In this document: positions 1-59,788 of the stretch, in pieces
Layout: every line of letters begins with the position of its first letter
Numbering within the stretch: the stretch's first letter is position 1
Assembly (NCBI GenBank): GCA_043821945.1
Contig: JBDRCH010000011.1
Span: forward strand, 1 to 59,788
DNA: 59,788 nt
DNA from: an archaeon
GTDB taxonomy: Archaea > Nanobdellota > Nanobdellia > Pacearchaeales > GW2011-AR1
Direction of reading: 5' to 3'
Position numbers and translations under genes: made by a program
The notes under the pieces: model-generated
Databases searched by the model: none
Told to the model about the DNA's origin: nothing
Seen by the model: the letters and a program-made list of their open reading frames with translations, nothing else

Positions 1-1
1 G

Positions 2-661
2 ACTCTTGAAAGATTATATTCTTTTGTAAAAAATCAAAAAGAAGAATGGGAGATTTTAATTGTTAATGATGGATCAAAAGATAAAACTTTAGAAATATTA
101 GAAGGATTCAGACCAAAATTTTTTAAAATTCTTTCTTATAATCCAAATCGAGGAAAAGGATTTGCAATAAAAACAGGAGTAAAAAAAGCATCAGGAGAAT
201 TTATCTGCTTTACAGATTCTGATTTAGCATATTCCTTTGAAAACTTAAAACAAGCTGTTCTTGAATTAGAAAAATATGATTTATGTATTGGATCACGTTC
301 TTTAGCAAATACGCCTGAAAATGCCGGGCTTTTAAGAGAGATTACTGGAAGAGGTTTTAGGATTATTTCTTTTTTAATTTTAGGTTATAATATCAAAGAC
401 AAACAATGTGGGCTAAAAGCATTTCGAAGAGATGTTGCTAAAGATCTTTTTTTCAGACAAAAAATAAATGGATTTTCTTTTGATTCAGAAATACTATATC
501 TTTCAAAAAAAAGAAAATATATTCTAAAAGAAATCCCTGCAGTAACTTCAATAGATCACTCTTATAAAGATTCTAAAATAAATCTTTTGAAAGAACCAAT
601 AAAGATGTTTCTTGATTTATTAAAAATAAGATTAAATGATATTAGAGGAAAATATGAATAA
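2..661 (+). CDS. Family-2 glycosyltransferase (dolichyl-phosphate sugar synthase-like), 5' end outside window
   Basis: Frame 2 is open from the window edge to TAA at 659-661. Translation contains ILIVNDGSKDKT, NRGKGFAIKTG, FTDSDLAY (DxD) and DKQCGLKAF, typical of GT-A/GT2. Absent from the ORF track because it has no start codon. Confidence 0.75.
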   Translation, partial: TLERLYSFVKNQKEEWEILIVNDGSKDKTLEILEGFRPKFFKILSYNPNRGKGFAIKTGVKKASGEFICFTDSDLAYSFENLKQAVLELEKYDLCIGSRSLANTPENAGLLREITGRGFRIISFLILGYNIKDKQCGLKAFRRDVAKDLFFRQKINGFSFDSEILYLSKKRKYILKEIPAVTSIDHSYKDSKINLLKEPIKMFLDLLKIRLNDIRGKYE

Positions 662-1439
662 AAAAATATTGCTCAGTTTTGATTTAGAAGAATTTGATTT
701 GCCTTTAGAATATGGATGGAATATTTCTGAAAATGAACAATTTAAATTGAGTTTGAAGGGCTTTAAAAAAATAAAATTTCTTTTAGATGAATATAAAATT
801 CCATGCACTTTCTTCACTACAGCAAGTTTTGCAAAAAAATATCCAAAACTATTAAAAGAATTATCTAAAGAACACGAGATTGCTTGTCATGGTTTGTCGC
901 ATTCCAATTCAAATATTGGTGATTTATCAAATCTTAAATTAGCTAAAAAAGAGATAGAAAAAATAATAAAAAAACCAGTAAATGGATTTAGGGCCCCAAG
1001 GTGGGATTTAAAATATATTAATCTCTTAAATGAAGCAGGATTTGATTATGATTCTTCTTCACATCCAATATATCTTCCAGGAAGATATTTTAACTTAAAC
1101 AGAGAAAGAGATGTTCATAAAATAGGAAATTTAATTGAAATTCCTCTTTCAACTCTCCCTCCAAATTTTTCTCTTTTTTGGCTGGCATTTAGGAATTTTC
1201 CATTTCAATATGCTAAATTATTCACAATATTTAATTTTACAAAAATAGATTATACAACACTCTTATTTCACCCTTGGGAATTTGTAAATATCTCTAATTT
1301 TAAAATACCTTTTTATGTCAAAAGAAAAACTGGCAACTTTCTTTTAAAAAAATTAGAAAGATATCTTTTATGGTGTAAAAGCAAAAATTATCAATTTTCA
1401 ACCTTCATAAATTATTTAAATAAATTCGGAAAGATTTGA
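654..1439 (+). CDS. Polysaccharide deacetylase (NodB/CE4-like)
   Basis: ORF track 636..1439; likely start is ATG 654 (MNKKILLSFDLEEFD). Motifs FDLEEFD, IACHGLSHS and FRAPRW resemble CE4 metal-dependent deacetylases. Confidence 0.65.
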   Translation: MNKKILLSFDLEEFDLPLEYGWNISENEQFKLSLKGFKKIKFLLDEYKIPCTFFTTASFAKKYPKLLKELSKEHEIACHGLSHSNSNIGDLSNLKLAKKEIEKIIKKPVNGFRAPRWDLKYINLLNEAGFDYDSSSHPIYLPGRYFNLNRERDVHKIGNLIEIPLSTLPPNFSLFWLAFRNFPFQYAKLFTIFNFTKIDYTTLLFHPWEFVNISNFKIPFYVKRKTGNFLLKKLERYLLWCKSKNYQFSTFINYLNKFGKI

Positions 1440-2149
1440 ATATGGATTATAAAGAATATAAATCAGGGGAATCAATCTTTAAACATTTTTGGCATAGGGG
1501 AAGAAGAGACCTTCTTTATACATTAGTCTTAAAACTTAAAAAGAAGAATCTAAGAATATTAAATCTTGGAGCAGGAACAGGAGATGATCTAGAAGTTTTA
1601 AATAATTTTGGAGAAGTTTATGTTATTGATATAGAAAAAAGAGCCCTTGATCTGATTCCAAAAGAATTGTATAAAGAGAAAAAAGTCTGCGATGCATGTG
1701 ACCTTTCTTATAACGACAATTTTTTTGATGCAATAATTTCTTCAGATGTTTTCGAACACATAAAAGACCATAAAAAAGCATTTGAAGAATCTTATAGAGT
1801 ATTAAAAAAAGGAGGTTATTTGATATTTGCAGTGCCTGCTTTTCAATTTCTATACAGTTCACATGATAGGGCTCTTGAACACAAAAGAAGATATTCTAAA
1901 AAAATTTTAAGGAATTTATTAAAGCAGTTTAATGAATTAGAATTAAATTATTGGAATTTCTTCTTATCTCTGCCTCAAGGTATTATAAAATTTAAAAACA
2001 GGAATGCTAAACCCAAGGTTGATTCTCCAAATTTTCCTTTATCAATAAATAATATTTTTTATCAACTATTAAGAATTGAAAACTATCTAATTAAAAAAAA
2101 TTTTAGATTACCTTTTGGTTTAACTATAATTGGAATATATCAAAAATGA
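1436..2149 (+). CDS. Class I SAM-dependent methyltransferase
   Basis: Motif I ILNLGAGTGDD, then DAIISSDVFEHI and LKKGGYLIF. 4-nt overlap with the upstream gene. Confidence 0.75.
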   Translation: MNMDYKEYKSGESIFKHFWHRGRRDLLYTLVLKLKKKNLRILNLGAGTGDDLEVLNNFGEVYVIDIEKRALDLIPKELYKEKKVCDACDLSYNDNFFDAIISSDVFEHIKDHKKAFEESYRVLKKGGYLIFAVPAFQFLYSSHDRALEHKRRYSKKILRNLLKQFNELELNYWNFFLSLPQGIIKFKNRNAKPKVDSPNFPLSINNIFYQLLRIENYLIKKNFRLPFGLTIIGIYQK

Positions 2150-2874
2150 ATAACAAAATAGAATTATCAGTTGTTATTCCTGCATATAATGAAGAGAAGA
2201 GAATTCTTCCAACACTTCAAAATTATTATGAATTATTAAAAAAAGAGTTTGGTAAGAATTTTGAGATAATTGTTGTTCCAAATAATTGTTCAGATAATAC
2301 ATTAGGGATTGTGCAGAATTTTTCTAAGCAGAATACTCAAACAAAAAGTATCAATTTTCAATACTACATCGGAAAAGGAGGTGCAGTAATGAGGGGTTTT
2401 CAAATATCTAAAGGAAATTTTATTGGTTTTACTGACGCTGATAATAGTACTGATCCAGAAAACTTTCTCAAATTATATAAAAATAAAAAAGATTTTGATG
2501 GAGTGATTGCTTCTAGGAGATTAAAGGGAGCAGTCATCTACCCTCCAAGAAAAATTCATCAAGATCTTTCAAGTTATTTTTTTAATAAAGAAGTAAATCT
2601 ACTTTTTAATTTAAAATTTAAAGATACTCAATGTGGAGCAAAATTGTTTAACAAAAAAGCTGCAGAGTTATTAACGAGGAATTACTCAGAAATAGGATGG
2701 ATTTTTGATGTGGATCTTCTTAATATCTGCAAAAAAAATAATTTTAGAATTTTGGAATGTCCAATTCAATGGAGTGACTCAGAAGGTTCCCATCTCTCAA
2801 CTTATAAAGGCTTTCTAGCAGCATTAGAACTTCTGAGATTTAGATTTAGAAATAAGAAACTCAATTCTTTTTGA
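2146..2874 (+). CDS. Family-2 glycosyltransferase (dolichyl-phosphate glycosyltransferase-like)
   Basis: LSVVIPAYNEEKRI, FTDADNS (DxD) and DTQCGAKLF. 4-nt overlap with the methyltransferase gene. Confidence 0.8.
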   Translation: MNNKIELSVVIPAYNEEKRILPTLQNYYELLKKEFGKNFEIIVVPNNCSDNTLGIVQNFSKQNTQTKSINFQYYIGKGGAVMRGFQISKGNFIGFTDADNSTDPENFLKLYKNKKDFDGVIASRRLKGAVIYPPRKIHQDLSSYFFNKEVNLLFNLKFKDTQCGAKLFNKKAAELLTRNYSEIGWIFDVDLLNICKKNNFRILECPIQWSDSEGSHLSTYKGFLAALELLRFRFRNKKLNSF

Positions 2875-3292
2875 AAGCCCAAAATAAAGACCCAAAAAAG
2901 CTGAGTGGAATTGAAACTGCATAACTTGTAAATAAAGCAATATTTTCTTTAATAAATCCTTCCCCCAATAGATTTTTCATGAGTATGGCTACAGTAATTT
3001 CTGTTCCTATCGAAATAGTATAAACAATTATATAACGCAGAATTTGTTTTTTAATTGGATATCCTCTTGCAGAAAAGGTAATATTTCTATTCATGGTAAA
3101 ATTAAAGACTATTGATGAAAGCACTGCTAATATTAAAGATTCAATAAAACCAAAATTCATCCAGAATCTAAAAAAATTAAAAGCAAGAATGTGGATTAAG
3201 GTTGCAGCTCCTCCAACAAAACAGAAACAAATAAATCTTAAATATTTCTTATACTTTAAAAATAAATGGCTTTGTCTGATTTTTTCCAACAT
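2861..3292 (-). CDS. GtrA-family membrane protein
   Basis: 143 aa with four hydrophobic helices. The N-terminal FCFVGGAATLIHILAFNFF resembles the GtrA signature. Sits in a glycosylation context. Confidence 0.6.
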   Translation of the reverse strand: MLEKIRQSHLFLKYKKYLRFICFCFVGGAATLIHILAFNFFRFWMNFGFIESLILAVLSSIVFNFTMNRNITFSARGYPIKKQILRYIIVYTISIGTEITVAILMKNLLGEGFIKENIALFTSYAVSIPLSFFGSLFWAFKKN

Positions 3293-3293
3293 C

Positions 3294-4289
3294 TTAAAAT
3301 ATTGTTCCTCTAAATAATATTAAGCCCAAGAGGATTATAAAAATCTGAAATAGATTTATAATCCAAACAACTTCCTTTTCAGAGACTCTTTTATTCTTTT
3401 TTGCTTTCTTTAAGATATAGACTGCTACATGACCTAAGCTATAAAATTTTTCATAAGGAACACCTAAACTACCATTTTGTTCTAATTTCAAAAAACTTTC
3501 TTTTTTCAAATTTCCTCTTAATTTTAAGCCTGTTTCAATAATATACGGAATAAAAAAGAAAATAGCAATTTTTTCGATGTTTCCTAAGATTGCAATTATA
3601 GCAATTAATACTCCTACCGAATATGTGAGAGTGTCTCCTGGAAAGATTTTTGCAGGATATTTATTAAATATAAAAAATGCAAGTAAACAAGAAACCATTA
3701 TTAATGCAATAAATCCCAACCAATTGCTACCAGTATACCAGCTTACTAAAGATAAACCTGATAAAATTAAAATTCCTTGACTTGTTTCAAGCCCATTATA
3801 TCCTGCAAGAAAATTAAAGCCAGCAGTTGCACCTATAATCCCAATTGGAATTAAAAAAAGTGGATAAAATAATCCAAAATCAATTCCTCCCATAATTGAT
3901 TCCCCTGCGTTAATTACTACTAAAGGAATTGCTGCAAAAACCAGAAAGATAATTCTTGTTTTTCTGTTTAATCCAATTTTCCATCCTAAAAGATCATCAA
4001 TTAATCCAATAAATGATGCAATCAAAACAGAGCTTAATAATGCAAACATTTCAATGAATCTGTTCATGTCATTAAAATAAAATGTTTTTATTGCAATATA
4101 ACTTAAAACACTTAACACAAATCCCGAAAGAACGCAAACTCCTCCAGCTTCTGCCTCTTTATTTTTTTCTAGCTTGTGAACATCTGTTCCAACAAGACCA
4201 ACCTTTTTCGCTCGTTTTACCCAAATTGGAGTAAAAAACAAAGTTACTAAAAAACCAAGAATTAATGAAGCAATTAATATTAATTCCAT
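3294..4289 (-). CDS. UDP-HexNAc:dolichyl-phosphate HexNAc-1-phosphate transferase (MraY/WecA/AglH family)
   Basis: Polytopic membrane protein with GLIDDLLGWK, NFLAGYNGLE and FPGDTLTY motifs. Lies immediately downstream of aglB. Confidence 0.8.
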   Translation of the reverse strand: MELILIASLILGFLVTLFFTPIWVKRAKKVGLVGTDVHKLEKNKEAEAGGVCVLSGFVLSVLSYIAIKTFYFNDMNRFIEMFALLSSVLIASFIGLIDDLLGWKIGLNRKTRIIFLVFAAIPLVVINAGESIMGGIDFGLFYPLFLIPIGIIGATAGFNFLAGYNGLETSQGILILSGLSLVSWYTGSNWLGFIALIMVSCLLAFFIFNKYPAKIFPGDTLTYSVGVLIAIIAILGNIEKIAIFFFIPYIIETGLKLRGNLKKESFLKLEQNGSLGVPYEKFYSLGHVAVYILKKAKKNKRVSEKEVVWIINLFQIFIILLGLILFRGTIF

Positions 4290-7105
4290 TAATTATATTC
4301 CCCTTCTTTAATTTTTGAAATTTCATCAGGAATCGATGTTTCTAAATATTCTGGATTTACTTTGATATCTGAATGGTATTGAATCTCCCATATTTTAATC
4401 GGTCCCTGAAATCCCTGGTAATATACAAATTCTCCAATATCAACACCTTGCGCCTTTAAATTTTTAATAAATAAATTATCCTCGCTGTGGGCTAATTTAA
4501 AATAATCTGATTTTTGATCAAATAAATATAATCTTGCTAATTGCGAATGTATTGTTCTTGAACTTAGATAAAACATTGCTCCTATTTTATTTACATTTGC
4601 TCCCCCTGATTGAATATCTATTCTAGGAAAGATAAATGCCCCTGCTTCAATCCCTTCTTGAAAATCAATCAAATTTCCATTAATATATAAATATCTTAAG
4701 GGAATTATATATTGATTTCCTTTGTAAAAATAAATTCCTTCAGCTTTTTGAACAATTTCTTCTGAATTTATCCTCACAATAACTGCTCCAAGTCCTGCGC
4801 CTTTTCTTGGCAAAAATATTTCTTTGTCATCTTGTATCCAGATTATATCTTCATCAACTGTGCTTCCTCCAGGGTAAACATAGATTGTTTCATTTTTTGT
4901 TTCTTGTGTTTGTTTTTCATCCATCAAAATAGTAGGGATCCATGAAAATCGGTCATAATTTTCATCTGAGCCAATACTTGAATAAGCAGTGTATTTTCCT
5001 ATTTCAGTTGAATCAATCAAAAGATGTGTTCCATTATGAGCATAAAGGAATTCTAATGCTTCTGATTCATTTGGCCCTGTTAAAACATATCTTCCCATCA
5101 AATGATTCCAATAACCAATACTATTTCCCCCATCAAGAATCGTGGCTCTTTTGCCTATTGATTGAAGCCAATAACCATAATCCCACCAATGTGCAAAAAC
5201 AGCATTTTCAGAAGTATTTTCTCTTACCCAAGCCATTGCATTTTGCCATTGCCATTGGTAACTTCCTGGAGCAAAATTATCTGCAGTTAATTTAATTTCT
5301 TGGTAATATCCTCCCCAACTCCAAAAGTTGGTTCCCTTAAACATTAAAAGAGGATTCCCAATGATAATGAATATGGAAGCAGTTAAGATCATTATCGCAA
5401 GAACCCCCATGAAAAATTTAAGAGAATCATCTTTTTCTTTAAAATATCTTTTAGAACTTTTAACAATTAAAAAGGCAATTGCAACAGGACTTATAGCTCC
5501 CAAAACCATAATTAATCTTATTCCACCTCTTGCACCAATAATTCCTAAGGTCAATATTATAAAATATAATATATAGGATATATTAAATTTTTTAAATATC
5601 TGAAAACCTCCTTCTTGATATTTTTTATAATAAACATATACCAAAGATCCTAAAAATAATATAACTCCTCCAAAGTAAGTCAATAAACTTAATCCGCTTG
5701 TTCCATTTAAGATGCTCTCTTGAGAATATCTACTAAATATCAAGCAAATTAAGAATATAAAGTAACTTCCTATAAGTATCAATTTTTCTTTTTTTGTTAA
5801 TCTATTTATTAAATTAGCAAATAATGTAATTGAACCTATAAAAAACAGCCAGAAAAATAAAGGGACATTAAACATTATGGGTCCAAAATTACTTTTCCAT
5901 TCACTTGCAAAATAAGGTTGTCTATTTTCTGCAACTGTTAAACCAAATCTTGATGTAGCAGGTGAGATCAAAGAGGATTTAACATGAGAGATTTGATTTA
6001 ATATAAAATTAGGTCCTAAAAAAATCAAAGCAATTAAAAATAAGAGACTTAGAACAAAAAGAACAGAGAATAATTCTTCAGAAATTTTTGTTTTTCTTTT
6101 TATTCCTTTTAATTTAGGGTTGTCTATTATTATAAATAAACTCATGGCAATAATAATGAAAACACTAATTGCAGATAGTGTCGAAGTAGAACTAATAAGA
6201 TTCATTAAAGAATATCTTGTAGAAAAAGGTATCATTGTCAAAAAAGACGAGATCATCCATAGGGAATAAATATAAAATTCATCTTTTTTGATCTTTCCAA
6301 GCAAAAATGCAAACAAAACAGTTAGGGGAATAGCAAAAAAAACAAAAATAACCCCTCCCCAGATTAATGCAAGAATGCCTGTAGTAAGTCCAGACAAAAT
6401 TCCAAAGATAAGACCTTTCTTTAAATTTTTAGAAGTAAATGCTTCTAAGAAAAGATAAAATGACATAAACATAAAAAAGAAAGCAGCAGATTCTTTTTCA
6501 GGAATTCCTGCTATTGTTCTCGATAATAATGAAGGAATAACAATGAAAAAAGCAGTCGCAATTAATCCGATTATATTTCTTGTATTTTTATCTTCTTTAT
6601 AGAAGATTTTCCTAGCAAACAGAAAAAAAGCTATTGTTGTTAATGCAAACATCACAACAGGGAATATAATTGCTGTATAAGTAACAGTCACTTCTTTTGA
6701 AAAAAATGAGAGAAAATGATAAAACCATGCAATCATATAGGAAAGCAATTTCATTTCTCCAGCAGTATTATATCCTATTGGGACATATCTCATCATATCC
6801 CACACCATCAATTTTCCATTCTGAACAATATCCTCAGCCCATCTTAGGAATAGAAAAGGGTCTAAATCAGGTCCTAATGTCCATGTTCCGGTAACAATAT
6901 CTTTTAATTTTGAAATGTTTCTTGTTCTAATATAAACACTTATAAAAACAAGAAATGAAAGAATCAGGTAATAAATCCAATCTTTTTTCTGTTTTAGAAA
7001 ATTGATGGTTTTATTTTTTCTATCAGAGAGGACATCATCTACAGAACTATTTAGATTTCCTAAGATGTTTGGGGTTATATTACTTTCCATTTTATTCTTG
7101 TTCAT
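4289..7105 (-). CDS. aglB: Archaeal oligosaccharyltransferase AglB (STT3 family)
   Basis: 938 aa with a multi-TM N-terminal half and the WWDYGYW catalytic motif (AHWWDYGYWLQSIG), followed by a soluble C-terminal domain. Confidence 0.9.
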   Translation of the reverse strand: MNKNKMESNITPNILGNLNSSVDDVLSDRKNKTINFLKQKKDWIYYLILSFLVFISVYIRTRNISKLKDIVTGTWTLGPDLDPFLFLRWAEDIVQNGKLMVWDMMRYVPIGYNTAGEMKLLSYMIAWFYHFLSFFSKEVTVTYTAIIFPVVMFALTTIAFFLFARKIFYKEDKNTRNIIGLIATAFFIVIPSLLSRTIAGIPEKESAAFFFMFMSFYLFLEAFTSKNLKKGLIFGILSGLTTGILALIWGGVIFVFFAIPLTVLFAFLLGKIKKDEFYIYSLWMISSFLTMIPFSTRYSLMNLISSTSTLSAISVFIIIAMSLFIIIDNPKLKGIKRKTKISEELFSVLFVLSLLFLIALIFLGPNFILNQISHVKSSLISPATSRFGLTVAENRQPYFASEWKSNFGPIMFNVPLFFWLFFIGSITLFANLINRLTKKEKLILIGSYFIFLICLIFSRYSQESILNGTSGLSLLTYFGGVILFLGSLVYVYYKKYQEGGFQIFKKFNISYILYFIILTLGIIGARGGIRLIMVLGAISPVAIAFLIVKSSKRYFKEKDDSLKFFMGVLAIMILTASIFIIIGNPLLMFKGTNFWSWGGYYQEIKLTADNFAPGSYQWQWQNAMAWVRENTSENAVFAHWWDYGYWLQSIGKRATILDGGNSIGYWNHLMGRYVLTGPNESEALEFLYAHNGTHLLIDSTEIGKYTAYSSIGSDENYDRFSWIPTILMDEKQTQETKNETIYVYPGGSTVDEDIIWIQDDKEIFLPRKGAGLGAVIVRINSEEIVQKAEGIYFYKGNQYIIPLRYLYINGNLIDFQEGIEAGAFIFPRIDIQSGGANVNKIGAMFYLSSRTIHSQLARLYLFDQKSDYFKLAHSEDNLFIKNLKAQGVDIGEFVYYQGFQGPIKIWEIQYHSDIKVNPEYLETSIPDEISKIKEGEYN

Positions 7106-7232
7106 CTACCAAATCTTGAGCACTAGGTTCTTTGATAATGTCATTTTTTTCACAATAAGGGCATTTTTTTAAAACTTGATTTGATTCTGATTTAAACCTA
7201 TAACCACAATAATTACACAAAAATTTTTCCAT
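7092..7232 (-). CDS. Small zinc-ribbon protein (46 aa)
   Basis: Hand translation gives MEKFLCNYCGYRFKSESNQVLKKCPYCEKNDIIKEPSAQDLVDEQE, with a CxxC...CxxC arrangement. The stop overlaps the aglB start by 14 nt. Below the ORF-track size cut-off. Confidence 0.55.
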   Translation of the reverse strand: MEKFLCNYCGYRFKSESNQVLKKCPYCEKNDIIKEPSAQDLVDEQE

Positions 7233-7270
7233 ACATCTTGTAAAAAATATTTGTATTTAAATATTTGTCT

Positions 7271-8131
7271 TTAATTAAAGAAGATTGGAGTGAGATAAAC
7301 CTCCATAGCAGCAGCAAGAATTAAGATTATTATTGCTAAAAATAGTAATATAACCACATTTTCAACTACTCTCAAGAATTTTTTGTCTCTGAAACCATTT
7401 CTTATGACTCCTATACCAAAGATTCCTCCTGCTAATGCTGTGATAAAATAAGCTGTAATTTCTGGAAAACCATGAATCATATAACGAAAAAGACCAAATG
7501 GAATTTCTTTTATTTGATATTGGGTAAAAATTCCTATTGCAGCAGCAATCACACTTGCATTCCATATTAAGACAAATATTGCTCCTGCACCAAAAATAAG
7601 TGAGAATACCAGCGTGAAAATCATAACATAAACATTATTTTCTAGAATAGATAAAAATCTTACTTCTCTTGTTGCTGCACCAGTAGAAGTCAATTTTTGG
7701 GTAAAATCGTATTTCGCAACGCAATCTTCAATATTTCCTGGGTTGTTTATCATACAATAAGTTTTTAATTGAAAATTAAATAAATTAGAATTTTGCAAAA
7801 GGATATACCAAAAGGAGAATGCTATAATAAATCCTAAAAAAAGCCACATAAATCCATAAATTGCATCTTTATGAACTTTCCAGACACTGAAAAATCCCTC
7901 GACTTGTTCATCTTGTTCTGTTTCTTGTTTCATCATAAAATAAATATAAGGCAATGAGAACATGACACAAAATAAAACTACTAACATCCCAGATGCATTT
8001 GATAAAACAGGATCTTTTCCAAAAAACCAATGCACAAGCAAAAGTGAAAGCGAAGCATAAATAATTCCTACAAAAAACATTTTCCAAGGACCAGCTTCAG
8101 CACTTTTTGGGTTAATAATTGATTCTAACAT
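7271..8131 (-). CDS. SpoIIM-like (DUF95) integral membrane protein
   Basis: 286 aa, multi-TM. The C-terminal MIHGFPEITAYFITALAGGIFG is typical of the stage II sporulation protein M family. Confidence 0.6.
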   Translation of the reverse strand: MLESIINPKSAEAGPWKMFFVGIIYASLSLLLVHWFFGKDPVLSNASGMLVVLFCVMFSLPYIYFMMKQETEQDEQVEGFFSVWKVHKDAIYGFMWLFLGFIIAFSFWYILLQNSNLFNFQLKTYCMINNPGNIEDCVAKYDFTQKLTSTGAATREVRFLSILENNVYVMIFTLVFSLIFGAGAIFVLIWNASVIAAAIGIFTQYQIKEIPFGLFRYMIHGFPEITAYFITALAGGIFGIGVIRNGFRDKKFLRVVENVVILLFLAIIILILAAAMEVYLTPIFFN

Positions 8132-8182
8132 ATTTCTCTAAATTCAATACTACTTTTAAATATTTGTGAAAATTTACCAACA

Positions 8183-8190
8183 TTTTTATA
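8183..8190 (+). promoter_or_regulatory. Candidate TATA box for the eIF-2B-like gene (near-leaderless)
   Basis: TTTTTATA lies about 22 nt upstream of ATG 8212. AT-rich background makes this weak. Confidence 0.3.
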
Positions 8191-8211
8191 CTTTTGTTCT
8201 TATTTTATTTT

Positions 8212-9036
8212 ATGAAAAAAAAGAGGTTCACTAAAATAATAAAAGATATAAGAGAAATTAAAATTCAAGGAGCAACAAATATTGCTAAAAAAGCTCTTTA
8301 TGCGTATTCGTTAATTCCCATAGAAAAGTCAAAACAGATTTTGCTCAACACAAGACCTACAGAACCTATGATGGAAAAAGTGTTAAATTTAGTCGATAAA
8401 ATACCTAATGAAGAAATTTTAAAACATTTTAGTGAAACACAAAGTAAAATCAACAAAAGTGTTTTTAGATTAATCAAAAATAAAAATGTGATTTTTACTC
8501 ACTGTCATTCAACTAATGTTCTTAATGCTTTGATTTATGCAAAGAAAAGAGGAAAACATTTTGAAGTTTATAACACTGAAACGCGTCCGCTTTACCAAGG
8601 AAAAAAAACAGCAAGAGAATTAAAAAAATCAAATGTTAAAGTTACAATGTTTGTTGATTCTGCTATTGGGGTTGCATTGTCAAAAGAGCAAGGCACAAAA
8701 AAAGTGAACAAAGTCTTCCTTGGAGCTGATGCCCTTACAAAAAAAGGTGTGGTCAATAAGATTGGAAGTGAAGTAATTGCAAGAATTGCAAAACAAGAAA
8801 AAATTCCAGTTTACATTATTGCAGATTCTTGGAAATACACAAGAAAAAAAATTCCATTAGAGCAAAGAAAACTAAATGAAGTTTGGGACAAAGCTCCAAA
8901 GAATATTAAAATTAAAAACCCTTCATTTGAATTTATAAAAAAGAAATACCTTACAGGAATTGTTACAGAGATGGGACTTATGAAATATGGGGAATTTGTT
9001 AAAAAGGTTAGATATAATCTCCCAAAAAACTTATAA
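8212..9036 (+). CDS. eIF-2B alpha/beta/delta-family protein, probable ribose-1,5-bisphosphate isomerase
   Basis: ORF track starts at TTG 8194; ATG 8212 (MKKKRFTK) is more likely. Motifs ETRPLYQGKKTA, FLGADAL and VNKIGSEVIA. Confidence 0.65.
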   Translation: MKKKRFTKIIKDIREIKIQGATNIAKKALYAYSLIPIEKSKQILLNTRPTEPMMEKVLNLVDKIPNEEILKHFSETQSKINKSVFRLIKNKNVIFTHCHSTNVLNALIYAKKRGKHFEVYNTETRPLYQGKKTARELKKSNVKVTMFVDSAIGVALSKEQGTKKVNKVFLGADALTKKGVVNKIGSEVIARIAKQEKIPVYIIADSWKYTRKKIPLEQRKLNEVWDKAPKNIKIKNPSFEFIKKKYLTGIVTEMGLMKYGEFVKKVRYNLPKNL

Positions 9037-9065
9037 ACTTCACATTATTATTTATATCATAAAAG

Positions 9066-9290
9066 ATGGTGTTAAAATTAGAAGCTATTATTTATTGTTT
9101 ATTTTTCTTAGATAGTCTTGGAGCAGTTTTAATTGCATTCTTTTCGCCCGGATTTGTTAAATACTATAACAAAAGATACAAAAAATTATCTAAACACCTT
9201 CCATTAACAAAAGGCTGGGCTTTAGTATACTTAACATTAGTCCTTTGGATCGGATGCGCTTTGAATAGAATGGGTTTATTGTTTTATTAA
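9066..9290 (+). CDS. Small membrane protein, unknown function
   Basis: 74-aa ORF with two hydrophobic helices. No recognisable motif. Confidence 0.4.
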   Translation: MVLKLEAIIYCLFFLDSLGAVLIAFFSPGFVKYYNKRYKKLSKHLPLTKGWALVYLTLVLWIGCALNRMGLLFY

Positions 9291-9291
9291 A

Positions 9292-9717
9292 TTATTCTTC
9301 ATGTTCACATTCAGGTCTATGGATATGTTCTTGAGATTGGGCTTCTAAAATCAATTTCATAAATTCTTCATTTAGATAATTTATTGATTTTTCTAATTCT
9401 TTTTTCACATCCTCTAATCTTTTAATCTGTTGATTAATAATTTTTTTTGTTTCTGGAATGCTTTTATTAACAAAGTTCTTTCCTCCAACATCAACAATCA
9501 ATTTTTCTGAGAGTAATTTAGTCTTTGCAAAGATTCCTCTTCCAATTGGAGCAAAAATTTCTTTACCCTCTGAACCGATTAACTCATCAAGCCCAATATT
9601 CAGAGAAGTCATATCAATTATTCCTTGCTCAATTGCCTGAAGTTGCTGCTGACTCTGTTGCATTTGTTGTTCAAACATACTCAACCTAAACATTAATTCT
9701 TGTTGATCTTTTTCCAT
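9292..9717 (-). CDS. pfdA: Prefoldin alpha subunit
   Basis: 141 aa with Q/E-rich coiled coils flanking a central beta-hairpin region (FAPIGRGIFAKTKL...VDVG), the prefoldin-alpha layout. Confidence 0.75.
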   Translation of the reverse strand: MEKDQQELMFRLSMFEQQMQQSQQQLQAIEQGIIDMTSLNIGLDELIGSEGKEIFAPIGRGIFAKTKLLSEKLIVDVGGKNFVNKSIPETKKIINQQIKRLEDVKKELEKSINYLNEEFMKLILEAQSQEHIHRPECEHEE

Positions 9718-9751
9718 ATCTAATTCAGAAACATACTCCTTTTAAGATTTT

Positions 9752-10225
9752 CTACTGAAAGAAATGGTTAATCCACCTTCCAATAAAACAAGTAGCAATA
9801 ATGACCACAACAGCTATTATCAAATGTTCTGATACAACTTTTATCGAAGATTTCTTATTGACTCTTGCAAGATAGACACTAAATAAAAATATTAGGAATA
9901 ATCCCCAAACAATACTGGTTACTACTGCTGTGGATAAACTAAAAATCAAAAAAGGAACAATAAAACTAATTGCAAAAACAAACTTAAAAAACAGCGTTGA
10001 TAAAGTAGCTTCCCAAATATCTTTGTGGTTTTCATTATGGGTTTCTTCTGAAATATGTATTCCAAGAGCATCTGATAGAGAATCTGCTAAAGCAATAATC
10101 AAGATCCCTCCAATAACGATTTTTTCAGAATTTGTTCCATAATATAATCCAACAATTAATCCAATTGTTGTTATTATTCCAGAAGTTAATCCAAATCCAA
10201 ATCCTTTTTTTATTGAAGATTTCAT
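9752..10225 (-). CDS. VIT1/CCC1-like membrane protein
   Basis: GLTSGIITTIGLIVGL and ALADSLSDALGIHISEE motifs, with 4-5 TM helices. Confidence 0.55.
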   Translation of the reverse strand: MKSSIKKGFGFGLTSGIITTIGLIVGLYYGTNSEKIVIGGILIIALADSLSDALGIHISEETHNENHKDIWEATLSTLFFKFVFAISFIVPFLIFSLSTAVVTSIVWGLFLIFLFSVYLARVNKKSSIKVVSEHLIIAVVVIIATCFIGRWINHFFQ

Positions 10226-10770
10226 TATACTACCTTCATCATTTTTCTAAGAATACTACTAAAAATAATACTAAATATCAAATAAAACCAAAACCAACTT
10301 AAAAATCCAAAAAACTTGGGATTACCCATTACTGTAAAAAAATCCATAAACCATCTAAAAAACAAAATAAATGGAATACCTGTGTAAACCAAGGCTCTCA
10401 TGCTGAGCTTCATTGTTTTAGGAATAAATTCAAATTGCTTTTTTTGAAGTTCAATCATTTTTTCAGGATGATCTTTATATTTTTTCATTTCATCTTGAAG
10501 AATCTTTTGCTCTTTTTTCAGCTCTCTAAGAGTCTTTTGATCTGTTGCATATTTTTGAACCAGTGTTGTAATTAATGAAATAATAAAAACAAGAATCAAC
10601 ATTCCCCAAGTTACATCCCAATTAAGTAGAACCCCTGCACTAGGATCTAAAATCGAATGAACACCATCTTTAATAAAAGAAGCACTATCCCAAAAAAAAG
10701 CAATAGCTAATGATGCAAACATAATAAGAATAATTGGTTTAAAGCTACCTTCTTTTCCTTGAGTATCCAT
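10225..10770 (-). CDS. DUF106 / EMC3-TMCO1-like membrane insertase (archaeal Oxa1/YidC-like)
   Basis: Layout is TM, then a charged coiled coil (LRELKKEQKILQDEMKKYKDHPEKMIELQKKQ), then two TMs. It occupies the conserved position downstream of secY. Confidence 0.7.
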   Translation of the reverse strand: MDTQGKEGSFKPIILIMFASLAIAFFWDSASFIKDGVHSILDPSAGVLLNWDVTWGMLILVFIISLITTLVQKYATDQKTLRELKKEQKILQDEMKKYKDHPEKMIELQKKQFEFIPKTMKLSMRALVYTGIPFILFFRWFMDFFTVMGNPKFFGFLSWFWFYLIFSIIFSSILRKMMKVV

Positions 10771-11000
10771 AAGTAATTAAATCAAAGTTGGTTTTTAAAA
10801 TCTTCTAAGAAATAAGTAATGTTCACCCTGTTTGTTTATTAGTAGTAAATCTGGAGTAAAATTTAAATAAATTTCCCTTATTAGATATTCTCAAAAATTG
10901 AATATAACTTTCACGATTAAAGAAAGTTTCATCTTTGATGAAATTTGGGTGAACAAAAAAGAATATTTTTGTGAACTCTTTAATCGGTGTTCAAAGAAGT

Positions 11001-11346
11001 TTCGAATTTGAAAAGAGCAAATAAATAAATTTATAATATCTATCTGCCCTATTTCGTTAAGGTAAACGAAAATGAAAACTGTAAAAGTTTTTGGGATTTG
11101 GAATTTAGTTTTGTTGTTAGTAACAGCAATTCTATTTATTGCTTCTATAATCCAAAAGGATTATTTGTTTGCAATCCCTCTTGGGTTTATTGGAATTAGT
11201 GAATTGCTAATGGGTTTTACAGGATTAGTTGTTACAAGATAATAAATGTAAAACCAACTGTTAAAATTAACAATAACAAAATTCCTATAAAAGTAACGTT
11301 TTCATTAATACTCTGGAGTATATTTCCGTTTCTTTTCAAATTCGAA
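11001..11346. repeat. 15-bp perfect inverted repeat pair flanking a small ORF
   Basis: TTCGAATTTGAAAAG at 11001-11015 and its reverse complement CTTTTCAAATTCGAA at 11332-11346. Confidence 0.6.
11072..11242 (+). CDS. Small two-TM protein (56 aa), hypothetical
   Basis: Hand translation gives MKTVKVFGIWNLVLLLVTAILFIASIIQKDYLFAIPLGFIGISELLMGFTGLVVTR. Below the ORF-track cut-off. An AAGGT element lies upstream. Confidence 0.35.
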   Translation: MKTVKVFGIWNLVLLLVTAILFIASIIQKDYLFAIPLGFIGISELLMGFTGLVVTR

Positions 11347-11466
11347 ATTTGGGCTTGTCTTTGAACAACTTTTAATCGAACTTTTTAAAATTCTGATTAA
11401 TTAAAACTTTATCTATTTTATTTTAGGAAGACGTTTTTATTCCCAAGAACTAAAACTTCCTCCTCC

Positions 11467-12906
11467 CTAACTACCAATAAATTTTCTCATAGCAGGATTC
11501 ATATCTACTGAATGTTGTTGTGCAATATTTTGATACATTTGAAACATGATCATTATAACCAAGAGAATCGCTGTTCCTGAAACTAATGCTCCAAGCAGAT
11601 CACTAACAGAAGCAAGTAAACCAATTGCCATTCCACCCATTATTGTTAATGGCATAATATACCTATCAAGAATACTTTCTAAAACTCTTATATCTTGTCT
11701 AAATCCAGAAACCTGCAATCCAGATGAATTTATTTTTTTAGCTTGAGCTTTTGCATCCATTCCAGAAGTTTTAACCCAGAAAATAGCAAAGATTGTTGAA
11801 AAAATCATAAAGAATAAAATATGAGTTATCCCTTGGAATAGATATATTGGTAAAAACCCCCCCCTAATAAATAATTCTAATAAGTTTGTTGAACCCATCC
11901 AAAATGCAAGACCTGAAACCGCCTGTCCATTAACAAAATGTCCTAAAAAAGTTAATTTTGAAGCAATTTTTGCAGCTCCAACACATACCCCTCCTTCGAT
12001 AAAACATGGTGTAGCAGCATTTTCAATAATTCCTCCTAATAATTGAAAATTCGCAATCAATGCAGCAGTTAAAATAACAGGAATAACAGAAGCATAAAAA
12101 AACGACAAAGGCCATTTAACACCATAACCTCTAATTCTTCCAAAAGATAAAGGAATTTCAACTTTCAAAGATTGTGCCCAAACAACTATTAAGAAAATAA
12201 TTGCAGTAGCAAGAATTGCTGCAGCAGCAGATAAAAATTCTATCTGATGTTTGCTGATTATTGACTGAATTAAAACGAAAACTTTTCCCGAACAAGGTGT
12301 TCCTTTAAAATCTAATAAGCAATTTTTTCCTTGTTGATTTATAAATTGAAAAGCACTTGTGAATAATCTCCATGATACACCTGCAGCAATAAACAAACTA
12401 ACTCCAGAACCAAAACCCCATTTAGTTGTAACTTGGTCCATATAAAAAATAGCCAAACCACCGAGTATTAATTGGAAGATTAACAAGCTTGTAAAACCTG
12501 GCGCAGCTTCAAGCCCTTTCATTAAAACATAAACCATTGCTTCAAATATTATAAAAAAGAAAACCAAGAGGTTTTGAATTCCTTGAAAAAACTTTTTACC
12601 TTCAACACTTGTTGTGTCAATATTTAATATTCCTGAACCAGTGAGTAGTTGCAGAATAATAGAAGCCATAACAATCGGACCAATTCCTAATGAGATAATA
12701 CTCCCAAAATCAGTTCCAAGAATTATTGCAAGATATTCAAATCTTGATAATGCATTTGCACTAAGACCAAAAAGAGGAATATTTGCTAATACAAAAAAAG
12801 CCCCCAAAACAATCAATGTCCACTTTAACTTTACCTTAAAGCCAAGCTTTTTTTCATCTGGTTTCCTCACTTCTGGAATATAATTAAATATTGCTTTTAA
12901 GTCCAT
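11467..12906 (-). CDS. secY: Protein translocase subunit SecY
   Basis: 10-TM protein at the end of the r-protein cluster. Likely start is MDLKAIFNYIPEV (ATG 12906); the track start at 12927 would overlap the upstream gene. Confidence 0.9.
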   Translation of the reverse strand: MDLKAIFNYIPEVRKPDEKKLGFKVKLKWTLIVLGAFFVLANIPLFGLSANALSRFEYLAIILGTDFGSIISLGIGPIVMASIILQLLTGSGILNIDTTSVEGKKFFQGIQNLLVFFFIIFEAMVYVLMKGLEAAPGFTSLLIFQLILGGLAIFYMDQVTTKWGFGSGVSLFIAAGVSWRLFTSAFQFINQQGKNCLLDFKGTPCSGKVFVLIQSIISKHQIEFLSAAAAILATAIIFLIVVWAQSLKVEIPLSFGRIRGYGVKWPLSFFYASVIPVILTAALIANFQLLGGIIENAATPCFIEGGVCVGAAKIASKLTFLGHFVNGQAVSGLAFWMGSTNLLELFIRGGFLPIYLFQGITHILFFMIFSTIFAIFWVKTSGMDAKAQAKKINSSGLQVSGFRQDIRVLESILDRYIMPLTIMGGMAIGLLASVSDLLGALVSGTAILLVIMIMFQMYQNIAQQHSVDMNPAMRKFIGS

Positions 12907-12908
12907 TT

Positions 12909-13148
12909 TCAAATTGAAAAAGTGCAAAGCACTTTATCAGGATATTTAATTCCTCTGAAATATTTACATATAGAAGTATCTTTAATAGCACATTGATGTT
13001 TTGTAGTGTTGTCTTCTTTATTCCAAGGACATTCATCTTGTTTCCAATCAACATCCTCTCTAGAAACTAAGTCTATATCCATAGCACCTCTCAATTCAGT
13101 TATTTTATTATTATCCATTTTATTTATTTTCTCGACTTGGGAGAGCAT
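12909..13148 (-). CDS. Cys-containing orphan protein (79 aa) between uL15 and secY
   Basis: ORF on the same strand as its neighbours, separated by 2-nt gaps. Four Cys residues (DECPW, HQCAI, SICKYF, VLCTF). Confidence 0.5.
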   Translation of the reverse strand: MLSQVEKINKMDNNKITELRGAMDIDLVSREDVDWKQDECPWNKEDNTTKHQCAIKDTSICKYFRGIKYPDKVLCTFSI

Positions 13149-13150
13149 AG

Positions 13151-13690
13151 TTATTTCTTGATAATTTTTTCTTCCCCCTTAGCAACCTTCTTACTCTTTT
13201 TTACAACCTTTTCCTTAACTTCTTTTTCAAATTTCTTTTTTTCACTAAATTTTACTTCTTTTTTAATAGGAAGTATAATCTCTCCACCTACTTTCTCAAT
13301 CTTTTTTCTTGCACTTGCAGAAGCTTCTTTGGCTTTTATAATTAACTTCTTTGAAATTTCACCTTCTCCGAGAATTTTATAATCTGAGAGATCAATTTGA
13401 CCATTTTTATTTTGATATTTTTCTAAATTTAATTCAATGTCTTTTAGATTGATTTTCTTTCTTGTATCTCTTTTTGTTCCTCTGCTTGTAATTCCTTGTT
13501 TTCCAAAATAGTTATGACCATATTTCTTATTAACAAGTGTCTTTTTTTGATCTGCTCTCTTTCCACTTCCAGACATTCCAACTCCTCCTCTATGCCCAGA
13601 ACCTTTTCGTTTTTTACGAGCTCCGCCTCCATGAGTGCCTCTTCCATGACCATGCATCCTTGTTGATTTTTTTCTTTTTTTTAATTTCAT
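13151..13690 (-). CDS. rpl15: Ribosomal protein uL15 with Lys-rich C-terminal extension
   Basis: N-terminal RMHGHGRGTHGGGARKKRKGSGHRGGVGMSGSGKR. The tail is EKKKFEKEVKEKVVKKSKKVAKGEEKIIKK. Confidence 0.9.
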   Translation of the reverse strand: MKLKKRKKSTRMHGHGRGTHGGGARKKRKGSGHRGGVGMSGSGKRADQKKTLVNKKYGHNYFGKQGITSRGTKRDTRKKINLKDIELNLEKYQNKNGQIDLSDYKILGEGEISKKLIIKAKEASASARKKIEKVGGEIILPIKKEVKFSEKKKFEKEVKEKVVKKSKKVAKGEEKIIKK

Positions 13691-13878
13691 TTTAGCTCCA
13701 TTTTAGTTGAACCTTCAAGTAAAGAAGATAATTGGTTAGGACTAACATACCTTTTTTCAATGGGTTTAGAGGTTCCCTTGATATTCTCAAAAATATTTAC
13801 AATAGCAGTCCCATTAGTGTTTCTTTTAACATCTAATATTTTATATGCTCCCTTCAAATAAAATTCCGATTTTTCCAT
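13687..13878 (-). CDS. Orphan protein (63 aa) between uL30 and uL15
   Basis: ORF with a 4-nt ATGA overlap on the uL15 start and a 1-nt gap after the uL30 stop. Confidence 0.5.
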   Translation of the reverse strand: MEKSEFYLKGAYKILDVKRNTNGTAIVNIFENIKGTSKPIEKRYVSPNQLSSLLEGSTKMELK

Positions 13879-13879
13879 C

Positions 13880-14242
13880 TTACAACATCCTCCGAATTAA
13901 TTCATTTATTTTATCTTTATGGTTTCCTAAAACTCCTTTATTAACTCCAAAATGTTTTTTACTTTCAATTCCTCCTCGGGGTGGATGAAGCCTGAAAAAT
14001 GGTTTTAATTTTCCCTGAGTATCTTTTTTTCCGCGCTTTTCAACAAGTTCTTTATAAGTTGCTTCATCAATCTCACCATATGCAACAAAATCCTTAATTT
14101 TCTTAATCATTCCTAATTGCTCTTTTGTTGGCTTATCAAAAACAACACAAGAATATTTTCTTCTTAATCTCAATCTATAAAGAGTTTCAACTATTGGTTT
14201 TTTTAACTTCACTTGTCCGTGTATTCTAATTACTGCTTCCAT
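13880..14242 (-). CDS. rpl30: Ribosomal protein uL30
   Basis: AVIRIHGQVKLKKPIVETLYRLRLRRKYSCVVF. Operon position is consistent. Confidence 0.9.
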   Translation of the reverse strand: MEAVIRIHGQVKLKKPIVETLYRLRLRRKYSCVVFDKPTKEQLGMIKKIKDFVAYGEIDEATYKELVEKRGKKDTQGKLKPFFRLHPPRGGIESKKHFGVNKGVLGNHKDKINELIRRML

Positions 14243-15048
14243 TCCCTTTCCTCCATCCTATTTGTTTGCTCAAGTGCATTAATACAAGCTTTTATTAAAT
14301 TAAAAGTTGTTCGCTTATGTCCAAATGTCTTTGTGTAAACATCTTTGATTCCTGCCATTTTCAAAACTTTTCTTGTTTCTGATCCAGCAACTATTCCAGT
14401 TCCTTGAGGCGCAGGTGTCAAGACTATTCTGACGCTTCCTGCCTTACCCATAATTTTGAATGGAATTGAATGAAGTTCTGAACAAGCACAATCAAAACTA
14501 CTGCAAGCTCTTTTAATTTTGATAACATTCAATTTTGCTTTTCTTATTGCTTTATCTCTTGCAGGAAGAGTTTCTTTTGCTTTTCCATTTCCAATACCAA
14601 TATGTCCATTTTCATCACCAACAATTGCAAGTGTTGAAAAAGAAGGAACATTGCCTTCTTTTGTTTTTCTCTGAGTCTGTCTCCAAGCTCTTCTTTTCCC
14701 TCCACCAAATTTACCTTTTGATTGCCCAATTGAAATTAAATCAGATTTTGTATCAATCAAGAAATCTACAATCTCTGGTTCGAGAATTTTCTTTTTAGAA
14801 TCTAAAATTTCATCAATATTTTTAATTTTCCCGTCCTTGACTTCTCTTCCAAGCTTAGTTTTTGGTTCCCATCCAATTAAAATTTCTTTTTCATCATTTT
14901 TTGGTGCAGGGGTTTTGCCATTAATTCTATTTTCTGTCTCTTCTTTCATCTTTTCCAAGTCTTCTAAATCAGATTCATCTAAAACTTCCTCTGGAACTTC
15001 TGCATATTCATCAATTTGTTCTTCTTGATTTATTTTTTCTTCACTCAT
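14230..15048 (-). CDS. rps5: Ribosomal protein uS5 with acidic N-terminal extension
   Basis: Core GKFGGGKRRAWRQTQ...VGDENGHIGIGNGKAKE...GTGIVAG. It is preceded by about 60 aa of E/D-rich sequence. Confidence 0.9.
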   Translation of the reverse strand: MSEEKINQEEQIDEYAEVPEEVLDESDLEDLEKMKEETENRINGKTPAPKNDEKEILIGWEPKTKLGREVKDGKIKNIDEILDSKKKILEPEIVDFLIDTKSDLISIGQSKGKFGGGKRRAWRQTQRKTKEGNVPSFSTLAIVGDENGHIGIGNGKAKETLPARDKAIRKAKLNVIKIKRACSSFDCACSELHSIPFKIMGKAGSVRIVLTPAPQGTGIVAGSETRKVLKMAGIKDVYTKTFGHKRTTFNLIKACINALEQTNRMEEREWKQ

Positions 15049-15566
15049 TTTAGTCCCTCTATTTTGGATTTAATTTCATCAAATGAAATTTTCTCCTTGA
15101 GATTTTCTCCTTGAATCTTTTTCTCATCTGGAAATGTTTCTTGAATTGTTTTTATTTCAATCCCCGAGTCAACAAGTCCTTTTAAAAATCCAAAGACCTT
15201 TGTCTTATGAAGTGCTCTTAACATTCCAAAATCCACAATAGGAGTATCTAAATTTTTCTGAATAATTTTCTTTCCAAATAATAAACCTGTAAAATATGCT
15301 GCAGATATTGATTTGAGACTGCTTTTATTTTTTTCAGGCCAACCATGTTTCAATAATTCTTTCGAACTGATCCCAAAAATAACTTTGTCTCTTGCTTCCT
15401 CACTTTTGACATATTGAACAATAAAATATCTATTGGTTCTTCTAAAAACAATCCTAGGCTTCTCACTTTTGAGCAATTTAATTCTCTTCCCATAATCTGT
15501 CTTATGGTCTTTTTTCCTTTTTTTTAATGTTCTTAAGGATTTTTTAGCTTTCATTGTCTTTTCCAT
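15045..15566 (-). CDS. rpl18: Ribosomal protein uL18
   Basis: RIVFRRTNRYFIVQYV...AAYFTGLL. Operon position is consistent. Confidence 0.85.
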   Translation of the reverse strand: MEKTMKAKKSLRTLKKRKKDHKTDYGKRIKLLKSEKPRIVFRRTNRYFIVQYVKSEEARDKVIFGISSKELLKHGWPEKNKSSLKSISAAYFTGLLFGKKIIQKNLDTPIVDFGMLRALHKTKVFGFLKGLVDSGIEIKTIQETFPDEKKIQGENLKEKISFDEIKSKIEGLK

Positions 15567-16021
15567 TCCTGATTTATCTTGGTCATAATCTTAATAAGAT
15601 CTTTTTTAAATTCATTGTTCCAAAAATTAACACAATAATCAATGAATTCAGCTTCTTTTTCATTCTCTTTTGTCAAGCTCATTAAACTATTCTTACTGGT
15701 GACAACCATAACTTTTTTCATTAATTCTGTGATTTCTTTTTTTTCTTCAGAATCAAATATTCTGCTTTCACTTAAATTCAAAATATTCTGAGGATTAGGC
15801 ATAATTAAACTATGAAGATAATTACTCCATGCAACATAAAGTTCAGTCATTCTTGAACGCAACTGTCTCGACAAATTTTCGCTCACAAAACCCTCTCTTA
15901 AAATATAGTCCTTAATGAAAAATATTTTATCAATCTCTTCAAGATTAGAAGAAAAACCTAATTCTTGTTTAAGATTGTTAAATTTCTCCTTAAAATAATT
16001 AATTAATTCCTGATTTTTCAT
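15551..16021 (-). CDS. Orphan, apparently helical protein (156 aa) between eL19 and uL18
   Basis: ORF overlaps the eL19 stop by 4 nt and the uL18 start by 16 nt. No recognisable motif. Confidence 0.55.
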   Translation of the reverse strand: MKNQELINYFKEKFNNLKQELGFSSNLEEIDKIFFIKDYILREGFVSENLSRQLRSRMTELYVAWSNYLHSLIMPNPQNILNLSESRIFDSEEKKEITELMKKVMVVTSKNSLMSLTKENEKEAEFIDYCVNFWNNEFKKDLIKIMTKINQEWKRQ

Positions 16022-16425
16022 AATCTCAACCCTCCAATATATTCTTTTAAGTTTGCTTTGCTCTTGAATTTTTTATTTCTTATTCTCTTTCTAATTTCAA
16101 TAACTTCTTCCCTTGATAATTCTCCTTTCTTTTTTAAATCAGAAACATATCCTCTAAGTTTTCTTGTCATAATAATATAGTCTCTTTTTCTGGTGTTGAT
16201 CTTCTTCTTTATCTTACCGACTCCTCTTTTTCTTTTTCTCTTTTGAATCTTTTTTCTTCCTTTAATTTCTTTAACAATTATGGCGCCATCTTCCTTTAAT
16301 TCACGGATATCTTGTTTTGTAAGTGCTTCTTTAATATCATTTAATCTCGATTTTAGAAAAACAATTCTATCTTTCCCTACTTTTAATGTTCTTACTGCTA
16401 AATATTTTTTCTTGCCTAAATTCAT
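16018..16425 (-). CDS. rpl19e: Ribosomal protein eL19
   Basis: LGKKKYLAVRTLKVGKDRIVF...RGYVSDLKKKG; highly basic. Operon position is consistent. Confidence 0.85.
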   Translation of the reverse strand: MNLGKKKYLAVRTLKVGKDRIVFLKSRLNDIKEALTKQDIRELKEDGAIIVKEIKGRKKIQKRKRKRGVGKIKKKINTRKRDYIIMTRKLRGYVSDLKKKGELSREEVIEIRKRIRNKKFKSKANLKEYIGGLRL

Positions 16426-16907
16426 TTTTTATTCTCCTTAGATTTTTCTTGAGAATTTTCTTTAATATTTTCATCTTTCTTTATTTTATTTTTTGCTTTT
16501 TCAGACTTTTCTTTTTCTATTTTATCTTCTTTAGCTTTTTTCTGTATCTCAATCTTCTTCAAAAATCTTTTGATATTAACATTTGAGACTATAATCTTTT
16601 TTTCTTGAGCTTTTTTTAGGATTTCAATTTTTTTCTTTTTTCCAACACTTGTTATGATCGCAATATTATTTTTTTTGATTTTTTCTAAATCTTTAATATT
16701 GCTAACTAAAATAGGAATTTTTTCTTTAACCCGGTCTTTAATTTTTTTGTCACTACTATAGCCAATACTTACCACAGCAGGATAACCTTTTCTTTTCTCT
16801 CTCATTTTGTTATCTCTCCCTTTTGGACTTCTCCAAACTTGTTTTTTCTTTCTGCCTTTCCCTAGTTTCACATATCTGCTCCAAGTTCGTCTTAGGAATT
16901 TTACCAT
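16422..16907 (-). CDS. rpl32e: Ribosomal protein eL32 with K/E-rich C-terminal extension
   Basis: FLRRTWSRYVKLGKGRKKKQVWRSPKGRDNKMR. The tail is KAKEDKIEKEKSEKAKNKIKKDENIKENSQEKSKENKK. Confidence 0.85.
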   Translation of the reverse strand: MVKFLRRTWSRYVKLGKGRKKKQVWRSPKGRDNKMREKRKGYPAVVSIGYSSDKKIKDRVKEKIPILVSNIKDLEKIKKNNIAIITSVGKKKKIEILKKAQEKKIIVSNVNIKRFLKKIEIQKKAKEDKIEKEKSEKAKNKIKKDENIKENSQEKSKENKK

Positions 16908-17449
16908 TATATTTCCCTCCCTGCTTTACTTATCATAAAAATTCCATCTTGGAAAACTCTTCTGTCTTTCATTTTTATTTTTGTGGCTTCTTCAAAATTT
17001 GCTGCTGTCTGACCTGCTAACTCCTTGTTTGTTGAAATAATTGTTATAAAAGGACCATCAATTTTAACTTCTGTTTCCTTAATAATCTTAACTTTCCTTG
17101 GAACTTTCTCTCCTAAAAAATTCTTTATAATAGCTTCATTCCCCTTAATATCAATTGTTATTGGAAAATGATTAAAGCAAATTTTTAATTTATACTCAAA
17201 TTTTTCTTGCACTCCTTTAATCAAGTTTCTAATATGTGCAGAAATGGTGTTTATCATTTTTTTTTCATTTTTTGTGGCTTTTTTATTTCCGATAATTAAT
17301 TTATCCCCTTTTTTTTCAAAATCCAATCCTCCAATATTTAATTCTTTTTTATTTTCTCCTTCGTCGCCTTTAACTGTCAAGAGATTTCCTTCTAAATTAA
17401 CTTCCACTCCTTTTGGGATTTCAATTTCTTGGATTATTTCCTTTTTCAT
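16907..17449 (-). CDS. rpl6: Ribosomal protein uL6
   Basis: Two-domain uL6 pattern (IEIPKGVEVNLEGNLLTVKG...KLKICFNHFPI...). Operon position is consistent. Confidence 0.9.
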   Translation of the reverse strand: MKKEIIQEIEIPKGVEVNLEGNLLTVKGDEGENKKELNIGGLDFEKKGDKLIIGNKKATKNEKKMINTISAHIRNLIKGVQEKFEYKLKICFNHFPITIDIKGNEAIIKNFLGEKVPRKVKIIKETEVKIDGPFITIISTNKELAGQTAANFEEATKIKMKDRRVFQDGIFMISKAGREI

Positions 17450-17450
17450 T

Positions 17451-17831
17451 TTAATAAAAATATGCTATTAGGCTTCCCCCTATTTTTTCTTCTTGAGCTT
17501 CTTCATGAGTCATTAATCCTTTGTTTGTAGATATGATCATTATTCCCAAATTTCTTGCAGGAAGATATCTTCTTCTATATTTTTCAATCTGATCTAGATC
17601 GCAGCTAAATCTCGGTTTGATTGCCTTGCATCCAAAAAATTCTCCGAGGGTGATCTTTAGCGATTTTTCTTTGCTATTAATCTTGTATTTTTTTACAGCT
17701 CCTTCTTGTTTCATTATTTTCAAAACTTCGATTAATAAATTTGAAATTCTTTTTACATTAATTATTTCTTTTCTTGCTCTCTTAGCATTTCTCATCATGT
17801 TTAGTGCATCAGCAACTACATCTTGTGACAT
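17451..17831 (-). CDS. rps8: Ribosomal protein uS8
   Basis: DVVADALNMMRNAKRARK...GIMIISTNKGLMTHEEA...GGSLIAYFY. Confidence 0.9.
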   Translation of the reverse strand: MSQDVVADALNMMRNAKRARKEIINVKRISNLLIEVLKIMKQEGAVKKYKINSKEKSLKITLGEFFGCKAIKPRFSCDLDQIEKYRRRYLPARNLGIMIISTNKGLMTHEEAQEEKIGGSLIAYFY

Positions 17832-17832
17832 T

Positions 17833-18063
17833 TTAACTATATTTTTTAAAGCCGATTTCTTCTGCTATTTCTCTAAAGCATTGTCGGCATAAATTTAATC
17901 CATATGAACTTATGTGTGCACCAAATCTTCCGCATTTCTCACATTTTTGCACAGCTATTCCAATTTTCCTTTCTTTGGGCTTATTATGTTTAATGAATTT
18001 ATTCATCACAGCTGGCTTTTTCTTCAACTGCTTTAATATTTTTTTCCAATCACTTGCTGTCAT
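17833..18063 (-). CDS. rps14: Ribosomal protein uS14 (zinc type)
   Basis: CEKCGRFGAHISSYGLNLCRQCFRE. 76 aa, with a somewhat long basic N-terminus. Confidence 0.85.
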   Translation of the reverse strand: MTASDWKKILKQLKKKPAVMNKFIKHNKPKERKIGIAVQKCEKCGRFGAHISSYGLNLCRQCFREIAEEIGFKKYS

Positions 18064-18064
18064 T

Positions 18065-18577
18065 TTATCTAAACTCCACTTGGAAATTATCTTCCATGAA
18101 TTTAATTATTTCTTCTTTACTAATTACTTGTCGCTTTGGAATTCTGTTTCTCTTGATCTTCCTTAATTTAACTCTTCTTCCAGATCTTTTAAATACAACT
18201 GTAACATCAAATCCTCGAATTCCAATATCTCTTTGATATTCCACTCCAGGAATTTCAAGATATTCTTTTATTCCAAATGAAAAATTATTCTCGCTGATTT
18301 GTTTCTTTTTCAATGCCTTGTCAATTGTGATTAACATCTTTTTTAGAAATTCTTTTGAATTTTTTCTTATTGTTATAACTGCTCCTATCTCTAAACCTGG
18401 TCTAATCCCTAAGGTAGGAATTCTCTTTTTAGACTTCATCCTAGAAGCTTTTCTTCCAGGAACCAAAAACTCTAATAGTTTAACACCTTTTTCTAAATCT
18501 TCTCCAATTCCCCCCGCACTTATAACAACTTTCTCTATTTTTATTTCTCTCATTGGGTTTTGTTTTTGTTCAATCAT
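18065..18577 (-). CDS. rpl5: Ribosomal protein uL5
   Basis: NPMREIKIEKVVISAGG...FSFGIKEYLEIPGVEYQRDIGIRGFDVTV. Confidence 0.9.
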   Translation of the reverse strand: MIEQKQNPMREIKIEKVVISAGGIGEDLEKGVKLLEFLVPGRKASRMKSKKRIPTLGIRPGLEIGAVITIRKNSKEFLKKMLITIDKALKKKQISENNFSFGIKEYLEIPGVEYQRDIGIRGFDVTVVFKRSGRRVKLRKIKRNRIPKRQVISKEEIIKFMEDNFQVEFR

Positions 18578-18578
18578 T

Positions 18579-19229
18579 TTATTCCACCACCATAATCTGT
18601 TTAATTAAAACATTTATATCTTTTCCACTAACTTCAATACTCACCATTTTTCTTTCAGATTTTATTTTTTTTATAATCCCCTTTTTACCTGCGTGTTTGC
18701 CTGCAAAGATAATAATCTTAGATTTTTCCTTTAAGGGAAGAACTTTCTCAATTTTTCTGTCTTTAAAGTTAATTAAAACAGAATCATTAACATTACATTT
18801 CGAATCAGAAATAAAATTTACACCATAACCCAAATTAATTTGCTGTTTTTTACCTCTTAATGTTTTTTTATCAACAACTTTAGCTACTTTCATATTTGCT
18901 TCGCTCTCTTTAATTTCTTCAAGCCCGAATTTTCCATAATTATTTAATACAATTCTATAATTTTTCTTTGAAGGTATAATCTTTATAACATCCATTAAAA
19001 CTGCAGATTTTTTCTCATCTCGAATAAACTTATTATTATGCAAAACATTTTTTTCATGAATTGCTCTTTTTGCTTCTTTTCTATTTCGCGCAATTTTCAG
19101 AATATCCCTAAGTATGATTAGTATAGGAAGCCCCTTATTCGCACTAAAGTTAGGTCTAACTACAAAAGTCGTGCCTTTTCTTTTTATTGGCCAATTCTTT
19201 GGAACTTCTTGTCTTTTTAGGTGTGCCAT
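18579..19229 (-). CDS. rps4e: Ribosomal protein eS4
   Basis: Likely start is MAHLKRQEVPKNWPIKRKG (ATG 19229); the track start at 19256 overlaps the upstream gene. A KOW-like region is present. Confidence 0.85.
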   Translation of the reverse strand: MAHLKRQEVPKNWPIKRKGTTFVVRPNFSANKGLPILIILRDILKIARNRKEAKRAIHEKNVLHNNKFIRDEKKSAVLMDVIKIIPSKKNYRIVLNNYGKFGLEEIKESEANMKVAKVVDKKTLRGKKQQINLGYGVNFISDSKCNVNDSVLINFKDRKIEKVLPLKEKSKIIIFAGKHAGKKGIIKKIKSERKMVSIEVSGKDINVLIKQIMVVE

Positions 19230-19236
19230 TTTATTT

Positions 19237-19632
19237 TTAAGCCCCCATATATTCATTTAATAATTTAATTGCGTAAGTTTGAATTTCATGGTGGTTGATA
19301 AAGTTATGTCTAGATTTTTTTAAAACATCTTTTATAAACTTATTTAATTGAGGGTTAGTTTTATAGATCTGTTCGCTAATATTATCTAATTCACTTTCAA
19401 TTCTACTTACTTCCTGAGGATTGCAAAAAAAGGTATTATAACTTGGAACTCCATGTCCTGCTTCATGGATGACTGTCTTTATTTGTTCTTTTTCATTTTT
19501 TCTTAAATTAATAAAACAAATAAACAAGTCTTTTTCTGCAATTCCCTTTCCAAAATAATTTAAGTCTGATTCGAAAAAATAAGTATTTTCTGGTTTCATG
19601 TTATCCAAAATAAAGTATATTTTTTGTTCCAT
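19237..19632 (-). CDS. Small HExxH protein (131 aa), putative mini zinc metallopeptidase
   Basis: VIHEAGHGV motif, with no TM helix and no signal peptide. Its start shares 1 nt with the uL24 stop (TAATG). Confidence 0.5.
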   Translation of the reverse strand: MEQKIYFILDNMKPENTYFFESDLNYFGKGIAEKDLFICFINLRKNEKEQIKTVIHEAGHGVPSYNTFFCNPQEVSRIESELDNISEQIYKTNPQLNKFIKDVLKKSRHNFINHHEIQTYAIKLLNEYMGA

Positions 19633-20129
19633 TATTTCTTTTCTCCTTTGTTGCCCTTTTTATCTTTTGATTCTTTCATTTTATCTTTAGCCTTTTTAGG
19701 TGTTTTAATCTTTTCCTTTGTTTCTATTGGTTCTTTTTCTTCTTCTGTTTTGTCAATTTTTAATTTTTTTATTCTCTTTTTATCTTCTAAATTTAATTCA
19801 ATAATTTGCAAATTTGAAGGCTGCAACATTACATTGACTTTTGAACCATCCATTTTTTTAATCTGAATATTTTCAATAGCTACTCTTGATTTCTTCAAAT
19901 TAACTAAGGTAATTTTTCCTGATTTACCTTTGAATTTTCCACGCATAATTTTAATTTTATCATCTTTTCTTACAGAAATGTTTCTTCTCCCGTGTTTCTT
20001 TCTTAATTCCTTTGACAAATTAACATTCAAAAATTTCTTTTTAATATGCAACGGGGCATTAGTTAGATATTTTCTCTGCTTTCGGGGTTGCTTGCTTGCT
20101 TTCCACTTTGTTGAAAATTTTGATTTCAT
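19632..20129 (-). CDS. rpl24: Ribosomal protein uL24 with K/E-rich C-terminal extension
   Basis: KOW core VRKDDKIKIMRGKFKGKSGKI, followed by a lysine/glutamate-rich tail of about 50 aa. Confidence 0.9.
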   Translation of the reverse strand: MKSKFSTKWKASKQPRKQRKYLTNAPLHIKKKFLNVNLSKELRKKHGRRNISVRKDDKIKIMRGKFKGKSGKITLVNLKKSRVAIENIQIKKMDGSKVNVMLQPSNLQIIELNLEDKKRIKKLKIDKTEEEKEPIETKEKIKTPKKAKDKMKESKDKKGNKGEKK

Positions 20130-20131
20130 TT

Positions 20132-20533
20132 TTAATAAACTACACTTGCTATCTTTGCCACAGATGGCCAGCGCTCTTGTACCTCCCTTGCAATAGGTCC
20201 TTTAATTTGAGTTGCTTTTGGATTCCCTTTTTCATCTTTTAAAATTGCAACAGCATTATCTTCAAATGAAACCCTTTCTCCATCAAGTCTTCTATAAGAT
20301 CTCTTTTGTCTTATAACAACAGCATCGAAAACTTTTCCTTTCATATCTGGAAGACCTTTTCTAACACTCACTTTAACCCAATCGGCAATCTTTGCATAGC
20401 CTTGACGAGACTTCTTACTTTTTCCCTTTTTAACAGAAACAAGTTTCACTATCTTTGCACCACTATTATCTGCTGCAATCATCTTACATCCAAGATTTAA
20501 TGCTCTTGTTGGTTTAGCTGATACTGCTTTCAT
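20132..20533 (-). CDS. rpl14: Ribosomal protein uL14
   Basis: ADNSGAKIVKLVSV...AVVIRQKRSYRRLDGERVSFEDNAVAIL. Confidence 0.92.
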   Translation of the reverse strand: MKAVSAKPTRALNLGCKMIAADNSGAKIVKLVSVKKGKSKKSRQGYAKIADWVKVSVRKGLPDMKGKVFDAVVIRQKRSYRRLDGERVSFEDNAVAILKDEKGNPKATQIKGPIAREVQERWPSVAKIASVVY

Positions 20534-20796
20534 TTTATTAACTCTGCCTCCATACTCACGGAATAACTTTCTCTATTGGATAAATCTATTCCTAGTGATT
20601 TTGCAAATTCAATAGTTTTAAAATATTTTTGATAAGCCTCATGATATAATCCTTCATGTCCTTTTTTACCCTGATTTCTCTCAAGAAATTCTTCATAATT
20701 TTCTATTAACCTCAATAGGTTTTCACTATTCAATCTCTTGAGTTCGATAAATTTTTTACTCAAAATAATTTTATCTAAAATATCTATGCTTTTCAT
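20530..20796 (-). CDS. Orphan, apparently helical protein (88 aa) between uS17 and uL14
   Basis: ORF with 4-nt overlaps at both ends with the flanking r-protein genes. Confidence 0.5.
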   Translation of the reverse strand: MKSIDILDKIILSKKFIELKRLNSENLLRLIENYEEFLERNQGKKGHEGLYHEAYQKYFKTIEFAKSLGIDLSNRESYSVSMEAELIK

Positions 20797-21179
20797 TGTT
20801 CCTTTTCCTCATTATCTTTAATTTTTTCAATAACCACAAAATGAATTATTTTACTTAATGGTCTGCACTCTTGTATTTTAACAAAATCTCCAATATGAAT
20901 TTTTTTCTCCATGCAAACAGGAAGTCTTGCATGAATCTTTGTTCTTGATTTAGCATATCTTTCATATTTTCTAACATAGATCATTCTTTCAAATTCAATT
21001 GCAATTCTTTTTTGAAATTTTTTGATAACTCTTCCTTCAAAAATTCTCCCTCTAAGTTTGAGATTTCCATGAATATGGCAATCTTTATCTTTGCATATAG
21101 CTCCAACTAATTTTTTCTCTTCCATTTTCTTCTCTGTTTTTTCTTTCATTTTTATTCTCTTTTGTTTGTGCGTGCTCAC
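20793..21179 (-). CDS. rps17: Ribosomal protein uS17
   Basis: GRVIKKFQKRIAIEFERMIYVRKYERYAKSRTKIHARLP...GDFVKIQECRPLSK. Confidence 0.9.
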   Translation of the reverse strand: MSTHKQKRIKMKEKTEKKMEEKKLVGAICKDKDCHIHGNLKLRGRIFEGRVIKKFQKRIAIEFERMIYVRKYERYAKSRTKIHARLPVCMEKKIHIGDFVKIQECRPLSKIIHFVVIEKIKDNEEKEQ

Positions 21180-21475
21180 TCGCTTATGGATTTTTCATCA
21201 AACCCATGTTTGACCAGCATTCCCTTGATCTTTTTTCTGTGGTCTCCTTGGAGTTCAATTGAATTATCTTTGTAAGTCCCACCACAAGCCAGCTCATTTT
21301 TCAGAGCTTTTGTGATTTTCTTTACATCAATTCCGCTCTCAAATCCTGTGACAAGAGTAACGATTTTTCCATATCGTTTTTTGTCTGTTGTCACTTTTAT
21401 TTTCTGCGAACTTTTCACAATCTGTTCACACACACAGGCCTGCTCAGGCAAGCCACATTTTGGACATATTTCCAT
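21176..21475 (-). CDS. eif1: Translation initiation factor SUI1/aIF1
   Basis: Likely start is MEICPKCGLPEQACVCE (ATG 21475, directly after the uL29 stop). SUI1 core KRYGKIVTLVTGF...LACGGTYKDNSIELQGDHRKKI. Confidence 0.85.
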   Translation of the reverse strand: MEICPKCGLPEQACVCEQIVKSSQKIKVTTDKKRYGKIVTLVTGFESGIDVKKITKALKNELACGGTYKDNSIELQGDHRKKIKGMLVKHGFDEKSISE

Positions 21476-21476
21476 G

Positions 21477-21659
21477 TTATTTATCTTGTTCAACTCCCTT
21501 CTTATCAAGGTTGTTGAATGTGTGTATTCTTGCAATCATCTTTCTAATCTGTTTTGTTTTTGAACTTCCTGGCTTTGACTTAATTAATTCCATTTTTAGG
21601 TCTTTTAATTTCTTTTCCCTATCTGCTTTACTTAATTTTTGAATATCTTTTGATTTCAT
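21477..21659 (-). CDS. rpl29: Ribosomal protein uL29
   Basis: MKSKDIQKLSKADREKKLKDLKMELIKSK...IRKMIARIHT. Confidence 0.85.
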   Translation of the reverse strand: MKSKDIQKLSKADREKKLKDLKMELIKSKPGSSKTKQIRKMIARIHTFNNLDKKGVEQDK

Positions 21660-22474
21660 TTTCCTCTCTCCTCACTTTTAACTTCTTCACTTAAATTGGC
21701 TTCACCTTGTGGCTCATGATTTTTTTCATTAACTTTTACATCTCCTGAAGCATCATCTTCAGCTATTTTCTCTTCAACTTCTTCTTTAATTTTCTTTTTC
21801 ACAGTTTTTTTCTTAGTTGTTTCTTTCAATCCCTTAATCAATTTCTCAGATTCAGAACCTTCTTTTAATTTTGTTAACATTTCTTCATCAATTGTTATTC
21901 TATCTTTTAATATAGCATGAGGGGAAAGTATACTAACTTTTATTCCAACTGTTCCTGGTTTTGTTTCTGCTCTTGCTTTTGCTCTATTAACAACTTTTGC
22001 ACTGTCCCCTGTTTTTTTTAAATAACCTTGTGCAAATCTCCATGGTTTGGCCCTTTTTCCAGGAAGTTTTCCATTCAATCTTATTTCCACCCCAAGAGCT
22101 CCGGCATTAATAATTCTCTGAAGAGTTTTATATGCAATAACTTTAAATCTAATAGGACCAAATCTTTCTAAAGCAAGTGCAATGTCATCTGCCATTACTT
22201 GTGCATCAAACTCTGGTTTTTTTATTTCTTCAATTTCAATGCTCAGGTTTTCAAGTTTAAACCGACTTTTTAATACTTTTGTCAATTCCTCTATTTTTTC
22301 TCCTTTTCTTCCAATAACTAATCCAGGTTTGTGTGTAGAAATAATTATCTTTTCTCCAACAGGGGTATATTGAATCTTCACATCGCTGATTTTTCCTTTT
22401 CCAAGTGATTTTTTAATATATTCTCTAACTGCAAATTCTCTTTTCTTTGCTTTAACTACTTCTCTTTCTTCCAT
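21656..22474 (-). CDS. rps3: Ribosomal protein uS3 with K/E-rich C-terminal extension
   Basis: KH domain (VIGRKGEKIEELTKVLK) plus the uS3 C-domain. About 60 aa of charged tail. Confidence 0.9.
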   Translation of the reverse strand: MEEREVVKAKKREFAVREYIKKSLGKGKISDVKIQYTPVGEKIIISTHKPGLVIGRKGEKIEELTKVLKSRFKLENLSIEIEEIKKPEFDAQVMADDIALALERFGPIRFKVIAYKTLQRIINAGALGVEIRLNGKLPGKRAKPWRFAQGYLKKTGDSAKVVNRAKARAETKPGTVGIKVSILSPHAILKDRITIDEEMLTKLKEGSESEKLIKGLKETTKKKTVKKKIKEEVEEKIAEDDASGDVKVNEKNHEPQGEANLSEEVKSEERGK

Positions 22475-22519
22475 ATTAATTTATTTCCTCCAATTCTAAT
22501 TTAATTGTTTTTTCTTCCA

Positions 22520-23161
22520 TTATTTTTTCTCCTTAATTTTTTTATTTAATTTATTGATAGCTTTTTTTTCTCTGGCTTTAATTGTGATATGAGTTCGTTT
22601 TTTTCGCACTCTCCCGAATTTCCCATAAGGTCTTTCACCAATGTTGGCAATCGCTTCAGTAATCACAGGATTTTCAACATCGTGATTCTCTGCATTTGAT
22701 TTCAAACTTTTCAAGATTCTAATAAAATTTTCAGAAGCTCTTTTTGGAAATCTTCCTGACATTATTTTTCCTTTTCTGTGAGGAATTTCTCCTTTCATAG
22801 GCACAGCTTTTTTCAATAAAATAACTTGTTCTAAATCATCAATTGCTTTATCAATTTTTTTATATTTAATAAATTTACAAATATCTCTTGAATATTTTGT
22901 TGATATTGGAACATTGCTGATATTAACACTCACTTCTGTTTTCTTAACTTTGGCTCTTTTTACAATTGTTTTTTTCTTTTCTTTTGATTCAGTTTCCTCT
23001 GATTTTTCTAACTTCTCAGTTTCTTTAGATTCAGAAGTTTTAGTCTCAGAAAGAATTTTCTTTTGAATTGACTTTTGGGCAACAGCTTGTTTTTTTGGTT
23101 TTTCAATTATTCCTTCTTGTTTTTTTTGTGCAATTGTCGTTGGTTTTTCTGTGTTTGGCAT
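22520..23161 (-). CDS. rpl22: Ribosomal protein uL22 with about 80-aa K/E/S-rich N-terminal extension
   Basis: Likely start is MPNTEKP (ATG 23161, just after the uS19 stop at 23163). Core ISTKYSRDICKFIKYKKIDKAIDDLEQV...HITIKAREK. Confidence 0.85.
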   Translation of the reverse strand: MPNTEKPTTIAQKKQEGIIEKPKKQAVAQKSIQKKILSETKTSESKETEKLEKSEETESKEKKKTIVKRAKVKKTEVSVNISNVPISTKYSRDICKFIKYKKIDKAIDDLEQVILLKKAVPMKGEIPHRKGKIMSGRFPKRASENFIRILKSLKSNAENHDVENPVITEAIANIGERPYGKFGRVRKKRTHITIKAREKKAINKLNKKIKEKK

Positions 23162-23162
23162 T

Positions 23163-23561
23163 TTATTTTTTACTCTTATGTTTACTTCCTTTAGTTGCTC
23201 CAACACCTGCTTTACTATGCTTGATTCTTGCACGAGTTGGCGCGAATTCCCCAAAAGTGTGACCCAGTTTTTCACCAGTCACTTCACAAGGAACAAATTT
23301 ATTTCCATTATAAATAAATATTTTCCATCCAATCATTGTAGGAACAACAACCAAATCTCTGGAATGTGTTTTTATTGCTTTGTTTTTTTGAATCTTGATC
23401 TTAGATCTATTGATAAAATTCTCTATTTTTTGAAAATTTCTAAGAAGAGTTCTTCTCTGTCTTGATCGCAAAAATTCTGCAAACCCTCTTACATCTAACT
23501 TGTTTAATTCTTCAATTGTTTTTCCTTTATAAGTGAATTCTTTTTTTGTTAGTTCTTCCAT
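23163..23561 (-). CDS. rps19: Ribosomal protein uS19
   Basis: HSRDLVVVPTMIGWKIFIYNGNKFVPCEVTGEKLGHTFGEFAPTR. Confidence 0.92.
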   Translation of the reverse strand: MEELTKKEFTYKGKTIEELNKLDVRGFAEFLRSRQRRTLLRNFQKIENFINRSKIKIQKNKAIKTHSRDLVVVPTMIGWKIFIYNGNKFVPCEVTGEKLGHTFGEFAPTRARIKHSKAGVGATKGSKHKSKK

Positions 23562-23562
23562 T

Positions 23563-24255
23563 TTATTTTTTCTTTCCTGTTCTTCTTGGCCTTAACAATC
23601 CTACTCTTCTTCCAGGTGGAGCATTTCTCTTTGCAATCTTGCTCTTTGGATTCTTTGAACGGCCAGATCCAAAAGGATGATCAATTGCATTCATCTTCAC
23701 AGCTGAAGTTCTCGGCCATAATTTACTTTTTGATTTTTTCATATGATATTTTTTCCCTGCTTTGATAATTGGCTTGTCTAATCTTCCTGCACCAGCAATA
23801 ATTCCAATAGAAGCTCTACAATTTTTATGAAACTTCTTTTCCTTTTTTGAAGGCATCACAACAAATATATGATCTCCAATAACTTTATTAATCATAGCCG
23901 AATTACCTGCACTCTTAATAAAAACCCCTCCATCTCCAGGTCTTGATTCAATATTGTTAATTCTTGTTTTCAAAGGAATATCTTTTAATTTCAAAATACT
24001 CCCTTTTTCAAATTTATCAAAACTAATTTTTTGCCCTTCATACATTCCTTTGAATGCAGGAATATAAAAACTTCCTTTTGGATATTTTATCTTTGCTAAA
24101 GGCGCAGTATGTGCACTTGAATTAAATAACTTAACAACAATCCCTTCTCCTGAAAGTTGCTTAGGATATTGCAACTTATATCTAAACGCTTTCTTCTTTA
24201 CTCTATAAGTGTGCGTTCCTCGTCCTCGTCTTTGTGTTATTATTCTCTTTCCCAT
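23563..24255 (-). CDS. rpl2: Ribosomal protein uL2
   Basis: SRPGDGGVFIKSAGNSA...WPRTSAVKMNAIDHPFGSGR. Confidence 0.95.
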   Translation of the reverse strand: MGKRIITQRRGRGTHTYRVKKKAFRYKLQYPKQLSGEGIVVKLFNSSAHTAPLAKIKYPKGSFYIPAFKGMYEGQKISFDKFEKGSILKLKDIPLKTRINNIESRPGDGGVFIKSAGNSAMINKVIGDHIFVVMPSKKEKKFHKNCRASIGIIAGAGRLDKPIIKAGKKYHMKKSKSKLWPRTSAVKMNAIDHPFGSGRSKNPKSKIAKRNAPPGRRVGLLRPRRTGKKK

Positions 24256-24256
24256 T

Positions 24257-24499
24257 TTACATCAATCCTAATTTTGTAGCTACATCAATAGCTGGAAATT
24301 CCTTTTTTAATTTAACATAAACGTATTTCTTATTTCCTTTAATTAATGTTCTAATTCTCTCAACCTTCAGTTTAAATAATTCTTCAATTTCTTTTTTAAT
24401 ATCTTCTTTAGTCTCATTCATACTAGTTACAAATTTCAAAACATTTGCAAGTTCAATCATCATAACTGCTTTTTCAGTTACTATTGGTTTTAGTTTCAT
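24257..24499 (-). CDS. rpl23: Ribosomal protein uL23
   Basis: PIVTEKAVMMIELANVLKFVTSMNETKEDIKKEIEELFKLKVERI. Confidence 0.9.
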   Translation of the reverse strand: MKLKPIVTEKAVMMIELANVLKFVTSMNETKEDIKKEIEELFKLKVERIRTLIKGNKKYVYVKLKKEFPAIDVATKLGLM

Positions 24500-24687
24500 T
24501 TTGTTTCCCCACTATATTTTTTTCTAATTCTCATTTCATCTTCTAAATTAATAGCTAAGGGGTATTTTTTAGTCAATTCTTCTTTTGTCCCTATGCTTTT
24601 GACTTTTCCCTCTCCGCATAATAAATATATCTTTTCACCTTCAGGTGTTGTTCTTACCGGATAAATCATTGGTTCTCCCTCATTCAT
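24496..24687 (-). CDS. Orphan protein (63 aa) coupled to the exonuclease and uL23
   Basis: ORF with 4-nt overlaps on both sides. No motif recognised. Confidence 0.5.
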   Translation of the reverse strand: MNEGEPMIYPVRTTPEGEKIYLLCGEGKVKSIGTKEELTKKYPLAINLEDEMRIRKKYSGETK

Positions 24688-25331
24688 TTTCTCAAAACCT
24701 CCGGCATTTCAAATTTAGCAAATTCTGAAAATAAATTCTTTCCAAATACTAATCTATTAAAACACTCACCAGTTAATTTAGCATCTTCTAAAGCATTGTG
24801 GGGTTTACCTTCTTTTTCAACTTCGTTCCCATCTAAAATTATTCTATTGTCTTTTATTCCACAAAATTCTAAAACTTTATGCAATCCCATGTCCCCTCTT
24901 CCATCTTCTTTAATTGCAAAATCTCCCTTGGTTTCTAAATGTTCTAATTGAGCAATAGAATAAGTATCTAACCCCTTGTATCCAATTGTTTTTATGAATT
25001 GATTAGAGATTTCATATCTGCTACATTTATTTTGTAAGATATTAAAATCCCATCCAATATTATGCCCAATAATAATTCTATCCTTACATCTTTTAGCCCA
25101 TTCTAAAAAATTCAATATTAATTGTTTTTGAGATTGTTTATTTGAGTTTCTCATTTCTTCTTCTGATCTTCCTGTAATTTTTATTGCCCCTTCTTCAACT
25201 AAATCTTCATCATCAATTCTTGATTCTTCTAAAAATTGGTTTTCAGGATTTTCAATTTCAAATGCACCAATTTGCCAAATTCCACATTTTCCAGTATCAA
25301 CTCCACTTGATTCAATATCTAAGACTATCAT
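24684..25331 (-). CDS. DEDDh 3'-5' exonuclease (DnaQ/RNase T superfamily) embedded between uL4 and uL23
   Basis: Exo I MIVLDIESSG (DxE), Exo II IIGHNIGWDFNIL, Exo III HNALEDAKLTGECF (Hx4D). 4-nt overlap with the uL4 stop. Confidence 0.8.
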   Translation of the reverse strand: MIVLDIESSGVDTGKCGIWQIGAFEIENPENQFLEESRIDDEDLVEEGAIKITGRSEEEMRNSNKQSQKQLILNFLEWAKRCKDRIIIGHNIGWDFNILQNKCSRYEISNQFIKTIGYKGLDTYSIAQLEHLETKGDFAIKEDGRGDMGLHKVLEFCGIKDNRIILDGNEVEKEGKPHNALEDAKLTGECFNRLVFGKNLFSEFAKFEMPEVLRK

Positions 25332-26122
25332 TTCAACTTCTCCCTCAAATTTTTAATTGCATCTTCAGTATAAACAGTTAATCTTCCTACGCCACCTTTT
25401 GCTAAGTCATTAATATTCAATTCCTTAACTTTGACAATATCAAAAGCATTTGATTTTAACTTTTCTTCATTTCCAATAACAATTAATAATCCTGCATTAT
25501 TCTTATATTTTCTTCCTCGAAGTTTTCCAATTCCTGCCCTAACACTTTTCTTCTTCAAGGCTAATTTGAATAATTTTTTGCCTAAGATATTCTTCAAACT
25601 ATTAATCAAATCCTTTATCTTTAAGGAACTCAATTTAGATTCAACAACAAAAGGAACATTTTTTTCTAATCTATCAAGACTTTCATATTTCTTTACAATT
25701 TTCTTGTTATCAGCTGTTGCACTAATTGCAGAAATTAAAGCAATTTTCATTTCTTTTTTATTTATCTTTAATGTGTTCAACATTGAAATTGATTTTGGAG
25801 GATGAGCTCTTCTACCCCCCCGAGTATTAGGAACTGTTGCGCCTTCTACTCTAAACTGAGATCCTTTTCTTGAAAATATTTTTCTAGGAATTCTTGACCA
25901 ACCTCTTCCATACTGGGACTTCCAAACATGTCTCCGATGATTCCATTTACCACTTGCAGAAGCCTGATTTCCTGCTATAGGCGAAGAACCATAAGGCTGT
26001 TTAACTTTTTTTGCTTCTATTACCTTAGCAACAATATCTTCACGAATTTCTGAAGAAAAACATTTAGGCAAATCAATATCTCCTTTTTCTTTTCCATTTA
26101 TATCAAGTATTTTTGTTTTCAT
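25328..26122 (-). CDS. rpl4: Ribosomal protein uL4
   Basis: SASGKWNHRRHVWKSQYGRGWSRIPRK...RGGRRAHPPK...IGKLRGRKYK. Confidence 0.9.
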   Translation of the reverse strand: MKTKILDINGKEKGDIDLPKCFSSEIREDIVAKVIEAKKVKQPYGSSPIAGNQASASGKWNHRRHVWKSQYGRGWSRIPRKIFSRKGSQFRVEGATVPNTRGGRRAHPPKSISMLNTLKINKKEMKIALISAISATADNKKIVKKYESLDRLEKNVPFVVESKLSSLKIKDLINSLKNILGKKLFKLALKKKSVRAGIGKLRGRKYKNNAGLLIVIGNEEKLKSNAFDIVKVKELNINDLAKGGVGRLTVYTEDAIKNLREKLK

Positions 26123-26140
26123 TTCAAAATCTCCACCGAC

Positions 26141-26395
26141 TCACATTGTATGTTTTTGACCACAAATACCATAATTAGGAGTAAACCCTCCCTCTAATTC
26201 AATAGAGTCATTTTCTTTAAGATGATATGTTCTTAGATTATCAATAGTTGCTCCAGGGGAAGTTTTACCTTTTATAATTAATTTATCCTGAAAGATAAAT
26301 TTTACAATTCCTTCAAAATCTCCTATAGTAATTTCTTCTTCAATTTCAAATTCATCTAATTTTCTTATCATAGCTTTTTCAAAATTCAGATTCAT
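26141..26395 (-). CDS. Orphan protein (84 aa) between uL3 and uL4
   Basis: ORF with a 4-nt overlap on the uL3 stop. Beta-rich appearance and no motif recognised. Confidence 0.5.
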   Translation of the reverse strand: MNLNFEKAMIRKLDEFEIEEEITIGDFEGIVKFIFQDKLIIKGKTSPGATIDNLRTYHLKENDSIELEGGFTPNYGICGQKHTM

Positions 26396-27333
26396 TTCAA
26401 AACCTCCAGTAACTCAAAATTCTTTTTTGCTTGTTTTTTAGTTTCTCTTAAAGGAGCAGTAATTAACAATTGTCTTTTTGCAGGACCTTGCACAGATCCC
26501 CTAACTAAAACATAATCTGTTTTAACCACACCAAAATTCTTAATGTTCTTGAATTCCCTGTCAGTTGATTTTCCTAAATCAATTATCTTATTATTATAAA
26601 CCACTCTTGTGAATGTTCCAAGTTGGCCGGCCATAGGAACCCTGAATATAACTCTAGCAGGATGCCAAGGACCAAGACTTCCAGGTCGTCTTCGGCCTTT
26701 TTCAGATTTATGGAACTTTAATTTTATCCCAAATCTTTTAACAGGTCCTTGAGTTCCCTTGCCTTTTGTTAAACCCCTCATATCAACTAATTGCCCTTTT
26801 TCAAAAACATCTAAAACAGAAATTTCTTTGTTCAAATGCTCTTTCACAAAATTTAATTTATCTTCAACACTTCCTGCAAGTCCAATCTCACTTAAATCAG
26901 GAGTTTTCTTTATATTAGTTTTCTTAACTTGTGAATAACATATTACAGAAACATCATCATAATCTTTAACACTCTCAATTCCAGCCCCTTTCTTTTTTGG
27001 AAATTTAATTTTCTTTTTTAATTCTTTATCTAAATTATCTAATAAAATATCTTGCATAACTTTTCCATCTTTATAGAATCGCACACAAAATATTTTGAGT
27101 GTTGGACACTCAAGAATTGTTATAGGTACAGTAATTTTTTTACCCTTTGTCATTGAATTTGGAGTATCATCTTTAACCTTTACAGAACCCATACCAGCTT
27201 TGTAACAAATAAATCCCTTAAGATTTTTTCCAGAATCAATTGCATTCCAGTTTACTCTAGGTAAAAACTTAGCAATTCGCTTTCTCGGCCAGAACTGCAG
27301 ACTTCCTTTTCTTGGTGATTTTCTTGTTGGCAT
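26392..27333 (-). CDS. rpl3: Ribosomal protein uL3
   Basis: PRKGSLQFWPRKR...GLTKGKGTQGPVKRFGIKLKFHKSEKGRRRPGSLGPWHP. Confidence 0.95.
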   Translation of the reverse strand: MPTRKSPRKGSLQFWPRKRIAKFLPRVNWNAIDSGKNLKGFICYKAGMGSVKVKDDTPNSMTKGKKITVPITILECPTLKIFCVRFYKDGKVMQDILLDNLDKELKKKIKFPKKKGAGIESVKDYDDVSVICYSQVKKTNIKKTPDLSEIGLAGSVEDKLNFVKEHLNKEISVLDVFEKGQLVDMRGLTKGKGTQGPVKRFGIKLKFHKSEKGRRRPGSLGPWHPARVIFRVPMAGQLGTFTRVVYNNKIIDLGKSTDREFKNIKNFGVVKTDYVLVRGSVQGPAKRQLLITAPLRETKKQAKKNFELLEVLK

Positions 27334-27397
27334 TTCTAATTAATTTTGCGAAGATTAACATTTTATTGCCCTGGAATAAAATATTTAGAAAAATTGA

Positions 27398-27406
27398 CTT
27401 TATAAG
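27398..27406 (-). promoter_or_regulatory. Candidate TATA box for the ribosomal superoperon
   Basis: The minus-strand sequence reads CCCTTATAAAGTC, about 65 nt upstream of the uL3 ATG (27333). Weak call in AT-rich DNA. Confidence 0.3.
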
Positions 27407-27433
27407 GGTTTTGGATTTTCAAAATATTAACGT

Positions 27434-28258
27434 TTATCTTATAAAAAGCCCCAGCTTTCTCAGCCAATTTTCAAAAATCAGAGCATTAAAACCGTGTTTA
27501 TATCTTGCTAAAAATCCATGCTTTTCAGCATGAATCTTCACGTGCTTTTTCAAGGCTTTTCTAAATGATCTCTTAAACTTCTGAATATTCTTAAAATTAA
27601 GATTCTCTACTTCAAAATAAGAATCAAAAAATTCTTTAATACAATGAGCATCTGAATCAGCAATAATCGGAATATTATTCTTCTTAGCAAATTTTCTTAT
27701 TTTATCCCTATCTTCAGGAAAATAAGAATTCAACTCAATTGAATCAAAATCTTTCTTATTCTTCTTAATACTCTCATCATTCAAACTCCATCTTTTAAGA
27801 CCAAAAATTCTTTGTATAAGAAAATAACCCAATCCAATTTTATGCAAAGGATGATCTGCAATAACAATCCATTTATTTTTTCTAGCTAACTTCAAAAGAT
27901 TTTTCAAATTCCTAGAATTAATTTTATCCTTATTTCCCAAAATTAAAATATGCCCTTTATCTGTTTCTATTTCATCTGCTCTTACAAAGTAAATTATCTT
28001 ATTATTCTTCTGAATAGAAATAAAATAATTCGAATTTCTTAAATTCACAATATAATCTTCAGACAATTCATTAGTTGCTCTCACAAATTTAGAATATCTT
28101 CCATCATTATTAAAATTTGCAACACCAACAACAAGTTTATCTCCTTTTTTATACAACTTGCTTAACAACTTAAGAAGATATTTTTTCTTATCAACTTCTG
28201 TAAAAATCAAATGCGAAAAATCAGATGTATGTGTATGCAGATCAACTTTCATCACCAT
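27434..28258 (-). CDS. PHP-domain metal-dependent phosphoesterase
   Basis: N-terminal MKVDLHTHTSDFSH, internal IADHPLH and C-terminal IADSDAH metal-ligand motifs. Confidence 0.7.
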   Translation of the reverse strand: MVMKVDLHTHTSDFSHLIFTEVDKKKYLLKLLSKLYKKGDKLVVGVANFNNDGRYSKFVRATNELSEDYIVNLRNSNYFISIQKNNKIIYFVRADEIETDKGHILILGNKDKINSRNLKNLLKLARKNKWIVIADHPLHKIGLGYFLIQRIFGLKRWSLNDESIKKNKKDFDSIELNSYFPEDRDKIRKFAKKNNIPIIADSDAHCIKEFFDSYFEVENLNFKNIQKFKRSFRKALKKHVKIHAEKHGFLARYKHGFNALIFENWLRKLGLFIR

Positions 28259-28288
28259 AACTAATTCAAGAAAGAGATGTTTATAAAA

Positions 28289-29101
28289 TTAATTAGATTC
28301 GGGCTTTTTTTGAAATAATAGCATTAATCCAGCATGAATCCCTGCACCCAAATAAGAATTACTCATTTTATCTCGTGACCAATCTTTATGGTTTCTAATA
28401 GCCTTTCTTAGTGATTCAGTTAAATCATCCTCTATTTTCATATCCAATGAAGAATAACTTGAACCAATTTCAAATACCGAATGTCCATCACTAGAAGAAA
28501 TTCCTCCAAGGTGGGGAAATTCTTTTAATACTTCTCTATAAAATTCTTGAGCTTGTTTATTTGCTCTGAAATACTTTGGATGAGGAATCCATGCATTCCC
28601 ATTATGAGGTTCAATAAAATCAACATCTTCAAGCAATTTAAGATTTTTTCTTAAATAAGGAATTGCACCATCAATAAAACAGCCATGATCAATTCCAATA
28701 ATTGCTCCTAAATCTTTTGCTTGTTTAATAGCATCTTCTATACTTCTTTTTCTAACTTCACCCAATTTTCCAATATGATAATTTTTAGGTATTCCTAGAG
28801 CAAGGATATCTCCTTTGTCTGCAAAAACTTCCTGCGCTTTTACAACTAAAATCTTTTTTTCAGGAAAATAAAGTGCATTTTCAAATTCAACTCTTTCATA
28901 TCCAGATAATTCTGTAAATTTTTCATACCTTCCATAAGGTTCAACACAATTTGCTAATCCTACAACTCCTCCATCTCCTAATGTATCATAAGATTTATCT
29001 ATAACTTTATTTAAGAATTTCTCTCTCTCAAAACACTTTAAATTATCATGTGCAAGGTGGTTATGCAAATCTACTCTAACAAATTTTTCTATATTTTCCA
29101 T
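28289..29101 (-). CDS. PHP-domain metal-dependent phosphoesterase (paralogous type)
   Basis: Likely start is MENIEKFVRVDLHNHLAHD (ATG 29101). Also IGIDHGCF, EPHNGN and SSSDGH motifs. Confidence 0.65.
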   Translation of the reverse strand: MENIEKFVRVDLHNHLAHDNLKCFEREKFLNKVIDKSYDTLGDGGVVGLANCVEPYGRYEKFTELSGYERVEFENALYFPEKKILVVKAQEVFADKGDILALGIPKNYHIGKLGEVRKRSIEDAIKQAKDLGAIIGIDHGCFIDGAIPYLRKNLKLLEDVDFIEPHNGNAWIPHPKYFRANKQAQEFYREVLKEFPHLGGISSSDGHSVFEIGSSYSSLDMKIEDDLTESLRKAIRNHKDWSRDKMSNSYLGAGIHAGLMLLFQKKPESN

Positions 29102-29183
29102 AACCCAAAACAGAAACAACCCTTTTTAAGAATTTCTATAATAACTAAATTTTTAAAAAGATTTAAATCTCTAAGAGGTTAAA

Positions 29184-29429
29184 ATGGGACATAAAAAACC
29201 AGAACATAAATTAGTAAAACGTGATTTTATTCCTTATGTGGGGTATTTTGAATATGCAAAAAGAAATCCTGATTCCTCCATTGAAAAGGAAAATCTTCTA
29301 ACTCAATATGCTAGATGTTCTAAAAGAGTTGCATTATGGGGATATCATTTTTGTATACTAAATCCTATTTTTTTGGGAACTGGATTAGTAAGTGTTATTC
29401 ATCATTTAGTGGATAAAGAAGTAATATAA
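29184..29429 (+). CDS. Small hypothetical protein with a hydrophobic C-terminal helix
   Basis: 81-aa ORF with no motif. Confidence 0.35.
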   Translation: MGHKKPEHKLVKRDFIPYVGYFEYAKRNPDSSIEKENLLTQYARCSKRVALWGYHFCILNPIFLGTGLVSVIHHLVDKEVI

Positions 29430-29437
29430 GATTCATA

Positions 29438-30133
29438 TTAAGCTTCAAACAAAATCTCTTTTTGCATTTCTTGACCATCAATCACAGCTTTTCTGATAAT
29501 TCTTCCTTTTCTTTTTGTAATCTCCCTAATTTTTGCAAAATCAGTTTCACCCTGAGGCATGATCAAACTATCAATAAAAAAAGTATGATTTATTTCAGCT
29601 TTTGTAAAATCTGGCTTTTCAAAAACAAAACTCTCTGCAATTGTTTTATCAGTTGTTTTCAAAGAACAAAAATTAGCTTTTGGAGATTCATCACCTTTTC
29701 CAGGTTTTCCAGATTTAGGGGCTTTTGGTTTAATTTTTAATTGGTTCCCCTCTGAATTAAAAGTCAGGGCAAAAAAAGTTTTTGGAAACTTGTCAAGTAA
29801 GCCAATAATATCACTCCCACTCATCTCTTGATAAATTAAATATCTTTTAACTCCTTGAAATTGTTTCTTTTCCTTAAATTCAATTTCGCCAGTTAGATCA
29901 TTTGTTGAGACAATAGCTCCTTTAACAGTTGTTTTACTATCCCCCAACTTTTTTGCAATGATTCTAACTAATTCATTTGCAAATTCTGCAGAAGTTTTAA
30001 TTGAATAATTACTCCCCGTTTTTTTGGCTTCAATTATTGCTCTGTTTCTAAACTCCCCTTTGCTAAATTTTTGAAACTGTAGATGCACAAGTTCGTCAAC
30101 CTCTCCATCAACAATTTTTTTTATGAAATTCAT
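29438..30133 (-). CDS. Two-domain hypothetical protein (231 aa)
   Basis: Intact ORF with a central K/P/G linker (KPKAPKSGKPGKGDESPK). No family recognised. Confidence 0.5.
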   Translation of the reverse strand: MNFIKKIVDGEVDELVHLQFQKFSKGEFRNRAIIEAKKTGSNYSIKTSAEFANELVRIIAKKLGDSKTTVKGAIVSTNDLTGEIEFKEKKQFQGVKRYLIYQEMSGSDIIGLLDKFPKTFFALTFNSEGNQLKIKPKAPKSGKPGKGDESPKANFCSLKTTDKTIAESFVFEKPDFTKAEINHTFFIDSLIMPQGETDFAKIREITKRKGRIIRKAVIDGQEMQKEILFEA

Positions 30134-30238
30134 TATTTCTAAAATTCAATTTCGCTTTTAAAACTTTCTCTACTTTTTATTGAAATATCTTATTATATCA
30201 CAAACATTTAAAAAATTGAACCACTTTCAATTAGTAAC

Positions 30239-31279
30239 ATGGACGACACTTATTTCAGGAAAATTATGACTGCAATTGTTTTAATTGTTCTTGTAGTTTT
30301 ATCTTTCTTCTTGGTTAAACCAATTCTTTTAGCAATAATTGTTGGATTAATCTTAGCATTTATATTTTATCCAATTTATTGCAAAATTAATAAAAGAATC
30401 AAATTACCTAATTTATCAGCTTCTATAATGAGTTTTTTGTTAATTTTAATAATTTTGTTACCATTATGGTTTTTAACTCCAATTGTAATAGATCAGTCAA
30501 TTAAATTTTTTGTAGCTTCACAACAAATAAATTTCGTTGAGTCTTTAAGAGAAATGTTCCCTTCTTTATTTTCTTCAGAACAATTAATCATAGTTATAGA
30601 AAATTCTATTGATTCTTTCATTTCAAAATCTCTAAATTCCATAGGAGGTTACATTTCTATTGATAATATCATGAGATTATTCTTTAATTTAATTGTGGTT
30701 TTTTTTACTTTTTTCTTTGTTCTTAGAGATAAAGAAAAATTGAGTTCCTATATAAAAAGCTTATCTCCTTTTCCAAAAGAAATTGAAGAAAAATTATTTG
30801 ATTCTTCAAAAACAATAACTAGTGCAGTTATTTATGGGCAAATCGTTATAGGTATAGTGCAAGGCCTTATTTTAGGAGCAGGACTTTTTATTTTTAATGT
30901 TCCTAATGCATCACTTCTTACGGCTCTTGCTTGTTTAGCAGGAGTATTCCCTGTAGTAGGAACAAGCCTTGTTTGGATCCCTGTATTAATTTATCTTTTT
31001 ATAGAAGGATACCCTTTCTCTACTTTTGGAATATTAATTTTTGGTATAATTTCTTCCTCAGTTGATAATTTTATGAGACCTATATTTGTATCAAAAAGAA
31101 CAAAAATGAACTCCTTAGTAATTCTTCTTGGGATGATTGGAGGTTTATTCTTATTTGGAGTTTTAGGGTTTATACTTGGTCCATTAATATTAGCCTATTT
31201 GCTCATAATTTCTGAACTTTATAGAAATAAGAAAATTTCTGATATTTTAATACATTCAGGAGATTCTTGTTCACGATAA
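30239..31279 (+). CDS. AI-2E family (PerM/UPF0118) transporter
   Basis: 8-TM pattern. The C-terminal half has GVFPVVGTSLVWIPVLIYLF and RPIFVSKRTKMNSLVILLGMIGG. Confidence 0.75.
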   Translation: MDDTYFRKIMTAIVLIVLVVLSFFLVKPILLAIIVGLILAFIFYPIYCKINKRIKLPNLSASIMSFLLILIILLPLWFLTPIVIDQSIKFFVASQQINFVESLREMFPSLFSSEQLIIVIENSIDSFISKSLNSIGGYISIDNIMRLFFNLIVVFFTFFFVLRDKEKLSSYIKSLSPFPKEIEEKLFDSSKTITSAVIYGQIVIGIVQGLILGAGLFIFNVPNASLLTALACLAGVFPVVGTSLVWIPVLIYLFIEGYPFSTFGILIFGIISSSVDNFMRPIFVSKRTKMNSLVILLGMIGGLFLFGVLGFILGPLILAYLLIISELYRNKKISDILIHSGDSCSR

Positions 31280-31317
31280 CTATAAAAATAGTTTTCTCTA
31301 TTTATCTAAAGGTGAAA

Positions 31318-32799
31318 ATGGAATTAAAAGTTAAAATTCTTAAATGGTCTACAGGGTTTCCCGTAGCTATGCTCAATCAGAAAACAGCAGACGAAATTGG
31401 GGTCAATATGGGAGACAGAATTTCTATCAAATCTCTTTCAAAAGGTTCAAAAGAAATATCAACAATTACAAATAGTGTAATTAGATTAGTTGGAAAACAA
31501 GAAATAGCAGTTTCTTCTGAACTCAAAGAAAGACTTGATTTAAAACAAGGAGAAAAAGTCGAAATCAATCTTTCAACAGCTCCAGATAGTTTAAAGTATA
31601 TTAAACAAAAACTTAATGGAGGGAATTTTTCTAAAAAACAAATTGATGAGATCATTAAAGATATCGTAGAAAATTCTCTTTCTGAAGCTGAAATTGCTCT
31701 TTTTGTTTCAGCAATGTATAAAACTGGAATGAGCATGAAAGAAACAATTTATCTTATTGATGCAATTGTAAAATCAGGAAACAAACTTAATCTAAAGAAT
31801 AAAATGATTGTAGATAAACATTCAATAGGGGGGGTTCCTGGAAATAGAACAACTCCAATTATTGTTTCAATCTGTGCTGCTTCAGGACTCACAATTCCCA
31901 AATCTTCATCTCGTGCAATCACTTCTGCAGCAGGAACAGCAGATGTTATTGAAACAATAGCAAAAGTAGAGTTCTCAATAAAAGAACTAAAAAAAATAGT
32001 CTTAAAAACAAACGCTTGCATGATTTGGGGAGGGTCCTTGGGGATCGTTCCTGCAGATTCAAGAATAATTCGGGTTGAAAAAATGCTAAAAATCGATCCA
32101 GAAGCCCAATTATTAGCTTCTATAATGTCAAAGAAAATTGCAGCAGGAAGCAAATATATCCTCATAGATATTCCTTATGGTAAAAATGCAAAAGTAAACA
32201 AATCAAAGGCATTAAGATTAAAGAAAAAATTTGAATATCTTGGAAAACATTATCATAAAAAACTAAAAGTTGTTTTAACAGATGGAAACCAACCAATTGG
32301 AAATGGAATTGGCCCTGCTTTAGAATTAATAGATGTAATTAATATTCTAAATCCTAGAAAACAAGGCCCAAAAGATTTAGAAAAGAGATCACTATATTTA
32401 GCAGGTCAAATTTTGGAAATGGCTGGTAAAGCAAAAAAGCAAAAAGGTATAGACAAGGCAAGAGAAATCTTGAATTCAGGAAAAGCATTTGAAAAATTCA
32501 AGCAGATAATTCAAGCTCAAGGAGGGAAATTAAATGGGCTCGCACCTGGAAAATTTAAATATCATATTATAGCAAAAAAATCAGGAAAAATAAAAGAAAT
32601 CTTTAACAATGAAATTTCTTCATTAGCAAGAATTGCTGGATGTCCTGTAGATAAATCTTCAGGGATTTATCTTTACTTCCATATTGGGGATAAGATAAAA
32701 AAAGGGGATAAAATTCTTACAATTTATTCTGAATCAAGATTCAGAATAAAAGAAGCTATTTTGTTCTATAAAAAAGAAAAGCCAATAATAATAAAATAA
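31318..32799 (+). CDS. deoA: AMP phosphorylase (archaeal thymidine-phosphorylase family)
   Basis: Likely start is ATG 31318 (MELKVKILKWSTGFPVAML) after AAAGGTGA. Motifs DKHSIGGVPGNRTT and SSRAITSAAGTADV. The N-terminal extra domain is typical of AMPpase. Confidence 0.8.
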   Translation: MELKVKILKWSTGFPVAMLNQKTADEIGVNMGDRISIKSLSKGSKEISTITNSVIRLVGKQEIAVSSELKERLDLKQGEKVEINLSTAPDSLKYIKQKLNGGNFSKKQIDEIIKDIVENSLSEAEIALFVSAMYKTGMSMKETIYLIDAIVKSGNKLNLKNKMIVDKHSIGGVPGNRTTPIIVSICAASGLTIPKSSSRAITSAAGTADVIETIAKVEFSIKELKKIVLKTNACMIWGGSLGIVPADSRIIRVEKMLKIDPEAQLLASIMSKKIAAGSKYILIDIPYGKNAKVNKSKALRLKKKFEYLGKHYHKKLKVVLTDGNQPIGNGIGPALELIDVINILNPRKQGPKDLEKRSLYLAGQILEMAGKAKKQKGIDKAREILNSGKAFEKFKQIIQAQGGKLNGLAPGKFKYHIIAKKSGKIKEIFNNEISSLARIAGCPVDKSSGIYLYFHIGDKIKKGDKILTIYSESRFRIKEAILFYKKEKPIIIK

Positions 32800-32838
32800 C
32801 ACAACAAACCATTTAAACCTTTTTTTTCTTTTTGAAAC

Positions 32839-33090
32839 ATGAGAAGATTAGTAGAATATTTTAAAAAAAATTTAGCAAAGGGATATACAATTGATTCTCT
32901 TAAATGGGCTTTAATTAATCAAGGGTATTCAAAAATTGAAATAAATCGTGCAGTTGAACAAGTGAATAAAGAACTTGCAAAAAAAGCACCTATTGTTAAG
33001 GAAAAACCCATAATAAAATATGAAATTCTTGATGAACACGATAATCCTATTGTAATAAAAAAACCCTGGTGGAAGCGAGTGTTTAGATGA
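32839..33090 (+). CDS. Hypothetical protein (83 aa)
   Basis: Intact ORF. The N-terminal sequence is LAKGYTIDSLKWALINQGYSKIEINRAV. Confidence 0.4.
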   Translation: MRRLVEYFKKNLAKGYTIDSLKWALINQGYSKIEINRAVEQVNKELAKKAPIVKEKPIIKYEILDEHDNPIVIKKPWWKRVFR

Positions 33091-33157
33091 TTAGTCCTTG
33101 GTGAATATAGTGAACGCATTTAAGTGAATCTAAACAGGAGCAGAATTTTTTTGAAAA

Positions 33158-33238
33158 CGCCCCCGCCCCGAATCGAACGGGGATGCCCCGAAGGGCCCGG
33201 ATCTCAAGTCCGGTGCAATACCATTATGCGACGGAGGC
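33158..33238 (-). tRNA. tRNA-Ser (anticodon UGA)
   Basis: Hand-folded. Acceptor GCCUCCG/CGGGGGC; anticodon stem CCGGA/UCCGG with loop CUUGAGA; long variable arm GCCC-UUCG-GGGC; T arm CCCCG-UUCGAUU-CGGGG. No encoded CCA. Confidence 0.85.
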
Positions 33239-33322
33239 TTAATATAAGAATTAATTAATAGATTTTAAAGCTTACTATCTAAGAGAGATAGGGGTTTAGC
33301 AGAAAATTGAATCAATTAAAAA

Positions 33323-33484
33323 TTAACTAATCCTAATGAATTTAGAGAATTCACCTAGGATCGTTACTCCCCTAATAATAGTAAGAATGAATATAATAAT
33401 TCCTTTATTCATTATTTTTTCTATGATAAAATCAATAACGATTATTAATAAACCTACCCCAATTATCTTTAATCCTTCTTTCAT
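33323..33484 (-). CDS. Small two-TM protein (53 aa), hypothetical
   Basis: Hand translation gives MKEGLKIIGVGLLIIVIDFIIEKIMNKGIIIFILTIIRGVTILGEFSKFIRIS. More protein-like than the opposite-strand track ORF 33336..33593. Confidence 0.3.
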   Translation of the reverse strand: MKEGLKIIGVGLLIIVIDFIIEKIMNKGIIIFILTIIRGVTILGEFSKFIRIS

Positions 33485-33540
33485 CGATATAAAAAATAAT
33501 AATTTAAGAGAGTTTAAAACTTTGTTTTTTTTATATCCAA

Positions 33541-35469
33541 CTACATCTTCTCAAAAACTTCTAAAACTCTTAAGTCAGGACTCAAAACATTAACAGAATC
33601 TTCCTTAAATCTCAGCCCTCTGTAAACTTTTTGCCACAATTCTCTTCTTGCTTTATCTTTGTAGAAATCCCAATAATGCATAGGTTTTGTTTTGTGTAAA
33701 ATTTTCCAAAAAGCATCTTGAACATTTGGATTAGGATATTTTGTGAAAATAATTGAATTACATTCTTCTCCAGGAAAATCAATTCCTCTTCCACTTCTTG
33801 TTGAAAAAAAGATATTTGTTTGACCAGACTTAAATCTTTTAACTAAAATACCTGTTTTATCTTCTTTTTGCATCTCTCGAAGCTTTTCCTTGCTAATTAA
33901 ATTATTTAAATCAAATTCTTTAAGTTCTTCTTCACTGGGCAAATCTAAAAATGCATTAACATGAACAAGCACTGGTTTTTTCGCAATCTCAACACATTTA
34001 CTCAGAGATTTCAAGTAATACTTTCTATCAATTTTTCCATTTGAAAAATTAGAATATTTACAATCCCTTTCCATCCCTGTTCTTTTAACACTAATTCTTC
34101 CTTGTGATTCAACTTCAGCTTCTATTAACTTATGTTCCTTAAGTCCAAAAATATTCTTCAAAACATTCTCAGAATGAAGAGTCCCGGACATTAAAACAAC
34201 CACTTTATTTTTTTTAACCATCTCATTAAATTTTTTAGCAAGATTTGTTGTAACCAAATTCACTATAACATTATCTTCTTTTTTGTTAAGAGTAAGATAA
34301 GTTTCATTAATAAAATCCCCATACATTTTTGCAGTTTCTTCTACATCAAAAACATAACTCTCATCATCAAAATCATAAATAAAATCTTTTTCTTTCACAA
34401 AAATCCTGATTAAATCATAAATTCCTGTTTCTTTTAATGAAAGAATCTCTTTTTTATTTATTACATTCCTAATTTTTTCATCTCTTTTTATTTGTTTTAA
34501 AATTTCTTGAAGTTCTTGAACAATCTTTGCATTTTCAGAGTCTCCTAAAAAATAAATCAGAGAATTCTGCAACCTGTCAATGTTAATCTCTCGCTGATTT
34601 GAAAAACTATCTAAAAAATCATCACATTCATCTATAATTTCAACTTCTGTTAGAGGTTTTCTTCCTAATGCAGATTCTAATTTATACTTCAATGAATTAA
34701 AAACAATTACATCTGATTCAATGAATGAATTAAATTGTTCATAAAATTTGCACCCTTGCTTTCTTTCATAAAAAATAAAATCAGTGTTATCTAATCCCTT
34801 ATATTTCTTTTTTATTGAATTAACAAAGCTTTCTCCACCTAATTCATATTTGTCAGGAATAACAGGACACCAATACGGACACACACCTGCAATTGAAACT
34901 CTTTTCACATCTTTAATTTCTGTGAAATTTTTAATATCAATATCTTTATTTTTTTTGAGATATTCTTTGATTTTGTTCCAATTCTTCTCTTGAATTTCAA
35001 TTTTACAAGGAAGACTATAATTATCAGCAGAGATATCTTTTTCATTTTTTTTCTTTTTCACCCCTTCAAAAATATCATACAGTCTCGAATCAACTTCTTT
35101 CTTGATTTTAGGAATTTCAATTTGATTATCTTCTAAAAATTTGCACTTATGATTATTTCTTCCTGTTATAACATCAATTTTTAATTTATTTCCATTTTCT
35201 TTTAATAGATATTTTTTCTCTAGATAATCATTTTGATACTGGCTCTGAAGATTTTTTCCAGGAACTATAATAGAAGTTTTCCCGAGTTTTCTCGCAATAT
35301 TCAGTGCAATTGCAGACTTGCCTGTCCCACAAATTCCATGAATAAAAATAATCTTATGTCCTTGTTCAATAGAATCCAAAACTTCCTTCACAACATCTTC
35401 TTGAGTTTTACCATTAGAAAAAACAAGTGGTTTTAGAAATTCCTCTTTTGAATAAAGTGACCAGGTCAT
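33541..35469 (-). CDS. XPD/Rad3/DinG-like superfamily-2 helicase
   Basis: Walker A GICGTGKSAIAL, ITGRNNHKC, DExD-like IIDECDDF, MSGTLHS and SGRGIDFPGEECNSIIFTKYPNP. Four Cys residues between motifs I and II could ligate an Fe-S cluster. Confidence 0.65.
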   Translation of the reverse strand: MTWSLYSKEEFLKPLVFSNGKTQEDVVKEVLDSIEQGHKIIFIHGICGTGKSAIALNIARKLGKTSIIVPGKNLQSQYQNDYLEKKYLLKENGNKLKIDVITGRNNHKCKFLEDNQIEIPKIKKEVDSRLYDIFEGVKKKKNEKDISADNYSLPCKIEIQEKNWNKIKEYLKKNKDIDIKNFTEIKDVKRVSIAGVCPYWCPVIPDKYELGGESFVNSIKKKYKGLDNTDFIFYERKQGCKFYEQFNSFIESDVIVFNSLKYKLESALGRKPLTEVEIIDECDDFLDSFSNQREINIDRLQNSLIYFLGDSENAKIVQELQEILKQIKRDEKIRNVINKKEILSLKETGIYDLIRIFVKEKDFIYDFDDESYVFDVEETAKMYGDFINETYLTLNKKEDNVIVNLVTTNLAKKFNEMVKKNKVVVLMSGTLHSENVLKNIFGLKEHKLIEAEVESQGRISVKRTGMERDCKYSNFSNGKIDRKYYLKSLSKCVEIAKKPVLVHVNAFLDLPSEEELKEFDLNNLISKEKLREMQKEDKTGILVKRFKSGQTNIFFSTRSGRGIDFPGEECNSIIFTKYPNPNVQDAFWKILHKTKPMHYWDFYKDKARRELWQKVYRGLRFKEDSVNVLSPDLRVLEVFEKM

Positions 35470-35533
35470 GGAGAACCAAAAAAGCTAGGGTTTAAATTAT
35501 TTTAGGGTTAGTTCATTTCAGAAATATCTACCC

Positions 35534-35834
35534 CTATTTTAATGCATTTAATCTATTTTGTTCTAAATTCAAATGTCCTCCAACGCTTTCAACAAAACCT
35601 TTTAAGACACTTTCACTTTCTTCTCCACAAGCAATAACCTCTACTCTTGAACCTTTTAAAACTGAGTCATAATTCTAATAATTCCTTTATTTTCATAACC
35701 AACATTAGGGGTAATATTTTTTAAATAAACTTTTCAAGATGGTCCTTCTTTAACCTAGCAATATAATCAATTAAATTACTTGCTGATATTGAATGAATTC
35801 TTTTATCAATTTCATAAATTTTTTTGCATTCCAT
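35534..35834 (-). pseudogene. Frameshifted gene remnant in three frames (about 100 codons)
   Basis: The reading runs MECKKIYEIDKRIHSISASNLIDYIARLKKDHLEKFI*, then YLKNITPNVGYENKGIIRIMTQF*, then (NYDSV)LKGSRVEVIACGEESESVLKGFVESVGGHLNLEQNRLNALK*. The first frame switch sits at an A6 run; the second lies between ATTATTAGAATTATG and the T4A4 run. Confidence 0.45.
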
Positions 35835-35839
35835 TTTAG

Positions 35840-35980
35840 TCACAACCTAATAAACCACAATACCCCAAAAGTCAATCCTCTTAATAAGAAATAAAGCCAA
35901 ATGTCAGAATTCTTAGGAGTAAACAAAATACTAAGAAGAAATAATCCTACTAAACTTTGAAGAACACTTTTTTTATTCAT
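35840..35980 (-). CDS. Small membrane protein (46 aa), hypothetical
   Basis: Hand translation gives MNKKSVLQSLVGLFLLSILFTPKNSDIWLYFLLRGLTFGVLWFIRL. The stop lies 5 nt before the remnant's ATG. Confidence 0.3.
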   Translation of the reverse strand: MNKKSVLQSLVGLFLLSILFTPKNSDIWLYFLLRGLTFGVLWFIRL

Positions 35981-36068
35981 AAGAGACAATTACATATTGG
36001 TATTTTTTAAAATTATTAAACTCCAGTTATATCTAGAAAAAGTTCAGTCTTAGCACACATAAAAATAA

Positions 36069-36362
36069 TTATCCAAATAGCGCACTAAGACCTTCTGCTG
36101 CAGCTTCTTTCTTTTCTTCTTTTGGTTTTGCTTCTTCTTTCTTTTCTTCTGCAGGAGCACTTCCTCCAGAGGGAGTAGCAGCAACCAAACTAGCACTTTC
36201 TAATTCTTTTGCTATGTCAACACCTTTCAAACTGGCAACAAGGGACTTTATTTTTGATTCATCAGTCTCTCCACCAGCAGCTACAACAACACTTTTCACA
36301 TTCCCTTCATTAATTTCTTTTCCGAGTTTGTGCAACAAAAGTGCTGCATATATATTTTCCAT
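36069..36362 (-). CDS. rpl12: Ribosomal stalk protein P1 (aP1, L12e)
   Basis: [22 protein letters not shown]..., an Ala/Glu/Lys hinge, and the conserved C-terminal EGLSALFG. Confidence 0.92.
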
Positions 36363-37240
36363 TATTTACTTTCCTCCTCAGTTTTATTTTCTGAAGTATC
36401 AATTTTTTCGCTTTCTTTTTTATCTTTTATTTTTTCTTCATTTCCATTTTTCTCTTTTGAAACATCATTTTCTTCAACAAACTTTTTCAAGACTTTTTCG
36501 TGCATTCCTGCTTTACTAATCAAGAACTTAATAGTATCTTCAGTTGCATAACCAATCTCAACAGCAAAAGGTAAGGCTTTTCCATAAGCTTGTTTTAATT
36601 TCTTTAATGTTCCTTCTGGATCAATTTCAATATTCAAATATAATATTCCTTCTCGAATGTCAAAACCTGAAAGTGGGATGAATCCAACTGAAAAAGGTTT
36701 AATGTCTAATTTACTCATTACATCTGCAGCATTCTGTGAGATTTTTGCACCTTTTTTTGCAATAATCCTTGGCTCTTTAATATTAATCTTCCCTTCTTTA
36801 ATTTCAATCTGAATTCCTAAAGACCCCAATTCACTAATTGCAGGTCCTGGAACTAAATCAGTTGGTCCTGCCTGAACTTCTATATCTTCTGGAGCTTCTT
36901 GGCCTGCTTTTGCTTTAGCCGGACTTTTACTCTTTAATAATTCTGAAGCAAGATCATATGAATCCAAATCAGAAAATAAAATTGCAACACTATCTTCAAT
37001 TTGGTCTTTAAGTTTTTTAAGATTTTCATTCTTCGAAGAATCAACTGCTCTAAAGATTAAATTTTTTTTAGGAACTTTAACTATTGCCTTACCCCTTATT
37101 TTCTTACTTATCTCTTGAAACTGCGAAGCAGGAAGATTCTTTATTGAGGCAATTAAAATTGTTTTTTTATTTTTTATTAAATCAGTTAAACTCTTTACAG
37201 TTTCTTTCTTAAACTCAGGAATAGGTGTTTCTCGCTTCAT
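36362..37240 (-). CDS. rplP0: Ribosomal stalk protein uL10 (P0)
   Basis: The N-terminal uL10 domain ([28 protein letters not shown]) lies between the uL1 and P1 genes. Confidence 0.88.
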
Positions 37241-37860
37241 TTTAAATTTATTTTAATAGGTTTAGTCATAGTGAATTTTAATTCAATATTTTTGAGGTTT
37301 TCTTTGCCCCTTGGCATTTCTTTCAAAATTGAATTATAAACAACATTGATATTTTCAAGAATTTCTTCGTCTTTCATACTTTGTTTTCCAATTGGGAGTT
37401 TAATGCTGGCTTCTTTTAATCTAATTTTAACACTTTTGTTTATTTTTTCTTTTATTTCTTTTATTTCTTTTTTATCAACATTCATCATAATTCCTAATTG
37501 AGGAGAAGGCATCTTCCCAGTAGGACCTAATATTCTCCCAAATGTGCTTGCAATCTTTGGCATTAAATTTGCCTGTGCAATAAAGAAATCAAATTTCTTG
37601 ACAATTTTTTTCATCTCTCTTTTGTCTGAATATTTTTTAAAGTCATTTGGAGTGATTGTTTCAATATCTTCATTTTTTGTTTCTAAAAATCCTGCAATTT
37701 TTTTGTCCTTAATTTTATGGGGAATTTTAACAAAAAAGTTTATTGAAGTCTTTTTAATGTCTAATTTTTGCAAATTAACAATCAAATCAACTGTTTGATC
37801 AAATTTTCTTTCCTTGCCTTTTCTCAGTTCATTTAAAGCATTTTTTAGTTGTTCTTTCAT
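37237..37860 (-). CDS. rpl1: Ribosomal protein uL1
   Basis: ERKFDQTVDLIVNL...FFIAQANLMPKIASTFGRILGPTGKMPSP. Confidence 0.92.
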   Translation of the reverse strand: MKEQLKNALNELRKGKERKFDQTVDLIVNLQKLDIKKTSINFFVKIPHKIKDKKIAGFLETKNEDIETITPNDFKKYSDKREMKKIVKKFDFFIAQANLMPKIASTFGRILGPTGKMPSPQLGIMMNVDKKEIKEIKEKINKSVKIRLKEASIKLPIGKQSMKDEEILENINVVYNSILKEMPRGKENLKNIELKFTMTKPIKINLK

Positions 37861-38081
37861 TTGGATTTCTCCTGGAATATGAGTGAGTGAAAAATCTTTG
37901 ATTTTACTCTAAGACCCCACCATTGTGTAATAACCTCCCACATTCTGCGTCACAGGCATAGAATTTATTCTGTAACGATATGGTTCAATCGGTTAGAAAT
38001 TTGAGAGAAGGGGGGTTTATAAGTTTTTGGTTCATCGCTCATCACAACAATCCTTAAAAAAATAAATTTTCTGTTTAGAAT

Positions 38082-38348
38082 ATGGATCTTAAAGAATATA
38101 TTAGTGGATTGAATTTGCATTTAACAAAATCCCCTATAGATAAATTAGAGAAAGCATTAATTGGTATAAGCTACAATGAAGATGGAAAAATAATGACTAT
38201 TATAAATTTTTTCGTAGAAAGAAAGCGTAAAGTCAGAGTTATAGACAATCAAGGAAATGTTTATATCAGGCCATTAGCAGATTATAAAGATTGTGAAATA
38301 ATTAAACTCCCAAAATACACAATAGAGAAAGAAGTAAGCAATAATTAA
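38082..38348 (+). CDS. Hypothetical protein (88 aa)
   Basis: Intact ORF with no motif. Confidence 0.4.
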   Translation: MDLKEYISGLNLHLTKSPIDKLEKALIGISYNEDGKIMTIINFFVERKRKVRVIDNQGNVYIRPLADYKDCEIIKLPKYTIEKEVSNN

Positions 38349-38388
38349 ACACAACAATTTTTAAAAACTTCTTTCTAATTATTTTAAA

Positions 38389-38739
38389 ATGGAACTTATA
38401 GCACTTCTCTCAACAGGAAAAGGAACATGGGCACAAGTTTCAGGACTCATGACTCATGGGGAATGGGAAAAAATAATCCTTCTCGGAGGAGATTTTGCAA
38501 AAGACTTCAAACATGAAAAAGAATTTGAATTCATAAAAATCGATTTAGATAAAAGAATAAAGGATTTGCGTGAAGAATTCTCACAAAAACTCAAAGGCAA
38601 AATTAATGGAATGGAAGTCGCACTTTCCCTTGCATCTGGCGACGGCAAAGAACACATGGCACTTGTCTCAGCATTAATTAACTTGCCAGTTGGAGTAAGA
38701 TTCGCAGCATTAACTAAGGAAGGTGTTATTGATCTGTGA
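38389..38739 (+). CDS. Hypothetical small alpha/beta protein (116 aa)
   Basis: Intact ORF. Gly-rich loops occur after hydrophobic strands (IALLSTGKGTW, LSLASGDGKEHMALVSA). Confidence 0.45.
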   Translation: MELIALLSTGKGTWAQVSGLMTHGEWEKIILLGGDFAKDFKHEKEFEFIKIDLDKRIKDLREEFSQKLKGKINGMEVALSLASGDGKEHMALVSALINLPVGVRFAALTKEGVIDL

Positions 38740-38740
38740 A

Positions 38741-39187
38741 ATGGTAATTAAATTAAATCCAAAAAAACATAGTGTTTTTGATGTTTTAACTTATGAATAC
38801 TCTTATTTCGATGAAGATTTTCTCAAAGAAGAAAGGCAATTTTCTGAATTAGATATTAATGATCTAAAAAGAGGATTAAGAATGGAAAAGCAAGGTTGGG
38901 GTTTTTTAGAACACAAAAATTGTATTTTATATAGAGAAAAACAATCTGATCTTATGAAAAGAACTTATTTTATTGTAGGTCCTTATGAACAGATTTTATC
39001 AACAGAGGATATTTTTAATATAACTTTAAAATTTGAAGATTCTCATTCTATTTTGTTAGCAGATGCAGGTAATTATTTTGGAATCTGCAAGAAATTCTTA
39101 GATGAAGCTCTTTTGAAAGAGCCGGAAGTTTCTAAATCTCCTCAATCCTCAACTCCCTCTCATCTCCCCCCAAAACAACAGCCCTAG
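38741..39187 (+). CDS. Hypothetical protein (148 aa)
   Basis: Likely start is ATG 38741 (the track uses GTG 38723). The S/P-rich C-terminal tail overlaps the convergent TYW1 3' end by 56 nt. Confidence 0.4.
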   Translation: MVIKLNPKKHSVFDVLTYEYSYFDEDFLKEERQFSELDINDLKRGLRMEKQGWGFLEHKNCILYREKQSDLMKRTYFIVGPYEQILSTEDIFNITLKFEDSHSILLADAGNYFGICKKFLDEALLKEPEVSKSPQSSTPSHLPPKQQP

Positions 39188-40109
39188 AATAATAATGTTC
39201 ATCTAAAATTTTCAAACCAGTTTCTTTACTTAATCTTTTTGCAAAATCCAAAACATCTTCATGCCAAGGCATCTTATCATAATCCAATCTTTCACGAGCA
39301 AAACCTACTGACATAAAACCCTTTAATTCAACAAACATTGGTTTACTCTTCTTAATCATTTCACTAAACTCTCTTATACAATTATTATTCATATTAAAAT
39401 CTTTAATTAAATTAATTCTAAAAACAATTCTACAAGATAAATCCTTAATTAAATCCAAACTTTCATTTAATTTTTTCCATGCATTTTCAATAGAACTTCT
39501 ATGAAATTTATCATACATTTTTTTATTAGGAGTATTTACAGAAATATATAACTGCGTCGGCAATTGGTTCTTTTCCTTCAATTCTTCAATCTTCTCAGGA
39601 TAAAGCCCATTTGTAACTAAAAAAGAAGTTTTCCCTCTTTTTCTTAATTCTTCAATCAATTCTCCAATTTGATCATAAATCATCGATTCCCCACTTAGGC
39701 TAATTGCAAATTGCATTGGTTCTTGTGCCGCTTTGTATTTTTTCATATCTGCTTTTGAAAGTTGTTTTTTTTCACTTTTAGAATCAATATTAAATCCAAG
39801 AAGCAATTTTCTTTGAGCTTTAATACACCCATCAATTATTTCTTTAGGAGAATCAGTTTTTTTTAATTCATCTCCAATTGTATGTTCAACTGCTCTCCAG
39901 CAATGAAGACACCTATTAGGACACCACATCACAGCAGGGCTCATCTGGCAACAAAGATGACTCTTAATTCCATAAAACTTTTCCTTGTAGCAAACACCCT
40001 CATTACGCAAGGATTTTTTAGTCCAACGGCAAATCTGCACTCCAGAATGATTCCCAACAGTTTCATAATGTTGTTTTTTCAAAATCTCTCTAACTTTTTC
40101 AGGTATCAT
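39132..40109 (-). CDS. taw1: tRNA 4-demethylwyosine synthase TYW1/Taw1 (radical SAM)
   Basis: N-terminal KKQHYETVGNHSGVQICRWTK, radical-SAM CPNRCLHCW, and ISLSGESMIY. Confidence 0.85.
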   Translation of the reverse strand: MIPEKVREILKKQHYETVGNHSGVQICRWTKKSLRNEGVCYKEKFYGIKSHLCCQMSPAVMWCPNRCLHCWRAVEHTIGDELKKTDSPKEIIDGCIKAQRKLLLGFNIDSKSEKKQLSKADMKKYKAAQEPMQFAISLSGESMIYDQIGELIEELRKRGKTSFLVTNGLYPEKIEELKEKNQLPTQLYISVNTPNKKMYDKFHRSSIENAWKKLNESLDLIKDLSCRIVFRINLIKDFNMNNNCIREFSEMIKKSKPMFVELKGFMSVGFARERLDYDKMPWHEDVLDFAKRLSKETGLKILDEHYYSRAVVLGGDERELRIEEI

Positions 40110-40307
40110 AAATCTAAGGACAAGAGAGAAGTTTTAAACATTTTGTAAGAAAGATTTTTAAGTAGAATTAAAATTAATCTTTCTATGGAACTAAAATATC
40201 CTCTTAATTTGTATAAAATATATCTAAGTCCAGCGTGTGTTTCAAGAATTACTGAATTAGAAAATTTTTTTCATTCATCTAAAGAGATTGCTAGGGAATG
40301 AAATAAT

Positions 40308-40574
40308 ATGAAATTGTCAATAAGAAAACCATCTGAACTTTTAGATTTTGAATTAATGAATATCTGCCATCGTTTTAATGAAGATTTTGAAAAAATTTCT
40401 TTTGTTCATGGATATTCAAAAAAACCAAAAGCTCAAAAAAAACTCCTCAAGAGATATAATAATTTAGGATTGTACCATAAATGCCTCCTAAAATTTATTG
40501 ATAAAAAAAATGTTTCTGAAAAATTCTTTCCAAGTGAATTAAGATTAGGTTTAAATAAATATTACTATCCTTGA
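40308..40574 (+). CDS. Hypothetical protein (88 aa)
   Basis: Intact ORF with no motif. The 3' end overlaps the convergent protease gene by 10 nt. Confidence 0.35.
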   Translation: MKLSIRKPSELLDFELMNICHRFNEDFEKISFVHGYSKKPKAQKKLLKRYNNLGLYHKCLLKFIDKKNVSEKFFPSELRLGLNKYYYP

Positions 40575-41992
40575 CCAACAAAACTAATCCCCCAAAATAC
40601 CATAAGCACTAACAACAAAAATAAAAAGAAATATGTTGAAACTTTGAAGAAATTCTTTGCTGTTTTTTCTTTTCCTGTTATTGATAAAATTGTTAAATAG
40701 AAAAACCTTCCTCCGTCGAAAATTCCCATAGGAAGCATATTAATCAAAGCCACACTAATACTAATCAAAACAATCCACCATAATAGATTATACACAAATT
40801 CACTCCACCCATTAAAATTAGGTTCATAATAAATGTGAGGATCTTTTGGAGCAAATAAACCAACTAATCTCCCAATTAAACCAGATCTCTCTTGGTCTGC
40901 AAAACCAATTCCTAAAAAAGGTAAATCTTTTCCAACAGGATTTTCATCAAGAACAACTTCAAAAACATCTTCACTTGTTTTTATTTTTATTTTTTCTCCA
41001 GGAGAATATCTTGATAATTCTTGCCTTAATTTTTCAAAACTATCTATTTTAACTTCATTAATTTCTGTAATTGCACCAACCAATTTAACATTAATTGCAG
41101 GCGAATCATCATATAAAATTATTTTCCCTTTTTCTGCAAATGATTTCATCCCAGGTTGCTCTAAAAAATCCTTTGATCCCAGATAGTTTCGATCATTTGT
41201 CCCAATTTTTACAAAACCTTCTTCATTTGCTAAATTTAAAATTTCTTCATAAGAAGGATTATTAACAATCATATTCCCTATCATTGTAATACTTGCAATT
41301 TCAACACTTGAATAAGTATAACTATCAAAAACAACACCTGAAGGAGCAAAGGCAATAGAAAAAAATCCTAATAAAATTATCAAAAATAAAATTGCTGTTA
41401 GCAAATTTGCGAATGTTCCTGCAGAAAGCACGGCCATTTGTTCAAAAATCCCTTTTTTATTCATGCTTTCTTCGTCTTGTTCAACAAATGCTGCTAAAAA
41501 CACAGGAAGAAAAAAAGGAAAAAATCCAAATCCTGTTGACTTTATTTTAATACCGTATCTTTTCATAAAAATTCCATGAGCAAATTCATGAGTTATTGCA
41601 ATTATTGCTAAGATTACAATCCAATAAGTAAAAAAGAAACTAGGGAGTCCTGGAACAATTTTGTCAATATAAGGAATAAGGGGCATTATTGGAGGCACTT
41701 TTATCATAGTCACAATATCAGGACGAAAGATATAGATCTTAAGAATAGTATAAATCAAATAAAAAATTCCTGCCATCAATAGATAGCCTAATCCAATTGA
41801 AAGATAACTTAAAACATTTAGTGTTTTTTTATACTTGCCACCAATATAATCAACCAATTTCATTCCTAATTTTGTTCTATATAAGTATAATAGCCCCTCT
41901 CTTTGAAGATTCTTCCTTCGAGTATAAAGAAAAACTGAAACAAATATAGCAAACAATATTAGCAGTATAACATCATAAATTACAAAATCCAT
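40565..41992 (-). CDS. Site-2 protease (M50 family) with PDZ-like insert
   Basis: HEFAHGIF (HExxH) in a TM helix and NMLPMGIFDGG (NxxPxxxxDG). The central soluble region is PDZ-like. Confidence 0.85.
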   Translation of the reverse strand: MDFVIYDVILLILFAIFVSVFLYTRRKNLQREGLLYLYRTKLGMKLVDYIGGKYKKTLNVLSYLSIGLGYLLMAGIFYLIYTILKIYIFRPDIVTMIKVPPIMPLIPYIDKIVPGLPSFFFTYWIVILAIIAITHEFAHGIFMKRYGIKIKSTGFGFFPFFLPVFLAAFVEQDEESMNKKGIFEQMAVLSAGTFANLLTAILFLIILLGFFSIAFAPSGVVFDSYTYSSVEIASITMIGNMIVNNPSYEEILNLANEEGFVKIGTNDRNYLGSKDFLEQPGMKSFAEKGKIILYDDSPAINVKLVGAITEINEVKIDSFEKLRQELSRYSPGEKIKIKTSEDVFEVVLDENPVGKDLPFLGIGFADQERSGLIGRLVGLFAPKDPHIYYEPNFNGWSEFVYNLLWWIVLISISVALINMLPMGIFDGGRFFYLTILSITGKEKTAKNFFKVSTYFFLFLLLVLMVFWGISFVGQG

Positions 41993-42002
41993 TATTTAAC
42001 AC

Positions 42003-42164
42003 CTATTTTTTCTTCAAAGGTCTAAATGCGTTTTTTTTGCACTTTCGGCATTTAACTTTTCCCTTTAAGATTGCTTGAGGATCTGCTTTAATTTTTGTCT
42101 GACATTTTTTACAAACAAATACATTTTTGAATAATCTATTTTGTGCTTCTGGTATTTTTGCCAT
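42003..42164 (-). CDS. rpl40e: Ribosomal protein eL40
   Basis: Hand translation gives MAKIPEAQNRLFKNVFVCKKCQTKIKADPQAILKGKVKCRKCKKNAFRPLKKK (53 aa, CxxC...CxxC). Below the ORF-track cut-off. Confidence 0.8.
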   Translation of the reverse strand: MAKIPEAQNRLFKNVFVCKKCQTKIKADPQAILKGKVKCRKCKKNAFRPLKKK

Positions 42165-42207
42165 TTTAGTATATTTTAATATCTTTTATAAATTTAATGA
42201 ATAAGGC

Positions 42208-42600
42208 TTACAACTTCCTTTTAATTATTTTAGTTCCTTCAACGTCCCAATATTCGCAGTTTCCGCCTTCTTTTAAACTATCGAAAACTTCTTTATCAGA
42301 ACATTCAATTTCAATTGTTTCAAATGTTTCAAGATCCATCACACTTGCTTTGCCTTCAGCTTTTGATAAAACCTGACCTTTTTTCTTATTGACTAAAGGA
42401 ACATCAAATCGATCATGCCCTGGAATTACAAAAACTTTTTTTGTGTCCCGAATAATCCCTTGAGCTTCAATTCGGCATTTTGAATGACCATGTTTGCCAG
42501 TTTTGCTAATGTCAATTTTTTTAACAGTAAAAGCCTCGCCATCAATAAGTATATTTGTACCTACTTTTACCTCTGTAGCACTAATTATTTTCAACACCAT
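42208..42600 (-). CDS. eif5a: Translation initiation factor 5A (aIF5A)
   Basis: Hypusination loop SKTGKHGHSKCR. Likely start is MVLKIISATEVKVG (ATG 42600). Confidence 0.9.
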   Translation of the reverse strand: MVLKIISATEVKVGTNILIDGEAFTVKKIDISKTGKHGHSKCRIEAQGIIRDTKKVFVIPGHDRFDVPLVNKKKGQVLSKAEGKASVMDLETFETIEIECSDKEVFDSLKEGGNCEYWDVEGTKIIKRKL

Positions 42601-42650
42601 AAAATATCCAAAAGAAATATATTTATAAACGTTTTTACTTAACAAATTTT

Positions 42651-43304
42651 ATGGCACTTCAAAAAAATGATTTTATTCAAATAGAATTTACTGGAAAAGT
42701 TAAAGATACAGGAGAAATTTTTGATTCAAATATAAAAGAAGACATAAAAAAATCTGGCTTGAAGACTCAATCAAAGTATTTTGTTTTTTGTTTAAGTCAA
42801 GGAATGTTTCTAAAAGGGATAGAAGATTTTTTAATTGGGAAGAATATTGGAAATTATGAAATCGAACTTGAGCCTCAAAAAGCTTTTGGGATTAGAGATC
42901 CTAAATTTGTACGAATGATTCCAATAAAAATATTCAATGAACAAAAATTAAATCCAATTCCAGGAACAGTTTTTAATTTTGATGGAAGAATAGCAAAGGT
43001 ACTGACTGTTTCGGGAGGAAGAGTAATGGTTGATTTTAATCACCCCCTTGCAGGAAAAAAGGTAATCTATAATGTGAATGTTTTAAAAAAAATAGAAGAC
43101 TTAAATGAAAAAATAAAATCGCTAATTTTATTTTTATTTAGAAAAGAATTTAAATTTGAAGTAAAAGATAAAGAATTAATTATACAAGTTGAAAAACATT
43201 ATTTGCAATTTGTGGAAATGTTCAAGGATAAATTTAAAGAAATTCTTGATTTAGATTTGAAAGTTAAAGAAATTCAAGAAGTGATTAAGGCTAGTATTGA
43301 ATGA
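42651..43304 (+). CDS. FKBP-type peptidyl-prolyl cis-trans isomerase (archaeal SlyD-like)
   Basis: IEFTGKVKDTGEIFDSN...VDFNHPLAGKKVIYNVNVL, with an inserted flap region and a C-terminal helical extension. Confidence 0.75.
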   Translation: MALQKNDFIQIEFTGKVKDTGEIFDSNIKEDIKKSGLKTQSKYFVFCLSQGMFLKGIEDFLIGKNIGNYEIELEPQKAFGIRDPKFVRMIPIKIFNEQKLNPIPGTVFNFDGRIAKVLTVSGGRVMVDFNHPLAGKKVIYNVNVLKKIEDLNEKIKSLILFLFRKEFKFEVKDKELIIQVEKHYLQFVEMFKDKFKEILDLDLKVKEIQEVIKASIE

Positions 43305-43390
43305 GAATCTTTAATATATGTTTACATTAGCAAATTATCTATTCTTTTAATTGCAACAATCCTTATAAATCAATACGAGTTATATTTACT

Positions 43391-44500
43391 ATGGAAGAGG
43401 TATATGATAGAGAAGACACAAGGATTATCTCTGATTTATCTCCTGAAATAAGAGATATTGATAGAGAATTAGCAGAACTTTTGCAAAAACAAACAGCTAA
43501 AATTAAGGTTATTGGAGTTGGTGGTGGTGGAGGAAATTCTTTGAGTAGAATGAGGGAAGTTGGAATTAAGGGAGGAGAGCTTATTGCAATAAACACAGAT
43601 GCTCAGGATTTATTATATGCTAATGCTGATCAAAAAATTCTTATTGGAAGAGAATTAACTCAAGGATTAGGGGCAGGAAGCAATCCAAGAGTTGGGCAAG
43701 AAGCAGCAAAAGAATCAGAATCAGAAATTAAGAAAAAAATTGCAGGAAGTGATATGATCTTTATAACTTGTGGATTAGGAGGAGGAACTGGAACAGGAGC
43801 AGCTCCAGTGGTTGCAGGATTAGCAAAAAAACAAAGTGCATTAACAATAGGAATTGTAACATTACCTTTCACAATTGAAGGAAGAAAAAGAATAGAAAAT
43901 GCAATGGAAGGTTTAGAGAGAATGGAGTCTGTTGTGGATACTTTAATTGTAATTCCTAATGATAAACTTCTTGAGTTAGCACCAGATTTACCTTTGCACA
44001 CAGCTTTTAAAATAGCTGATGAAATTCTCACTAATGCTGTTAAAGGAATAACAGAACTTGTAACAATGTCTGGTTTGGTTAACCTTGATTTTGCAGATAT
44101 AAAGGCTGTGATGGTTGATGGGGGAGTTTCACTAATTGGAATGGGAGAATCTGATACTGAGAATCGCGCATTAGATGCAGTAGAAAAAGCAGTTCAGAAT
44201 CCTCTTTTAGATGTTGATGTATCTAATGCGACAGGTGCTTTGGTAAACATCATAGGTGGTCCAAACATGAGCTTAGATGAATGCAAATCAGTTATAGAAT
44301 CAATTGGAAATAGATTAAATCCTGATGCAAAATTAATATGGGGAGCCCAGATTTCAGAAGACATGGAAAAATCAATAAGAGTTTTATTAATAGTAACAGG
44401 AGTAAAAAGTTCTCAAATTCTAGGCCACGGAGAATCAATTGAAAGCATGAAACACAAAGAAATCGAAGATGAATTGGGAATTGAGTTTTTTGAGTCATAA
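43391..44500 (+). CDS. ftsZ: Cell division GTPase FtsZ
   Basis: GVGGGGGN, the tubulin signature GLGGGTGTGAAPVVA, and NLDFADI. Confidence 0.95.
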   Translation: MEEVYDREDTRIISDLSPEIRDIDRELAELLQKQTAKIKVIGVGGGGGNSLSRMREVGIKGGELIAINTDAQDLLYANADQKILIGRELTQGLGAGSNPRVGQEAAKESESEIKKKIAGSDMIFITCGLGGGTGTGAAPVVAGLAKKQSALTIGIVTLPFTIEGRKRIENAMEGLERMESVVDTLIVIPNDKLLELAPDLPLHTAFKIADEILTNAVKGITELVTMSGLVNLDFADIKAVMVDGGVSLIGMGESDTENRALDAVEKAVQNPLLDVDVSNATGALVNIIGGPNMSLDECKSVIESIGNRLNPDAKLIWGAQISEDMEKSIRVLLIVTGVKSSQILGHGESIESMKHKEIEDELGIEFFES

Positions 44501-44502
44501 TC

Positions 44503-44745
44503 ATGTCAAGAAAAAATAATTATCATTTAAATAAAGATTCTACTGATCTCTTGGCAGAATATTTAAAGAGTCAAGGATATTATATTGAAAAAAAGTGGAA
44601 GCAATATCTTAATATTGGAATTTTAGCATTCTCAATTTCTGCATTCGCTTTTGCATTGGGTTATATTAACGGGTGTTCCAGTGAATTAAATAAAACCCCT
44701 TCTCTAGAAGAGACTATAAAAAACCCTTTGTATATAAAAAATTAG
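44503..44745 (+). CDS. Single-pass membrane protein (80 aa) coupled to ftsZ
   Basis: Starts 3 nt after the ftsZ stop. About 35 aa of charged N-terminus are followed by one TM helix ending in the lipobox-like INGC. Confidence 0.45.
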   Translation: MSRKNNYHLNKDSTDLLAEYLKSQGYYIEKKWKQYLNIGILAFSISAFAFALGYINGCSSELNKTPSLEETIKNPLYIKN

Positions 44746-44798
44746 ATGCAATTCAAATATAACTTAAAATTTAAAAACCCATGCTCTCTAATTAAATT

Positions 44799-44978
44799 AT
44801 GAAAAACATGTGGATTCCAACAAAATCTTTTTTACTTAAATGTAGAAGAGTATGGCATATTCTGAAAAAACCTTCGAGAAAAGAATATGAAACAATTGCT
44901 AAAGTTTCTGCAATTGGAGTGCTTTTGCTTGGAACACTTGGTTTTCTTATCTCAATAGTTATGAATATTTTTATATAA
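44799..44978 (+). CDS. secE: Protein translocase subunit SecE (Sec61 gamma)
   Basis: Hand translation gives MKNMWIPTKSFLLKCRRVWHILKKPSRKEYETIAKVSAIGVLLLGTLGFLISIVMNIFI (59 aa). It has the KKPxxxEY plus single-TM pattern and sits upstream of spt5. The track shows only an antisense ORF here. Confidence 0.8.
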   Translation: MKNMWIPTKSFLLKCRRVWHILKKPSRKEYETIAKVSAIGVLLLGTLGFLISIVMNIFI

Positions 44979-45146
44979 CAAATTTTATAAACCCTTGTTT
45001 TCACTTAATTATATCTTTCTAGGATCTTAATGTCTTAGACGGAGCTAAATAAATCGCGATTTCCCCTAAGGGGCATTTGAAGAAATTGCCTCGCAGGAAC
45101 AAGAAGGGAGATTCCAAAGAACCGTTTAGGTTCTTTTGATTTGAAA

Positions 45147-45605
45147 ATGATATTTATTATTAAGGTAACAACAAACAAAGAAGAAAGAGCAGTTGACATG
45201 ATTGCTGAAAGAGCAGAGAGAAAAAGTATTAGGGTATATTCTGTTTCTCGACCTCATGGATTGAGAGGTTATATATTATTAGAAGCAGAAGACAGAGAAT
45301 CTGCAGAAGAAGCTGTATTTAACTTGCCTTATGTAAAAGGAATAATTGGAAAAACAATTGGTTATGAAGAAATAAAAAATATGGTCGAACCTTCAGCAAC
45401 AACAATTTCAATAAAAGAAGGCGACATTGTTGAAATTCTTTCAGACTCTTTCAAAAAAGAAAAAGCAAAAGTTTTAAGAATAGACAAACAAAAAGAAAAA
45501 GCAGTAGTAAGCTTACTTGGAGCAGTTGTTCCATTGCCGGTCACAATTAACTTAGATAATGTTAAAGTTATCAGAAGAGAAGAAGGAGACGAAGAAGATG
45601 AATGA
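45147..45605 (+). CDS. spt5: Transcription elongation factor Spt5 (NusG)
   Basis: MIFIIKVTTNKEERAV...GYILLEA (NGN domain) plus KOW (GDIVEILSDSFKKEKAKVLRID). The track start at TTG 45141 is less likely. Confidence 0.88.
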   Translation: MIFIIKVTTNKEERAVDMIAERAERKSIRVYSVSRPHGLRGYILLEAEDRESAEEAVFNLPYVKGIIGKTIGYEEIKNMVEPSATTISIKEGDIVEILSDSFKKEKAKVLRIDKQKEKAVVSLLGAVVPLPVTINLDNVKVIRREEGDEEDE

Positions 45606-45792
45606 ATTATCTGAAATATATAATAGAATGAGATTAAAGGATATAATCCGAGAAAAAAATGCCTTAACAAATCAAATATCCGCGAATTTAATTTTAGGTG
45701 ATGTAAATAATCATCTTTATGATAATCTATCAAATCTTCAAGAAAAAGAAGATAAATTAAACCAACCTTATTTCATGGGAAAACAAAAATGA
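45598..45792 (+). CDS. Orphan protein (64 aa) between spt5 and uL11
   Basis: ATG 45598 overlaps the spt5 stop by 8 nt, and the stop overlaps the uL11 start (ATGA). Confidence 0.45.
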   Translation: MNELSEIYNRMRLKDIIREKNALTNQISANLILGDVNNHLYDNLSNLQEKEDKLNQPYFMGKQK

Positions 45793-46415
45793 TAATTAAA
45801 ATATTAGCAGAAGGCGGAGAAATGAAACCAGGACCAGCTTTGAGCCAAAAACTTGGACCAGCAGGAATTAATATTGGCCAAGTGATTTCAAAAGTAAATG
45901 AAGCAACTAAAAATTTCAAGGGTATGAAAGTTCCTGTAACATTAGATGTGAATGTAAACACAAAAGAATTCATTATCCAAGTTTTTTCACCACCAGTTTC
46001 AGAGTTATTAAAAAAAGAATTAGGAATTGAAAAAGCTTCAGGACAGCAAAAGAACATTCAAGTAGGGAATCTCTCAATTGAGCAGATAATCTCAATCGCA
46101 AAAACAAAATTCCCAAATCTACTCTGTAATGACTTAAAATCCGCAGTTAAAACAATAGTTGGAAGTTGTGTAAGTTTGGGAATCATAGTCGAGAACAAAA
46201 CTGCAGTTGAAGTTGAGCAAGAGATTGAAGAAGGAAAATATGACAAAGAGATATCAGAAGAAAAAACAGAAACTCCTGAAGAAAAGAAAAAAAATTTAGA
46301 TGAATATTTTGAAGAGATAAAAGACAAACAAGATAAGTTGATAAAACAACAAGAAAAAGAAAAAGAAGCAGAAAGCTCAAAGGAGGCTGCTAAAAATGAA
46401 ATTCAAAAGAAATAG
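45789..46415 (+). CDS. rpl11: Ribosomal protein uL11 with E/K-rich C-terminal extension
   Basis: GGEMKPGPALSQKLGPAGINIGQV..., followed by a charged tail of about 60 aa. Confidence 0.9.
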   Translation: MIIKILAEGGEMKPGPALSQKLGPAGINIGQVISKVNEATKNFKGMKVPVTLDVNVNTKEFIIQVFSPPVSELLKKELGIEKASGQQKNIQVGNLSIEQIISIAKTKFPNLLCNDLKSAVKTIVGSCVSLGIIVENKTAVEVEQEIEEGKYDKEISEEKTETPEEKKKNLDEYFEEIKDKQDKLIKQQEKEKEAESSKEAAKNEIQKK

Positions 46416-46448
46416 TTTTATAAATTATCAGAACCCTCTCTTATGAAG

Positions 46449-46521
46449 GGGGCTGTGGGGTAGCCTGGTAGCCTTTCAGGTTTGGGACCTGACGACCCCG
46501 GTTCAAATCCGGGCAGCCCCA
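46449..46521 (+). tRNA. tRNA-Pro (anticodon UGG)
   Basis: Hand-folded. Acceptor GGGGCUG/CAGCCCC; anticodon stem UCAGG/CCUGA with loop UUUGGGA; T arm CCCGG-UUCAAAU-CCGGG; discriminator A. Confidence 0.88.
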
Positions 46522-46557
46522 TTTATATCTTTTTATAATACAAAATAATATAAATAA

Positions 46558-46920
46558 AATTTTAGTAAGGATATTATAGATTCAGAAGATGAAGAATTTT
46601 GGAACGAAATAATTCATACTAATCCTTATACTTATGTTGATTGTGGTTTTTGTGGTAGGATACATTACTGTACAACAGCACCAGAAGAATTTGAAGAGGG
46701 AGATTTGAAAAATTAATAAAAAAAGCAAAAGAAGAACCAAATAAATATATTGAACATAGAAGAGGAGTTGGTGGGAATTTTAGATGGAAAGAGAATTATT
46801 GAGAGATGTCCTTGCAATTCTTCTTCAAATTATAAAATATTTATTTTGCCCCCTGAGGGAAGATACGTTCCTCATTTTGTGAGAAAAACAGGTAAAAGAG
46901 AACTTAAACCATTATATTAA
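46558..46920 (+). pseudogene. Start-less ORF remnant interrupted by tandem in-frame stops
   Basis: A 121-codon frame (…YVDCGFCGRIHYC…EEFEEGDLKN**KKQKK…GKRIIERCPCNSS…) has TAATAA at 46714-46719 and no in-frame ATG. Confidence 0.4.
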
Positions 46921-47004
46921 ATTCTTCCAAAAAATCTCTAATCATATTAATTTTAGTTAATAAGAAACTTTTAAAAACCAATTCCTATCTTTATATGATA
47001 TAAA

Positions 47005-47226
47005 ATGCCAACAAAATTAAAAAAAACAAAATCCGCAGGCCGTTATGGCGCAAGGTATGGAAAAAGAGTAAGACAAAAGTTAGTTAAAGTAGAAGAAAAA
47101 CAAAGATTAAAACAAAAATGTCCTTTTTGTCAAAGGTTAAAAGCAAAAAGGCTTTCAAAAGGGATATGGGAATGTTCTGGTTGTGATAAAAAATTCGCAT
47201 CAGACACTTATTATCTAGGAGAATAA
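47005..47226 (+). CDS. rpl37ae: Ribosomal protein eL43 (L37Ae)
   Basis: GRYGARYGKRVRQK...CPFCQ...WECSGCDKKFA zinc ribbon. Confidence 0.9.
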   Translation: MPTKLKKTKSAGRYGARYGKRVRQKLVKVEEKQRLKQKCPFCQRLKAKRLSKGIWECSGCDKKFASDTYYLGE

Positions 47227-47227
47227 A

Positions 47228-47365
47228 ATGGCAACATATAAATGTTTCAAGTGTGAGAAAAAAATAAAAACTACTAATTTAGATAAGAGATTTGTTTGTC
47301 CTCATTGTGGAAGTAAGATTTTTTACAAACCTCGAACAAGAGTAAAAATAGTCAAAGCTGACTGA
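47228..47365 (+). CDS. rpoP: DNA-directed RNA polymerase subunit P (Rpo12/RpoP)
   Basis: Hand translation gives MATYKCFKCEKKIKTTNLDKRFVCPHCGSKIFYKPRTRVKIVKAD (45 aa). It has the CxxC...CxxC...YK pattern and the conserved position after eL43. Below the ORF-track cut-off. Confidence 0.75.
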   Translation: MATYKCFKCEKKIKTTNLDKRFVCPHCGSKIFYKPRTRVKIVKAD

Positions 47366-47419
47366 ATTTTTAGGACTATACTAAATAAACTATCTGAAAA
47401 GAGTTAGAAATCAAATAAA

Positions 47420-47740
47420 ATGAATGACCAAAATAAAATTCAAGAAATGCAACTTTTAGAACAAAACTTGCAGAATTTGCTTCTTCAAAAACAAGCATTT
47501 CAAATGGAGTTATCTGAAAATTCTTCTGCTTTAAATGAAATTGAAAATGCTAATGATGGAATTTTCAAGATTATAGGGCAATTAATGATAAAATCAGAAA
47601 AATCAAAAATAAAAGAAGAATTATTAAACAAAGAAAAAATTCTTGATTTGAGGATTAAATCAATTGAAAAACAAGAGGATTCTTTTACAAAACAGCTTGA
47701 TAAACTTCGTGAAGAAATAATGGGAAAGATGAAAAAATAA
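47420..47740 (+). CDS. pfdB: Prefoldin beta subunit
   Basis: 106 aa with two coiled coils around the FKIIGQLMIK beta hairpin. Confidence 0.8.
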   Translation: MNDQNKIQEMQLLEQNLQNLLLQKQAFQMELSENSSALNEIENANDGIFKIIGQLMIKSEKSKIKEELLNKEKILDLRIKSIEKQEDSFTKQLDKLREEIMGKMKK

Positions 47741-47791
47741 ATGTGCAAAAAATTACGAAATCTTTATAAATCTTAACAAGTTAAATTTAAC

Positions 47792-48181
47792 ATGGTTTTT
47801 GACAGAATAAAAAAAGTTTTTTCAGGTTCAGATGGCGAATCAATGGATAATGAATATCTTGAGATTGATCTTGAACAAAAAGAAAAAGACAACAAAGTTC
47901 TTGTAAGATTGTTTGTATTAAAGAGTTATGAAGATGTTAATGAAATTCTTGCTGCTCTAAGAGAAGGATATACTATTGCTGTAATTGATATAAAAGTTTT
48001 AAGACAAAAAGATCCTATTGAACTTAAGAGAGCAGTTTCAAAGATCAAAAAAACAACAGATGCTCTTGAAGGGAGTATTGCAGGATTTGGAGAAAACACA
48101 ATTATTGTAACTCCCTCATTTGCAAAGATTTCTAAAGAAACAGCTCAACCAAAAGAAGAAAAGAGAAGTAGATGGGATTAA
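47792..48181 (+). CDS. sepF: Archaeal SepF-like cell division protein
   Basis: The N-terminal MVFDRIKKVF could form an amphipathic helix. The C-terminal core is VLVRLFVLKSYEDVNEILAALREGYTIAVIDIKVL...IAGFGENTIIVTP. Confidence 0.7.
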   Translation: MVFDRIKKVFSGSDGESMDNEYLEIDLEQKEKDNKVLVRLFVLKSYEDVNEILAALREGYTIAVIDIKVLRQKDPIELKRAVSKIKKTTDALEGSIAGFGENTIIVTPSFAKISKETAQPKEEKRSRWD

Positions 48182-48301
48182 GTTTCATTAAATAGAATAG
48201 CAAAAAAGTTTTGTCCTGAAGAAGCATCACAAGAATATTTCTTAAAAAAAGCAAGAGATGAGTAATACAAGGATTTTTAAGTCATAATTCTAAATAATTC
48301 T

Positions 48302-48919
48302 ATGAAAACCCTTTTCATATCTGCAAAATTAAAATCCAAGATAAATAAGTCAAAAATATTAGAAATCTCAAAAAAACTTCCCAAAAATATAGCAATTGCT
48401 TATTCAATACAGTATATAAATCATGCAAAAGAAATAAATGATTTACTTAAAAAAAATCATAATGTAACTAGATTTTTACAAGTATTAGGTTGCTCTAAAC
48501 CAGCACTTCCTAAATCAACTCAAGCAATACTATTAATAGGAGACGGAAAATTTCACGCAATTTCATTAGCATTTGAATCAAAACTTCCAGTGCACCTCTT
48601 GTCTCATAACAAATTAGAACTAATATCAAAAAAAGAAATAAAAACATTAGAGAAAAAACAAAAAGTAGCGCACCTCAAGTTCCTTCATTCAGATCAAGTA
48701 GGAATTTTAGTTTCAACAAAACCAGGCCAACAAAGTCTAAGCAAAGCACTTAAATTAAAAAAATCAATCAAAGATAAAAAATCTTATTTATTTCTTAGTA
48801 ATAATATAAACACTTCTGAATTTGAAAACTTCCCGCAAATTCAAAGCTGGGTAAACACAGCTTGCCCGAGGTTGGATATTGAAGGAGAATTTGTCAATAT
48901 GATTAAGATCAAATCTTAG
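48302..48919 (+). CDS. Short Dph2-like protein (diphthamide synthesis radical-SAM family, domains 2-3 only)
   Basis: VLGCSKP, IGDGKFHAISLA, VGILVSTKPGQ and NTACPRL resemble the central and C-terminal parts of Dph2. Only 205 aa and two Cys residues. Confidence 0.5.
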   Translation: MKTLFISAKLKSKINKSKILEISKKLPKNIAIAYSIQYINHAKEINDLLKKNHNVTRFLQVLGCSKPALPKSTQAILLIGDGKFHAISLAFESKLPVHLLSHNKLELISKKEIKTLEKKQKVAHLKFLHSDQVGILVSTKPGQQSLSKALKLKKSIKDKKSYLFLSNNINTSEFENFPQIQSWVNTACPRLDIEGEFVNMIKIKS

Positions 48920-49307
48920 TAATACTAAACACAGATTTCAATGCTACAATAATTGTTGCAGGTACAAATAAAATCAATAAAGCCCCCGATATTTCTTGTC
49001 CGAGCAATCCAATCTTAGTTATTCCTAATAATGAACCTCCTAATCTATCACTAAATCCTTCTAATCCAAATTTACTAACAATAACTATAACTGCTCCTGC
49101 AAGAAGAAAAGTGCTAATATCTTGATTTCTTATATTAATAGAACCAATCACAATTCCCATAATTATAAGTATAACATAAAATAATTGATTAAATTGAACA
49201 AATGCTTGAATAGAAAAAGATTTTATCAAAGCAATAGTTATAGCCAATATAACTCCAATGAGAAAAGCCCACGCTCCTAGATAATTCTCTTTTGATTTTA
49301 TTGTCAT
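48909..49307 (-). CDS. Multi-TM membrane protein, unknown function
   Basis: Likely start is MTIKSKENYLGAWAFLIGV (ATG 49307). Four hydrophobic helices. Confidence 0.5.
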   Translation of the reverse strand: MTIKSKENYLGAWAFLIGVILAITIALIKSFSIQAFVQFNQLFYVILIIMGIVIGSINIRNQDISTFLLAGAVIVIVSKFGLEGFSDRLGGSLLGITKIGLLGQEISGALLILFVPATIIVALKSVFSITKI

Positions 49308-49438
49308 CTTGTTATTTCCTTCGATAAATAATGATTTTAAAATATATAAATGTTTTGAAACCAAAACTTTGATTTTAATCATATATTTTACAAAACAGAA
49401 ATATTTATAAACCATAGTAACTGCAAAATGATTACAAA

Positions 49439-51265
49439 ATGAAAACAAAAAATTTATGTTTGATCAGTTTAAGCATTTTATTTTTGGTAATGTTCTTAAA
49501 CTTTGCAAGTGCAGCTGTGATAGCTGAATGGTCTTTAACTACAGATGGTTCTGCTTCAAATATTAATTCAAATTTAAATGCTGGAAGTTTTACAGGAACT
49601 TCAGAAGTTACATTTACTGATAATGGTGCTTCTGCAAGCAATTGGGCTACAGGAGTTATTGATGGAGCAAAATATTTTCAAATTACATTATCTCCAAAAA
49701 CAGGATATGACTTAACTATATCTAATATTAATTTTGGTGAGAGAAAATCTACAACAGGACCAGATAATTATCAAGTTCAATATTCAAAAAATTCTGATTT
49801 TAGTTCTTCTACTATAATCTCGACACAATCTATACCTGAAGATACTGATGAAAGATCAAGAACAATTGATAGTCTTAATATTAATGTAAATGAAGGAGAA
49901 ACAATATACTTTAGATGGTTTTCATATAATGCTGAGAGCACAGTAGGTACATGGAGAATCAATGATGGAACTTTGAATGTTGAAGGAACTTTAACAAGTG
50001 TAGTCTCAGATGAAGAGCCATCAGAAATAAATTCTTGCGAATTAACAGGAAATTCTGCTAATAATTTAAGAATAAAAAGTATTGATATAACAGATAAAGG
50101 AATGAATGGAGGATCAGAATCTGAATTTGGGGATGATGATGCTTGGTTTCTTCTTGATGATATTGAAGTAGAAATTAAAGTCGAAAATAAGGGTAACGAG
50201 GATATAGATAATGTAGAAATTGAATGGGGTTTATGGAATACTCAATCAAATGAGTGGATAATCGAGCTTGATGATGAAAAAGATTTTGATGTTAAAGATG
50301 ATGATTCAGAGATAATTACAATAAGTTTTAATCTTGAAGACTCACTTGATATTGATTTAGATGAATTAGATGATGGAAAGAATTATAGATTTTATGTTAT
50401 AGCAAATGGTTATGATAATGAAATAGAAGAAGATGTTTGTGCTAGTGATTTTGAAGAAATAGAAATTATAATTGAAAGTGACTTTGTTGTTCTATATGAC
50501 TTTCAATATCCAGAAAAAGTTTCATGTGGAGGAGATTTTCAGATTATAGCAGATGCTTGGAATATTGGAGATTCTGATCAAGATGATGTTTATGTTAAAG
50601 TGTTTAACTCAGAATTAGGAATTAATGAAAAAGTAGAGATTGGAGATATAGATGCTTTTGATAAGGAAGATTTTGAAATAACTTTAGAAATACCAGAAGA
50701 CACTGATGAAAAGATATATGCAATTGATTTTGAAGTATATAACGAAGACGATGATATCTTTGAAACAGACTTTGATGATGATTTAGCAGAGTTTAGAATC
50801 TTATTAACTGTTAGCGGAAGTTGTTCAATTGAAAAAAGTGCTCTTGTATCTGCAAGTTTAGAATCAGGAGGAAAAGCTGGAGAAGAATTAGTTGTTAGAG
50901 CAACAATTGTAAATACTGGAAGTGGTTCAACAACTTATAATATTAATGCAAAAGGATATTCAGATTGGGCAGATTCAGCTGAAGTTAATCCTGATATGGT
51001 TTTATTAAAAGCAGGAGAATCAAAGGATATTTTATTAACTCTTAAGGTAAATGCAAATGCTGTAGGAGAAAAAAACTTTGATATTGAATTAACTTCAGAC
51101 AATGAAGTAATATTGAAACAACCAGTTTCAGTTTCAATCGAAGGCTCACAAGGATTAAAGAATATAATTCCTGGAGACAATCTCTATTTATGGGGGATTG
51201 GAGCATTAAATATAATTTTAGTGATAATCATTATTATCGTGGCAATTAGAGTTGCTAGGAAATAG
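49439..51265 (+). CDS. Secreted acidic cell-surface protein with CARDB/NEW3-like Ig-fold repeats and C-terminal sorting-signal-like anchor
   Basis: N-terminal signal peptide (LCLISLSILFLVMFLNFASAAV) and D/E-rich beta-repeat domains. The C-terminus is IPGDNLYLWGIGALNIILVIIIIIVAIRVARK (motif, TM helix, basic tail). Confidence 0.7.
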   Translation: MKTKNLCLISLSILFLVMFLNFASAAVIAEWSLTTDGSASNINSNLNAGSFTGTSEVTFTDNGASASNWATGVIDGAKYFQITLSPKTGYDLTISNINFGERKSTTGPDNYQVQYSKNSDFSSSTIISTQSIPEDTDERSRTIDSLNINVNEGETIYFRWFSYNAESTVGTWRINDGTLNVEGTLTSVVSDEEPSEINSCELTGNSANNLRIKSIDITDKGMNGGSESEFGDDDAWFLLDDIEVEIKVENKGNEDIDNVEIEWGLWNTQSNEWIIELDDEKDFDVKDDDSEIITISFNLEDSLDIDLDELDDGKNYRFYVIANGYDNEIEEDVCASDFEEIEIIIESDFVVLYDFQYPEKVSCGGDFQIIADAWNIGDSDQDDVYVKVFNSELGINEKVEIGDIDAFDKEDFEITLEIPEDTDEKIYAIDFEVYNEDDDIFETDFDDDLAEFRILLTVSGSCSIEKSALVSASLESGGKAGEELVVRATIVNTGSGSTTYNINAKGYSDWADSAEVNPDMVLLKAGESKDILLTLKVNANAVGEKNFDIELTSDNEVILKQPVSVSIEGSQGLKNIIPGDNLYLWGIGALNIILVIIIIIVAIRVARK

Positions 51266-51394
51266 GGTTTCTTTCTCTAATCTTTTTTTCTAGAATATGA
51301 ATTTATACCCTCATTTGAGAAATCTTATTGTATTAGAAATACATAAAGCTGAGAAAGAATGTAAGAAAATAAAGTGCATAAACCTTAGTGAGAA

Positions 51395-51589
51395 ATGTTA
51401 CCAAATGTTAAAAAAAATTCTCCTAATCCAACATACTCTTTTAATAGAAAAGGAAAATTTTATGAAATTCCTTATGTTGTAAATGGAAATAATTCTTTAT
51501 TTGAAATAGAATTCTATGATGTGGAGAATCTCAAAAACATAATTCCAATTTTTCGATTTCCCAAACAAACTTATTTAAATCCCTCTTAA
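51395..51589 (+). CDS. Hypothetical protein (64 aa)
   Basis: ORF ends 11 nt upstream of the archaeosortase-like gene. It overlaps an alternative track ORF (51297..51482), so the call is uncertain. Confidence 0.3.
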   Translation: MLPNVKKNSPNPTYSFNRKGKFYEIPYVVNGNNSLFEIEFYDVENLKNIIPIFRFPKQTYLNPS

Positions 51590-51600
51590 CTTTTATTTTT

Positions 51601-52128
51601 ATGAAATCAAAAGAGGTTTATGATATTCTAATTAGATACTTAGTAATATTCTTATCAGCATTACCTCATTTTTGGATTTTTTACTTTATTTTTACTCCTC
51701 TCACTATTTATCCAGTTTACTTTTTATTAAAAATATTCTTTGATGTTTCTTTAAGTGGGAATATTATTTCTGTGTCTGATTATTCTATTGAAATAATAAA
51801 TGCTTGTGTAGCAGGTTCTGCATATTATGCATTATTAGTCCTTAATCTTTCAATACCTAAAATAAAAATAAAAAAAAGGATCAAAATGTTATTATTCGCA
51901 TTTGTTTCTCTCCTAACAATAAATATTTTAAGAATATTATTCCTTAGCATACTTTGGGTTTCAGGATCTTCTTTTTTTGATATAACCCATAAATTGTTCT
52001 GGTATTTTTTAAGCACGATTTTTGTAGTTTTAATATGGTTTACAGAAGTGAGAATATTCAAAATAAAAGAAATACCATTCTATTCAGATCTAAGTCATCT
52101 ATTTAAACATTCAATTCTGAAAAAATAA
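51601..52128 (+). CDS. Compact exosortase/archaeosortase-family protein (175 aa)
   Basis: Polytopic. Candidate catalytic residues are Cys69 (IINACVAGS), Arg111 (TINILRILF) and His130 (FDITHKLFW). The Cys-Arg spacing of 42 residues fits my recollection of the archaeosortase family. Confidence 0.6.
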   Translation: MKSKEVYDILIRYLVIFLSALPHFWIFYFIFTPLTIYPVYFLLKIFFDVSLSGNIISVSDYSIEIINACVAGSAYYALLVLNLSIPKIKIKKRIKMLLFAFVSLLTINILRILFLSILWVSGSSFFDITHKLFWYFLSTIFVVLIWFTEVRIFKIKEIPFYSDLSHLFKHSILKK

Positions 52129-52129
52129 A

Positions 52130-52750
52130 ATGCTTGATGGATTGCTAACTCAATTAACTCAGACAATATTATTAATAGTAAAAGAATTAGGTTATATTGG
52201 AATTTTTATAGGAATGACTATAGAGAGTTCTTTTTTTCCTTTTCCAAGCGAAGTTATCTTGGTTCCTGCAGGAGTTTTAGCTTCAAAAGGAGAAATGAGT
52301 ATCACTCTCATCTTTATAGCAGGATTATTAGGAAGCTTAGCAGGAGCAGTTTTTAATTATCTTCTTGCAATGTTTTTAGGCAGATCAGCAGTTGATTTGT
52401 TAATCTCTAAATATGGAAAGATACTTTTTCTGAGCAAAAGCAGTTTAAAGAGATCTGATGATTATTTCAATAAACATGGAGACATAACCACTTTTATTGG
52501 GAGATTAATTCCAATAATCAGACAATTGATCTCACTTCCTGCAGGATTTTCAAGAATGAACTTTCCCAAATTTATAATGTTTACAACACTTGGAGCAGGA
52601 ATATGGGCTATTATCTTAATCTATTTGGGATATTTTTTTGGGAGCAATTCTGAATGGATAAGTAATAATTTAAATGTAATCTCTTTTGGTCTTATGTTGT
52701 TTAGTTTGATAATATTTATTATTTATCTAAGATATAAAAAGAAAAAATAA
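52130..52750 (+). CDS. DedA/SNARE-associated family membrane protein
   Basis: ESSFFPFPSEVILVPAG and GRLIPIIRQLISLPAG motifs. Starts 1 nt after the upstream stop. Confidence 0.8.
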   Translation: MLDGLLTQLTQTILLIVKELGYIGIFIGMTIESSFFPFPSEVILVPAGVLASKGEMSITLIFIAGLLGSLAGAVFNYLLAMFLGRSAVDLLISKYGKILFLSKSSLKRSDDYFNKHGDITTFIGRLIPIIRQLISLPAGFSRMNFPKFIMFTTLGAGIWAIILIYLGYFFGSNSEWISNNLNVISFGLMLFSLIIFIIYLRYKKKK

Positions 52751-53362
52751 CTATTCTTTATTAATCTCTTTAAAAATTTCTATCATTAGTCTCTCTGTAA
52801 CTTCTAATACTTCACAATTAAATATATAAAGATCATAACAAGAAGGTCCAGGCATTTTTATTTCAGTTTTATTTCCAGGAATAAGTCTAATAAAAGTGTA
52901 ATCCCCATCCCAATTACAAGAAAGACTATCATTTTTTATAACTCTTGCCCCCATTCTTTCTAAAAGACTAGCAAGGTTTGCAATACCAATAATTTCATCT
53001 CCTTCACATCTGAATTCTTGAGTTGCATTAAACACAACATTTTCAAATATGTGCAATTCTCCACTAAGAGTAATTTTTTCACCAATTTTCCTTGGATCTT
53101 TCCTCAAATAAAAATTATAATCTCCAATAAAATTTCCTGTCACAGAATTTCCTTGATAAAGGGGAATACTCGTTCTATAAGGTGCAAGTTCGTCAACAAT
53201 TTCAAATTTGATTCCTTTGTATTCAAAATTCTTTCTTGAATCAAAAAAGATATAACTAACTAAAAAAACCCCAATAAATATAGCTATAAAAATTAGAAAA
53301 TTTTTTAATAATTTGTTTTGTTCATCTGAACTAGCATCTTTTTTCTGAATTTCTTCTCCCAT
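52751..53362 (-). CDS. N-terminally anchored extracellular orphan protein (203 aa)
   Basis: One TM helix (FLIFIAIFIGVFLVSYIFF) followed by a Cys-containing soluble domain. Confidence 0.5.
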   Translation of the reverse strand: MGEEIQKKDASSDEQNKLLKNFLIFIAIFIGVFLVSYIFFDSRKNFEYKGIKFEIVDELAPYRTSIPLYQGNSVTGNFIGDYNFYLRKDPRKIGEKITLSGELHIFENVVFNATQEFRCEGDEIIGIANLASLLERMGARVIKNDSLSCNWDGDYTFIRLIPGNKTEIKMPGPSCYDLYIFNCEVLEVTERLMIEIFKEINKE

Positions 53363-53396
53363 CTTTTATTTCTTCTTTCAATCTTTTTAAATTTTA

Positions 53397-53954
53397 TTAG
53401 TCTACACTTAATATTTTAAACAGAAATTCATCTGTGATTTTAGTCAAATCTTCTTTAGGTCCTTGTATAAAAACACAACTCTGATTCTGGCTTATTTTAG
53501 TAATGTTATTTTCTTTTATTATAATAAAATTATCTGCACAATTTTTAATAGGAAGATTTTCTTCACCTTCTTCACCCTCTAAATAAGCTCTCCTCATTCT
53601 AAGGACAATTGGCTCGAGATTTCTGACTATTTCAATTTCAGATTCGCTATTTTCTGAAAAAATATAGAGGGGTTTGTTAAGATATTGATTAAGGAGATTA
53701 ACTTTGGAACCAATCTTTTCAACTTGTTTTGGATGATATTTAAATGCAAATATAAAATTTCCAATTTCTAAGAACCATAAATCTCCTTGGTTAGTGAATT
53801 CAAAACCATTGTGAATTATTTTTTTATTGCTTTCTTTTTCTTCTCCTTGAAAGGCATATCCTAAAACACTGATAAACATAACCCCAACTAAGATTAATCC
53901 TAAAACGATCTGTTTTGTTCTATTTTCTTTCTTTTTTGAAATTACGCTACGCAT
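53397..53954 (-). CDS. N-terminally anchored extracellular orphan protein (185 aa)
   Basis: One TM helix (IVLGLILVGVMFISVLGYAF) followed by a soluble domain. Same architecture as the downstream neighbour. Confidence 0.5.
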   Translation of the reverse strand: MRSVISKKKENRTKQIVLGLILVGVMFISVLGYAFQGEEKESNKKIIHNGFEFTNQGDLWFLEIGNFIFAFKYHPKQVEKIGSKVNLLNQYLNKPLYIFSENSESEIEIVRNLEPIVLRMRRAYLEGEEGEENLPIKNCADNFIIIKENNITKISQNQSCVFIQGPKEDLTKITDEFLFKILSVD

Positions 53955-54063
53955 ATTAAATAATCTTTTTTAGTATATAAAAAGTTTTAGTTAGTATCTT
54001 GACAATCTTAGTTCTCACTAGGTATTAAAAAAATAAAAGAAAAAATAAAAATAAAAAATTGAT

Positions 54064-56463
54064 TTAAGCAGTTGTTGTGACAAGTTCAGCACTTGTTGAA
54101 GATGTTCCTTTGTACTCTTTACTTGTATCAACAGTTTGAGTAGTTAGATACTTAGCAGCATTTACAGTGTCTGCAGCTTCGTAACCAGCAACAACTAATG
54201 CAATCTTTCCACTAGTGAAAGCATCGCTCACTCCTTTAATCAAGAATTCTCCTGACCCTACGCCAGTAGCAGTAGTGAATTCTGGACCACAAGTATGTGT
54301 TGCAACTCCTAATGCGGTTGCAGCAGCTGAATTAATACAACTTCCACCAACTATTATTAAGTTCTTTGAACTTACAGAGCTGATTTCATTGTCTTTAGCA
54401 AGCACACTTCCAAGTTGTGTAGTTGAACCAGTTGTTCCACTTGTACCAGGTGTAACTGTTGTATCAGGAGCATTCACATAGAATTCTCCATATGTCTCAT
54501 CACCATGATAGCTTAAAGTAGCTGAATATTGATCTCCACTCTTATCCCAGATTATTGATGTTGCAAGTTGTGAATACCAGTAACTCAACCATTTCTTGGT
54601 ATTATCACCATTTTCTGCAAATGTAACTGCTTCTCCAAGTATATCACTTACATAAGCTTCTGGAGTTGTAGCAGAATTCCATCCAAGTTGAACAGTGACG
54701 TTTTCTCCTTTACCAATATTTCCATTCTTATCTTCTTCAGAAAATGTAAGATTGAATGTTGTTTGTGCATCTGTTGAATTCCAGTAAAGATTACCGCTAC
54801 CCGCAGGTGCATTTGTTTGGTTAGCATACCAAGGCACATAAACTTGCATACCTTCTTTTGAATAAAGTCTGTTAAATTCAACATTGCTTCCACTTGCAGT
54901 GAAATTTACATTATTCACAGAAGCTCTGTTAATGATATTAATAGTTAATTCAACATTACCTACTGAGATAACATCTGCAATCTTTGCATCTACTTTTAAG
55001 TCAACCCACGCTCCATTTTTTCTATATTGGATTGTAGTCTTATTAGCTGTTGTTGATCCATCAACTAATCCAAAATTAGTAGCTCTCATTAAGTAAGATT
55101 CTGCATTTGAGCCATCATTATATGACACCAAGAACCAATCATCTGTATCTTTATCAAATACTAATTCTGATTCATTGCTTGTTCTTAATTGATGTGTTGA
55201 ATCTTTACCAACGCCAGTAAAATTAGCGCTATCCCCATAAATAATATTTATGTCTTCTGTGCTATCTTTTAATGGAAAATTTTCTAAAGTTGCATATGTT
55301 GTACTTCCTCCTCTAATCTCCATTACTTCTTCTGCGGGATATAAAATTCCTGCATAAGATAATTTAACTGCTTTAAAACCAGGCATTAAAATTTCACTAT
55401 CTGGAGCAAGGAATAATTCATCATCAGCTTTCCATTCAATAGCAATTTTGCTAATTGTAGCTGTAGCAGAAGATGTTGTAGTAATATAAGTTTTCATACC
55501 AGATATAGATTTATCATTTATTTCTACATCATAGCCGTGTTTAAGAACCAACTTACCACTTCCTATACTGAATTCTACTGTTTTTGTTCCTCCAGCATAA
55601 TCTTGAACACTTATATCTTTAATACCTACATAATCTCCACTAGATAATTTTTGAGTTTGTGCTTCACTTAAACTATTTGTTGTTTCTCCATCCACACTCA
55701 ACTTAACTTCTGCACTTGTTCCTGTTCCTCCAATAAACGCAATAGAAACTTCATGTCCATTAACAGTTTTTGTTTCTCCTTCAGCTAATGTTGTTGTTTC
55801 AGCAGCATCAAGAAGATTTATTGTGGTGTTTGCTGTATGGCTTAATATGAAATAGTTTTTTCCCATTATTTCAATATTCGTTGAATCCAAATCAGCCCAC
55901 TCAGGTTCATCAGTAAAATCTAATGTATAGTTCAATACGTGATCTGCACTAGCAATTCTCATTCCCAATGTAGGAGAATCAGCCTTGTAATCATCATCAT
56001 CAAACATCTTAAAAGTCAGGTTTGCAAGGTCTATTTTTTGAGTATAGTCTTTTTCATCGTTATCATCATCAACATATTTTCCATCTGCTAAGAGAATTGG
56101 AAGTCCTCCATTTGGACTATCATCAGTAATAGATGTAGATATAATATCTGCTATTCCTTTACCTAAGTTGAATTTGGTTGATGATTTCTCAATTTTAACA
56201 CTATCTCCACCACTAGCTGTTCCAGAGGTTGCACCTCCGCTAGCTAATCCCATATAAGATTGAAGGTTTGATTGAATGTCTCCTGCTTGAAGTATATCTA
56301 ATGTAGATACACCGTCTCCAGTACCATAAACAATTGCTACATTTGCACTCCCTCCTGACACAAAAGGTGTAGGATAATTTGCCGCAGCAGCAAATCCAAT
56401 ACTAGATACAGTCATTATTCCACTAGTTAATACAGCTGAGATCTTTTTAAAATTTATTTTCAT
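54064..56463 (-). CDS. S-layer protein (Methanococcales-type N- and C-terminal S-layer regions)
   Basis: Signal peptide, then AANYPTPFVSGGSANVAIVYGTG. The sequence is T/S/N/G-rich and beta-rich. The C-terminal NLIIVGGSCINSAAATALGV...IALVVAGYEAADT resembles the S-layer C-terminal module. Confidence 0.75.
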   Translation of the reverse strand: MKINFKKISAVLTSGIMTVSSIGFAAAANYPTPFVSGGSANVAIVYGTGDGVSTLDILQAGDIQSNLQSYMGLASGGATSGTASGGDSVKIEKSSTKFNLGKGIADIISTSITDDSPNGGLPILLADGKYVDDDNDEKDYTQKIDLANLTFKMFDDDDYKADSPTLGMRIASADHVLNYTLDFTDEPEWADLDSTNIEIMGKNYFILSHTANTTINLLDAAETTTLAEGETKTVNGHEVSIAFIGGTGTSAEVKLSVDGETTNSLSEAQTQKLSSGDYVGIKDISVQDYAGGTKTVEFSIGSGKLVLKHGYDVEINDKSISGMKTYITTTSSATATISKIAIEWKADDELFLAPDSEILMPGFKAVKLSYAGILYPAEEVMEIRGGSTTYATLENFPLKDSTEDINIIYGDSANFTGVGKDSTHQLRTSNESELVFDKDTDDWFLVSYNDGSNAESYLMRATNFGLVDGSTTANKTTIQYRKNGAWVDLKVDAKIADVISVGNVELTINIINRASVNNVNFTASGSNVEFNRLYSKEGMQVYVPWYANQTNAPAGSGNLYWNSTDAQTTFNLTFSEEDKNGNIGKGENVTVQLGWNSATTPEAYVSDILGEAVTFAENGDNTKKWLSYWYSQLATSIIWDKSGDQYSATLSYHGDETYGEFYVNAPDTTVTPGTSGTTGSTTQLGSVLAKDNEISSVSSKNLIIVGGSCINSAAATALGVATHTCGPEFTTATGVGSGEFLIKGVSDAFTSGKIALVVAGYEAADTVNAAKYLTTQTVDTSKEYKGTSSTSAELVTTTA

Positions 56464-56913
56464 TATTTTTAACCTCCTTTCAACTTTATTATCTGTTATC
56501 TATGACAACATCATCTTAACTTAATGGTCATAGAGTAAACCATCTTGTCAAGTGAATTTAATTAATTTAACTGAATGTTTCCCCCAGTTAAATGCTTGTC
56601 CTTGTTTTGGAATAAACAAAGATCTTTATTCTCTATAGAACACCCGAAGGTGTTATAGTTGAAAACCCGATTTTCTTTAAAAAGCTTGTCATATTATTTT
56701 TCTGTTTGCCTTTGATCTCCCTTGTTTTTGATGGTTTAATTTATAAAAGTTTTGTTGTCACTTTTTTATTAATACATATCTTTGTATGAACTTAATTTTA
56801 TTAAAATCAAAACATTTATTAACATATGGTTAATAAAAGTAATATATATTTTAATTAAACATATAATTGAATAATATATATTTTATAGGCATATCCAAAA
56901 ATAATCATATCAA

Positions 56914-57267
56914 ATGGCTAAAACAAAAACAAGAGAAATAACAATCACTGAATCCAAGGGGGCTTTTTCAATCTACAAAAAAACACCATTTTCAACAGAA
57001 GATTATGATTTTTCAGGAGTTTCTGTTCTAAGACAGCTTTTGAGCAATGAAAAAGCAAGAATCTTAAATGTAATAAAAAATCAAAAACCCAAGTCAATCT
57101 ATGAATTGGCAAAAAAATTAGGAAGAGGATTTAAATCAGTCAATGATGATATTAAGCTTTTAGTGAGATTCGGATTTGTTGAATTAATTGAAGAAAAAAC
57201 AAAAAATAGAATAAGACATAAACCAGAGATAGTTGTTGATACAATGATTATCCACTTAAGAATTTAG
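56914..57267 (+). CDS. Winged-helix DNA-binding protein (putative transcriptional regulator)
   Basis: ARILNVIKNQKPKSIYELAKKLGRGFKSVNDDIKLLVRFGFVEL fits an HTH-plus-wing pattern. Confidence 0.55.
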   Translation: MAKTKTREITITESKGAFSIYKKTPFSTEDYDFSGVSVLRQLLSNEKARILNVIKNQKPKSIYELAKKLGRGFKSVNDDIKLLVRFGFVELIEEKTKNRIRHKPEIVVDTMIIHLRI

Positions 57268-57740
57268 TAATAAGCTGTGAATACTATCTCTATATTCTCT
57301 TTTCCTAGTTCTTGCATGGAAGTTTTATAATTATTAGTAGAATTCCCCTCACTAAGATTTAAAATAATCTGTTCATTAGAATTAATGTACAAATAATACC
57401 CTTTCACAGGTCTGTCTCCATCAATTTTCCAACTTTCTTTTATTATCCTTTTTAGAGTATATTCTAAAACTTCGCACGTATCTTTTTGATTAAGACAAAT
57501 CTCTTTTCTATTACAATCTATTATTAATTTTTCAACTGAACGATATCTTGGTTCATATCCATCAACACAATCACTTGTATATTGTAAAACCGATTGAATA
57601 AAACTATCAATTTCATAACTCTCAAGAATTTCTTCCTTTGGGTTTCTTAGATAATAACTTAAAAAGATTAATCCAATAACAGCAACAACTATTATAATCA
57701 GAGCAAATCCTACCATCTCTTCTTGCGAGCGTTTTGACAT
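57264..57740 (-). CDS. Pilin-like protein with class-III-signal-like N-terminus, Cys-rich
   Basis: Likely start is MSKRSQEEMVGFALIIIVVAVIGLIFL (ATG 57740; the track ORF extends to 57806). Four Cys residues in the soluble domain. Confidence 0.45.
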   Translation of the reverse strand: MSKRSQEEMVGFALIIIVVAVIGLIFLSYYLRNPKEEILESYEIDSFIQSVLQYTSDCVDGYEPRYRSVEKLIIDCNRKEICLNQKDTCEVLEYTLKRIIKESWKIDGDRPVKGYYLYINSNEQIILNLSEGNSTNNYKTSMQELGKENIEIVFTAYY

Positions 57741-57799
57741 TGGGCAAATATTTTTCTTGCTAATTAATGTCAAGGCGCGAGTTCCTCTCTTAAATTTTT

Positions 57800-58414
57800 T
57801 TAACATTTTTCACCATATTCAGAACCAATAATAATCTTTGCAAGTTCGCATCTATCATAGATTTCTCCATCAAAAGATTCTTTTCTGCACAAAGAAACAA
57901 AATTATCTGAACTGACTCCTCCTTGTTTTGAAAAAACATTAATCAAATTGCAGTCAGGGTAATTTCCTTGATCACATACGCGATTAAAATCCTTAGGATA
58001 GATTTTTCTTATTTCAATGTTTGAAACCCCCCAAAAATCAGAATAATCTTTTATATTATTCCTTAAAGCCATAACTTTGTCTGCATCAATGCAATTAGAT
58101 CTGCTGCTACCAAAAACTTCTCCACATGAAAATTCTGGTGAATTTGCAAGTTTGGTTACTAATAATTTAGCATTTTTCTCACAAAGCTCTTGTGAAGATT
58201 CTTTTAACCCAGATAATGTAATCATTAAAAAGAACATTCCAACTAAAACAAAAAACAAGGTCACAGCTATTAACATAAAAGTCATTTGTTGAATTTTCAT
58301 TTGCGCTCGCTTACTTAGTGATTTCCTTAGAAAGCATTTTAAGAAATCGCCGTTCAGTGTTTTGAGGAAAATCGAAAAAAACCAGCTGGTTATTTTCATT
58401 ACCATAGTCTGCAA
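57800..58414 (-). CDS. Pilin-like protein, Cys-rich (start uncertain)
   Basis: SKRAQMKIQQMTFMLIAVTLFFVLVGMFFL is followed by a domain with 8 Cys. ATG 58300 is an alternative start. Confidence 0.45.
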   Translation of the reverse strand: MQTMVMKITSWFFSIFLKTLNGDFLKCFLRKSLSKRAQMKIQQMTFMLIAVTLFFVLVGMFFLMITLSGLKESSQELCEKNAKLLVTKLANSPEFSCGEVFGSSRSNCIDADKVMALRNNIKDYSDFWGVSNIEIRKIYPKDFNRVCDQGNYPDCNLINVFSKQGGVSSDNFVSLCRKESFDGEIYDRCELAKIIIGSEYGEKC

Positions 58415-59316
58415 TCTCCTATGCTATTCTTGTAGTCAATTTCTTCTACAAATTCTTTTATTAATGAAAGATCTGAAGAATCTTCTAATTTGTTTGCAAG
58501 GTTGCTTAAGGATACAAGATCAAGATTGGATTCACAACCTTTATTTGAAAGAAACAAGGCTTTTTCATGATATAGTTGTGCAAGATTATCAGTTCTTTGC
58601 ATGAGTCTTTTTACTTGACATTCATAAATATCAAAATCAGAAAAAATTCCAGCATACATTAAAGCATCTCCTTCAAAATAAACAAATTCTGAATTTTTCA
58701 ATATCCTCTTTTTTCCATATTCCACTCTTATATCACAATTTCCTCCCCCTCTAAAACAAACTCTTGTACTTTTATCAGAACAATTTTCAATTAAGAGGTT
58801 CTTCTGATTTAAGAACATTAATTCTTCTTGAATTTTTTCAGGAGCATCTAAAAAACAATATTCTTGTAATTGAGAAGTAAGATAAACTATATCAGTAATT
58901 TTAAATGAAAAATCAAATGACTTTGAAAAAATGTAAAAATCTTTTCCCTCAGTATATTCTTCTGAAAATATATATTTATTAGAAAATCCAACATCAATAT
59001 CTGTTTCAGTCCATTTTTCAAAGTTCTTTTGTGAAACCTGCACCAATTGTCTTCCAAAATTCCCATTAGTTCTGCATTTGTTGTATATTCTCGTTTCTGT
59101 GGGAAAGTTAATTGTTATGCTTTTTGCACTCTCAAAACCTATCTCAAGGGGATTTAATAAAAATCCAATCTCTTTTCCTGTTTTTGCGTCAGAAATTGTT
59201 TGTTCTGTTTTAATCAGCTTTGTAACAAAGAAAATCGCAAGAAATAATATAACTGCTCCAACTATAATTGCAAAAAGCCATGCAAATGAAATCTGAAGAT
59301 AAGCTTTTGAATTCAT
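58399..59316 (-). CDS. Pilin-like protein with N-terminal hydrophobic helix, Cys-rich (305 aa)
   Basis: MNSKAYLQISFAWLFAIIVGAVILFLAIFFV is followed by a soluble domain with 9 Cys. Confidence 0.45.
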   Translation of the reverse strand: MNSKAYLQISFAWLFAIIVGAVILFLAIFFVTKLIKTEQTISDAKTGKEIGFLLNPLEIGFESAKSITINFPTETRIYNKCRTNGNFGRQLVQVSQKNFEKWTETDIDVGFSNKYIFSEEYTEGKDFYIFSKSFDFSFKITDIVYLTSQLQEYCFLDAPEKIQEELMFLNQKNLLIENCSDKSTRVCFRGGGNCDIRVEYGKKRILKNSEFVYFEGDALMYAGIFSDFDIYECQVKRLMQRTDNLAQLYHEKALFLSNKGCESNLDLVSLSNLANKLEDSSDLSLIKEFVEEIDYKNSIGDCRLW

Positions 59317-59788
59317 CTTCCAATTAATACTAGTTCTTGATCATAATCTCTTTTAATAGTCAACTCAATTTTTCCGTCATTATTTTCAATACAAAAAGGA
59401 TTCTCATTTTTTGTCATTGTGATCAGATCAATATGTTTAATTTCAAAAGCATCTACACCTTCTGTAGAACCAACAGGATAAAAAATTAGATTTTCATATT
59501 CTTCAAAAGCTCTTTTTAATTTGCTATAGAGTTCTTTATTTTCCCCTCTTTCTCTATATGAGAAATCAACAAAACAAGCATATTCAATCTTTTTTGGAAG
59601 AGAATAACCTCCTGGTCTTGATAATGATCCAGATCCTCTCCATATTTTATCAATATCATTTTGCAGATCTTCTTTAAATAAGAATATTGTATCTCTTTGT
59701 TGACCCTCTATTAAAATTTTAATAACATAAAAAGCAAATGAAATAAAAACAATTATTAATATAATTGAAAATATCATTCCAAAGGATA
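59313..59788 (-). CDS. Pilin-like protein, N-terminus possibly outside window
   Basis: The frame stays open upstream of ATG 59777 to the window edge (...SFGMIFSIILIIVFISFAFYVI). 4-nt overlap with the downstream gene. Confidence 0.4.
   Translation of the reverse strand, partial: SFGMIFSIILIIVFISFAFYVIKILIEGQQRDTIFLFKEDLQNDIDKIWRGSGSLSRPGGYSLPKKIEYACFVDFSYRERGENKELYSKLKRAFEEYENLIFYPVGSTEGVDAFEIKHIDLITMTKNENPFCIENNDGKIELTIKRDYDQELVLIGR

What the first reader, a model, noticed from the sequence alone, without database searches (positions are those of the whole stretch)
12909..27333. Universal ribosomal-protein superoperon interrupted at seven positions by eight translationally coupled orphan genes
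The gene order read from the sequence is: uL3-[84 aa]-uL4-[DEDDh exonuclease]-[63 aa]-uL23-uL2-uS19-uL22-uS3-uL29-SUI1-uS17-[88 aa]-uL14-uL24-[131 aa HExxH]-eS4-uL5-uS14-uS8-uL6-eL32-eL19-[156 aa]-uL18-uS5-uL30-[63 aa]-uL15-[79 aa Cys-rich]-SecY. In described archaea this is among the most rigidly conserved gene strings, and as far as I recall only SUI1 and RNase P Rpp29 normally intervene. Every insert here is on the operon strand. Five overlap at least one neighbouring gene by 4-16 nt, the HExxH gene shares 1 nt with the uL24 stop, and the other two sit within 1-2 nt of their neighbours. They are therefore almost certainly co-transcribed and co-translated with ribosomal proteins. That makes them candidates for lineage-specific ribosomal proteins, ribosome-associated factors or maturation enzymes. 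Rpp29 is not at its usual position between SUI1 and uS17.
Basis: partly seen in the sequence, partly recalled or inferred. Interest (0 to 1): 0.82.

Follow-up and report, generated by a model that had tools for sequence, protein, structure and literature searches.

The report
Variable passenger genes in ribosomal operon
A tiny-genome (Pacearchaeota-type) archaeon carries eight real extra genes wedged between its ribosomal-protein genes. Comparison with about 100 related operons shows this is a clade-wide habit of gaining and losing assorted small genes there, not a fixed set of new ribosomal proteins, though three of the eight recur in the same slot in other lineages.

Summary
On the minus strand (27333 to 11467) lies a complete archaeal S10-spc string, uL3 through SecY. 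It carries eight extra same-strand ORFs in seven junctions, each overlapping a neighbour or lying within 18 nt of it.

All eight look like real genes. Each scores best in its annotated frame with the genome's own codon usage, and 7 of 8 have a GGAGG-like ribosome-binding site.

In about 100 related operons, 137 extra ORFs occupy 12.5% of 1096 junctions, from 0 to 10 per operon. They cluster in hot slots, and most are unrelated orphans plus assorted enzymes such as MazG, GNAT and HAD. Some families sit in different slots in different genomes. The closest relative shares only one of the eight inserts.

- **Singletons:** four inserts (84, 63, 88 and 63 aa) have no detectable relative.
- **Charge:** seven of the eight are acidic or neutral, unlike the basic r-proteins.
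- **DEDDh exonuclease:** 427 homologs, always inside translation operons.
- **156-aa helical protein:** 36 homologs, dN/dS 0.05, no match to any solved or predicted viral structure searched.
- **131-aa HExxH protein:** always between uL24 and eS4.

These last three are the credible candidates for translation-linked factors.

The parts
11467..27333 (-). Complete archaeal S10-spc ribosomal-protein superoperon (uL3 to SecY): 23 r-protein genes, SUI1, SecY and 8 inserts.
   Evidence: ORF list; Pfam. The order is syntenic with about 100 related loci.
26141..26395 (-). ins84: 84-aa orphan between uL3 and uL4. pI 4.9; ATGA overlap with uL3; perfect GGAGG 7 nt upstream.
   Evidence: No hit in Pfam, NCBIfam or PHROGs. 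No tblastn hit at E<1 in 93 loci. Singleton cluster. Coding score 0.48 bits/codon, best of six frames. Binding site.
24684..25331 (-). DEDDh215: DnaQ/RNase T-type DEDDh 3'-5' exonuclease between uL4 and uL23, with 4-nt overlaps on both sides.
   Evidence: PF00929, 46 bits. 427 homologs. D5/E7/D95/H178/D183 are 99-100% conserved in 120 members. Same slot in L006, L027-29, L032, L066, L073, L074, L098/99 and L102/103. Sits between eS27 and eIF2-alpha in L100/L101.
24496..24687 (-). ins63a: 63-aa orphan between DEDDh215 and uL23. pI 7.8; 4-nt overlaps on both sides; perfect GGAGG.
   Evidence: No family hits. No homolog in 93 loci. Relatives with the DEDDh gene go straight to uL23. Singleton. Coding score 0.52.
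20530..20796 (-). ins88: 88-aa orphan between uS17 and uL14, which is the old S10/spc boundary and a hot slot. pI 6.7; 4-nt overlaps on both sides.
   Evidence: No credible family hit. No homolog. 34% of relatives have an ORF in this slot, but of unrelated sequence. Singleton. Coding score 0.25, best frame.
19237..19632 (-). HExxH131: 131-aa putative minimal gluzincin-like metallopeptidase between uL24 and eS4 (H56, E57, H60 and invariant E79).
   Evidence: An exhaustive search of 1.84 billion representatives finds only 3 real homologs at 28-35% identity. P0040 and P0042 both lie between uL24 and eS4, as does the copy in L057. AF2 pLDDT 89.4. Best Foldseek matches are zincins, all weak: PprI/IrrE E 0.099, SPRTN, M61, selecase. 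phrog_87 metallo-protease E 6e-4.
15551..16021 (-). ins156: 156-aa all-helical protein of an unnamed, conserved family between eL19 and uL18. Motif W..YLHSLIMPNPQNILN; pI 6.6.
   Evidence: 36 homologs at 28-68% identity, 142-164 aa. Sits between eL19 and uL18 in L045, L049, L069, L083-86 and L089-93. Sits between uL3 and uL4 in L012 and outside any r-protein operon in L087/88. dN/dS 0.048. AF2 pLDDT 94.8, 7 helices. No match in PDB or BFVD or to PDB sequences.
13687..13878 (-). ins63b: 63-aa orphan between uL30 and uL15, the hottest slot. It is the only basic insert (pI 9.5). Perfect GGAGG.
   Evidence: No family hit. No homolog. 44% of relatives have an ORF here, from more than 10 unrelated families including MazG. 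Singleton.
12909..13148 (-). ins79cys: 79-aa four-cysteine protein between uL15 and SecY (69 aa if it starts at Met11). No SD-like site.
   Evidence: 64% identical homolog in the same slot in L006, with all four Cys conserved. Absent from the 34 other loci that cover the slot. Coding score 0.27, best frame.

Best explanation
The window comes from a Pacearchaeota-type DPANN archaeon. In this clade the S10-spc superoperon is not rigid. It is a long, co-directional transcription unit whose cistron junctions repeatedly gain and lose small passenger genes.

Inferred mechanism: an inserted ORF with its own Shine-Dalgarno-like site (as 7 of the 8 inserts and 13 of the 24 canonical cistrons have), or a start/stop overlap, can be translated by re-initiation without polar damage to downstream r-protein genes. 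It also inherits constitutive expression without needing a promoter.

The eight inserts are a mixture of two classes.
- **Retained genes.** The DEDDh exonuclease, the ins156 helical protein, the HExxH mini-metallopeptidase and probably the Cys4 protein recur in the same slot in other lineages. The first three are therefore likely to act in translation or in ribosome, rRNA or r-protein maturation. They would do so as soluble factors or enzymes, not as structural r-proteins.
- **Young or very fast-evolving orphans.** ins84, ins63a, ins88 and ins63b are restricted to this lineage. Their function, if any, need have nothing to do with the ribosome.

Shown: gene reality, positions, distribution, turnover, and selection on ins156. 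Inferred: co-transcription, translational coupling and any biochemical role.
For: - **Clade-wide flux.** 137 extra same-strand ORFs of at least 50 aa occupy 1096 canonical junctions (12.5%), from 0 to 10 per operon. Hot slots are uL30~uL15 44%, uS17~uL14 34%, uL4~uL23 28%, eL19~uL18 27% (inflated, because loci L083-L093 were fetched through ins156 homologs), uL23~uL2 25%, uL3~uL4 23% and uL14~uL24 22%. Cold slots are the three junctions from uS3 through uS17 at 0% and eS4~uL5 at 0%.
- **Heterogeneous content.** Only a minority of the 103 distinct gap ORFs hit Pfam; the hits are MazG x3, winged helix x3, GNAT, HAD, metallo-beta-lactamase, M23 and DUF5680.
- **Slot changes.** Five families, plus ins156, occur in two different slots. 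ins156 also occurs outside the operon.
- **Fast turnover.** L098, with r-proteins 61-89% identical, shares only the DEDDh gene and has 5 other inserts.
- **Fast sequence evolution.** The insert shared by L043 and L065 has dN 0.30, dS 0.32, ratio 0.92. The 21 flanking genes (19 r-proteins, SUI1, SecY) have ratios of 0.03-0.23.
- **Native genes.** All eight score best in the annotated frame, and their GC3 matches their neighbours. SD-like sites occur in 7 of 8 against a 15% background.
- **Retained subset.** DEDDh has 427 homologs, an intact catalytic pentad and two independent translation-operon contexts. ins156 has dN/dS 0.048 and is the only insert in otherwise clean operons such as L089. HExxH homologs at only 28-33% identity still lie between uL24 and eS4.
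- **Not structural r-proteins.** Seven of eight inserts have pI 4.9-7.8, against 8.8-11 for r-proteins.
- **Not confined to this operon.** L098 has two extra ORFs between uL10 and P1. The window has a VIT1-like gene between EMC3 and prefoldin that relatives lack.
Against: - No transcript or protein data exist, so co-transcription and translation are inferred from geometry and SD-like sites only.
- The nearest relative is still about 25% diverged in r-proteins. Fast-evolving but slot-conserved genes could look like orphans, as HExxH131 at 28-35% identity shows. Some same-slot inserts may be undetected homologs.
- I did not measure insertion density in other conserved syntenic blocks. Whether the r-protein operon is especially permissive, or simply reflects genome-wide orphan flux, is open.
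- No insertion mechanism was identified (no repeats).
- The set of relatives is partly biased. Loci L083-L093 were fetched through ins156 homologs and L098-L103 through DEDDh homologs.
Confidence: 0.62

Rival explanations
1. One reading: all eight inserts are lineage-specific ribosomal proteins or dedicated ribosome-associated or maturation factors, held in the operon to match r-protein stoichiometry.
For: Same strand, start/stop overlaps and SD-like sites. Slot conservation for DEDDh, ins156, HExxH131 and ins79cys. ins156 is as constrained as eL19. The DEDDh gene sits in a second translation operon, eS27-eIF2alpha.
Against: Four of the eight have no homolog anywhere searched. The closest relative lacks seven of the eight. 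The slots hold unrelated proteins in other genomes. Seven of the eight are acidic or neutral. ins156 is patchy among relatives and also occurs outside the operon. No insert matches any r-protein Pfam family.
Confidence: 0.12
2. The inserts are cargo of mobile or selfish elements, or defence or anti-defence genes, that target the conserved operon as a safe and highly expressed landing site.
For: The same families sit in different slots. Gene types common on mobile elements appear among relatives' inserts: MazG, GNAT, wHTH, and a weakly ImmA/IrrE-like HExxH protein. The DEDDh gene in L066 is 71% identical to the window's while the flanking r-proteins are only 62% identical. That discordance hints at lateral exchange.
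Against: No flanking direct or inverted repeats. No integrase or transposase among the Pfam hits of the gap ORFs. Codon usage and GC3 are native. PHROGs hits exist only for the generic exonuclease, plus one weak hit for HExxH. The PADLOC defence library was not searched.
Confidence: 0.12
3. The small orphans are non-functional: chance or decaying ORFs in expanded intergenic spacers, or over-annotation.
For: They are singletons. A comparable insert in relatives evolves near-neutrally (dN/dS 0.92). ins79cys lacks an SD-like site.
Against: All eight have a positive coding score in the correct frame, within the range of the r-protein genes. All four orphans have SD-like sites, three of them a perfect GGAGG. 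The ORFs fill the gaps exactly, with ATGA overlaps. Open frames of 63-88 codons are improbable at 29% G+C (my estimate, about 0.005 or less).
Confidence: 0.1
4. Assembly artefact: a chimeric contig that brings foreign genes into the operon.
For: None was found.
Against: Composition is uniform. Every junction is syntenic with independent assemblies from many projects. Four inserts are found in the same slots in those assemblies.
Confidence: 0.02

Closest known systems
Canonical archaeal S10-spc r-protein gene cluster with its known non-ribosomal passengers (SUI1/aIF1, RNase P Rpp29, SecY, adenylate kinase)
   Same: The order of all 23 r-protein genes, SUI1 and SecY is the same. Non-ribosomal genes riding in the operon are a known principle (established knowledge).
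   Different: There are eight further passengers here. In this clade the passengers vary between genomes in identity and slot, occupying 12.5% of junctions. Rpp29 is absent from the cluster. Four literature searches of the held library found no description of this.
DEDDh (DnaQ-like / RNase T, PF00929) 3'-5' exonucleases
   Same: DEDDh215 passes the Pfam cut-off and has all five catalytic residues. The nearest solved sequences are the PolC exonuclease domain, DnaQ and Cas2-DEDDh.
   Different: It is a stand-alone protein of about 215 aa embedded in translation operons (uL4~uL23, or eS27~eIF2alpha). It reaches no NCBIfam equivalog cut-off. Its substrate, RNA or DNA, is unknown.
Minimal zincin or gluzincin metallopeptidases (minigluzincins such as selecase; the ImmA/IrrE/PprI COG2856 domain; SprT/SPRTN)
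   Same: HExxH131 has HExxH on a helix that follows a three-stranded sheet, plus an invariant Glu 19 residues after the second His, which is gluzincin-like spacing. The top fold matches are all zincins.
   Different: All matches are below significance (Foldseek E at least 0.099; phrog_87 6e-4; no Pfam hit). One homolog has HEIIE instead of HExxH. The family has only about 4 members among 1.84 billion representatives.
Phage 'morons', and de novo or orphan genes riding on read-through expression from host transcription units
   Same: Small, fast-evolving, taxonomically restricted ORFs are inserted between conserved genes of one transcription unit. Their presence is variable and the neighbours are not disrupted.
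   Different: These sit in a cellular core operon, not a virus. No autonomous promoter or terminator signals were assessed. This is an analogy only.

Membership tests
Archaeal S10-spc ribosomal-protein superoperon | Canonical co-directional order uL3-uL4-uL23-uL2-uS19-uL22-uS3-uL29-(SUI1)-uS17-uL14-uL24-eS4-uL5-uS14-uS8-uL6-eL32-eL19-uL18-uS5-uL30-uL15-SecY | tested here: met
   Pfam assignment of every gene. Coordinates.
Archaeal S10-spc ribosomal-protein superoperon | RNase P Rpp29 between uL29/SUI1 and uS17 (common, not universal) | tested here: not met
   There is no ORF in that junction here or in any of 48 relatives. No insert hits an Rpp29 model.
DEDDh exonuclease (PF00929 RNase_T / DnaQ-like) | Profile match above the curated cut-off | tested here: met
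   46 bits against a cut-off of 24, over residues 2-189.
DEDDh exonuclease (PF00929 RNase_T / DnaQ-like) | Catalytic pentad: Exo I DxE, Exo II D, Exo III Hx4D | tested here: met
   D5, E7, D95, H178 and D183 are present and 99-100% conserved in 120 homologs.
DEDDh exonuclease (PF00929 RNase_T / DnaQ-like) | 3'-5' exonuclease activity, and substrate (RNA or DNA) | not testable with these tools
   Needs a biochemical assay.
Zincin / gluzincin metallopeptidase (for HExxH131) | HExxH motif on an active-site helix | tested here: met
   H56-E57-A-G-H60 lies in predicted helix 47-59. The motif is conserved in 4 of 5 members; P0041 has HEIIE.
Zincin / gluzincin metallopeptidase (for HExxH131) | Third zinc ligand (Glu) about 20 residues downstream on the next helix | tested here: inconclusive
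   The invariant E79 lies in helix 72-92, 19 residues after H60. The pattern fits, but metal binding was not shown.
Zincin / gluzincin metallopeptidase (for HExxH131) | Significant profile or fold match to a known peptidase family | tested here: not met
   No Pfam peptidase family. NCBIfam M3 scores 17 bits against a cut-off of 442. phrog_87 E 6e-4. Best Foldseek match is PprI at E 0.099, TM 0.33.
Structural ribosomal protein (for all eight inserts) | Match to a known r-protein family | tested here: not met
   No r-protein model is hit by any insert in Pfam or NCBIfam.
Structural ribosomal protein (for all eight inserts) | Strongly basic, RNA-binding composition, as for the other r-proteins of this genome | tested here: not met
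   The inserts have pI 4.9-7.8, apart from ins63b at 9.5. The r-proteins have pI 8.8-11. Acidic r-proteins do exist, so this is indicative only.
Structural ribosomal protein (for all eight inserts) | Conserved presence across the lineage | tested here: not met
   Four are singletons. The others are patchy: DEDDh in 8 of 29 loci, HExxH in 1 of about 77 tblastn-screened loci (3 further homologs by exhaustive search), and ins79cys in 1 of 35.
Structural ribosomal protein (for all eight inserts) | Physical presence in purified ribosomes | not testable with these tools
   Needs proteomics or cryo-EM.
Mobile element / insertion cassette | Terminal repeats, target-site duplications, or an integrase or transposase | tested here: not met
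   Only low-complexity AT-rich imperfect repeats are present. No recombinase domains appear among the inserts or among the Pfam hits of 103 gap ORFs.

The most novel reading that the evidence does not exclude
In Pacearchaeota-type DPANN archaea the universal r-protein superoperon acts as a gene nursery. Small ORFs are continually born or captured at permissive cistron junctions and are immediately expressed at ribosomal levels. A few are then domesticated as slot-fixed, lineage-specific translation factors. Candidates are the ins156 helical family, which matches no solved or predicted viral structure searched; a minimal gluzincin fixed between uL24 and eS4; and a DEDDh exonuclease that may trim rRNA or tRNA 3' ends.
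Probability: 0.3. Interest if true: 0.75.

Novelty: new variant of a known kind. Interest (0 to 1): 0.55.

Why it matters
The S10-spc cluster is the textbook example of frozen gene order, and it is the backbone of phylogenomic marker sets. A whole clade that tolerates, and rapidly turns over, up to ten extra cistrons inside it changes that picture in three ways.

- It shows that the constraint on this operon is junction-specific. Some junctions are never broken, while others are occupied in 25-44% of genomes.
- It offers a natural system for studying orphan-gene birth and fixation under guaranteed high expression.
- It yields three concrete, conserved, uncharacterised proteins whose persistent embedding in translation operons makes their function directly testable.

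It also matters in practice. Inserted ORFs can confuse synteny-based binning and annotation of DPANN genomes.

Tried and rejected
- **Concatenated query.** I searched the seven orphans joined by X linkers. It returned nothing, even for ins156, which has 36 homologs on its own.
- **A displaced Rpp29.** I considered that ins84 or ins88 might be Rpp29 moved out of place. Neither hits a profile even at E<1, and the gene called uS17 really is uS17.
- **A split uL30.** I considered that ins63b might be a frameshifted C-terminal piece of uL30, because uL30 is 120 aa here and 140-144 aa in some relatives. ins63b has no tblastn similarity at E<1 to any relative's locus in any frame. L086 also pairs a 120-aa uL30 with an unrelated 84-aa insert.
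- **Hidden homology within a slot.** phmmer of the window inserts against 155 gap ORFs gave nothing below E 0.03, and no enrichment for the same slot.
- **Fold of ins156.** Searches against PDB and BFVD returned only generic helical bundles (E at least 0.47; best TM 0.47). A profile search against PDB sequences found nothing.
- **Repeats and transposon signatures.** None were found.
- **Rfam.** Only two tRNAs, both outside the operon.
- **dN/dS.** Only one ins156 pair was close enough to be informative, and no DEDDh pair was.
- **Literature.** Four searches and two papers checked found no prior description. This covers the held library only.

Full report
**1. What is in the window**

The region 11467-27333 is a single minus-strand gene string. 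G+C is uniformly low at 0.28-0.32, and GC skew is strongly negative. Pfam identifies every expected member of the archaeal S10-spc cluster in canonical order, plus SUI1 and SecY.

Eight further ORFs lie on the same strand in seven junctions:

| Insert | Coordinates | Junction |
|---|---|---|
| ins84 | 26141-26395 | uL3~uL4 |
| DEDDh215 | 24684-25331 | uL4~uL23 |
| ins63a | 24496-24687 | uL4~uL23 |
| ins88 | 20530-20796 | uS17~uL14 |
| HExxH131 | 19237-19632 | uL24~eS4 |
| ins156 | 15551-16021 | eL19~uL18 |
| ins63b | 13687-13878 | uL30~uL15 |
| ins79cys | 12909-13148 | uL15~SecY |

Six overlap a neighbour by 4-16 nt. HExxH131 shares 1 nt with the uL24 stop. ins79cys lies 2 nt from each neighbour.

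**2. Are the inserts real genes?**

I trained a codon model on 17 long ORFs elsewhere in the window. With it, each insert scores highest in its annotated frame out of six. The scores are 0.21-0.52 bits/codon, inside the range of the r-protein genes at 0.13-0.57. GC3 matches the neighbours.

Seven of the eight have GGAGG with at most one mismatch 7-11 nt upstream of the ATG, and four of these are perfect. Only 15% of random operon positions and 13 of 24 canonical genes have such a site. The four orphan sequences are present, with identical boundaries, in the public protein collection under an NCBI source, so another pipeline called them too. Spurious ORFs and assembly chimeras are thus unlikely.

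**3. Who is the organism?**

The nearest named relatives of the eS4, ins156 and DEDDh proteins are 'Candidatus Pacearchaeota archaeon' and 'Nanoarchaeota archaeon' MAGs. No close relative exists in the collections. The best r-protein identities are about 70-77%.

**4. Comparative test**

Using eS4 as a neutral probe I fetched one Pacearchaeota genome locus (L001) and 80 metagenome loci. I fetched 21 more through homologs of ins156, HExxH131 and DEDDh.

tblastn of all 32 window proteins gave these results:
- DEDDh215 has homologs in 8 of 29 loci that cover uL4~uL23, always in that slot.
- ins156 has homologs between eL19 and uL18 in many loci, once between uL3 and uL4 (L012).
- HExxH131 has one homolog at 30% identity, between uL24 and eS4 (L057).
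- ins79cys has one at 64% identity, between uL15 and SecY (L006).
- ins84, ins63a, ins88 and ins63b have no hit even at E<1 in 93 loci.

More telling, the relatives have extra ORFs of their own:
- **Frequency.** 137 ORFs of at least 50 aa sit in 1096 junctions (12.5%), from 0 per operon (L056, L076, L079) to 10 (L032).
- **Hot slots.** uL30~uL15 44%, uS17~uL14 34%, uL4~uL23 28%, eL19~uL18 27% (inflated, because loci L083-L093 were fetched through ins156 homologs), uL23~uL2 25%, uL3~uL4 23% and uL14~uL24 22%.
- **Cold slots.** The three junctions from uS3 through uS17, and eS4~uL5, are never broken.

Six of the window's seven occupied junctions rank among the eight most frequently occupied slots (12-44%); uL24~eS4 is rarely occupied (5%).

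**5. What are the relatives' inserts?**

Clustering shows mostly singletons. Only a minority of the 103 distinct ORFs hit Pfam. The hits are a miscellany: MazG x3, winged-helix x3, GNAT, HAD, metallo-beta-lactamase, M23 peptidase, DUF5680 and metallophosphoesterase. One locus adds an NTPase_I-T.

Five families, plus ins156, appear in different slots in different genomes:
- a wHTH family (uL14~uL24 and eL19~uL18);
- a MazG family (eL32~eL19 and uL30~uL15);
- three unnamed families;
- ins156, which also occurs outside any r-protein operon in L087/88.

The closest relative, L098 (r-proteins 61-89% identical), shares only the DEDDh gene. It carries five unrelated inserts at uS17~uL14, uL14~uL24, uL5~uS14, uS8~uL6 and eL32~eL19. 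It also has two between uL10 and P1 in another r-protein operon.

Where two fairly close genomes share an orphan-type insert, it evolves far faster than its neighbours. In the L043/L065 pair, where r-proteins are 87% identical, the shared insert has dN 0.30, dS 0.32 and a ratio of 0.92. The 21 flanking genes (19 r-proteins, SUI1, SecY) have ratios of 0.03-0.23. This is one short gene, so the estimate is rough.

**6. The three retained inserts**

- **DEDDh215.** It is a bona fide DEDDh exonuclease: PF00929 at 46 bits, with the D5/E7/D95/H178/D183 pentad 99-100% conserved in 120 homologs. It has 427 homologs at E<=1e-10. In every context examined it sits inside a translation operon. That is uL4~uL23 in at least twelve loci, including otherwise insert-free operons (L102), and eS27~eIF2alpha-aS21-EF1beta in a 710-kb Pacearchaeota genome. 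Two independent translation contexts make a role in RNA 3'-end processing for the translation apparatus the best guess. This is an inference; DNA proofreading is not excluded. L066's copy is 71% identical to the window's while its flanking r-proteins are only 62% identical, which hints at some lateral exchange.
- **ins156.** It defines an unnamed family of 36 homologs, 142-164 aa long, with an almost invariant W..YLHSLIMPNPQNILN segment. Its identity to the window tracks that of the flanking eL19 and uL18. The one informative pair gives dN/dS 0.048, against 0.06 for eL19. AlphaFold2 gives a very confident seven-helix model at pLDDT 94.8. That model has no meaningful match in PDB or BFVD. Its distribution among relatives is patchy, and its pI is 6.6.
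- **HExxH131.** An exhaustive HMMER search of 1.84 billion representatives finds only three real homologs at 28-35% identity; a fourth hit is a repetitive junk protein. The two whose contigs I could read lie exactly between uL24 and eS4, as does L057's copy. The model (pLDDT 89.4) is a three-stranded sheet followed by the HExxH helix and three more helices. An invariant Glu lies 19 residues after the second His. The best fold matches are all zincins (PprI/IrrE, SPRTN, M61, selecase), but none is significant.

ins79cys keeps its four cysteines in the L006 homolog, and that homolog suggests a start at Met11.

**7. Interpretation**

The data fit a model in which this clade's superoperon tolerates insertion at particular junctions, and passengers come and go quickly. 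Each cistron that has its own SD-like site or start/stop overlap would allow this without polar effects; that step is inferred.

The eight inserts split into two classes:
- a retained class, made up of DEDDh215, ins156 and HExxH131, and perhaps ins79cys;
- an orphan class, made up of ins84, ins63a, ins88 and ins63b.

The pI values argue against structural r-proteins. Seven of the eight inserts have pI 4.9-7.8, whereas every r-protein has pI 8.8-11. No transposon-like repeats flank the inserts.

The same behaviour is visible just outside the r-protein string. The window has a VIT1-like ORF between EMC3 and prefoldin that relatives lack. So I cannot say whether the operon is specially permissive or merely shares a genome-wide orphan flux.

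**8. Novelty**

Non-ribosomal passengers in this cluster are known. Frequent, variable, multi-slot insertion in a whole clade is not described in anything I could find in the held library. I rate it a new variant of a known kind, with three concrete uncharacterised conserved families as by-products.

**9. Limits**

- There are no expression data.
- No relative is closer than about 75% r-protein identity.
- Part of the locus set was fetched through the inserts themselves.
- One protein search was wasted.

Noticed in passing
window 10771-11466: A 696-nt stretch between SecY and the EMC3/TMCO1-like gene has no ORF on the operon strand. Relatives have about 30 nt here. The opposite strand carries a 56-aa hydrophobic ORF at 11072-11242.
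   Followed up: partly
window 9752-10225 (-): A 157-aa VIT1-family ORF sits between the EMC3/TMCO1-like gene (10225-10770) and prefoldin (9292-9717). Relatives L089-L091 have EMC3 directly followed by prefoldin. This is another insertion in a conserved string, outside the r-protein genes.
   Followed up: partly
window 27434-28258 and 28289-29119 (-): Two tandem paralogous ORFs of about 275 aa lie immediately upstream of uL3. Each has only a weak PHP_C hit. Relatives have other genes here (SecE/FtsZ in L098).
   Followed up: no
window 22520-23275 (-): uL22 carries a long Lys/Glu-rich N-terminal extension. The uL22 domain begins only at about residue 120 of the 251-aa ORF, and the likely ATG start gives about 213 aa. 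Relatives also have uL22 of 202-239 aa. uS3, uL24, eL32 and uL15 have similar charged C-terminal tails.
   Followed up: partly
L098 195-880 (-): In the closest relative, two orphan ORFs (124 and 102 aa) lie between uL10 and the P1 stalk protein gene. The insertion habit therefore extends to the L1-L10-P1 operon.
   Followed up: partly
L083 2164-2697; L084; L085: An NTPase_I-T (inosine/xanthosine triphosphatase family) gene follows the ins156 homolog between eL19 and uL18. Together with the three MazG inserts elsewhere, nucleotide house-cleaning enzymes recur among the passengers.
   Followed up: no
L066 520-1167, compared with window 24684-25331: The DEDDh gene of L066 is 71% identical to the window's, although its flanking uL4, uL23 and uL2 are only 62% identical. 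Loci with flanks 70-73% identical have DEDDh only 44-49% identical. This suggests lateral exchange of the insert into the same slot, or two paralogous lineages.
   Followed up: partly
P0039 (hit): A 3802-aa 'protein' made of tandem repeats of about 90 aa matched residues 43-81 of HExxH131 twelve times. It looks like a translated DNA repeat array and was disregarded as spurious.
   Followed up: no
window 33158-33238 (-) and 46449-46521 (+): tRNA-Ser(TGA) and tRNA-Pro(TGG) are the only Rfam or ARAGORN hits in the window. There is no rRNA and no r-protein leader element.
   Followed up: yes

Follow-up and report, generated by a model that had tools for sequence, protein, structure and literature searches.

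A small, divergent M78-like zincin family encoded between uL24 and eS4 in archaeal ribosomal-protein operons

What is a small protein with a metallopeptidase-type motif doing inside a ribosomal-protein operon? The question is raised by a 131-aa open reading frame (P0001) lying between the genes for uL24 and eS4 in the window, that is, the whole stretch of DNA analysed here (59,788 nucleotides of contig JBDRCH010000011.1, from an archaeon of the Pacearchaeales). An earlier sequence-only reading had proposed a minigluzincin-like mini-metallopeptidase that processes extensions of ribosomal proteins (r-proteins). The mini-metallopeptidase type and a plausible H-H-E zinc site stand, whereas the kinship with minigluzincins and the processing of r-proteins find no support. 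The protein, referred to below as the mini-zincin, is probably a ~15-kDa cytosolic single-domain zincin, a very divergent relative of the ImmA/IrrE proteases (M78, COG2856) that comprises the catalytic core only, is encoded by an accessory gene and acts on a specific partner. The best-supported reading of its activity is that of a minimal M78-like zinc endopeptidase, with zinc binding and catalysis predicted from conserved residues and a structural model.

Translation of the minus strand returns the 131-aa product with the VIHEAGHGV motif first described from the sequence, Pfam matches agree with the naming of uL24 and eS4 as its neighbours, and a maximum Kyte-Doolittle 19-residue mean of 0.52 accords with the claimed absence of a transmembrane helix (Table 1). 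Base 19632 is common to the mini-zincin ATG (19630-19632) and the uL24 stop codon (19632-19634), giving the TAATG overlap noted earlier, and the mini-zincin TAA (19237-19239) lies 7 nt ahead of the eS4 ATG, again as had been read. The eS4 start was set at the ATG at 19227-19229 because the N-terminus MAHLKRQ is common to homologues; the ORF finder listed an in-frame ATG further upstream. In this arrangement, the mini-zincin would be translated from the polycistronic r-protein mRNA, coupled to uL24 via the TAATG. None of the sequencing runs searched for RNA evidence contained the window stretch, and for a sample in which the species carrying the homologue P0009 occurs, both metatranscriptome runs lacked every sequence word of that homologue's species. 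Three other small ORFs in the window, located between uS17 and uL14, between eL19 and uL18, and beside a DEDDh exonuclease, gave no significant Pfam or NCBIfam match.

Table 1. Coordinates of the mini-zincin gene, its neighbours and related loci. Plain numbers are window positions; L numbers denote loci from related genomes and metagenomes.
Feature	Location	Strand	Basis or remark
Mini-zincin CDS (P0001), 131 aa	19237..19632, stop included	minus	ORF list, translation, homologues, dN/dS, AF2
HExxH codons, H56-E57-A58-G59-H60	19453..19467	minus	two predicted zinc ligands and catalytic base
E79-S-E-L-D83 codons	19384..19398	minus	predicted third zinc ligand E79; ExxxD/N 'glutamate helix' motif
TAATG stop/start overlap, uL24/mini-zincin	19630..19634	minus	sequence; translational coupling read from it
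Putative SD-like GGAG within uL24 tail codons	19643..19646	minus	10 nt 5' of mini-zincin ATG; from sequence only
uL24 (L24P/L26e), upstream neighbour, K/E-rich C-terminal tail	19632..20129	minus	PF16906, E 2.5e-24
eS4, downstream neighbour	18579..19229	minus	PF00900, E 2e-18
88-aa ORF between uS17 and uL14	20530-20796	minus
156-aa ORF between eL19 and uL18	15551-16021	minus
63-aa ORF beside DEDDh exonuclease	24496-24687	minus
uL24-eS4 orphan ORFs	L008:2289-2498; L012:2253-2501 (= L115); L014:1968-2393 (= L120); L021:2239-2496; L126:1102-1347
uL14-uL24 orphan ORFs	L008:1497-1832; L012:1518-1829; L014:1181-1531; L021:1390-1803; L061:1342-1635; L001:6258-6563; L091:5294-5554
uL24 and 27-aa ORF upstream of P0004	L001:6566-6999
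Whole-gene indel	L061:2040-2510 vs L023:2440-2510
Strain comparison	L087:347-886 vs L004:181-738

An exhaustive phmmer scan with P0001 against 1.84 billion representative proteins returned three true relatives of 136-147 aa, and profile searches together with synteny mining brought the family to nine distinct proteins: P0001 itself, the group P0003/P0006/P0007/P0008, P0004, P0005, P0009 (present, identical, on 17 marine contigs) and one more in metagenome locus L169. A further apparent homologue, P0002 (E 5e-34), was rejected as spurious, being a 3802-aa translated tandem repeat; its ~95-aa repeats match the query 12 times within residues 43-81 and inflate phmmer scores. The sequence-only reading had suggested comparing synteny in related genomes, and the comparison gives a uniform answer: all nine members sit between uL24 and eS4, in Pacearchaeota/Woesearchaeota-like archaea, and among the 1.84 billion representative proteins the family occurs at no site other than the uL24-eS4 junction of this clade. 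Deep pairs within the family are only 20-36% identical, compared with 57-73% for the flanking r-proteins of the same pairs. In an alignment of eight sequences, just eight columns are invariant (L9, F20, I41, N42, Q50, H56, E57 and E79), and an Asp is usual four residues after E79. Homologues devoid of the motif, which had been named as evidence that would tell against a metallopeptidase, were not encountered; HExxH is present in eight of the nine, H60 included, and P0004 has HEIIE in its place, an HExxE variant. Directly upstream of P0004, uL24 is called at 104 aa only and is followed by a 27-aa ORF, and this uL24 tail may hold a frameshift or an assembly error.

Within the shallow group, dN/dS is 0.27-0.43, well below 1, compared with 0.11-0.36 for the adjacent eS4; the ORF is a genuine coding gene, and the purifying selection on it is moderate. 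P0001 carries no database name or Pfam match, and HExxH appears in 1.5% of its shuffles, so that the motif by itself is only mildly improbable; both would suit a non-functional chance ORF or annotation artefact in AT-rich DNA. Against such a reading stand the nine homologues, which agree in length, position and catalytic residues, the dN/dS values and a confident fold prediction, by which it is effectively refuted already. Nor is the HExxH a product of chance, since a family only 20-36% identical keeps H56, E57 and E79 without exception. The isoelectric points of the family span 4.8 to 9.5, and it therefore does not look like an RNA-binding r-protein.

The fold was modelled with AF2. Built on the eight-sequence family alignment, the model reached a pLDDT of 93.2 and a pTM of 0.87, whereas single-sequence prediction (pLDDT 42) was not usable. 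In order, the model contains a helix (2-9), a sheet of three strands (12-20, 28-33 and 36-42), a helix (47-59), a loop, a helix (72-92) and two further helices. Helix 47-59 has the HExxH at its C-terminal end, and E79 and D83 are placed on helix 72-92 after a 12-residue loop. As modelled, this is a zincin layout, in keeping with the proposed small, soluble, catalytic-domain-only protein of zincin type. It had been pointed out that an HExxH outside a helix-plus-ligand arrangement would undermine that proposal and that a third zinc ligand should be sought; in the model, the HExxH helix is followed by the E79 helix, and the invariant E79 is the candidate. Assignment of E79 as the likely third ligand follows from the IrrE active site, H82/E83/H86/E113, in which E113 is the third ligand (PMC12828697), together with the joint alignment with M78 proteins considered below. 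By this scheme, Zn2+ would be held by H56, H60 and E79, a water molecule would be activated by E57, and the substrate may bind beside the edge strand, whose last residues are the invariant I41-N42.

The M78 group (MEROPS M78; PF06114, formerly DUF955; COG2856) includes ImmA of B. subtilis, IrrE/PprI of Deinococcus, the CBASS protease CapP and Rir of the S. thermophilus phage TP-J34. Structure comparison with Foldseek ranks such proteins consistently at the top, but with weak scores. Against the PDB, the best matches were PprI/IrrE (8sln, prob 0.96) and CapP (7t5t, prob 0.82), both weak (E 0.07-0.08, TM 0.37-0.38), followed by M61, Spartan and MATCAP entries, with all matches weak (E >= 0.07, TM <= 0.39). 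Among the viral models of BFVD, IrrE N-terminal-like proteins came first (E 6e-3, prob 1.00, TM 0.43-0.47), and SprT-like proteins came next. At the level of sequence, the phage profile phrog_87 ('metallo-protease') matches all eight members compared, with a best E of 6e-4. Pfam Peptidase_M78 (PF06114) matches four of the eight (P0005, 18.5 bits; P0003, 16.2; P0007, 15.4; P0004, 12.8), all below the 22-bit gathering score but spanning three lineages mutually <=35% identical; P0001 itself gave no Pfam M78 match.

A direct comparison employed an alignment of Rir from the Streptococcus phage TP-J34 and six phage homologues; Rir scores 52.3 bits on PF06114 and is thus a bona fide M78 protein. With hhalign, the family matched this alignment at a probability of 91.4% (E 9.1e-7) over 51 columns, a match confined to the N-terminal part, from the first strand through the HExxH helix; a control comparison of the family with eS4 gave 0.07%. 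When the family is aligned jointly with bona fide M78 proteins, only H56, E57 and E79 are invariant, with H60 nearly so. E79 falls on the invariant E72 of the Rir-like proteins (motif ExxA[N/D]), and the D/N at +4 aligns too. As judged by these profile comparisons, the family is homologous to M78, and our verdict is that it forms a new, divergent M78-like group in an unusual operon context.

The shared features comprise a strand, a Gly, a strand ending in I-N, the HExxH helix and a helix with Glu in ExxA/I(D/N). In size, the 131-aa mini-zincin is close to the M78 members that consist of the protease domain only, Rir (122 aa) and ImmA (169 aa) (PMC12828697), and its His-to-Glu spacing of 19 residues compares with 16 in Rir and 27 in IrrE (PMC12828697). 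The surroundings differ. COG2856 proteins usually come with an Xre HTH protein, as a partner or as a fusion (PMC2701414), and ImmA, IrrE and CapP are each specific for a single protein that they cut, as a rule an Xre-type repressor encoded beside them (PMC2701414, PMC12828697). The mini-zincin, unlike these, is neither flanked by nor fused to an Xre-type HTH, lacks a GAF-like domain and stands outside any mobile-element or defence context; it is fixed within an archaeal r-protein operon and, from its start codon, appears translationally coupled to uL24. No XRE/HTH gene adjoins it in any of the nine lineages, in all of which both neighbours encode r-proteins, and PADLOC gave no consistent defence-system match. 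By analogy with its closest relatives ImmA, IrrE/PprI, CapP and Rir, the mini-zincin most likely has a single specific protein as its partner, which it would cleave or possibly only bind; the partner would not be encoded beside it, narrow specificity would be expected, and bulk proteolysis appears less likely.

Could the protein belong to a different zincin group? Its size and HExxH...E pattern would suit gluzincins generally, and the weaker Foldseek matches include Spartan (6mdw, E 0.85) and phage SprT-like proteins (E 0.03-0.3). A place among the minigluzincins, as M48/M56-like soluble scaffolds, or among the DNA-protein-crosslink proteases of SprT/Wss1 type is nonetheless very improbable. 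In SprT-type enzymes, a third His following HExxH serves as ligand; no His is conserved downstream of the motif in the mini-zincin family, in which E79 is invariant instead, and sequence profiles favour M78 over SprT. The small zincin core is common to SprT, Wss1, Spartan and the mini-zincin, but the latter lacks the conserved third His, the zinc ribbon and the DNA-binding module. The minigluzincins proabylysin and projannalysin are described as a soluble minimal scaffold of M48/M56 catalytic domains (as cited in bioRxiv 10.1101/2020.07.07.192476). Like the mini-zincin, they are archaeal, soluble proteins of ~105-130 aa that comprise the catalytic domain only, with HExxH and a downstream ligand helix; the mini-zincin, however, gives no sequence signal to them, and no minigluzincin or M48/M56 entry occurs among the best 50 of its 104 PDB matches (E <= 10), where M78 is nearest. 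The originally suggested minigluzincin kinship is accordingly abandoned. A match to TIGR02289 (M3; E 0.0016) was seen in P0001 and in no other family member and was dropped in favour of M78. Sequence searches of the PDB returned noise only (RDM3, GCN4 coiled-coil adaptors), whether started from P0001 alone or from the family profile.

The distribution of the gene was surveyed with eS4 as a synteny anchor in 80 species-representative genomes whose titles name Pacearchaeota, Woesearchaeota or Nanoarchaeota and in 80 metagenome contigs. The family was found in one of the 79 GTDB species whose junction was informative (L061) and in two of 75 metagenome loci (L143 and L169), so that ~2% of related genomes carry the gene and ~98% are without it. 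Locus L083, of the same species as L001, was left out as uninformative, its contig beginning at eS4. Carriers are scattered on a tree of five r-proteins, on which at least five gains or losses are needed, and several have well-supported close sisters without the gene (L008 for the window, L023 for L061, L039 for the P0003 group and L014 for L085). Between L061 and L023, the difference is a clean indel of the whole gene with AATG on both sides; in the empty state of L023, uL24 and eS4 are perfectly juxtaposed. The mini-zincin gene is hence accessory and dispensable, and because ~98% of relatives and even close sisters do without it, it cannot be needed for making ribosomes.

Three results favour one old acquisition followed by many losses. 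Family divergence is a near-constant ~2-2.4x that of the flanking r-proteins over all depths, the shallow branching of the family agrees with the tree of r-proteins, and an AU test (p 0.48) does not reject the deep branching that vertical descent predicts. We infer that a single gain probably took place in an ancestor belonging to this Pacearchaeota/Woesearchaeota-like clade and that repeated losses followed; the gene would have been inherited vertically, evolving ~2x faster than r-proteins. Site-specific transfer instead of vertical descent is possible.

Other relatives carry unrelated orphan ORFs of 70-142 aa at the same junction (L008, L012, L014, L021 and L126; Table 1), none with a Pfam match. 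One of them, the 142-aa ORF of L014/L120, contains 'VIHENNN' and was considered as a remnant of the family, but this found no support (hhalign probability 0.6%, E 0.099). In view of these ORFs, small accessory genes seem to have landed repeatedly at the uL24-eS4 junction. Many relatives also hold an orphan ORF of ~85-140 aa between uL14 and uL24, likewise devoid of Pfam matches; the window has none there.

With the history in view, the alternatives for function can be weighed. The position of the gene brings to mind a protease that, as an analogue of Prp, would cut an N- or C-terminal extension of an r-protein from its own operon. To our knowledge, Prp is the only well-known precedent of a protease encoded inside an r-protein operon. 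This phage-related ribosomal protease of Firmicutes (YsxB, MEROPS C108) is encoded between rplU and rpmA (PMC9405229) and cuts off an extension at the N-terminus of L27 (PMC9405229, PMC9261936); it is essential and universal in its clade, in which L27 has a clade-specific extension (PMC9261936). The mini-zincin is alike in being a small protease-type gene placed between two r-protein genes, embedded in and apparently translationally coupled to them, at a position strictly kept in all nine lineages. Prp, however, is a cysteine protease of unrelated fold, and it is universal where its substrate carries the extension, whereas the mini-zincin occurs in ~2% of relatives and is cleanly absent from close sisters. 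The unusually abundant r-protein extensions that the sequence-only reading proposed as possible substrates do not follow the gene: in the five r-proteins compared (uL14, uL24, eS4, uL5 and uS8), termini and K/E-rich tails are alike in carriers and their closest non-carrier sisters, with no carrier-specific N- or C-terminal extension, and the ~98% of related genomes that lack the gene have the same tails. If a single insertion was followed by vertical inheritance, the conserved position would itself be no evidence of a functional link. Processing of r-proteins is thus quite unlikely. A looser link to translation, with the mini-zincin as a site-specific protease or protease-derived regulator whose target is a ribosome or operon component or a regulator, is also an unlikely reading. 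If true, archaea would possess in this protein a zinc-dependent equivalent of Prp, or else a switch of ImmA type that targets a translational or autoregulatory factor and not an Xre repressor, and the gene would be kept only in lineages with that target variant.

Two other readings turn on whether the protein cuts at all and on whom it serves. For Rir, an M78 relative, cleavage of the partner could not be demonstrated (PMC12828697), and for that reason catalysis by the mini-zincin is not guaranteed. A protease-derived binder, which keeps the fold and sequesters a partner such as a regulator without cleavage, as proposed for Rir, would account for the HEIIE of P0004 and for the fast evolution of the family. 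The invariance of H56, E57 and E79 across 20-36% identity is, however, the pattern expected of a working metal site, and Glu is able to replace His as a zinc ligand; we regard a pure binder as possible but doubtful. That the gene is the cargo of a mobile element or virus, for example a COG2856 toxin of toxin-antitoxin type or an anti-repressor, which arrived in a strongly transcribed operon and spreads or persists selfishly and without host function, we hold to be rather improbable. Such an origin would suit the closest sequence and structure matches, which are phage proteins (phrog_87 and IrrE-like BFVD models), the occurrence of COG2856 proteins in mobile Xre-linked modules, of which they are typical (PMC2701414), the unrelated orphan ORFs at the same junction, the scattered carriers with their five or more changes, and the clean presence/absence polymorphism with AATG microhomology at its borders. 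Yet the site shows no HTH partner, antitoxin, integrase, repeats or other mobile-element hallmarks, the 1.84 billion representative proteins place the family only between uL24 and eS4 of this clade, and the gene is under purifying selection; moreover, its divergence scales with that of the r-proteins and its shallow tree is congruent with theirs, which fits vertical descent and loss.

A partner-specific, M78-like zincin encoded by an accessory gene is therefore the reading we prefer. It would define a new, very small (~130 residues) and divergent branch of ImmA/IrrE (M78) in DPANN archaea, detached from the partnership with an Xre repressor that defines almost every studied M78 member and built firmly into the operon that cells conserve most. 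The protein would offer a compact model of the minimal M78 catalytic core, and it raises the question of what an M78-like protease cuts when no repressor is encoded nearby. Beyond this family, the occurrence of the mini-zincin and of unrelated orphan ORFs at the same junction in sister lineages suggests that accessory genes use the junctions of r-protein operons in these reduced genomes as landing pads, gaining expression there and being cleanly lost later. This is a caveat for inferring function from a 'ribosomal' gene neighbourhood in DPANN genomes.

Two observations from the survey deserve mention in their own right. Locus L026 (JAHYJW010000002.1) is titled 'Patescibacteria group bacterium' but contains an archaeal eS4/uL24 operon and nests among Woesearchaeota/Pacearchaeota in the r-protein tree; the MAG was probably mislabelled or is chimeric. 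In the near-identical strains L087 and L004, the uL24 core and eS4 share 97-100% nucleotide identity, whereas the uL24 tail and the mini-zincin gene share 72-93% only, apart from one 60-nt window at 100%. The dS values differ in the same manner (0.24 for the mini-zincin vs 0.028 for eS4), and the contrast points either to a tract of local recombination or to evolution that is faster in this part.

Follow-up and report, generated by a model that had tools for sequence, protein, structure and literature searches.

We analyzed a 59,788-nucleotide stretch of archaeal DNA (the window), in which an earlier note, made from the sequence alone, had described an archaeosortase-like enzyme encoded beside a surface protein with a sorting-signal-like tail. 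Both open reading frames lie on the forward strand where that note placed them. The first encodes a protein of 608 residues (49439–51265) and the second a polytopic membrane protein of 175 residues (51601–52128).

The 608-residue protein belongs to the PACE-CTERM family of putative S-layer proteins. It scores 387.2 bits (cutoff 110; E = 1.6e-115) with model NF033506 (“PACE-CTERM-PROT, putative S-layer protein”), residues 4–608 aligning to model positions 2–627 of 627, and its homologs carry the NCBI name “putative S-layer protein.” The earlier description of an acidic protein with a signal peptide holds. The pI is 4.05, with 122 Asp and Glu residues versus 39 Lys and Arg residues, and the N-terminus is signal-peptide-like (MKTKNLCLISLSILFLVMFLNFASA, followed by A), giving a signal peptide of residues 1–25. 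The C-terminal end reads PGDNLYLWGIGALNIILVIIIIIVAIRVARK. The AF2 model (pLDDT 83.6) shows four β-sandwich domains (about residues 26–187, 210–345, 350–460, and 468–568), then a disordered linker (572–581) and a C-terminal helix (582–607). The only structures that a Foldseek search with this model retrieved were generic arrays of tandem Ig-like or macroglobulin-like domains, at a TM score of about 0.15. In the PDB, neither the 608-residue family nor a 799-residue protein encoded nearby had a significant match by profile or sequence search. The curators’ name, the tandem Ig-like β domains, and the signal peptide are consistent with a putative S-layer role.

A 335-nt spacer (51266–51600), close to the roughly 340 nt noted earlier, separates the stop codon of the 608-residue protein (51263–51265) from the ATG of the second gene. 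Read from the sequence, it contains a run of seven T residues just past the substrate stop (51283–51289), terminator-like for archaea, and a TATA-like element, TTATTTAAAT, at 51571–51580, about 25 nt 5′ of the sortase ATG. From pattern only, we infer terminator and promoter roles for these elements; a sigma-70 promoter and terminator scan was uninformative, as the host is an archaeon. An Rfam search of the spacer gave no match, and a PAP2 gene remnant sought there was absent. Two small ORFs within it (61 and 64 aa) are unsupported. In relatives, the spacer between the substrate and sortase genes ranges from 39 to 3,611 nt.

The 175-residue protein is a putative pacearchaeosortase, a polytopic membrane cysteine peptidase/transpeptidase. 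An HMM search had been set beforehand as the test of its archaeosortase identity, and the result is clear: the NCBIfam model NF033505 (“pacearchaeosortase”) scores 224.3 bits (cutoff 80; E = 9e-67) and aligns end to end (residues 7–171 to model positions 2–166 of 167). The exosortase/archaeosortase signature TIGR04178 matches residues 63–147 at 34.0 bits (cutoff 23), a span that includes Cys69, Arg111, and His130. These three residues occur in the contexts named previously, EIINACVAGSA, TINILRILFLS, and FFDITHKLFWY, and their candidate catalytic codons lie at 51805–51807, 51931–51933, and 51988–51990 of the forward strand. We aligned 130 diverse representatives of the family (34–58% identity), all of which match NF033505 and 119 of which also match TIGR04178. 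Cys69, Arg111, and His130 are the only invariant columns. In the AF2 model, with hydropathy and positive-inside loops considered, all three lie near the outer (extracytoplasmic) ends of their helices.

The spacing from Cys to Arg, proposed earlier to fit the family, is 42 residues here and 41 in ArtA (Cys173–Arg214, PMC9263693); our matching of the catalytic columns to ArtA is based on the signature-model match, this spacing, and the invariance of the residues. ArtA has a third critical residue, Arg253. Position 151 of the window enzyme is Lys or Arg in 79 of 130 sequences, and the family has no invariant counterpart of Arg253 at equal spacing. The suspicion that 175 residues is short for the family was mistaken, as the models for pacearchaeosortase, ArtE, ArtD, and XrtH have lengths of 167, 153, 150, and 158. 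There are 1,633 homologs, with database entries named “pacearchaeosortase,” and the nearest database relative is 71% identical. A family-specific motif, F-K-I-K-x-I-P-x-Y-S-D, lies toward the C-terminus. The Pfam model PF09721 (Exosortase_EpsH) scores 22.7 bits (E = 7e-5), below its gathering threshold of 25.7; this shortfall is a sensitivity limit of a general model on a divergent short branch. A PDB sequence search returned nothing at E ≤ 10, and a Foldseek search with the AF2 model returned nothing at E ≤ 0.001. The protein is thus best described as a putative peptidase or transpeptidase acting on its cognate signal.

That signal would be the C-terminal tail of the 608-residue protein (residues 578–608; 51170–51262, forward strand), which we defined with an alignment of 76 tails and a tail HMM. 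Its core, N581-L-Y-L-W-G-I-G-A-L-N591 (51179–51211, forward strand), opens the TM helix and is followed by the hydrophobic span and a basic end, R-V-A-R-K. Across the family, the signature is N-x-Y-L-W-G-I-G-x-L-N at the helix start with a later R-x-x-R-K, so that it occupies the first turns of the substrate’s only TM helix. Asn is conserved in 60 of the 76 tails, Tyr in 53, Trp in 66, Gly in 62, the second Asn in 70, and Ile in all 76, with Arg or Lys at the end; the YLWG core is missing in about 8. In an alignment of 30 substrate homologs, N581, W585, G588, and N591 vary little or not at all. The earlier likening of the tail to a motif–TM–basic design therefore stands in its layout, as signature, TM helix, and basic cluster at the extreme C-terminus are kept across homologs, but its “PGD” is not the conserved signature, since the Pro is variable. 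Of the window’s 70 ORFs that reach 100 aa, only two have a TM helix and basic tail at their C-terminus, those of the 608-residue protein and the polytopic DedA protein. Over about 1.1 Mb of related loci, the tail HMM finds exactly one ORF per locus. Comparing canonical and non-canonical tails with enzyme positions revealed no clean specificity position, using crude tail classes and phylogenetically non-independent sequences.

The proposed enzyme–substrate pair is well supported, as NF033506 is the curated partner family of NF033505 and the two genes are adjacent from either direction of search. Starting from the enzyme, the substrate gene lies directly upstream on the same strand in 60 of the 61 related DPANN loci with room for it. 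Starting from the motif, a metagenome scan yielded 31 genuine tails, and in all 30 testable ORFs among them the tail sits on a PACE-CTERM family protein (the remaining one is a 49-aa fragment). The sortase gene follows in 16 of the 17 metagenome cases with room downstream, and the single unpaired case carries a mobile-element insertion. The pairing and tail counts cover loci rather than whole genomes. Relatives with the pair are MAGs labeled Pacearchaeota, Woesearchaeota, and Nanoarchaeota. We found no other tail-bearing candidate substrate in the loci or among the 70 window ORFs. By these sequence comparisons, the pair behaves as a dedicated system of one enzyme and one substrate. Such 1:1 systems form a recognized class, and conserved adjacency is what defines it (Haft, bioRxiv 10.1101/2023.06.07.544157). 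A missing genome-wide partner set is therefore no refutation of the pair, and the earlier idea that a motif unique to one protein would count against it does not apply.

The pair sits in a conserved envelope cluster. A DedA/VTT-family membrane protein, a candidate lipid flippase/scramblase, is encoded at 52130–52750 (forward strand; Pfam VTT_dom, 83.9 bits, cutoff 33.9). As described previously, it is immediately adjacent, starting 1 nt past the sortase stop (...AAA TAA A ATG), and it is probably co-transcribed with the sortase. Its best NCBIfam matches are to the undecaprenyl-phosphate transporter UptA (NF052604 and NF052605), at 135.7 bits versus 250 and 118.7 versus 300. With both equivalog cutoffs missed, we rejected the UptA assignment and describe it only as a DedA/VTT family member. 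In 35 of 69 loci, including the window, the sortase gene is directly followed by a DedA gene, and a PAP2 phosphatase gene lies upstream in about 32 of 65 loci, the window not among them. Each thus occurs in roughly half of the loci; 17 of 65 have neither, so neither is obligatory. In one lineage, a CDP-alcohol phosphatidyltransferase is fused to the sortase; apart from this single fusion, we found no such enzyme near the sortase in 200 loci and the window.

Other neighbors are conserved as well. Upstream, divergent from the substrate gene, is a small polytopic membrane protein (48909–49448, reverse strand) with no Pfam or NCBIfam match, found at the same position in 47 of 50 loci; its true start is likely Met48, at 49307. 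Downstream, on the reverse strand, are two proteins with N-terminal membrane anchors and no family match, of 203 aa (52751–53362; conserved in 63 of 64 loci) and 185 aa (53397–53954; 56 of 56). We considered whether these two are paralogs, and any relation is undetectable (BLASTP E = 1.4). Beyond them lies the 799-residue secreted S-layer-like protein (54064–56463, reverse strand). Its match to Pfam S_layer_C is a stretched alignment of 27.8 bits (cutoff 23.9). The protein carries a signal peptide and 11 N-glycosylation sequons and lacks a membrane anchor. Its gene is present in 39 of 39 loci, and a C-terminal TM segment is absent from all 57 homologs. We regard the protein as a candidate outer-lattice partner for an anchored 608-residue protein.

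Taken together, we consider it likely, with a probability of roughly 0.8, that this is a pacearchaeosortase with a single dedicated PACE-CTERM putative S-layer substrate in a DPANN (Pacearchaeota/Woesearchaeota-type) archaeon, including the following processing model. By homology to ArtA of Haloferax volcanii, the 608-residue protein would leave the cell through Sec, its C-terminal helix serving as a temporary hold. The signature would be recognized at the membrane surface by the Cys69/Arg111/His130 site in the outer leaflet and cleaved through a thioester on Cys69. Attack by an amine nucleophile, most probably an ethanolamine-type archaeal lipid, would then resolve the intermediate, exchanging the peptide helix for a covalent lipid anchor. 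The DedA protein could plausibly supply or recycle the outer-leaflet lipid, either an ethanolamine lipid or polyprenyl phosphate, and the anchored 608-residue and anchorless 799-residue proteins would probably build the cell envelope jointly. For this pair, we infer cleavage, the cleavage site, and lipid attachment from the ArtA precedent. DPANN archaea are generally held to be incapable of complete lipid synthesis, and we counted this against the lipid-anchor model.

The enzyme might instead act only as a protease, which we judge unlikely. The tail would be cut hydrolytically and the 608-residue protein released, to be held at the surface through S-layer contacts and with no lipid. Even for ArtA, one-step transpeptidation is an unsettled question (Haft, bioRxiv 10.1101/2023.06.07.544157), and hydrolysis would also suit the loci with neither DedA nor PAP2 and a 59.8-kb window in which we found no phosphatidylserine synthase or decarboxylase gene. 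On the other hand, the 799-residue neighbor and its homologs have no anchor of their own, so the envelope must be tethered by something. The Cys/Arg/His set is the trio of transpeptidating sortases, and the phosphatidyltransferase fusion and frequent lipid-gene neighbors point to a lipid partner. If an acyl-enzyme does form, it could be resolved onto a polyprenyl-phosphate-linked glycan or an envelope protein such as the 799-residue protein, a quite improbable outcome in our estimate. Transfer to such a non-phospholipid acceptor would resemble the pilin-polymerizing sortases or the proposed link between PEP-CTERM proteins and exopolysaccharide. The sub-threshold UptA match of the DedA protein, the PAP2 lipid-phosphate phosphatases found beside the sortase at roughly half of the loci, and the constant co-clustering of the 799-residue protein all fit an acceptor of this kind. 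However, AglB is encoded in the window, so ordinary recycling of dolichol phosphate for its N-glycosylation is an equally possible role of DedA and PAP2, and phosphatidylethanolamine is another lipid that DedA proteins transport (PetA, PMC10193950). ArtA, the only characterized homolog, gives a lipid anchor.

The tail could also be a permanent TM anchor, with the adjacent sortase acting elsewhere or being a mere conserved neighbor. There is a precedent in Sulfolobus SlaB, an archaeal S-layer stalk that is permanently TM-anchored (PMC6098224), and about 8 of the 76 tails lack the signature core. Yet a passive anchor would need far less conservation than the helix and its start show (N, W, G, N, and the invariant Ile), the two genes are paired almost everywhere whether the search starts from the enzyme or the motif, and the loci offer the sortase no other tail-bearing candidate substrate. 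We therefore regard a permanent anchor as barely credible.

The sortase with its one processed substrate may be the core of something larger, a conserved DPANN envelope-biogenesis module with a lipid-tethered stalk whose lipid is not self-made but host-derived or delivered by DedA/PAP2. This extension is tentative, and we hold it to be rather doubtful. The module would run in order from the small TM protein through the 608-residue “stalk,” the sortase, an optional PAP2 and/or DedA, and the two N-anchored proteins to the 799-residue “canopy.” If the stalk’s lipid is indeed scavenged, S-layer anchoring would depend on lipid scavenging.

The pair itself is already known. Both proteins belong to curated, automatically annotated families in the NCBI protein-family library, so this is a rediscovery and not a new system. 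The NCBI annotation pipeline would assign both names by itself, which leaves little added as discovery. A full-text literature search for the names pacearchaeosortase, PACE-CTERM, and paceosortase found no paper. The analysis adds context, namely the true tail signature, the strict 1:1 pairing seen from both directions, the envelope cluster, and the lipid-gene neighbors with the fusion. The enzyme, found in uncultured, host-dependent DPANN archaea, is about the smallest version of its kind and is paired with a single substrate. The pair would therefore make a clean minimal model for exosortase-type enzymes, serving the questions of how a signal is recognized and cleaved within the membrane and whether such enzymes are true transpeptidases.

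Compared with the NF033505/NF033506 pair as curated, both window proteins are full-length members with the same adjacency in the same taxa. Nothing essential differs; the window lacks the PAP2 gene that lies between the two in about half of relatives. The nearest characterized system is ArtA/PGF-CTERM of H. volcanii, in which Cys173 and Arg214 of ArtA are experimentally critical (PMC9263693). The two share the TIGR04178 superfamily, a polytopic enzyme, the near-equal Cys–Arg spacing, a tripartite signal with the motif abutting a TM helix, an S-layer protein substrate (putative here), and a genomic association with enzymes of phospholipid head groups. The lipid-gene neighbors and the fusion at pacearchaeosortase loci parallel the juxtaposition of artA with pssA and the dependence of ArtA lipidation on PssA/PssD (PMC7157517). 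ArtA differs in size (a 912-bp gene, about 300 aa, versus 175), in substrate number (nine in H. volcanii and up to 52 elsewhere, versus one), and in signature (PGF versus N-x-YLWGIG-x-LN). The window enzyme scores far below the ArtA model, which only 2 of the 130 family members touch.

The short-form archaeosortases and exosortases (ArtE TIGR04124, ArtD TIGR04175, XrtH TIGR04177, XrtX, and heimdallarchaeosortase) share the compact size of about 150–170 residues. The alignment with ArtE is colinear (residues 6–152 to model positions 5–150 of 153, E = 4.7e-10), but the window sortase falls below all of their cutoffs (for ArtE, 39.7 versus 95). By these model scores, it is a sister branch of the short forms and not a member. 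JDVT-CTERM/MrtJ likewise has one target per genome beside its processing enzyme, evidenced by a conserved two-gene neighborhood, but that enzyme is of the Rce1/CPBP type rather than the exosortase type and its motif is unrelated. Finally, the two-component SlaB/SlaA S-layer of Sulfolobus, a stalk with an anchorless canopy, has no detected sequence or fold relationship to the window proteins, whose S-layer roles are putative. It offers a functional analogy only, for 608- and 799-residue proteins that are always encoded together.

ORF calling recovered three reading frames exactly as the earlier note had described them: the 608-aa substrate (49439–51265, + strand), the 175-aa sortase (51601–52128, +), and a 206-aa DedA protein (52130–52750, +). 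The gap between the substrate and sortase genes is 335 nt, and the DedA gene, which had been called translationally adjacent, starts one base past the sortase stop codon. We then searched the sortase against the archaeosortase HMMs. It matches NCBIfam NF033505, “pacearchaeosortase,” over its whole length at 224.3 bits (cutoff 80; E = 9e-67), and it passes the exosortase/archaeosortase signature TIGR04178 at residues 63–147 (34 bits against a cutoff of 23). The substrate matches NF033506, “PACE-CTERM-PROT, putative S-layer protein,” end to end at 387.2 bits (cutoff 110). Identification by Pfam alone would have been equivocal, with Exosortase_EpsH under threshold at 22.7 against 25.7. In NCBIfam comparisons, the sortase aligns colinearly with the short-form enzymes ArtE, ArtD, XrtH, and XrtX, with scores below threshold. 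The enzyme has 1633 relatives in the protein database; most are 170–190 aa long, and NCBI names some of them pacearchaeosortase. For relatives of the substrate, the name given is “putative S-layer protein.” The pair therefore belongs to a family that is already curated and automatically annotated, and at 175 aa the sortase has the usual length for it rather than being short, as had been supposed. Among the papers searched, none uses the family names, and knowledge of the pair is database curation. The earlier note thus read the sequence correctly but rediscovered a family that was already known.

Cys69, Arg111, and His130 of the sortase were found in the contexts quoted by the earlier note. 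When just 24 close homologues were compared, invariant columns were many; among 130 representatives (from a library clustered at 50% identity, 34–58% identical to the query, all 130 matching NF033505), exactly these three columns are invariant. N108, W146, P159, D163, and R12 are nearly so. A family-specific C-terminal motif, F-K-I-K-x-I-P-x-Y-S-D (residues 153–163, predicted cytoplasmic), is not part of the stretch that the generic exosortase signature covers; its P159 is retained in 129/130 and its D163 in 128/130 sequences. In an AF2 model (pLDDT 74), a long helix at the N-terminus precedes a β-hairpin (49–64) and helices at 70–83, 90–120, and 126–152. The basic loops 86–95 and 151–156 are presumably cytoplasmic, which would place C69, R111, and H130 near the outer-leaflet ends of the helices. 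Neither a PDB sequence search nor Foldseek returned a solved structure resembling the model.

Next, we examined the pairing from both sides. Starting from the enzyme and taking a single genome for each species, we obtained 80 loci, and almost every one belongs to a MAG that carries a Pacearchaeota, Woesearchaeota, or Nanoarchaeota label. Flanking DNA sufficed to judge gene order in 61 loci: 60 have the substrate gene upstream of the sortase and co-oriented with it, and one has it adjacent but inverted. Three loci carry the archaeal cluster under bacterial MAG names (L033, Collierbacteria; L060, Vicingus; L079, Patescibacteria), which are probably binning or labelling errors. A motif-first scan, running a degenerate DNA pattern for Y-L-W-G-I-G-x-L-N over metagenome contigs, found 31 genuine tails, each at the C-terminus of an ORF. 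All 30 ORFs of testable length belong to the substrate family, the other (L168) being a 49-aa fragment. The sortase follows in 16/17 of these loci having at least 1.5 kb downstream; the exception, L084, has an insertion of >6 kb behind the substrate gene. This block (L084:5635–11527), which carries a serine recombinase (7808–8464) and lysine-rich repeat proteins, takes the usual place of the sortase and probably represents an integrated mobile element or provirus. A tail HMM matched exactly one ORF per locus in ~1.1 Mb of loci, and no other window protein, the polytopic DedA excepted, ends in a TM helix and basic tail. Such pairing fits Haft's definition of a dedicated one-to-one sorting system (bioRxiv 10.1101/2023.06.07.544157). 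Therefore, a missing genome-wide partner set, which had been held in advance against the proposal, does not count against the pair.

The substrate has a signal-peptide-like N-terminus and a pI of 4.05, as expected of the acidic surface protein proposed, and it ends in PGDNLYLWGIGALNIILVIIIIIVAIRVARK. We aligned the last 40 residues of substrates from 75 related loci, giving the consensus G-[IL]-T-G-x(3-5)-[GE]-[DG]-N-W-Y-L-W-G-I-G-x-L-N-[VIL]-I-L-...-I-I-x-V-A-V-R-[VI]-A-R-K. Strongly conserved are N581, Y583, W585, G588, N591, an invariant Ile inside the helix, and the terminal R-x-x-R-K. The motif–TM–basic tail design put forward earlier holds, but “PGD” is not its signature, as the Pro is not conserved. 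An AF2 model (pLDDT 83.6) shows four β-sandwich domains, a disordered linker (572–581), and a helix (582–607), so the signature, as modelled, opens the TM helix without a spacer. Signals that membrane-embedded enzymes cleave have been described with this layout (Haft, bioRxiv 10.1101/2023.06.07.544157).

The pair belongs to a conserved gene cluster in the order prefoldin, SepF, (Dph2), small TM protein (−), substrate (+), sortase (+), optional DedA (+), and 203-, 185-, and 799-aa proteins (all −). Among loci with room, the small TM protein (window 48909–49448) is present in 47/50, the 203-aa protein (52751–53362) in 63/64, the 185-aa protein (53397–53954) in 56/56, and the 799-aa protein (54064–56463) in 39/39. 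The first three are membrane-anchored, have zero matches in Pfam and NCBIfam, and are candidate envelope-assembly factors. The 799-aa protein is secreted, with a signal peptide and 11 N-X-S/T sequons, and weakly passes Pfam S_layer_C; no C-terminal anchor was found in any of 57 homologues. Its conserved C-terminal motif is VAGYEAADTVNAA.YL.TQ.VDT...YKGTS. One anchored and one anchorless protein suggest a two-component envelope. The substrate has 0 sequons against 7.2 expected from composition, and 30 homologues (alignment A3) have ~77 against ~190 expected; set against the 11 in its 799-aa neighbour, this deficit suggests that N-glycosylation of the anchored protein is selected against.

The window DNA is archaeal (G+C ~29%), with AglB/STT3, SecY, a ribosomal-protein operon, FtsZ, SepF, prefoldin beta, L37ae, Dph2, and two tRNAs. 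An N-glycosylation cluster (636–7105) comprises a polysaccharide deacetylase, a methyltransferase, GT2, GT4 (3294–4289, −), and the 938-aa oligosaccharyltransferase AglB/STT3 (4289–7105, −). The Dph2-like diphthamide-synthesis ORF (48302–48919, +) is just 205 aa, covers Pfam model positions 64–272 of 302, and is thus missing its N-terminal portion; many related loci have a similarly sized homologue in the corresponding position. At 57264–59777 (−), four ORFs in a row with partial overlaps (180, 204, 305, and 154 aa) gave nothing in Pfam at E ≤ 1e-5.

By homology to archaeosortase A (ArtA) of Haloferax volcanii, Sec would export the substrate, the C-terminal helix would anchor it transiently, the signature would be recognised at the outer leaflet, and Cys69 would mediate cleavage, with transfer to an amine lipid. 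The sortase might instead release the substrate by hydrolysis or pass it to a polyprenyl-linked or protein acceptor; we consider both less likely. The YLWG core is missing from ~8/76 tails, which keep the helix and basic end; that the tail is simply a permanent TM anchor also seems the less likely reading. 

Lipid-handling genes recur near the sortase. DedA lies immediately 3′ in 35/69 loci with room, the window included. DedA proteins flip undecaprenyl phosphate and also phosphatidylethanolamine (PMC10193950); the window DedA does not reach the NCBIfam UptA cutoffs. Independent of DedA, a divergent PAP2 membrane phosphatase (~205 aa, Pfam 74–77 bits) lies between substrate and sortase in ~32/65 loci (L002:375–989, L009:9314–9943, and L054:9335–9940, all −, and ~30 further loci). 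It is absent from the window, and no remnant was found in the 335-nt spacer. In one lineage, a CDP-alcohol phosphatidyltransferase (pgsA/pssA-like) is fused to pacearchaeosortase in a continuous ORF (L201:142–1179, +; protein P0268), seen on one 3-kb metagenome contig and possibly an assembly artefact, with a DedA gene ~700 nt away.

The pacearchaeosortase pair offers a minimal enzyme–substrate model. Cys173 and Arg214 of ArtA are critical by mutagenesis (PMC9263693) and are spaced by 41, against 42 for Cys–Arg in the sortase. For Arg253, the third residue critical in ArtA, no sortase column is an invariant equivalent: position 151 is K/R in 79/130 sequences. We infer the residue-level match. 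The genes artA, pssA, and pssD are juxtaposed in Methanosarcina; ArtA-mediated lipidation depends on PssA/PssD, and an archaetidylethanolamine nucleophile is proposed to attack the Cys thioester (PMC7157517). The lipid-gene neighbours of pacearchaeosortase echo both this juxtaposition and this dependence.
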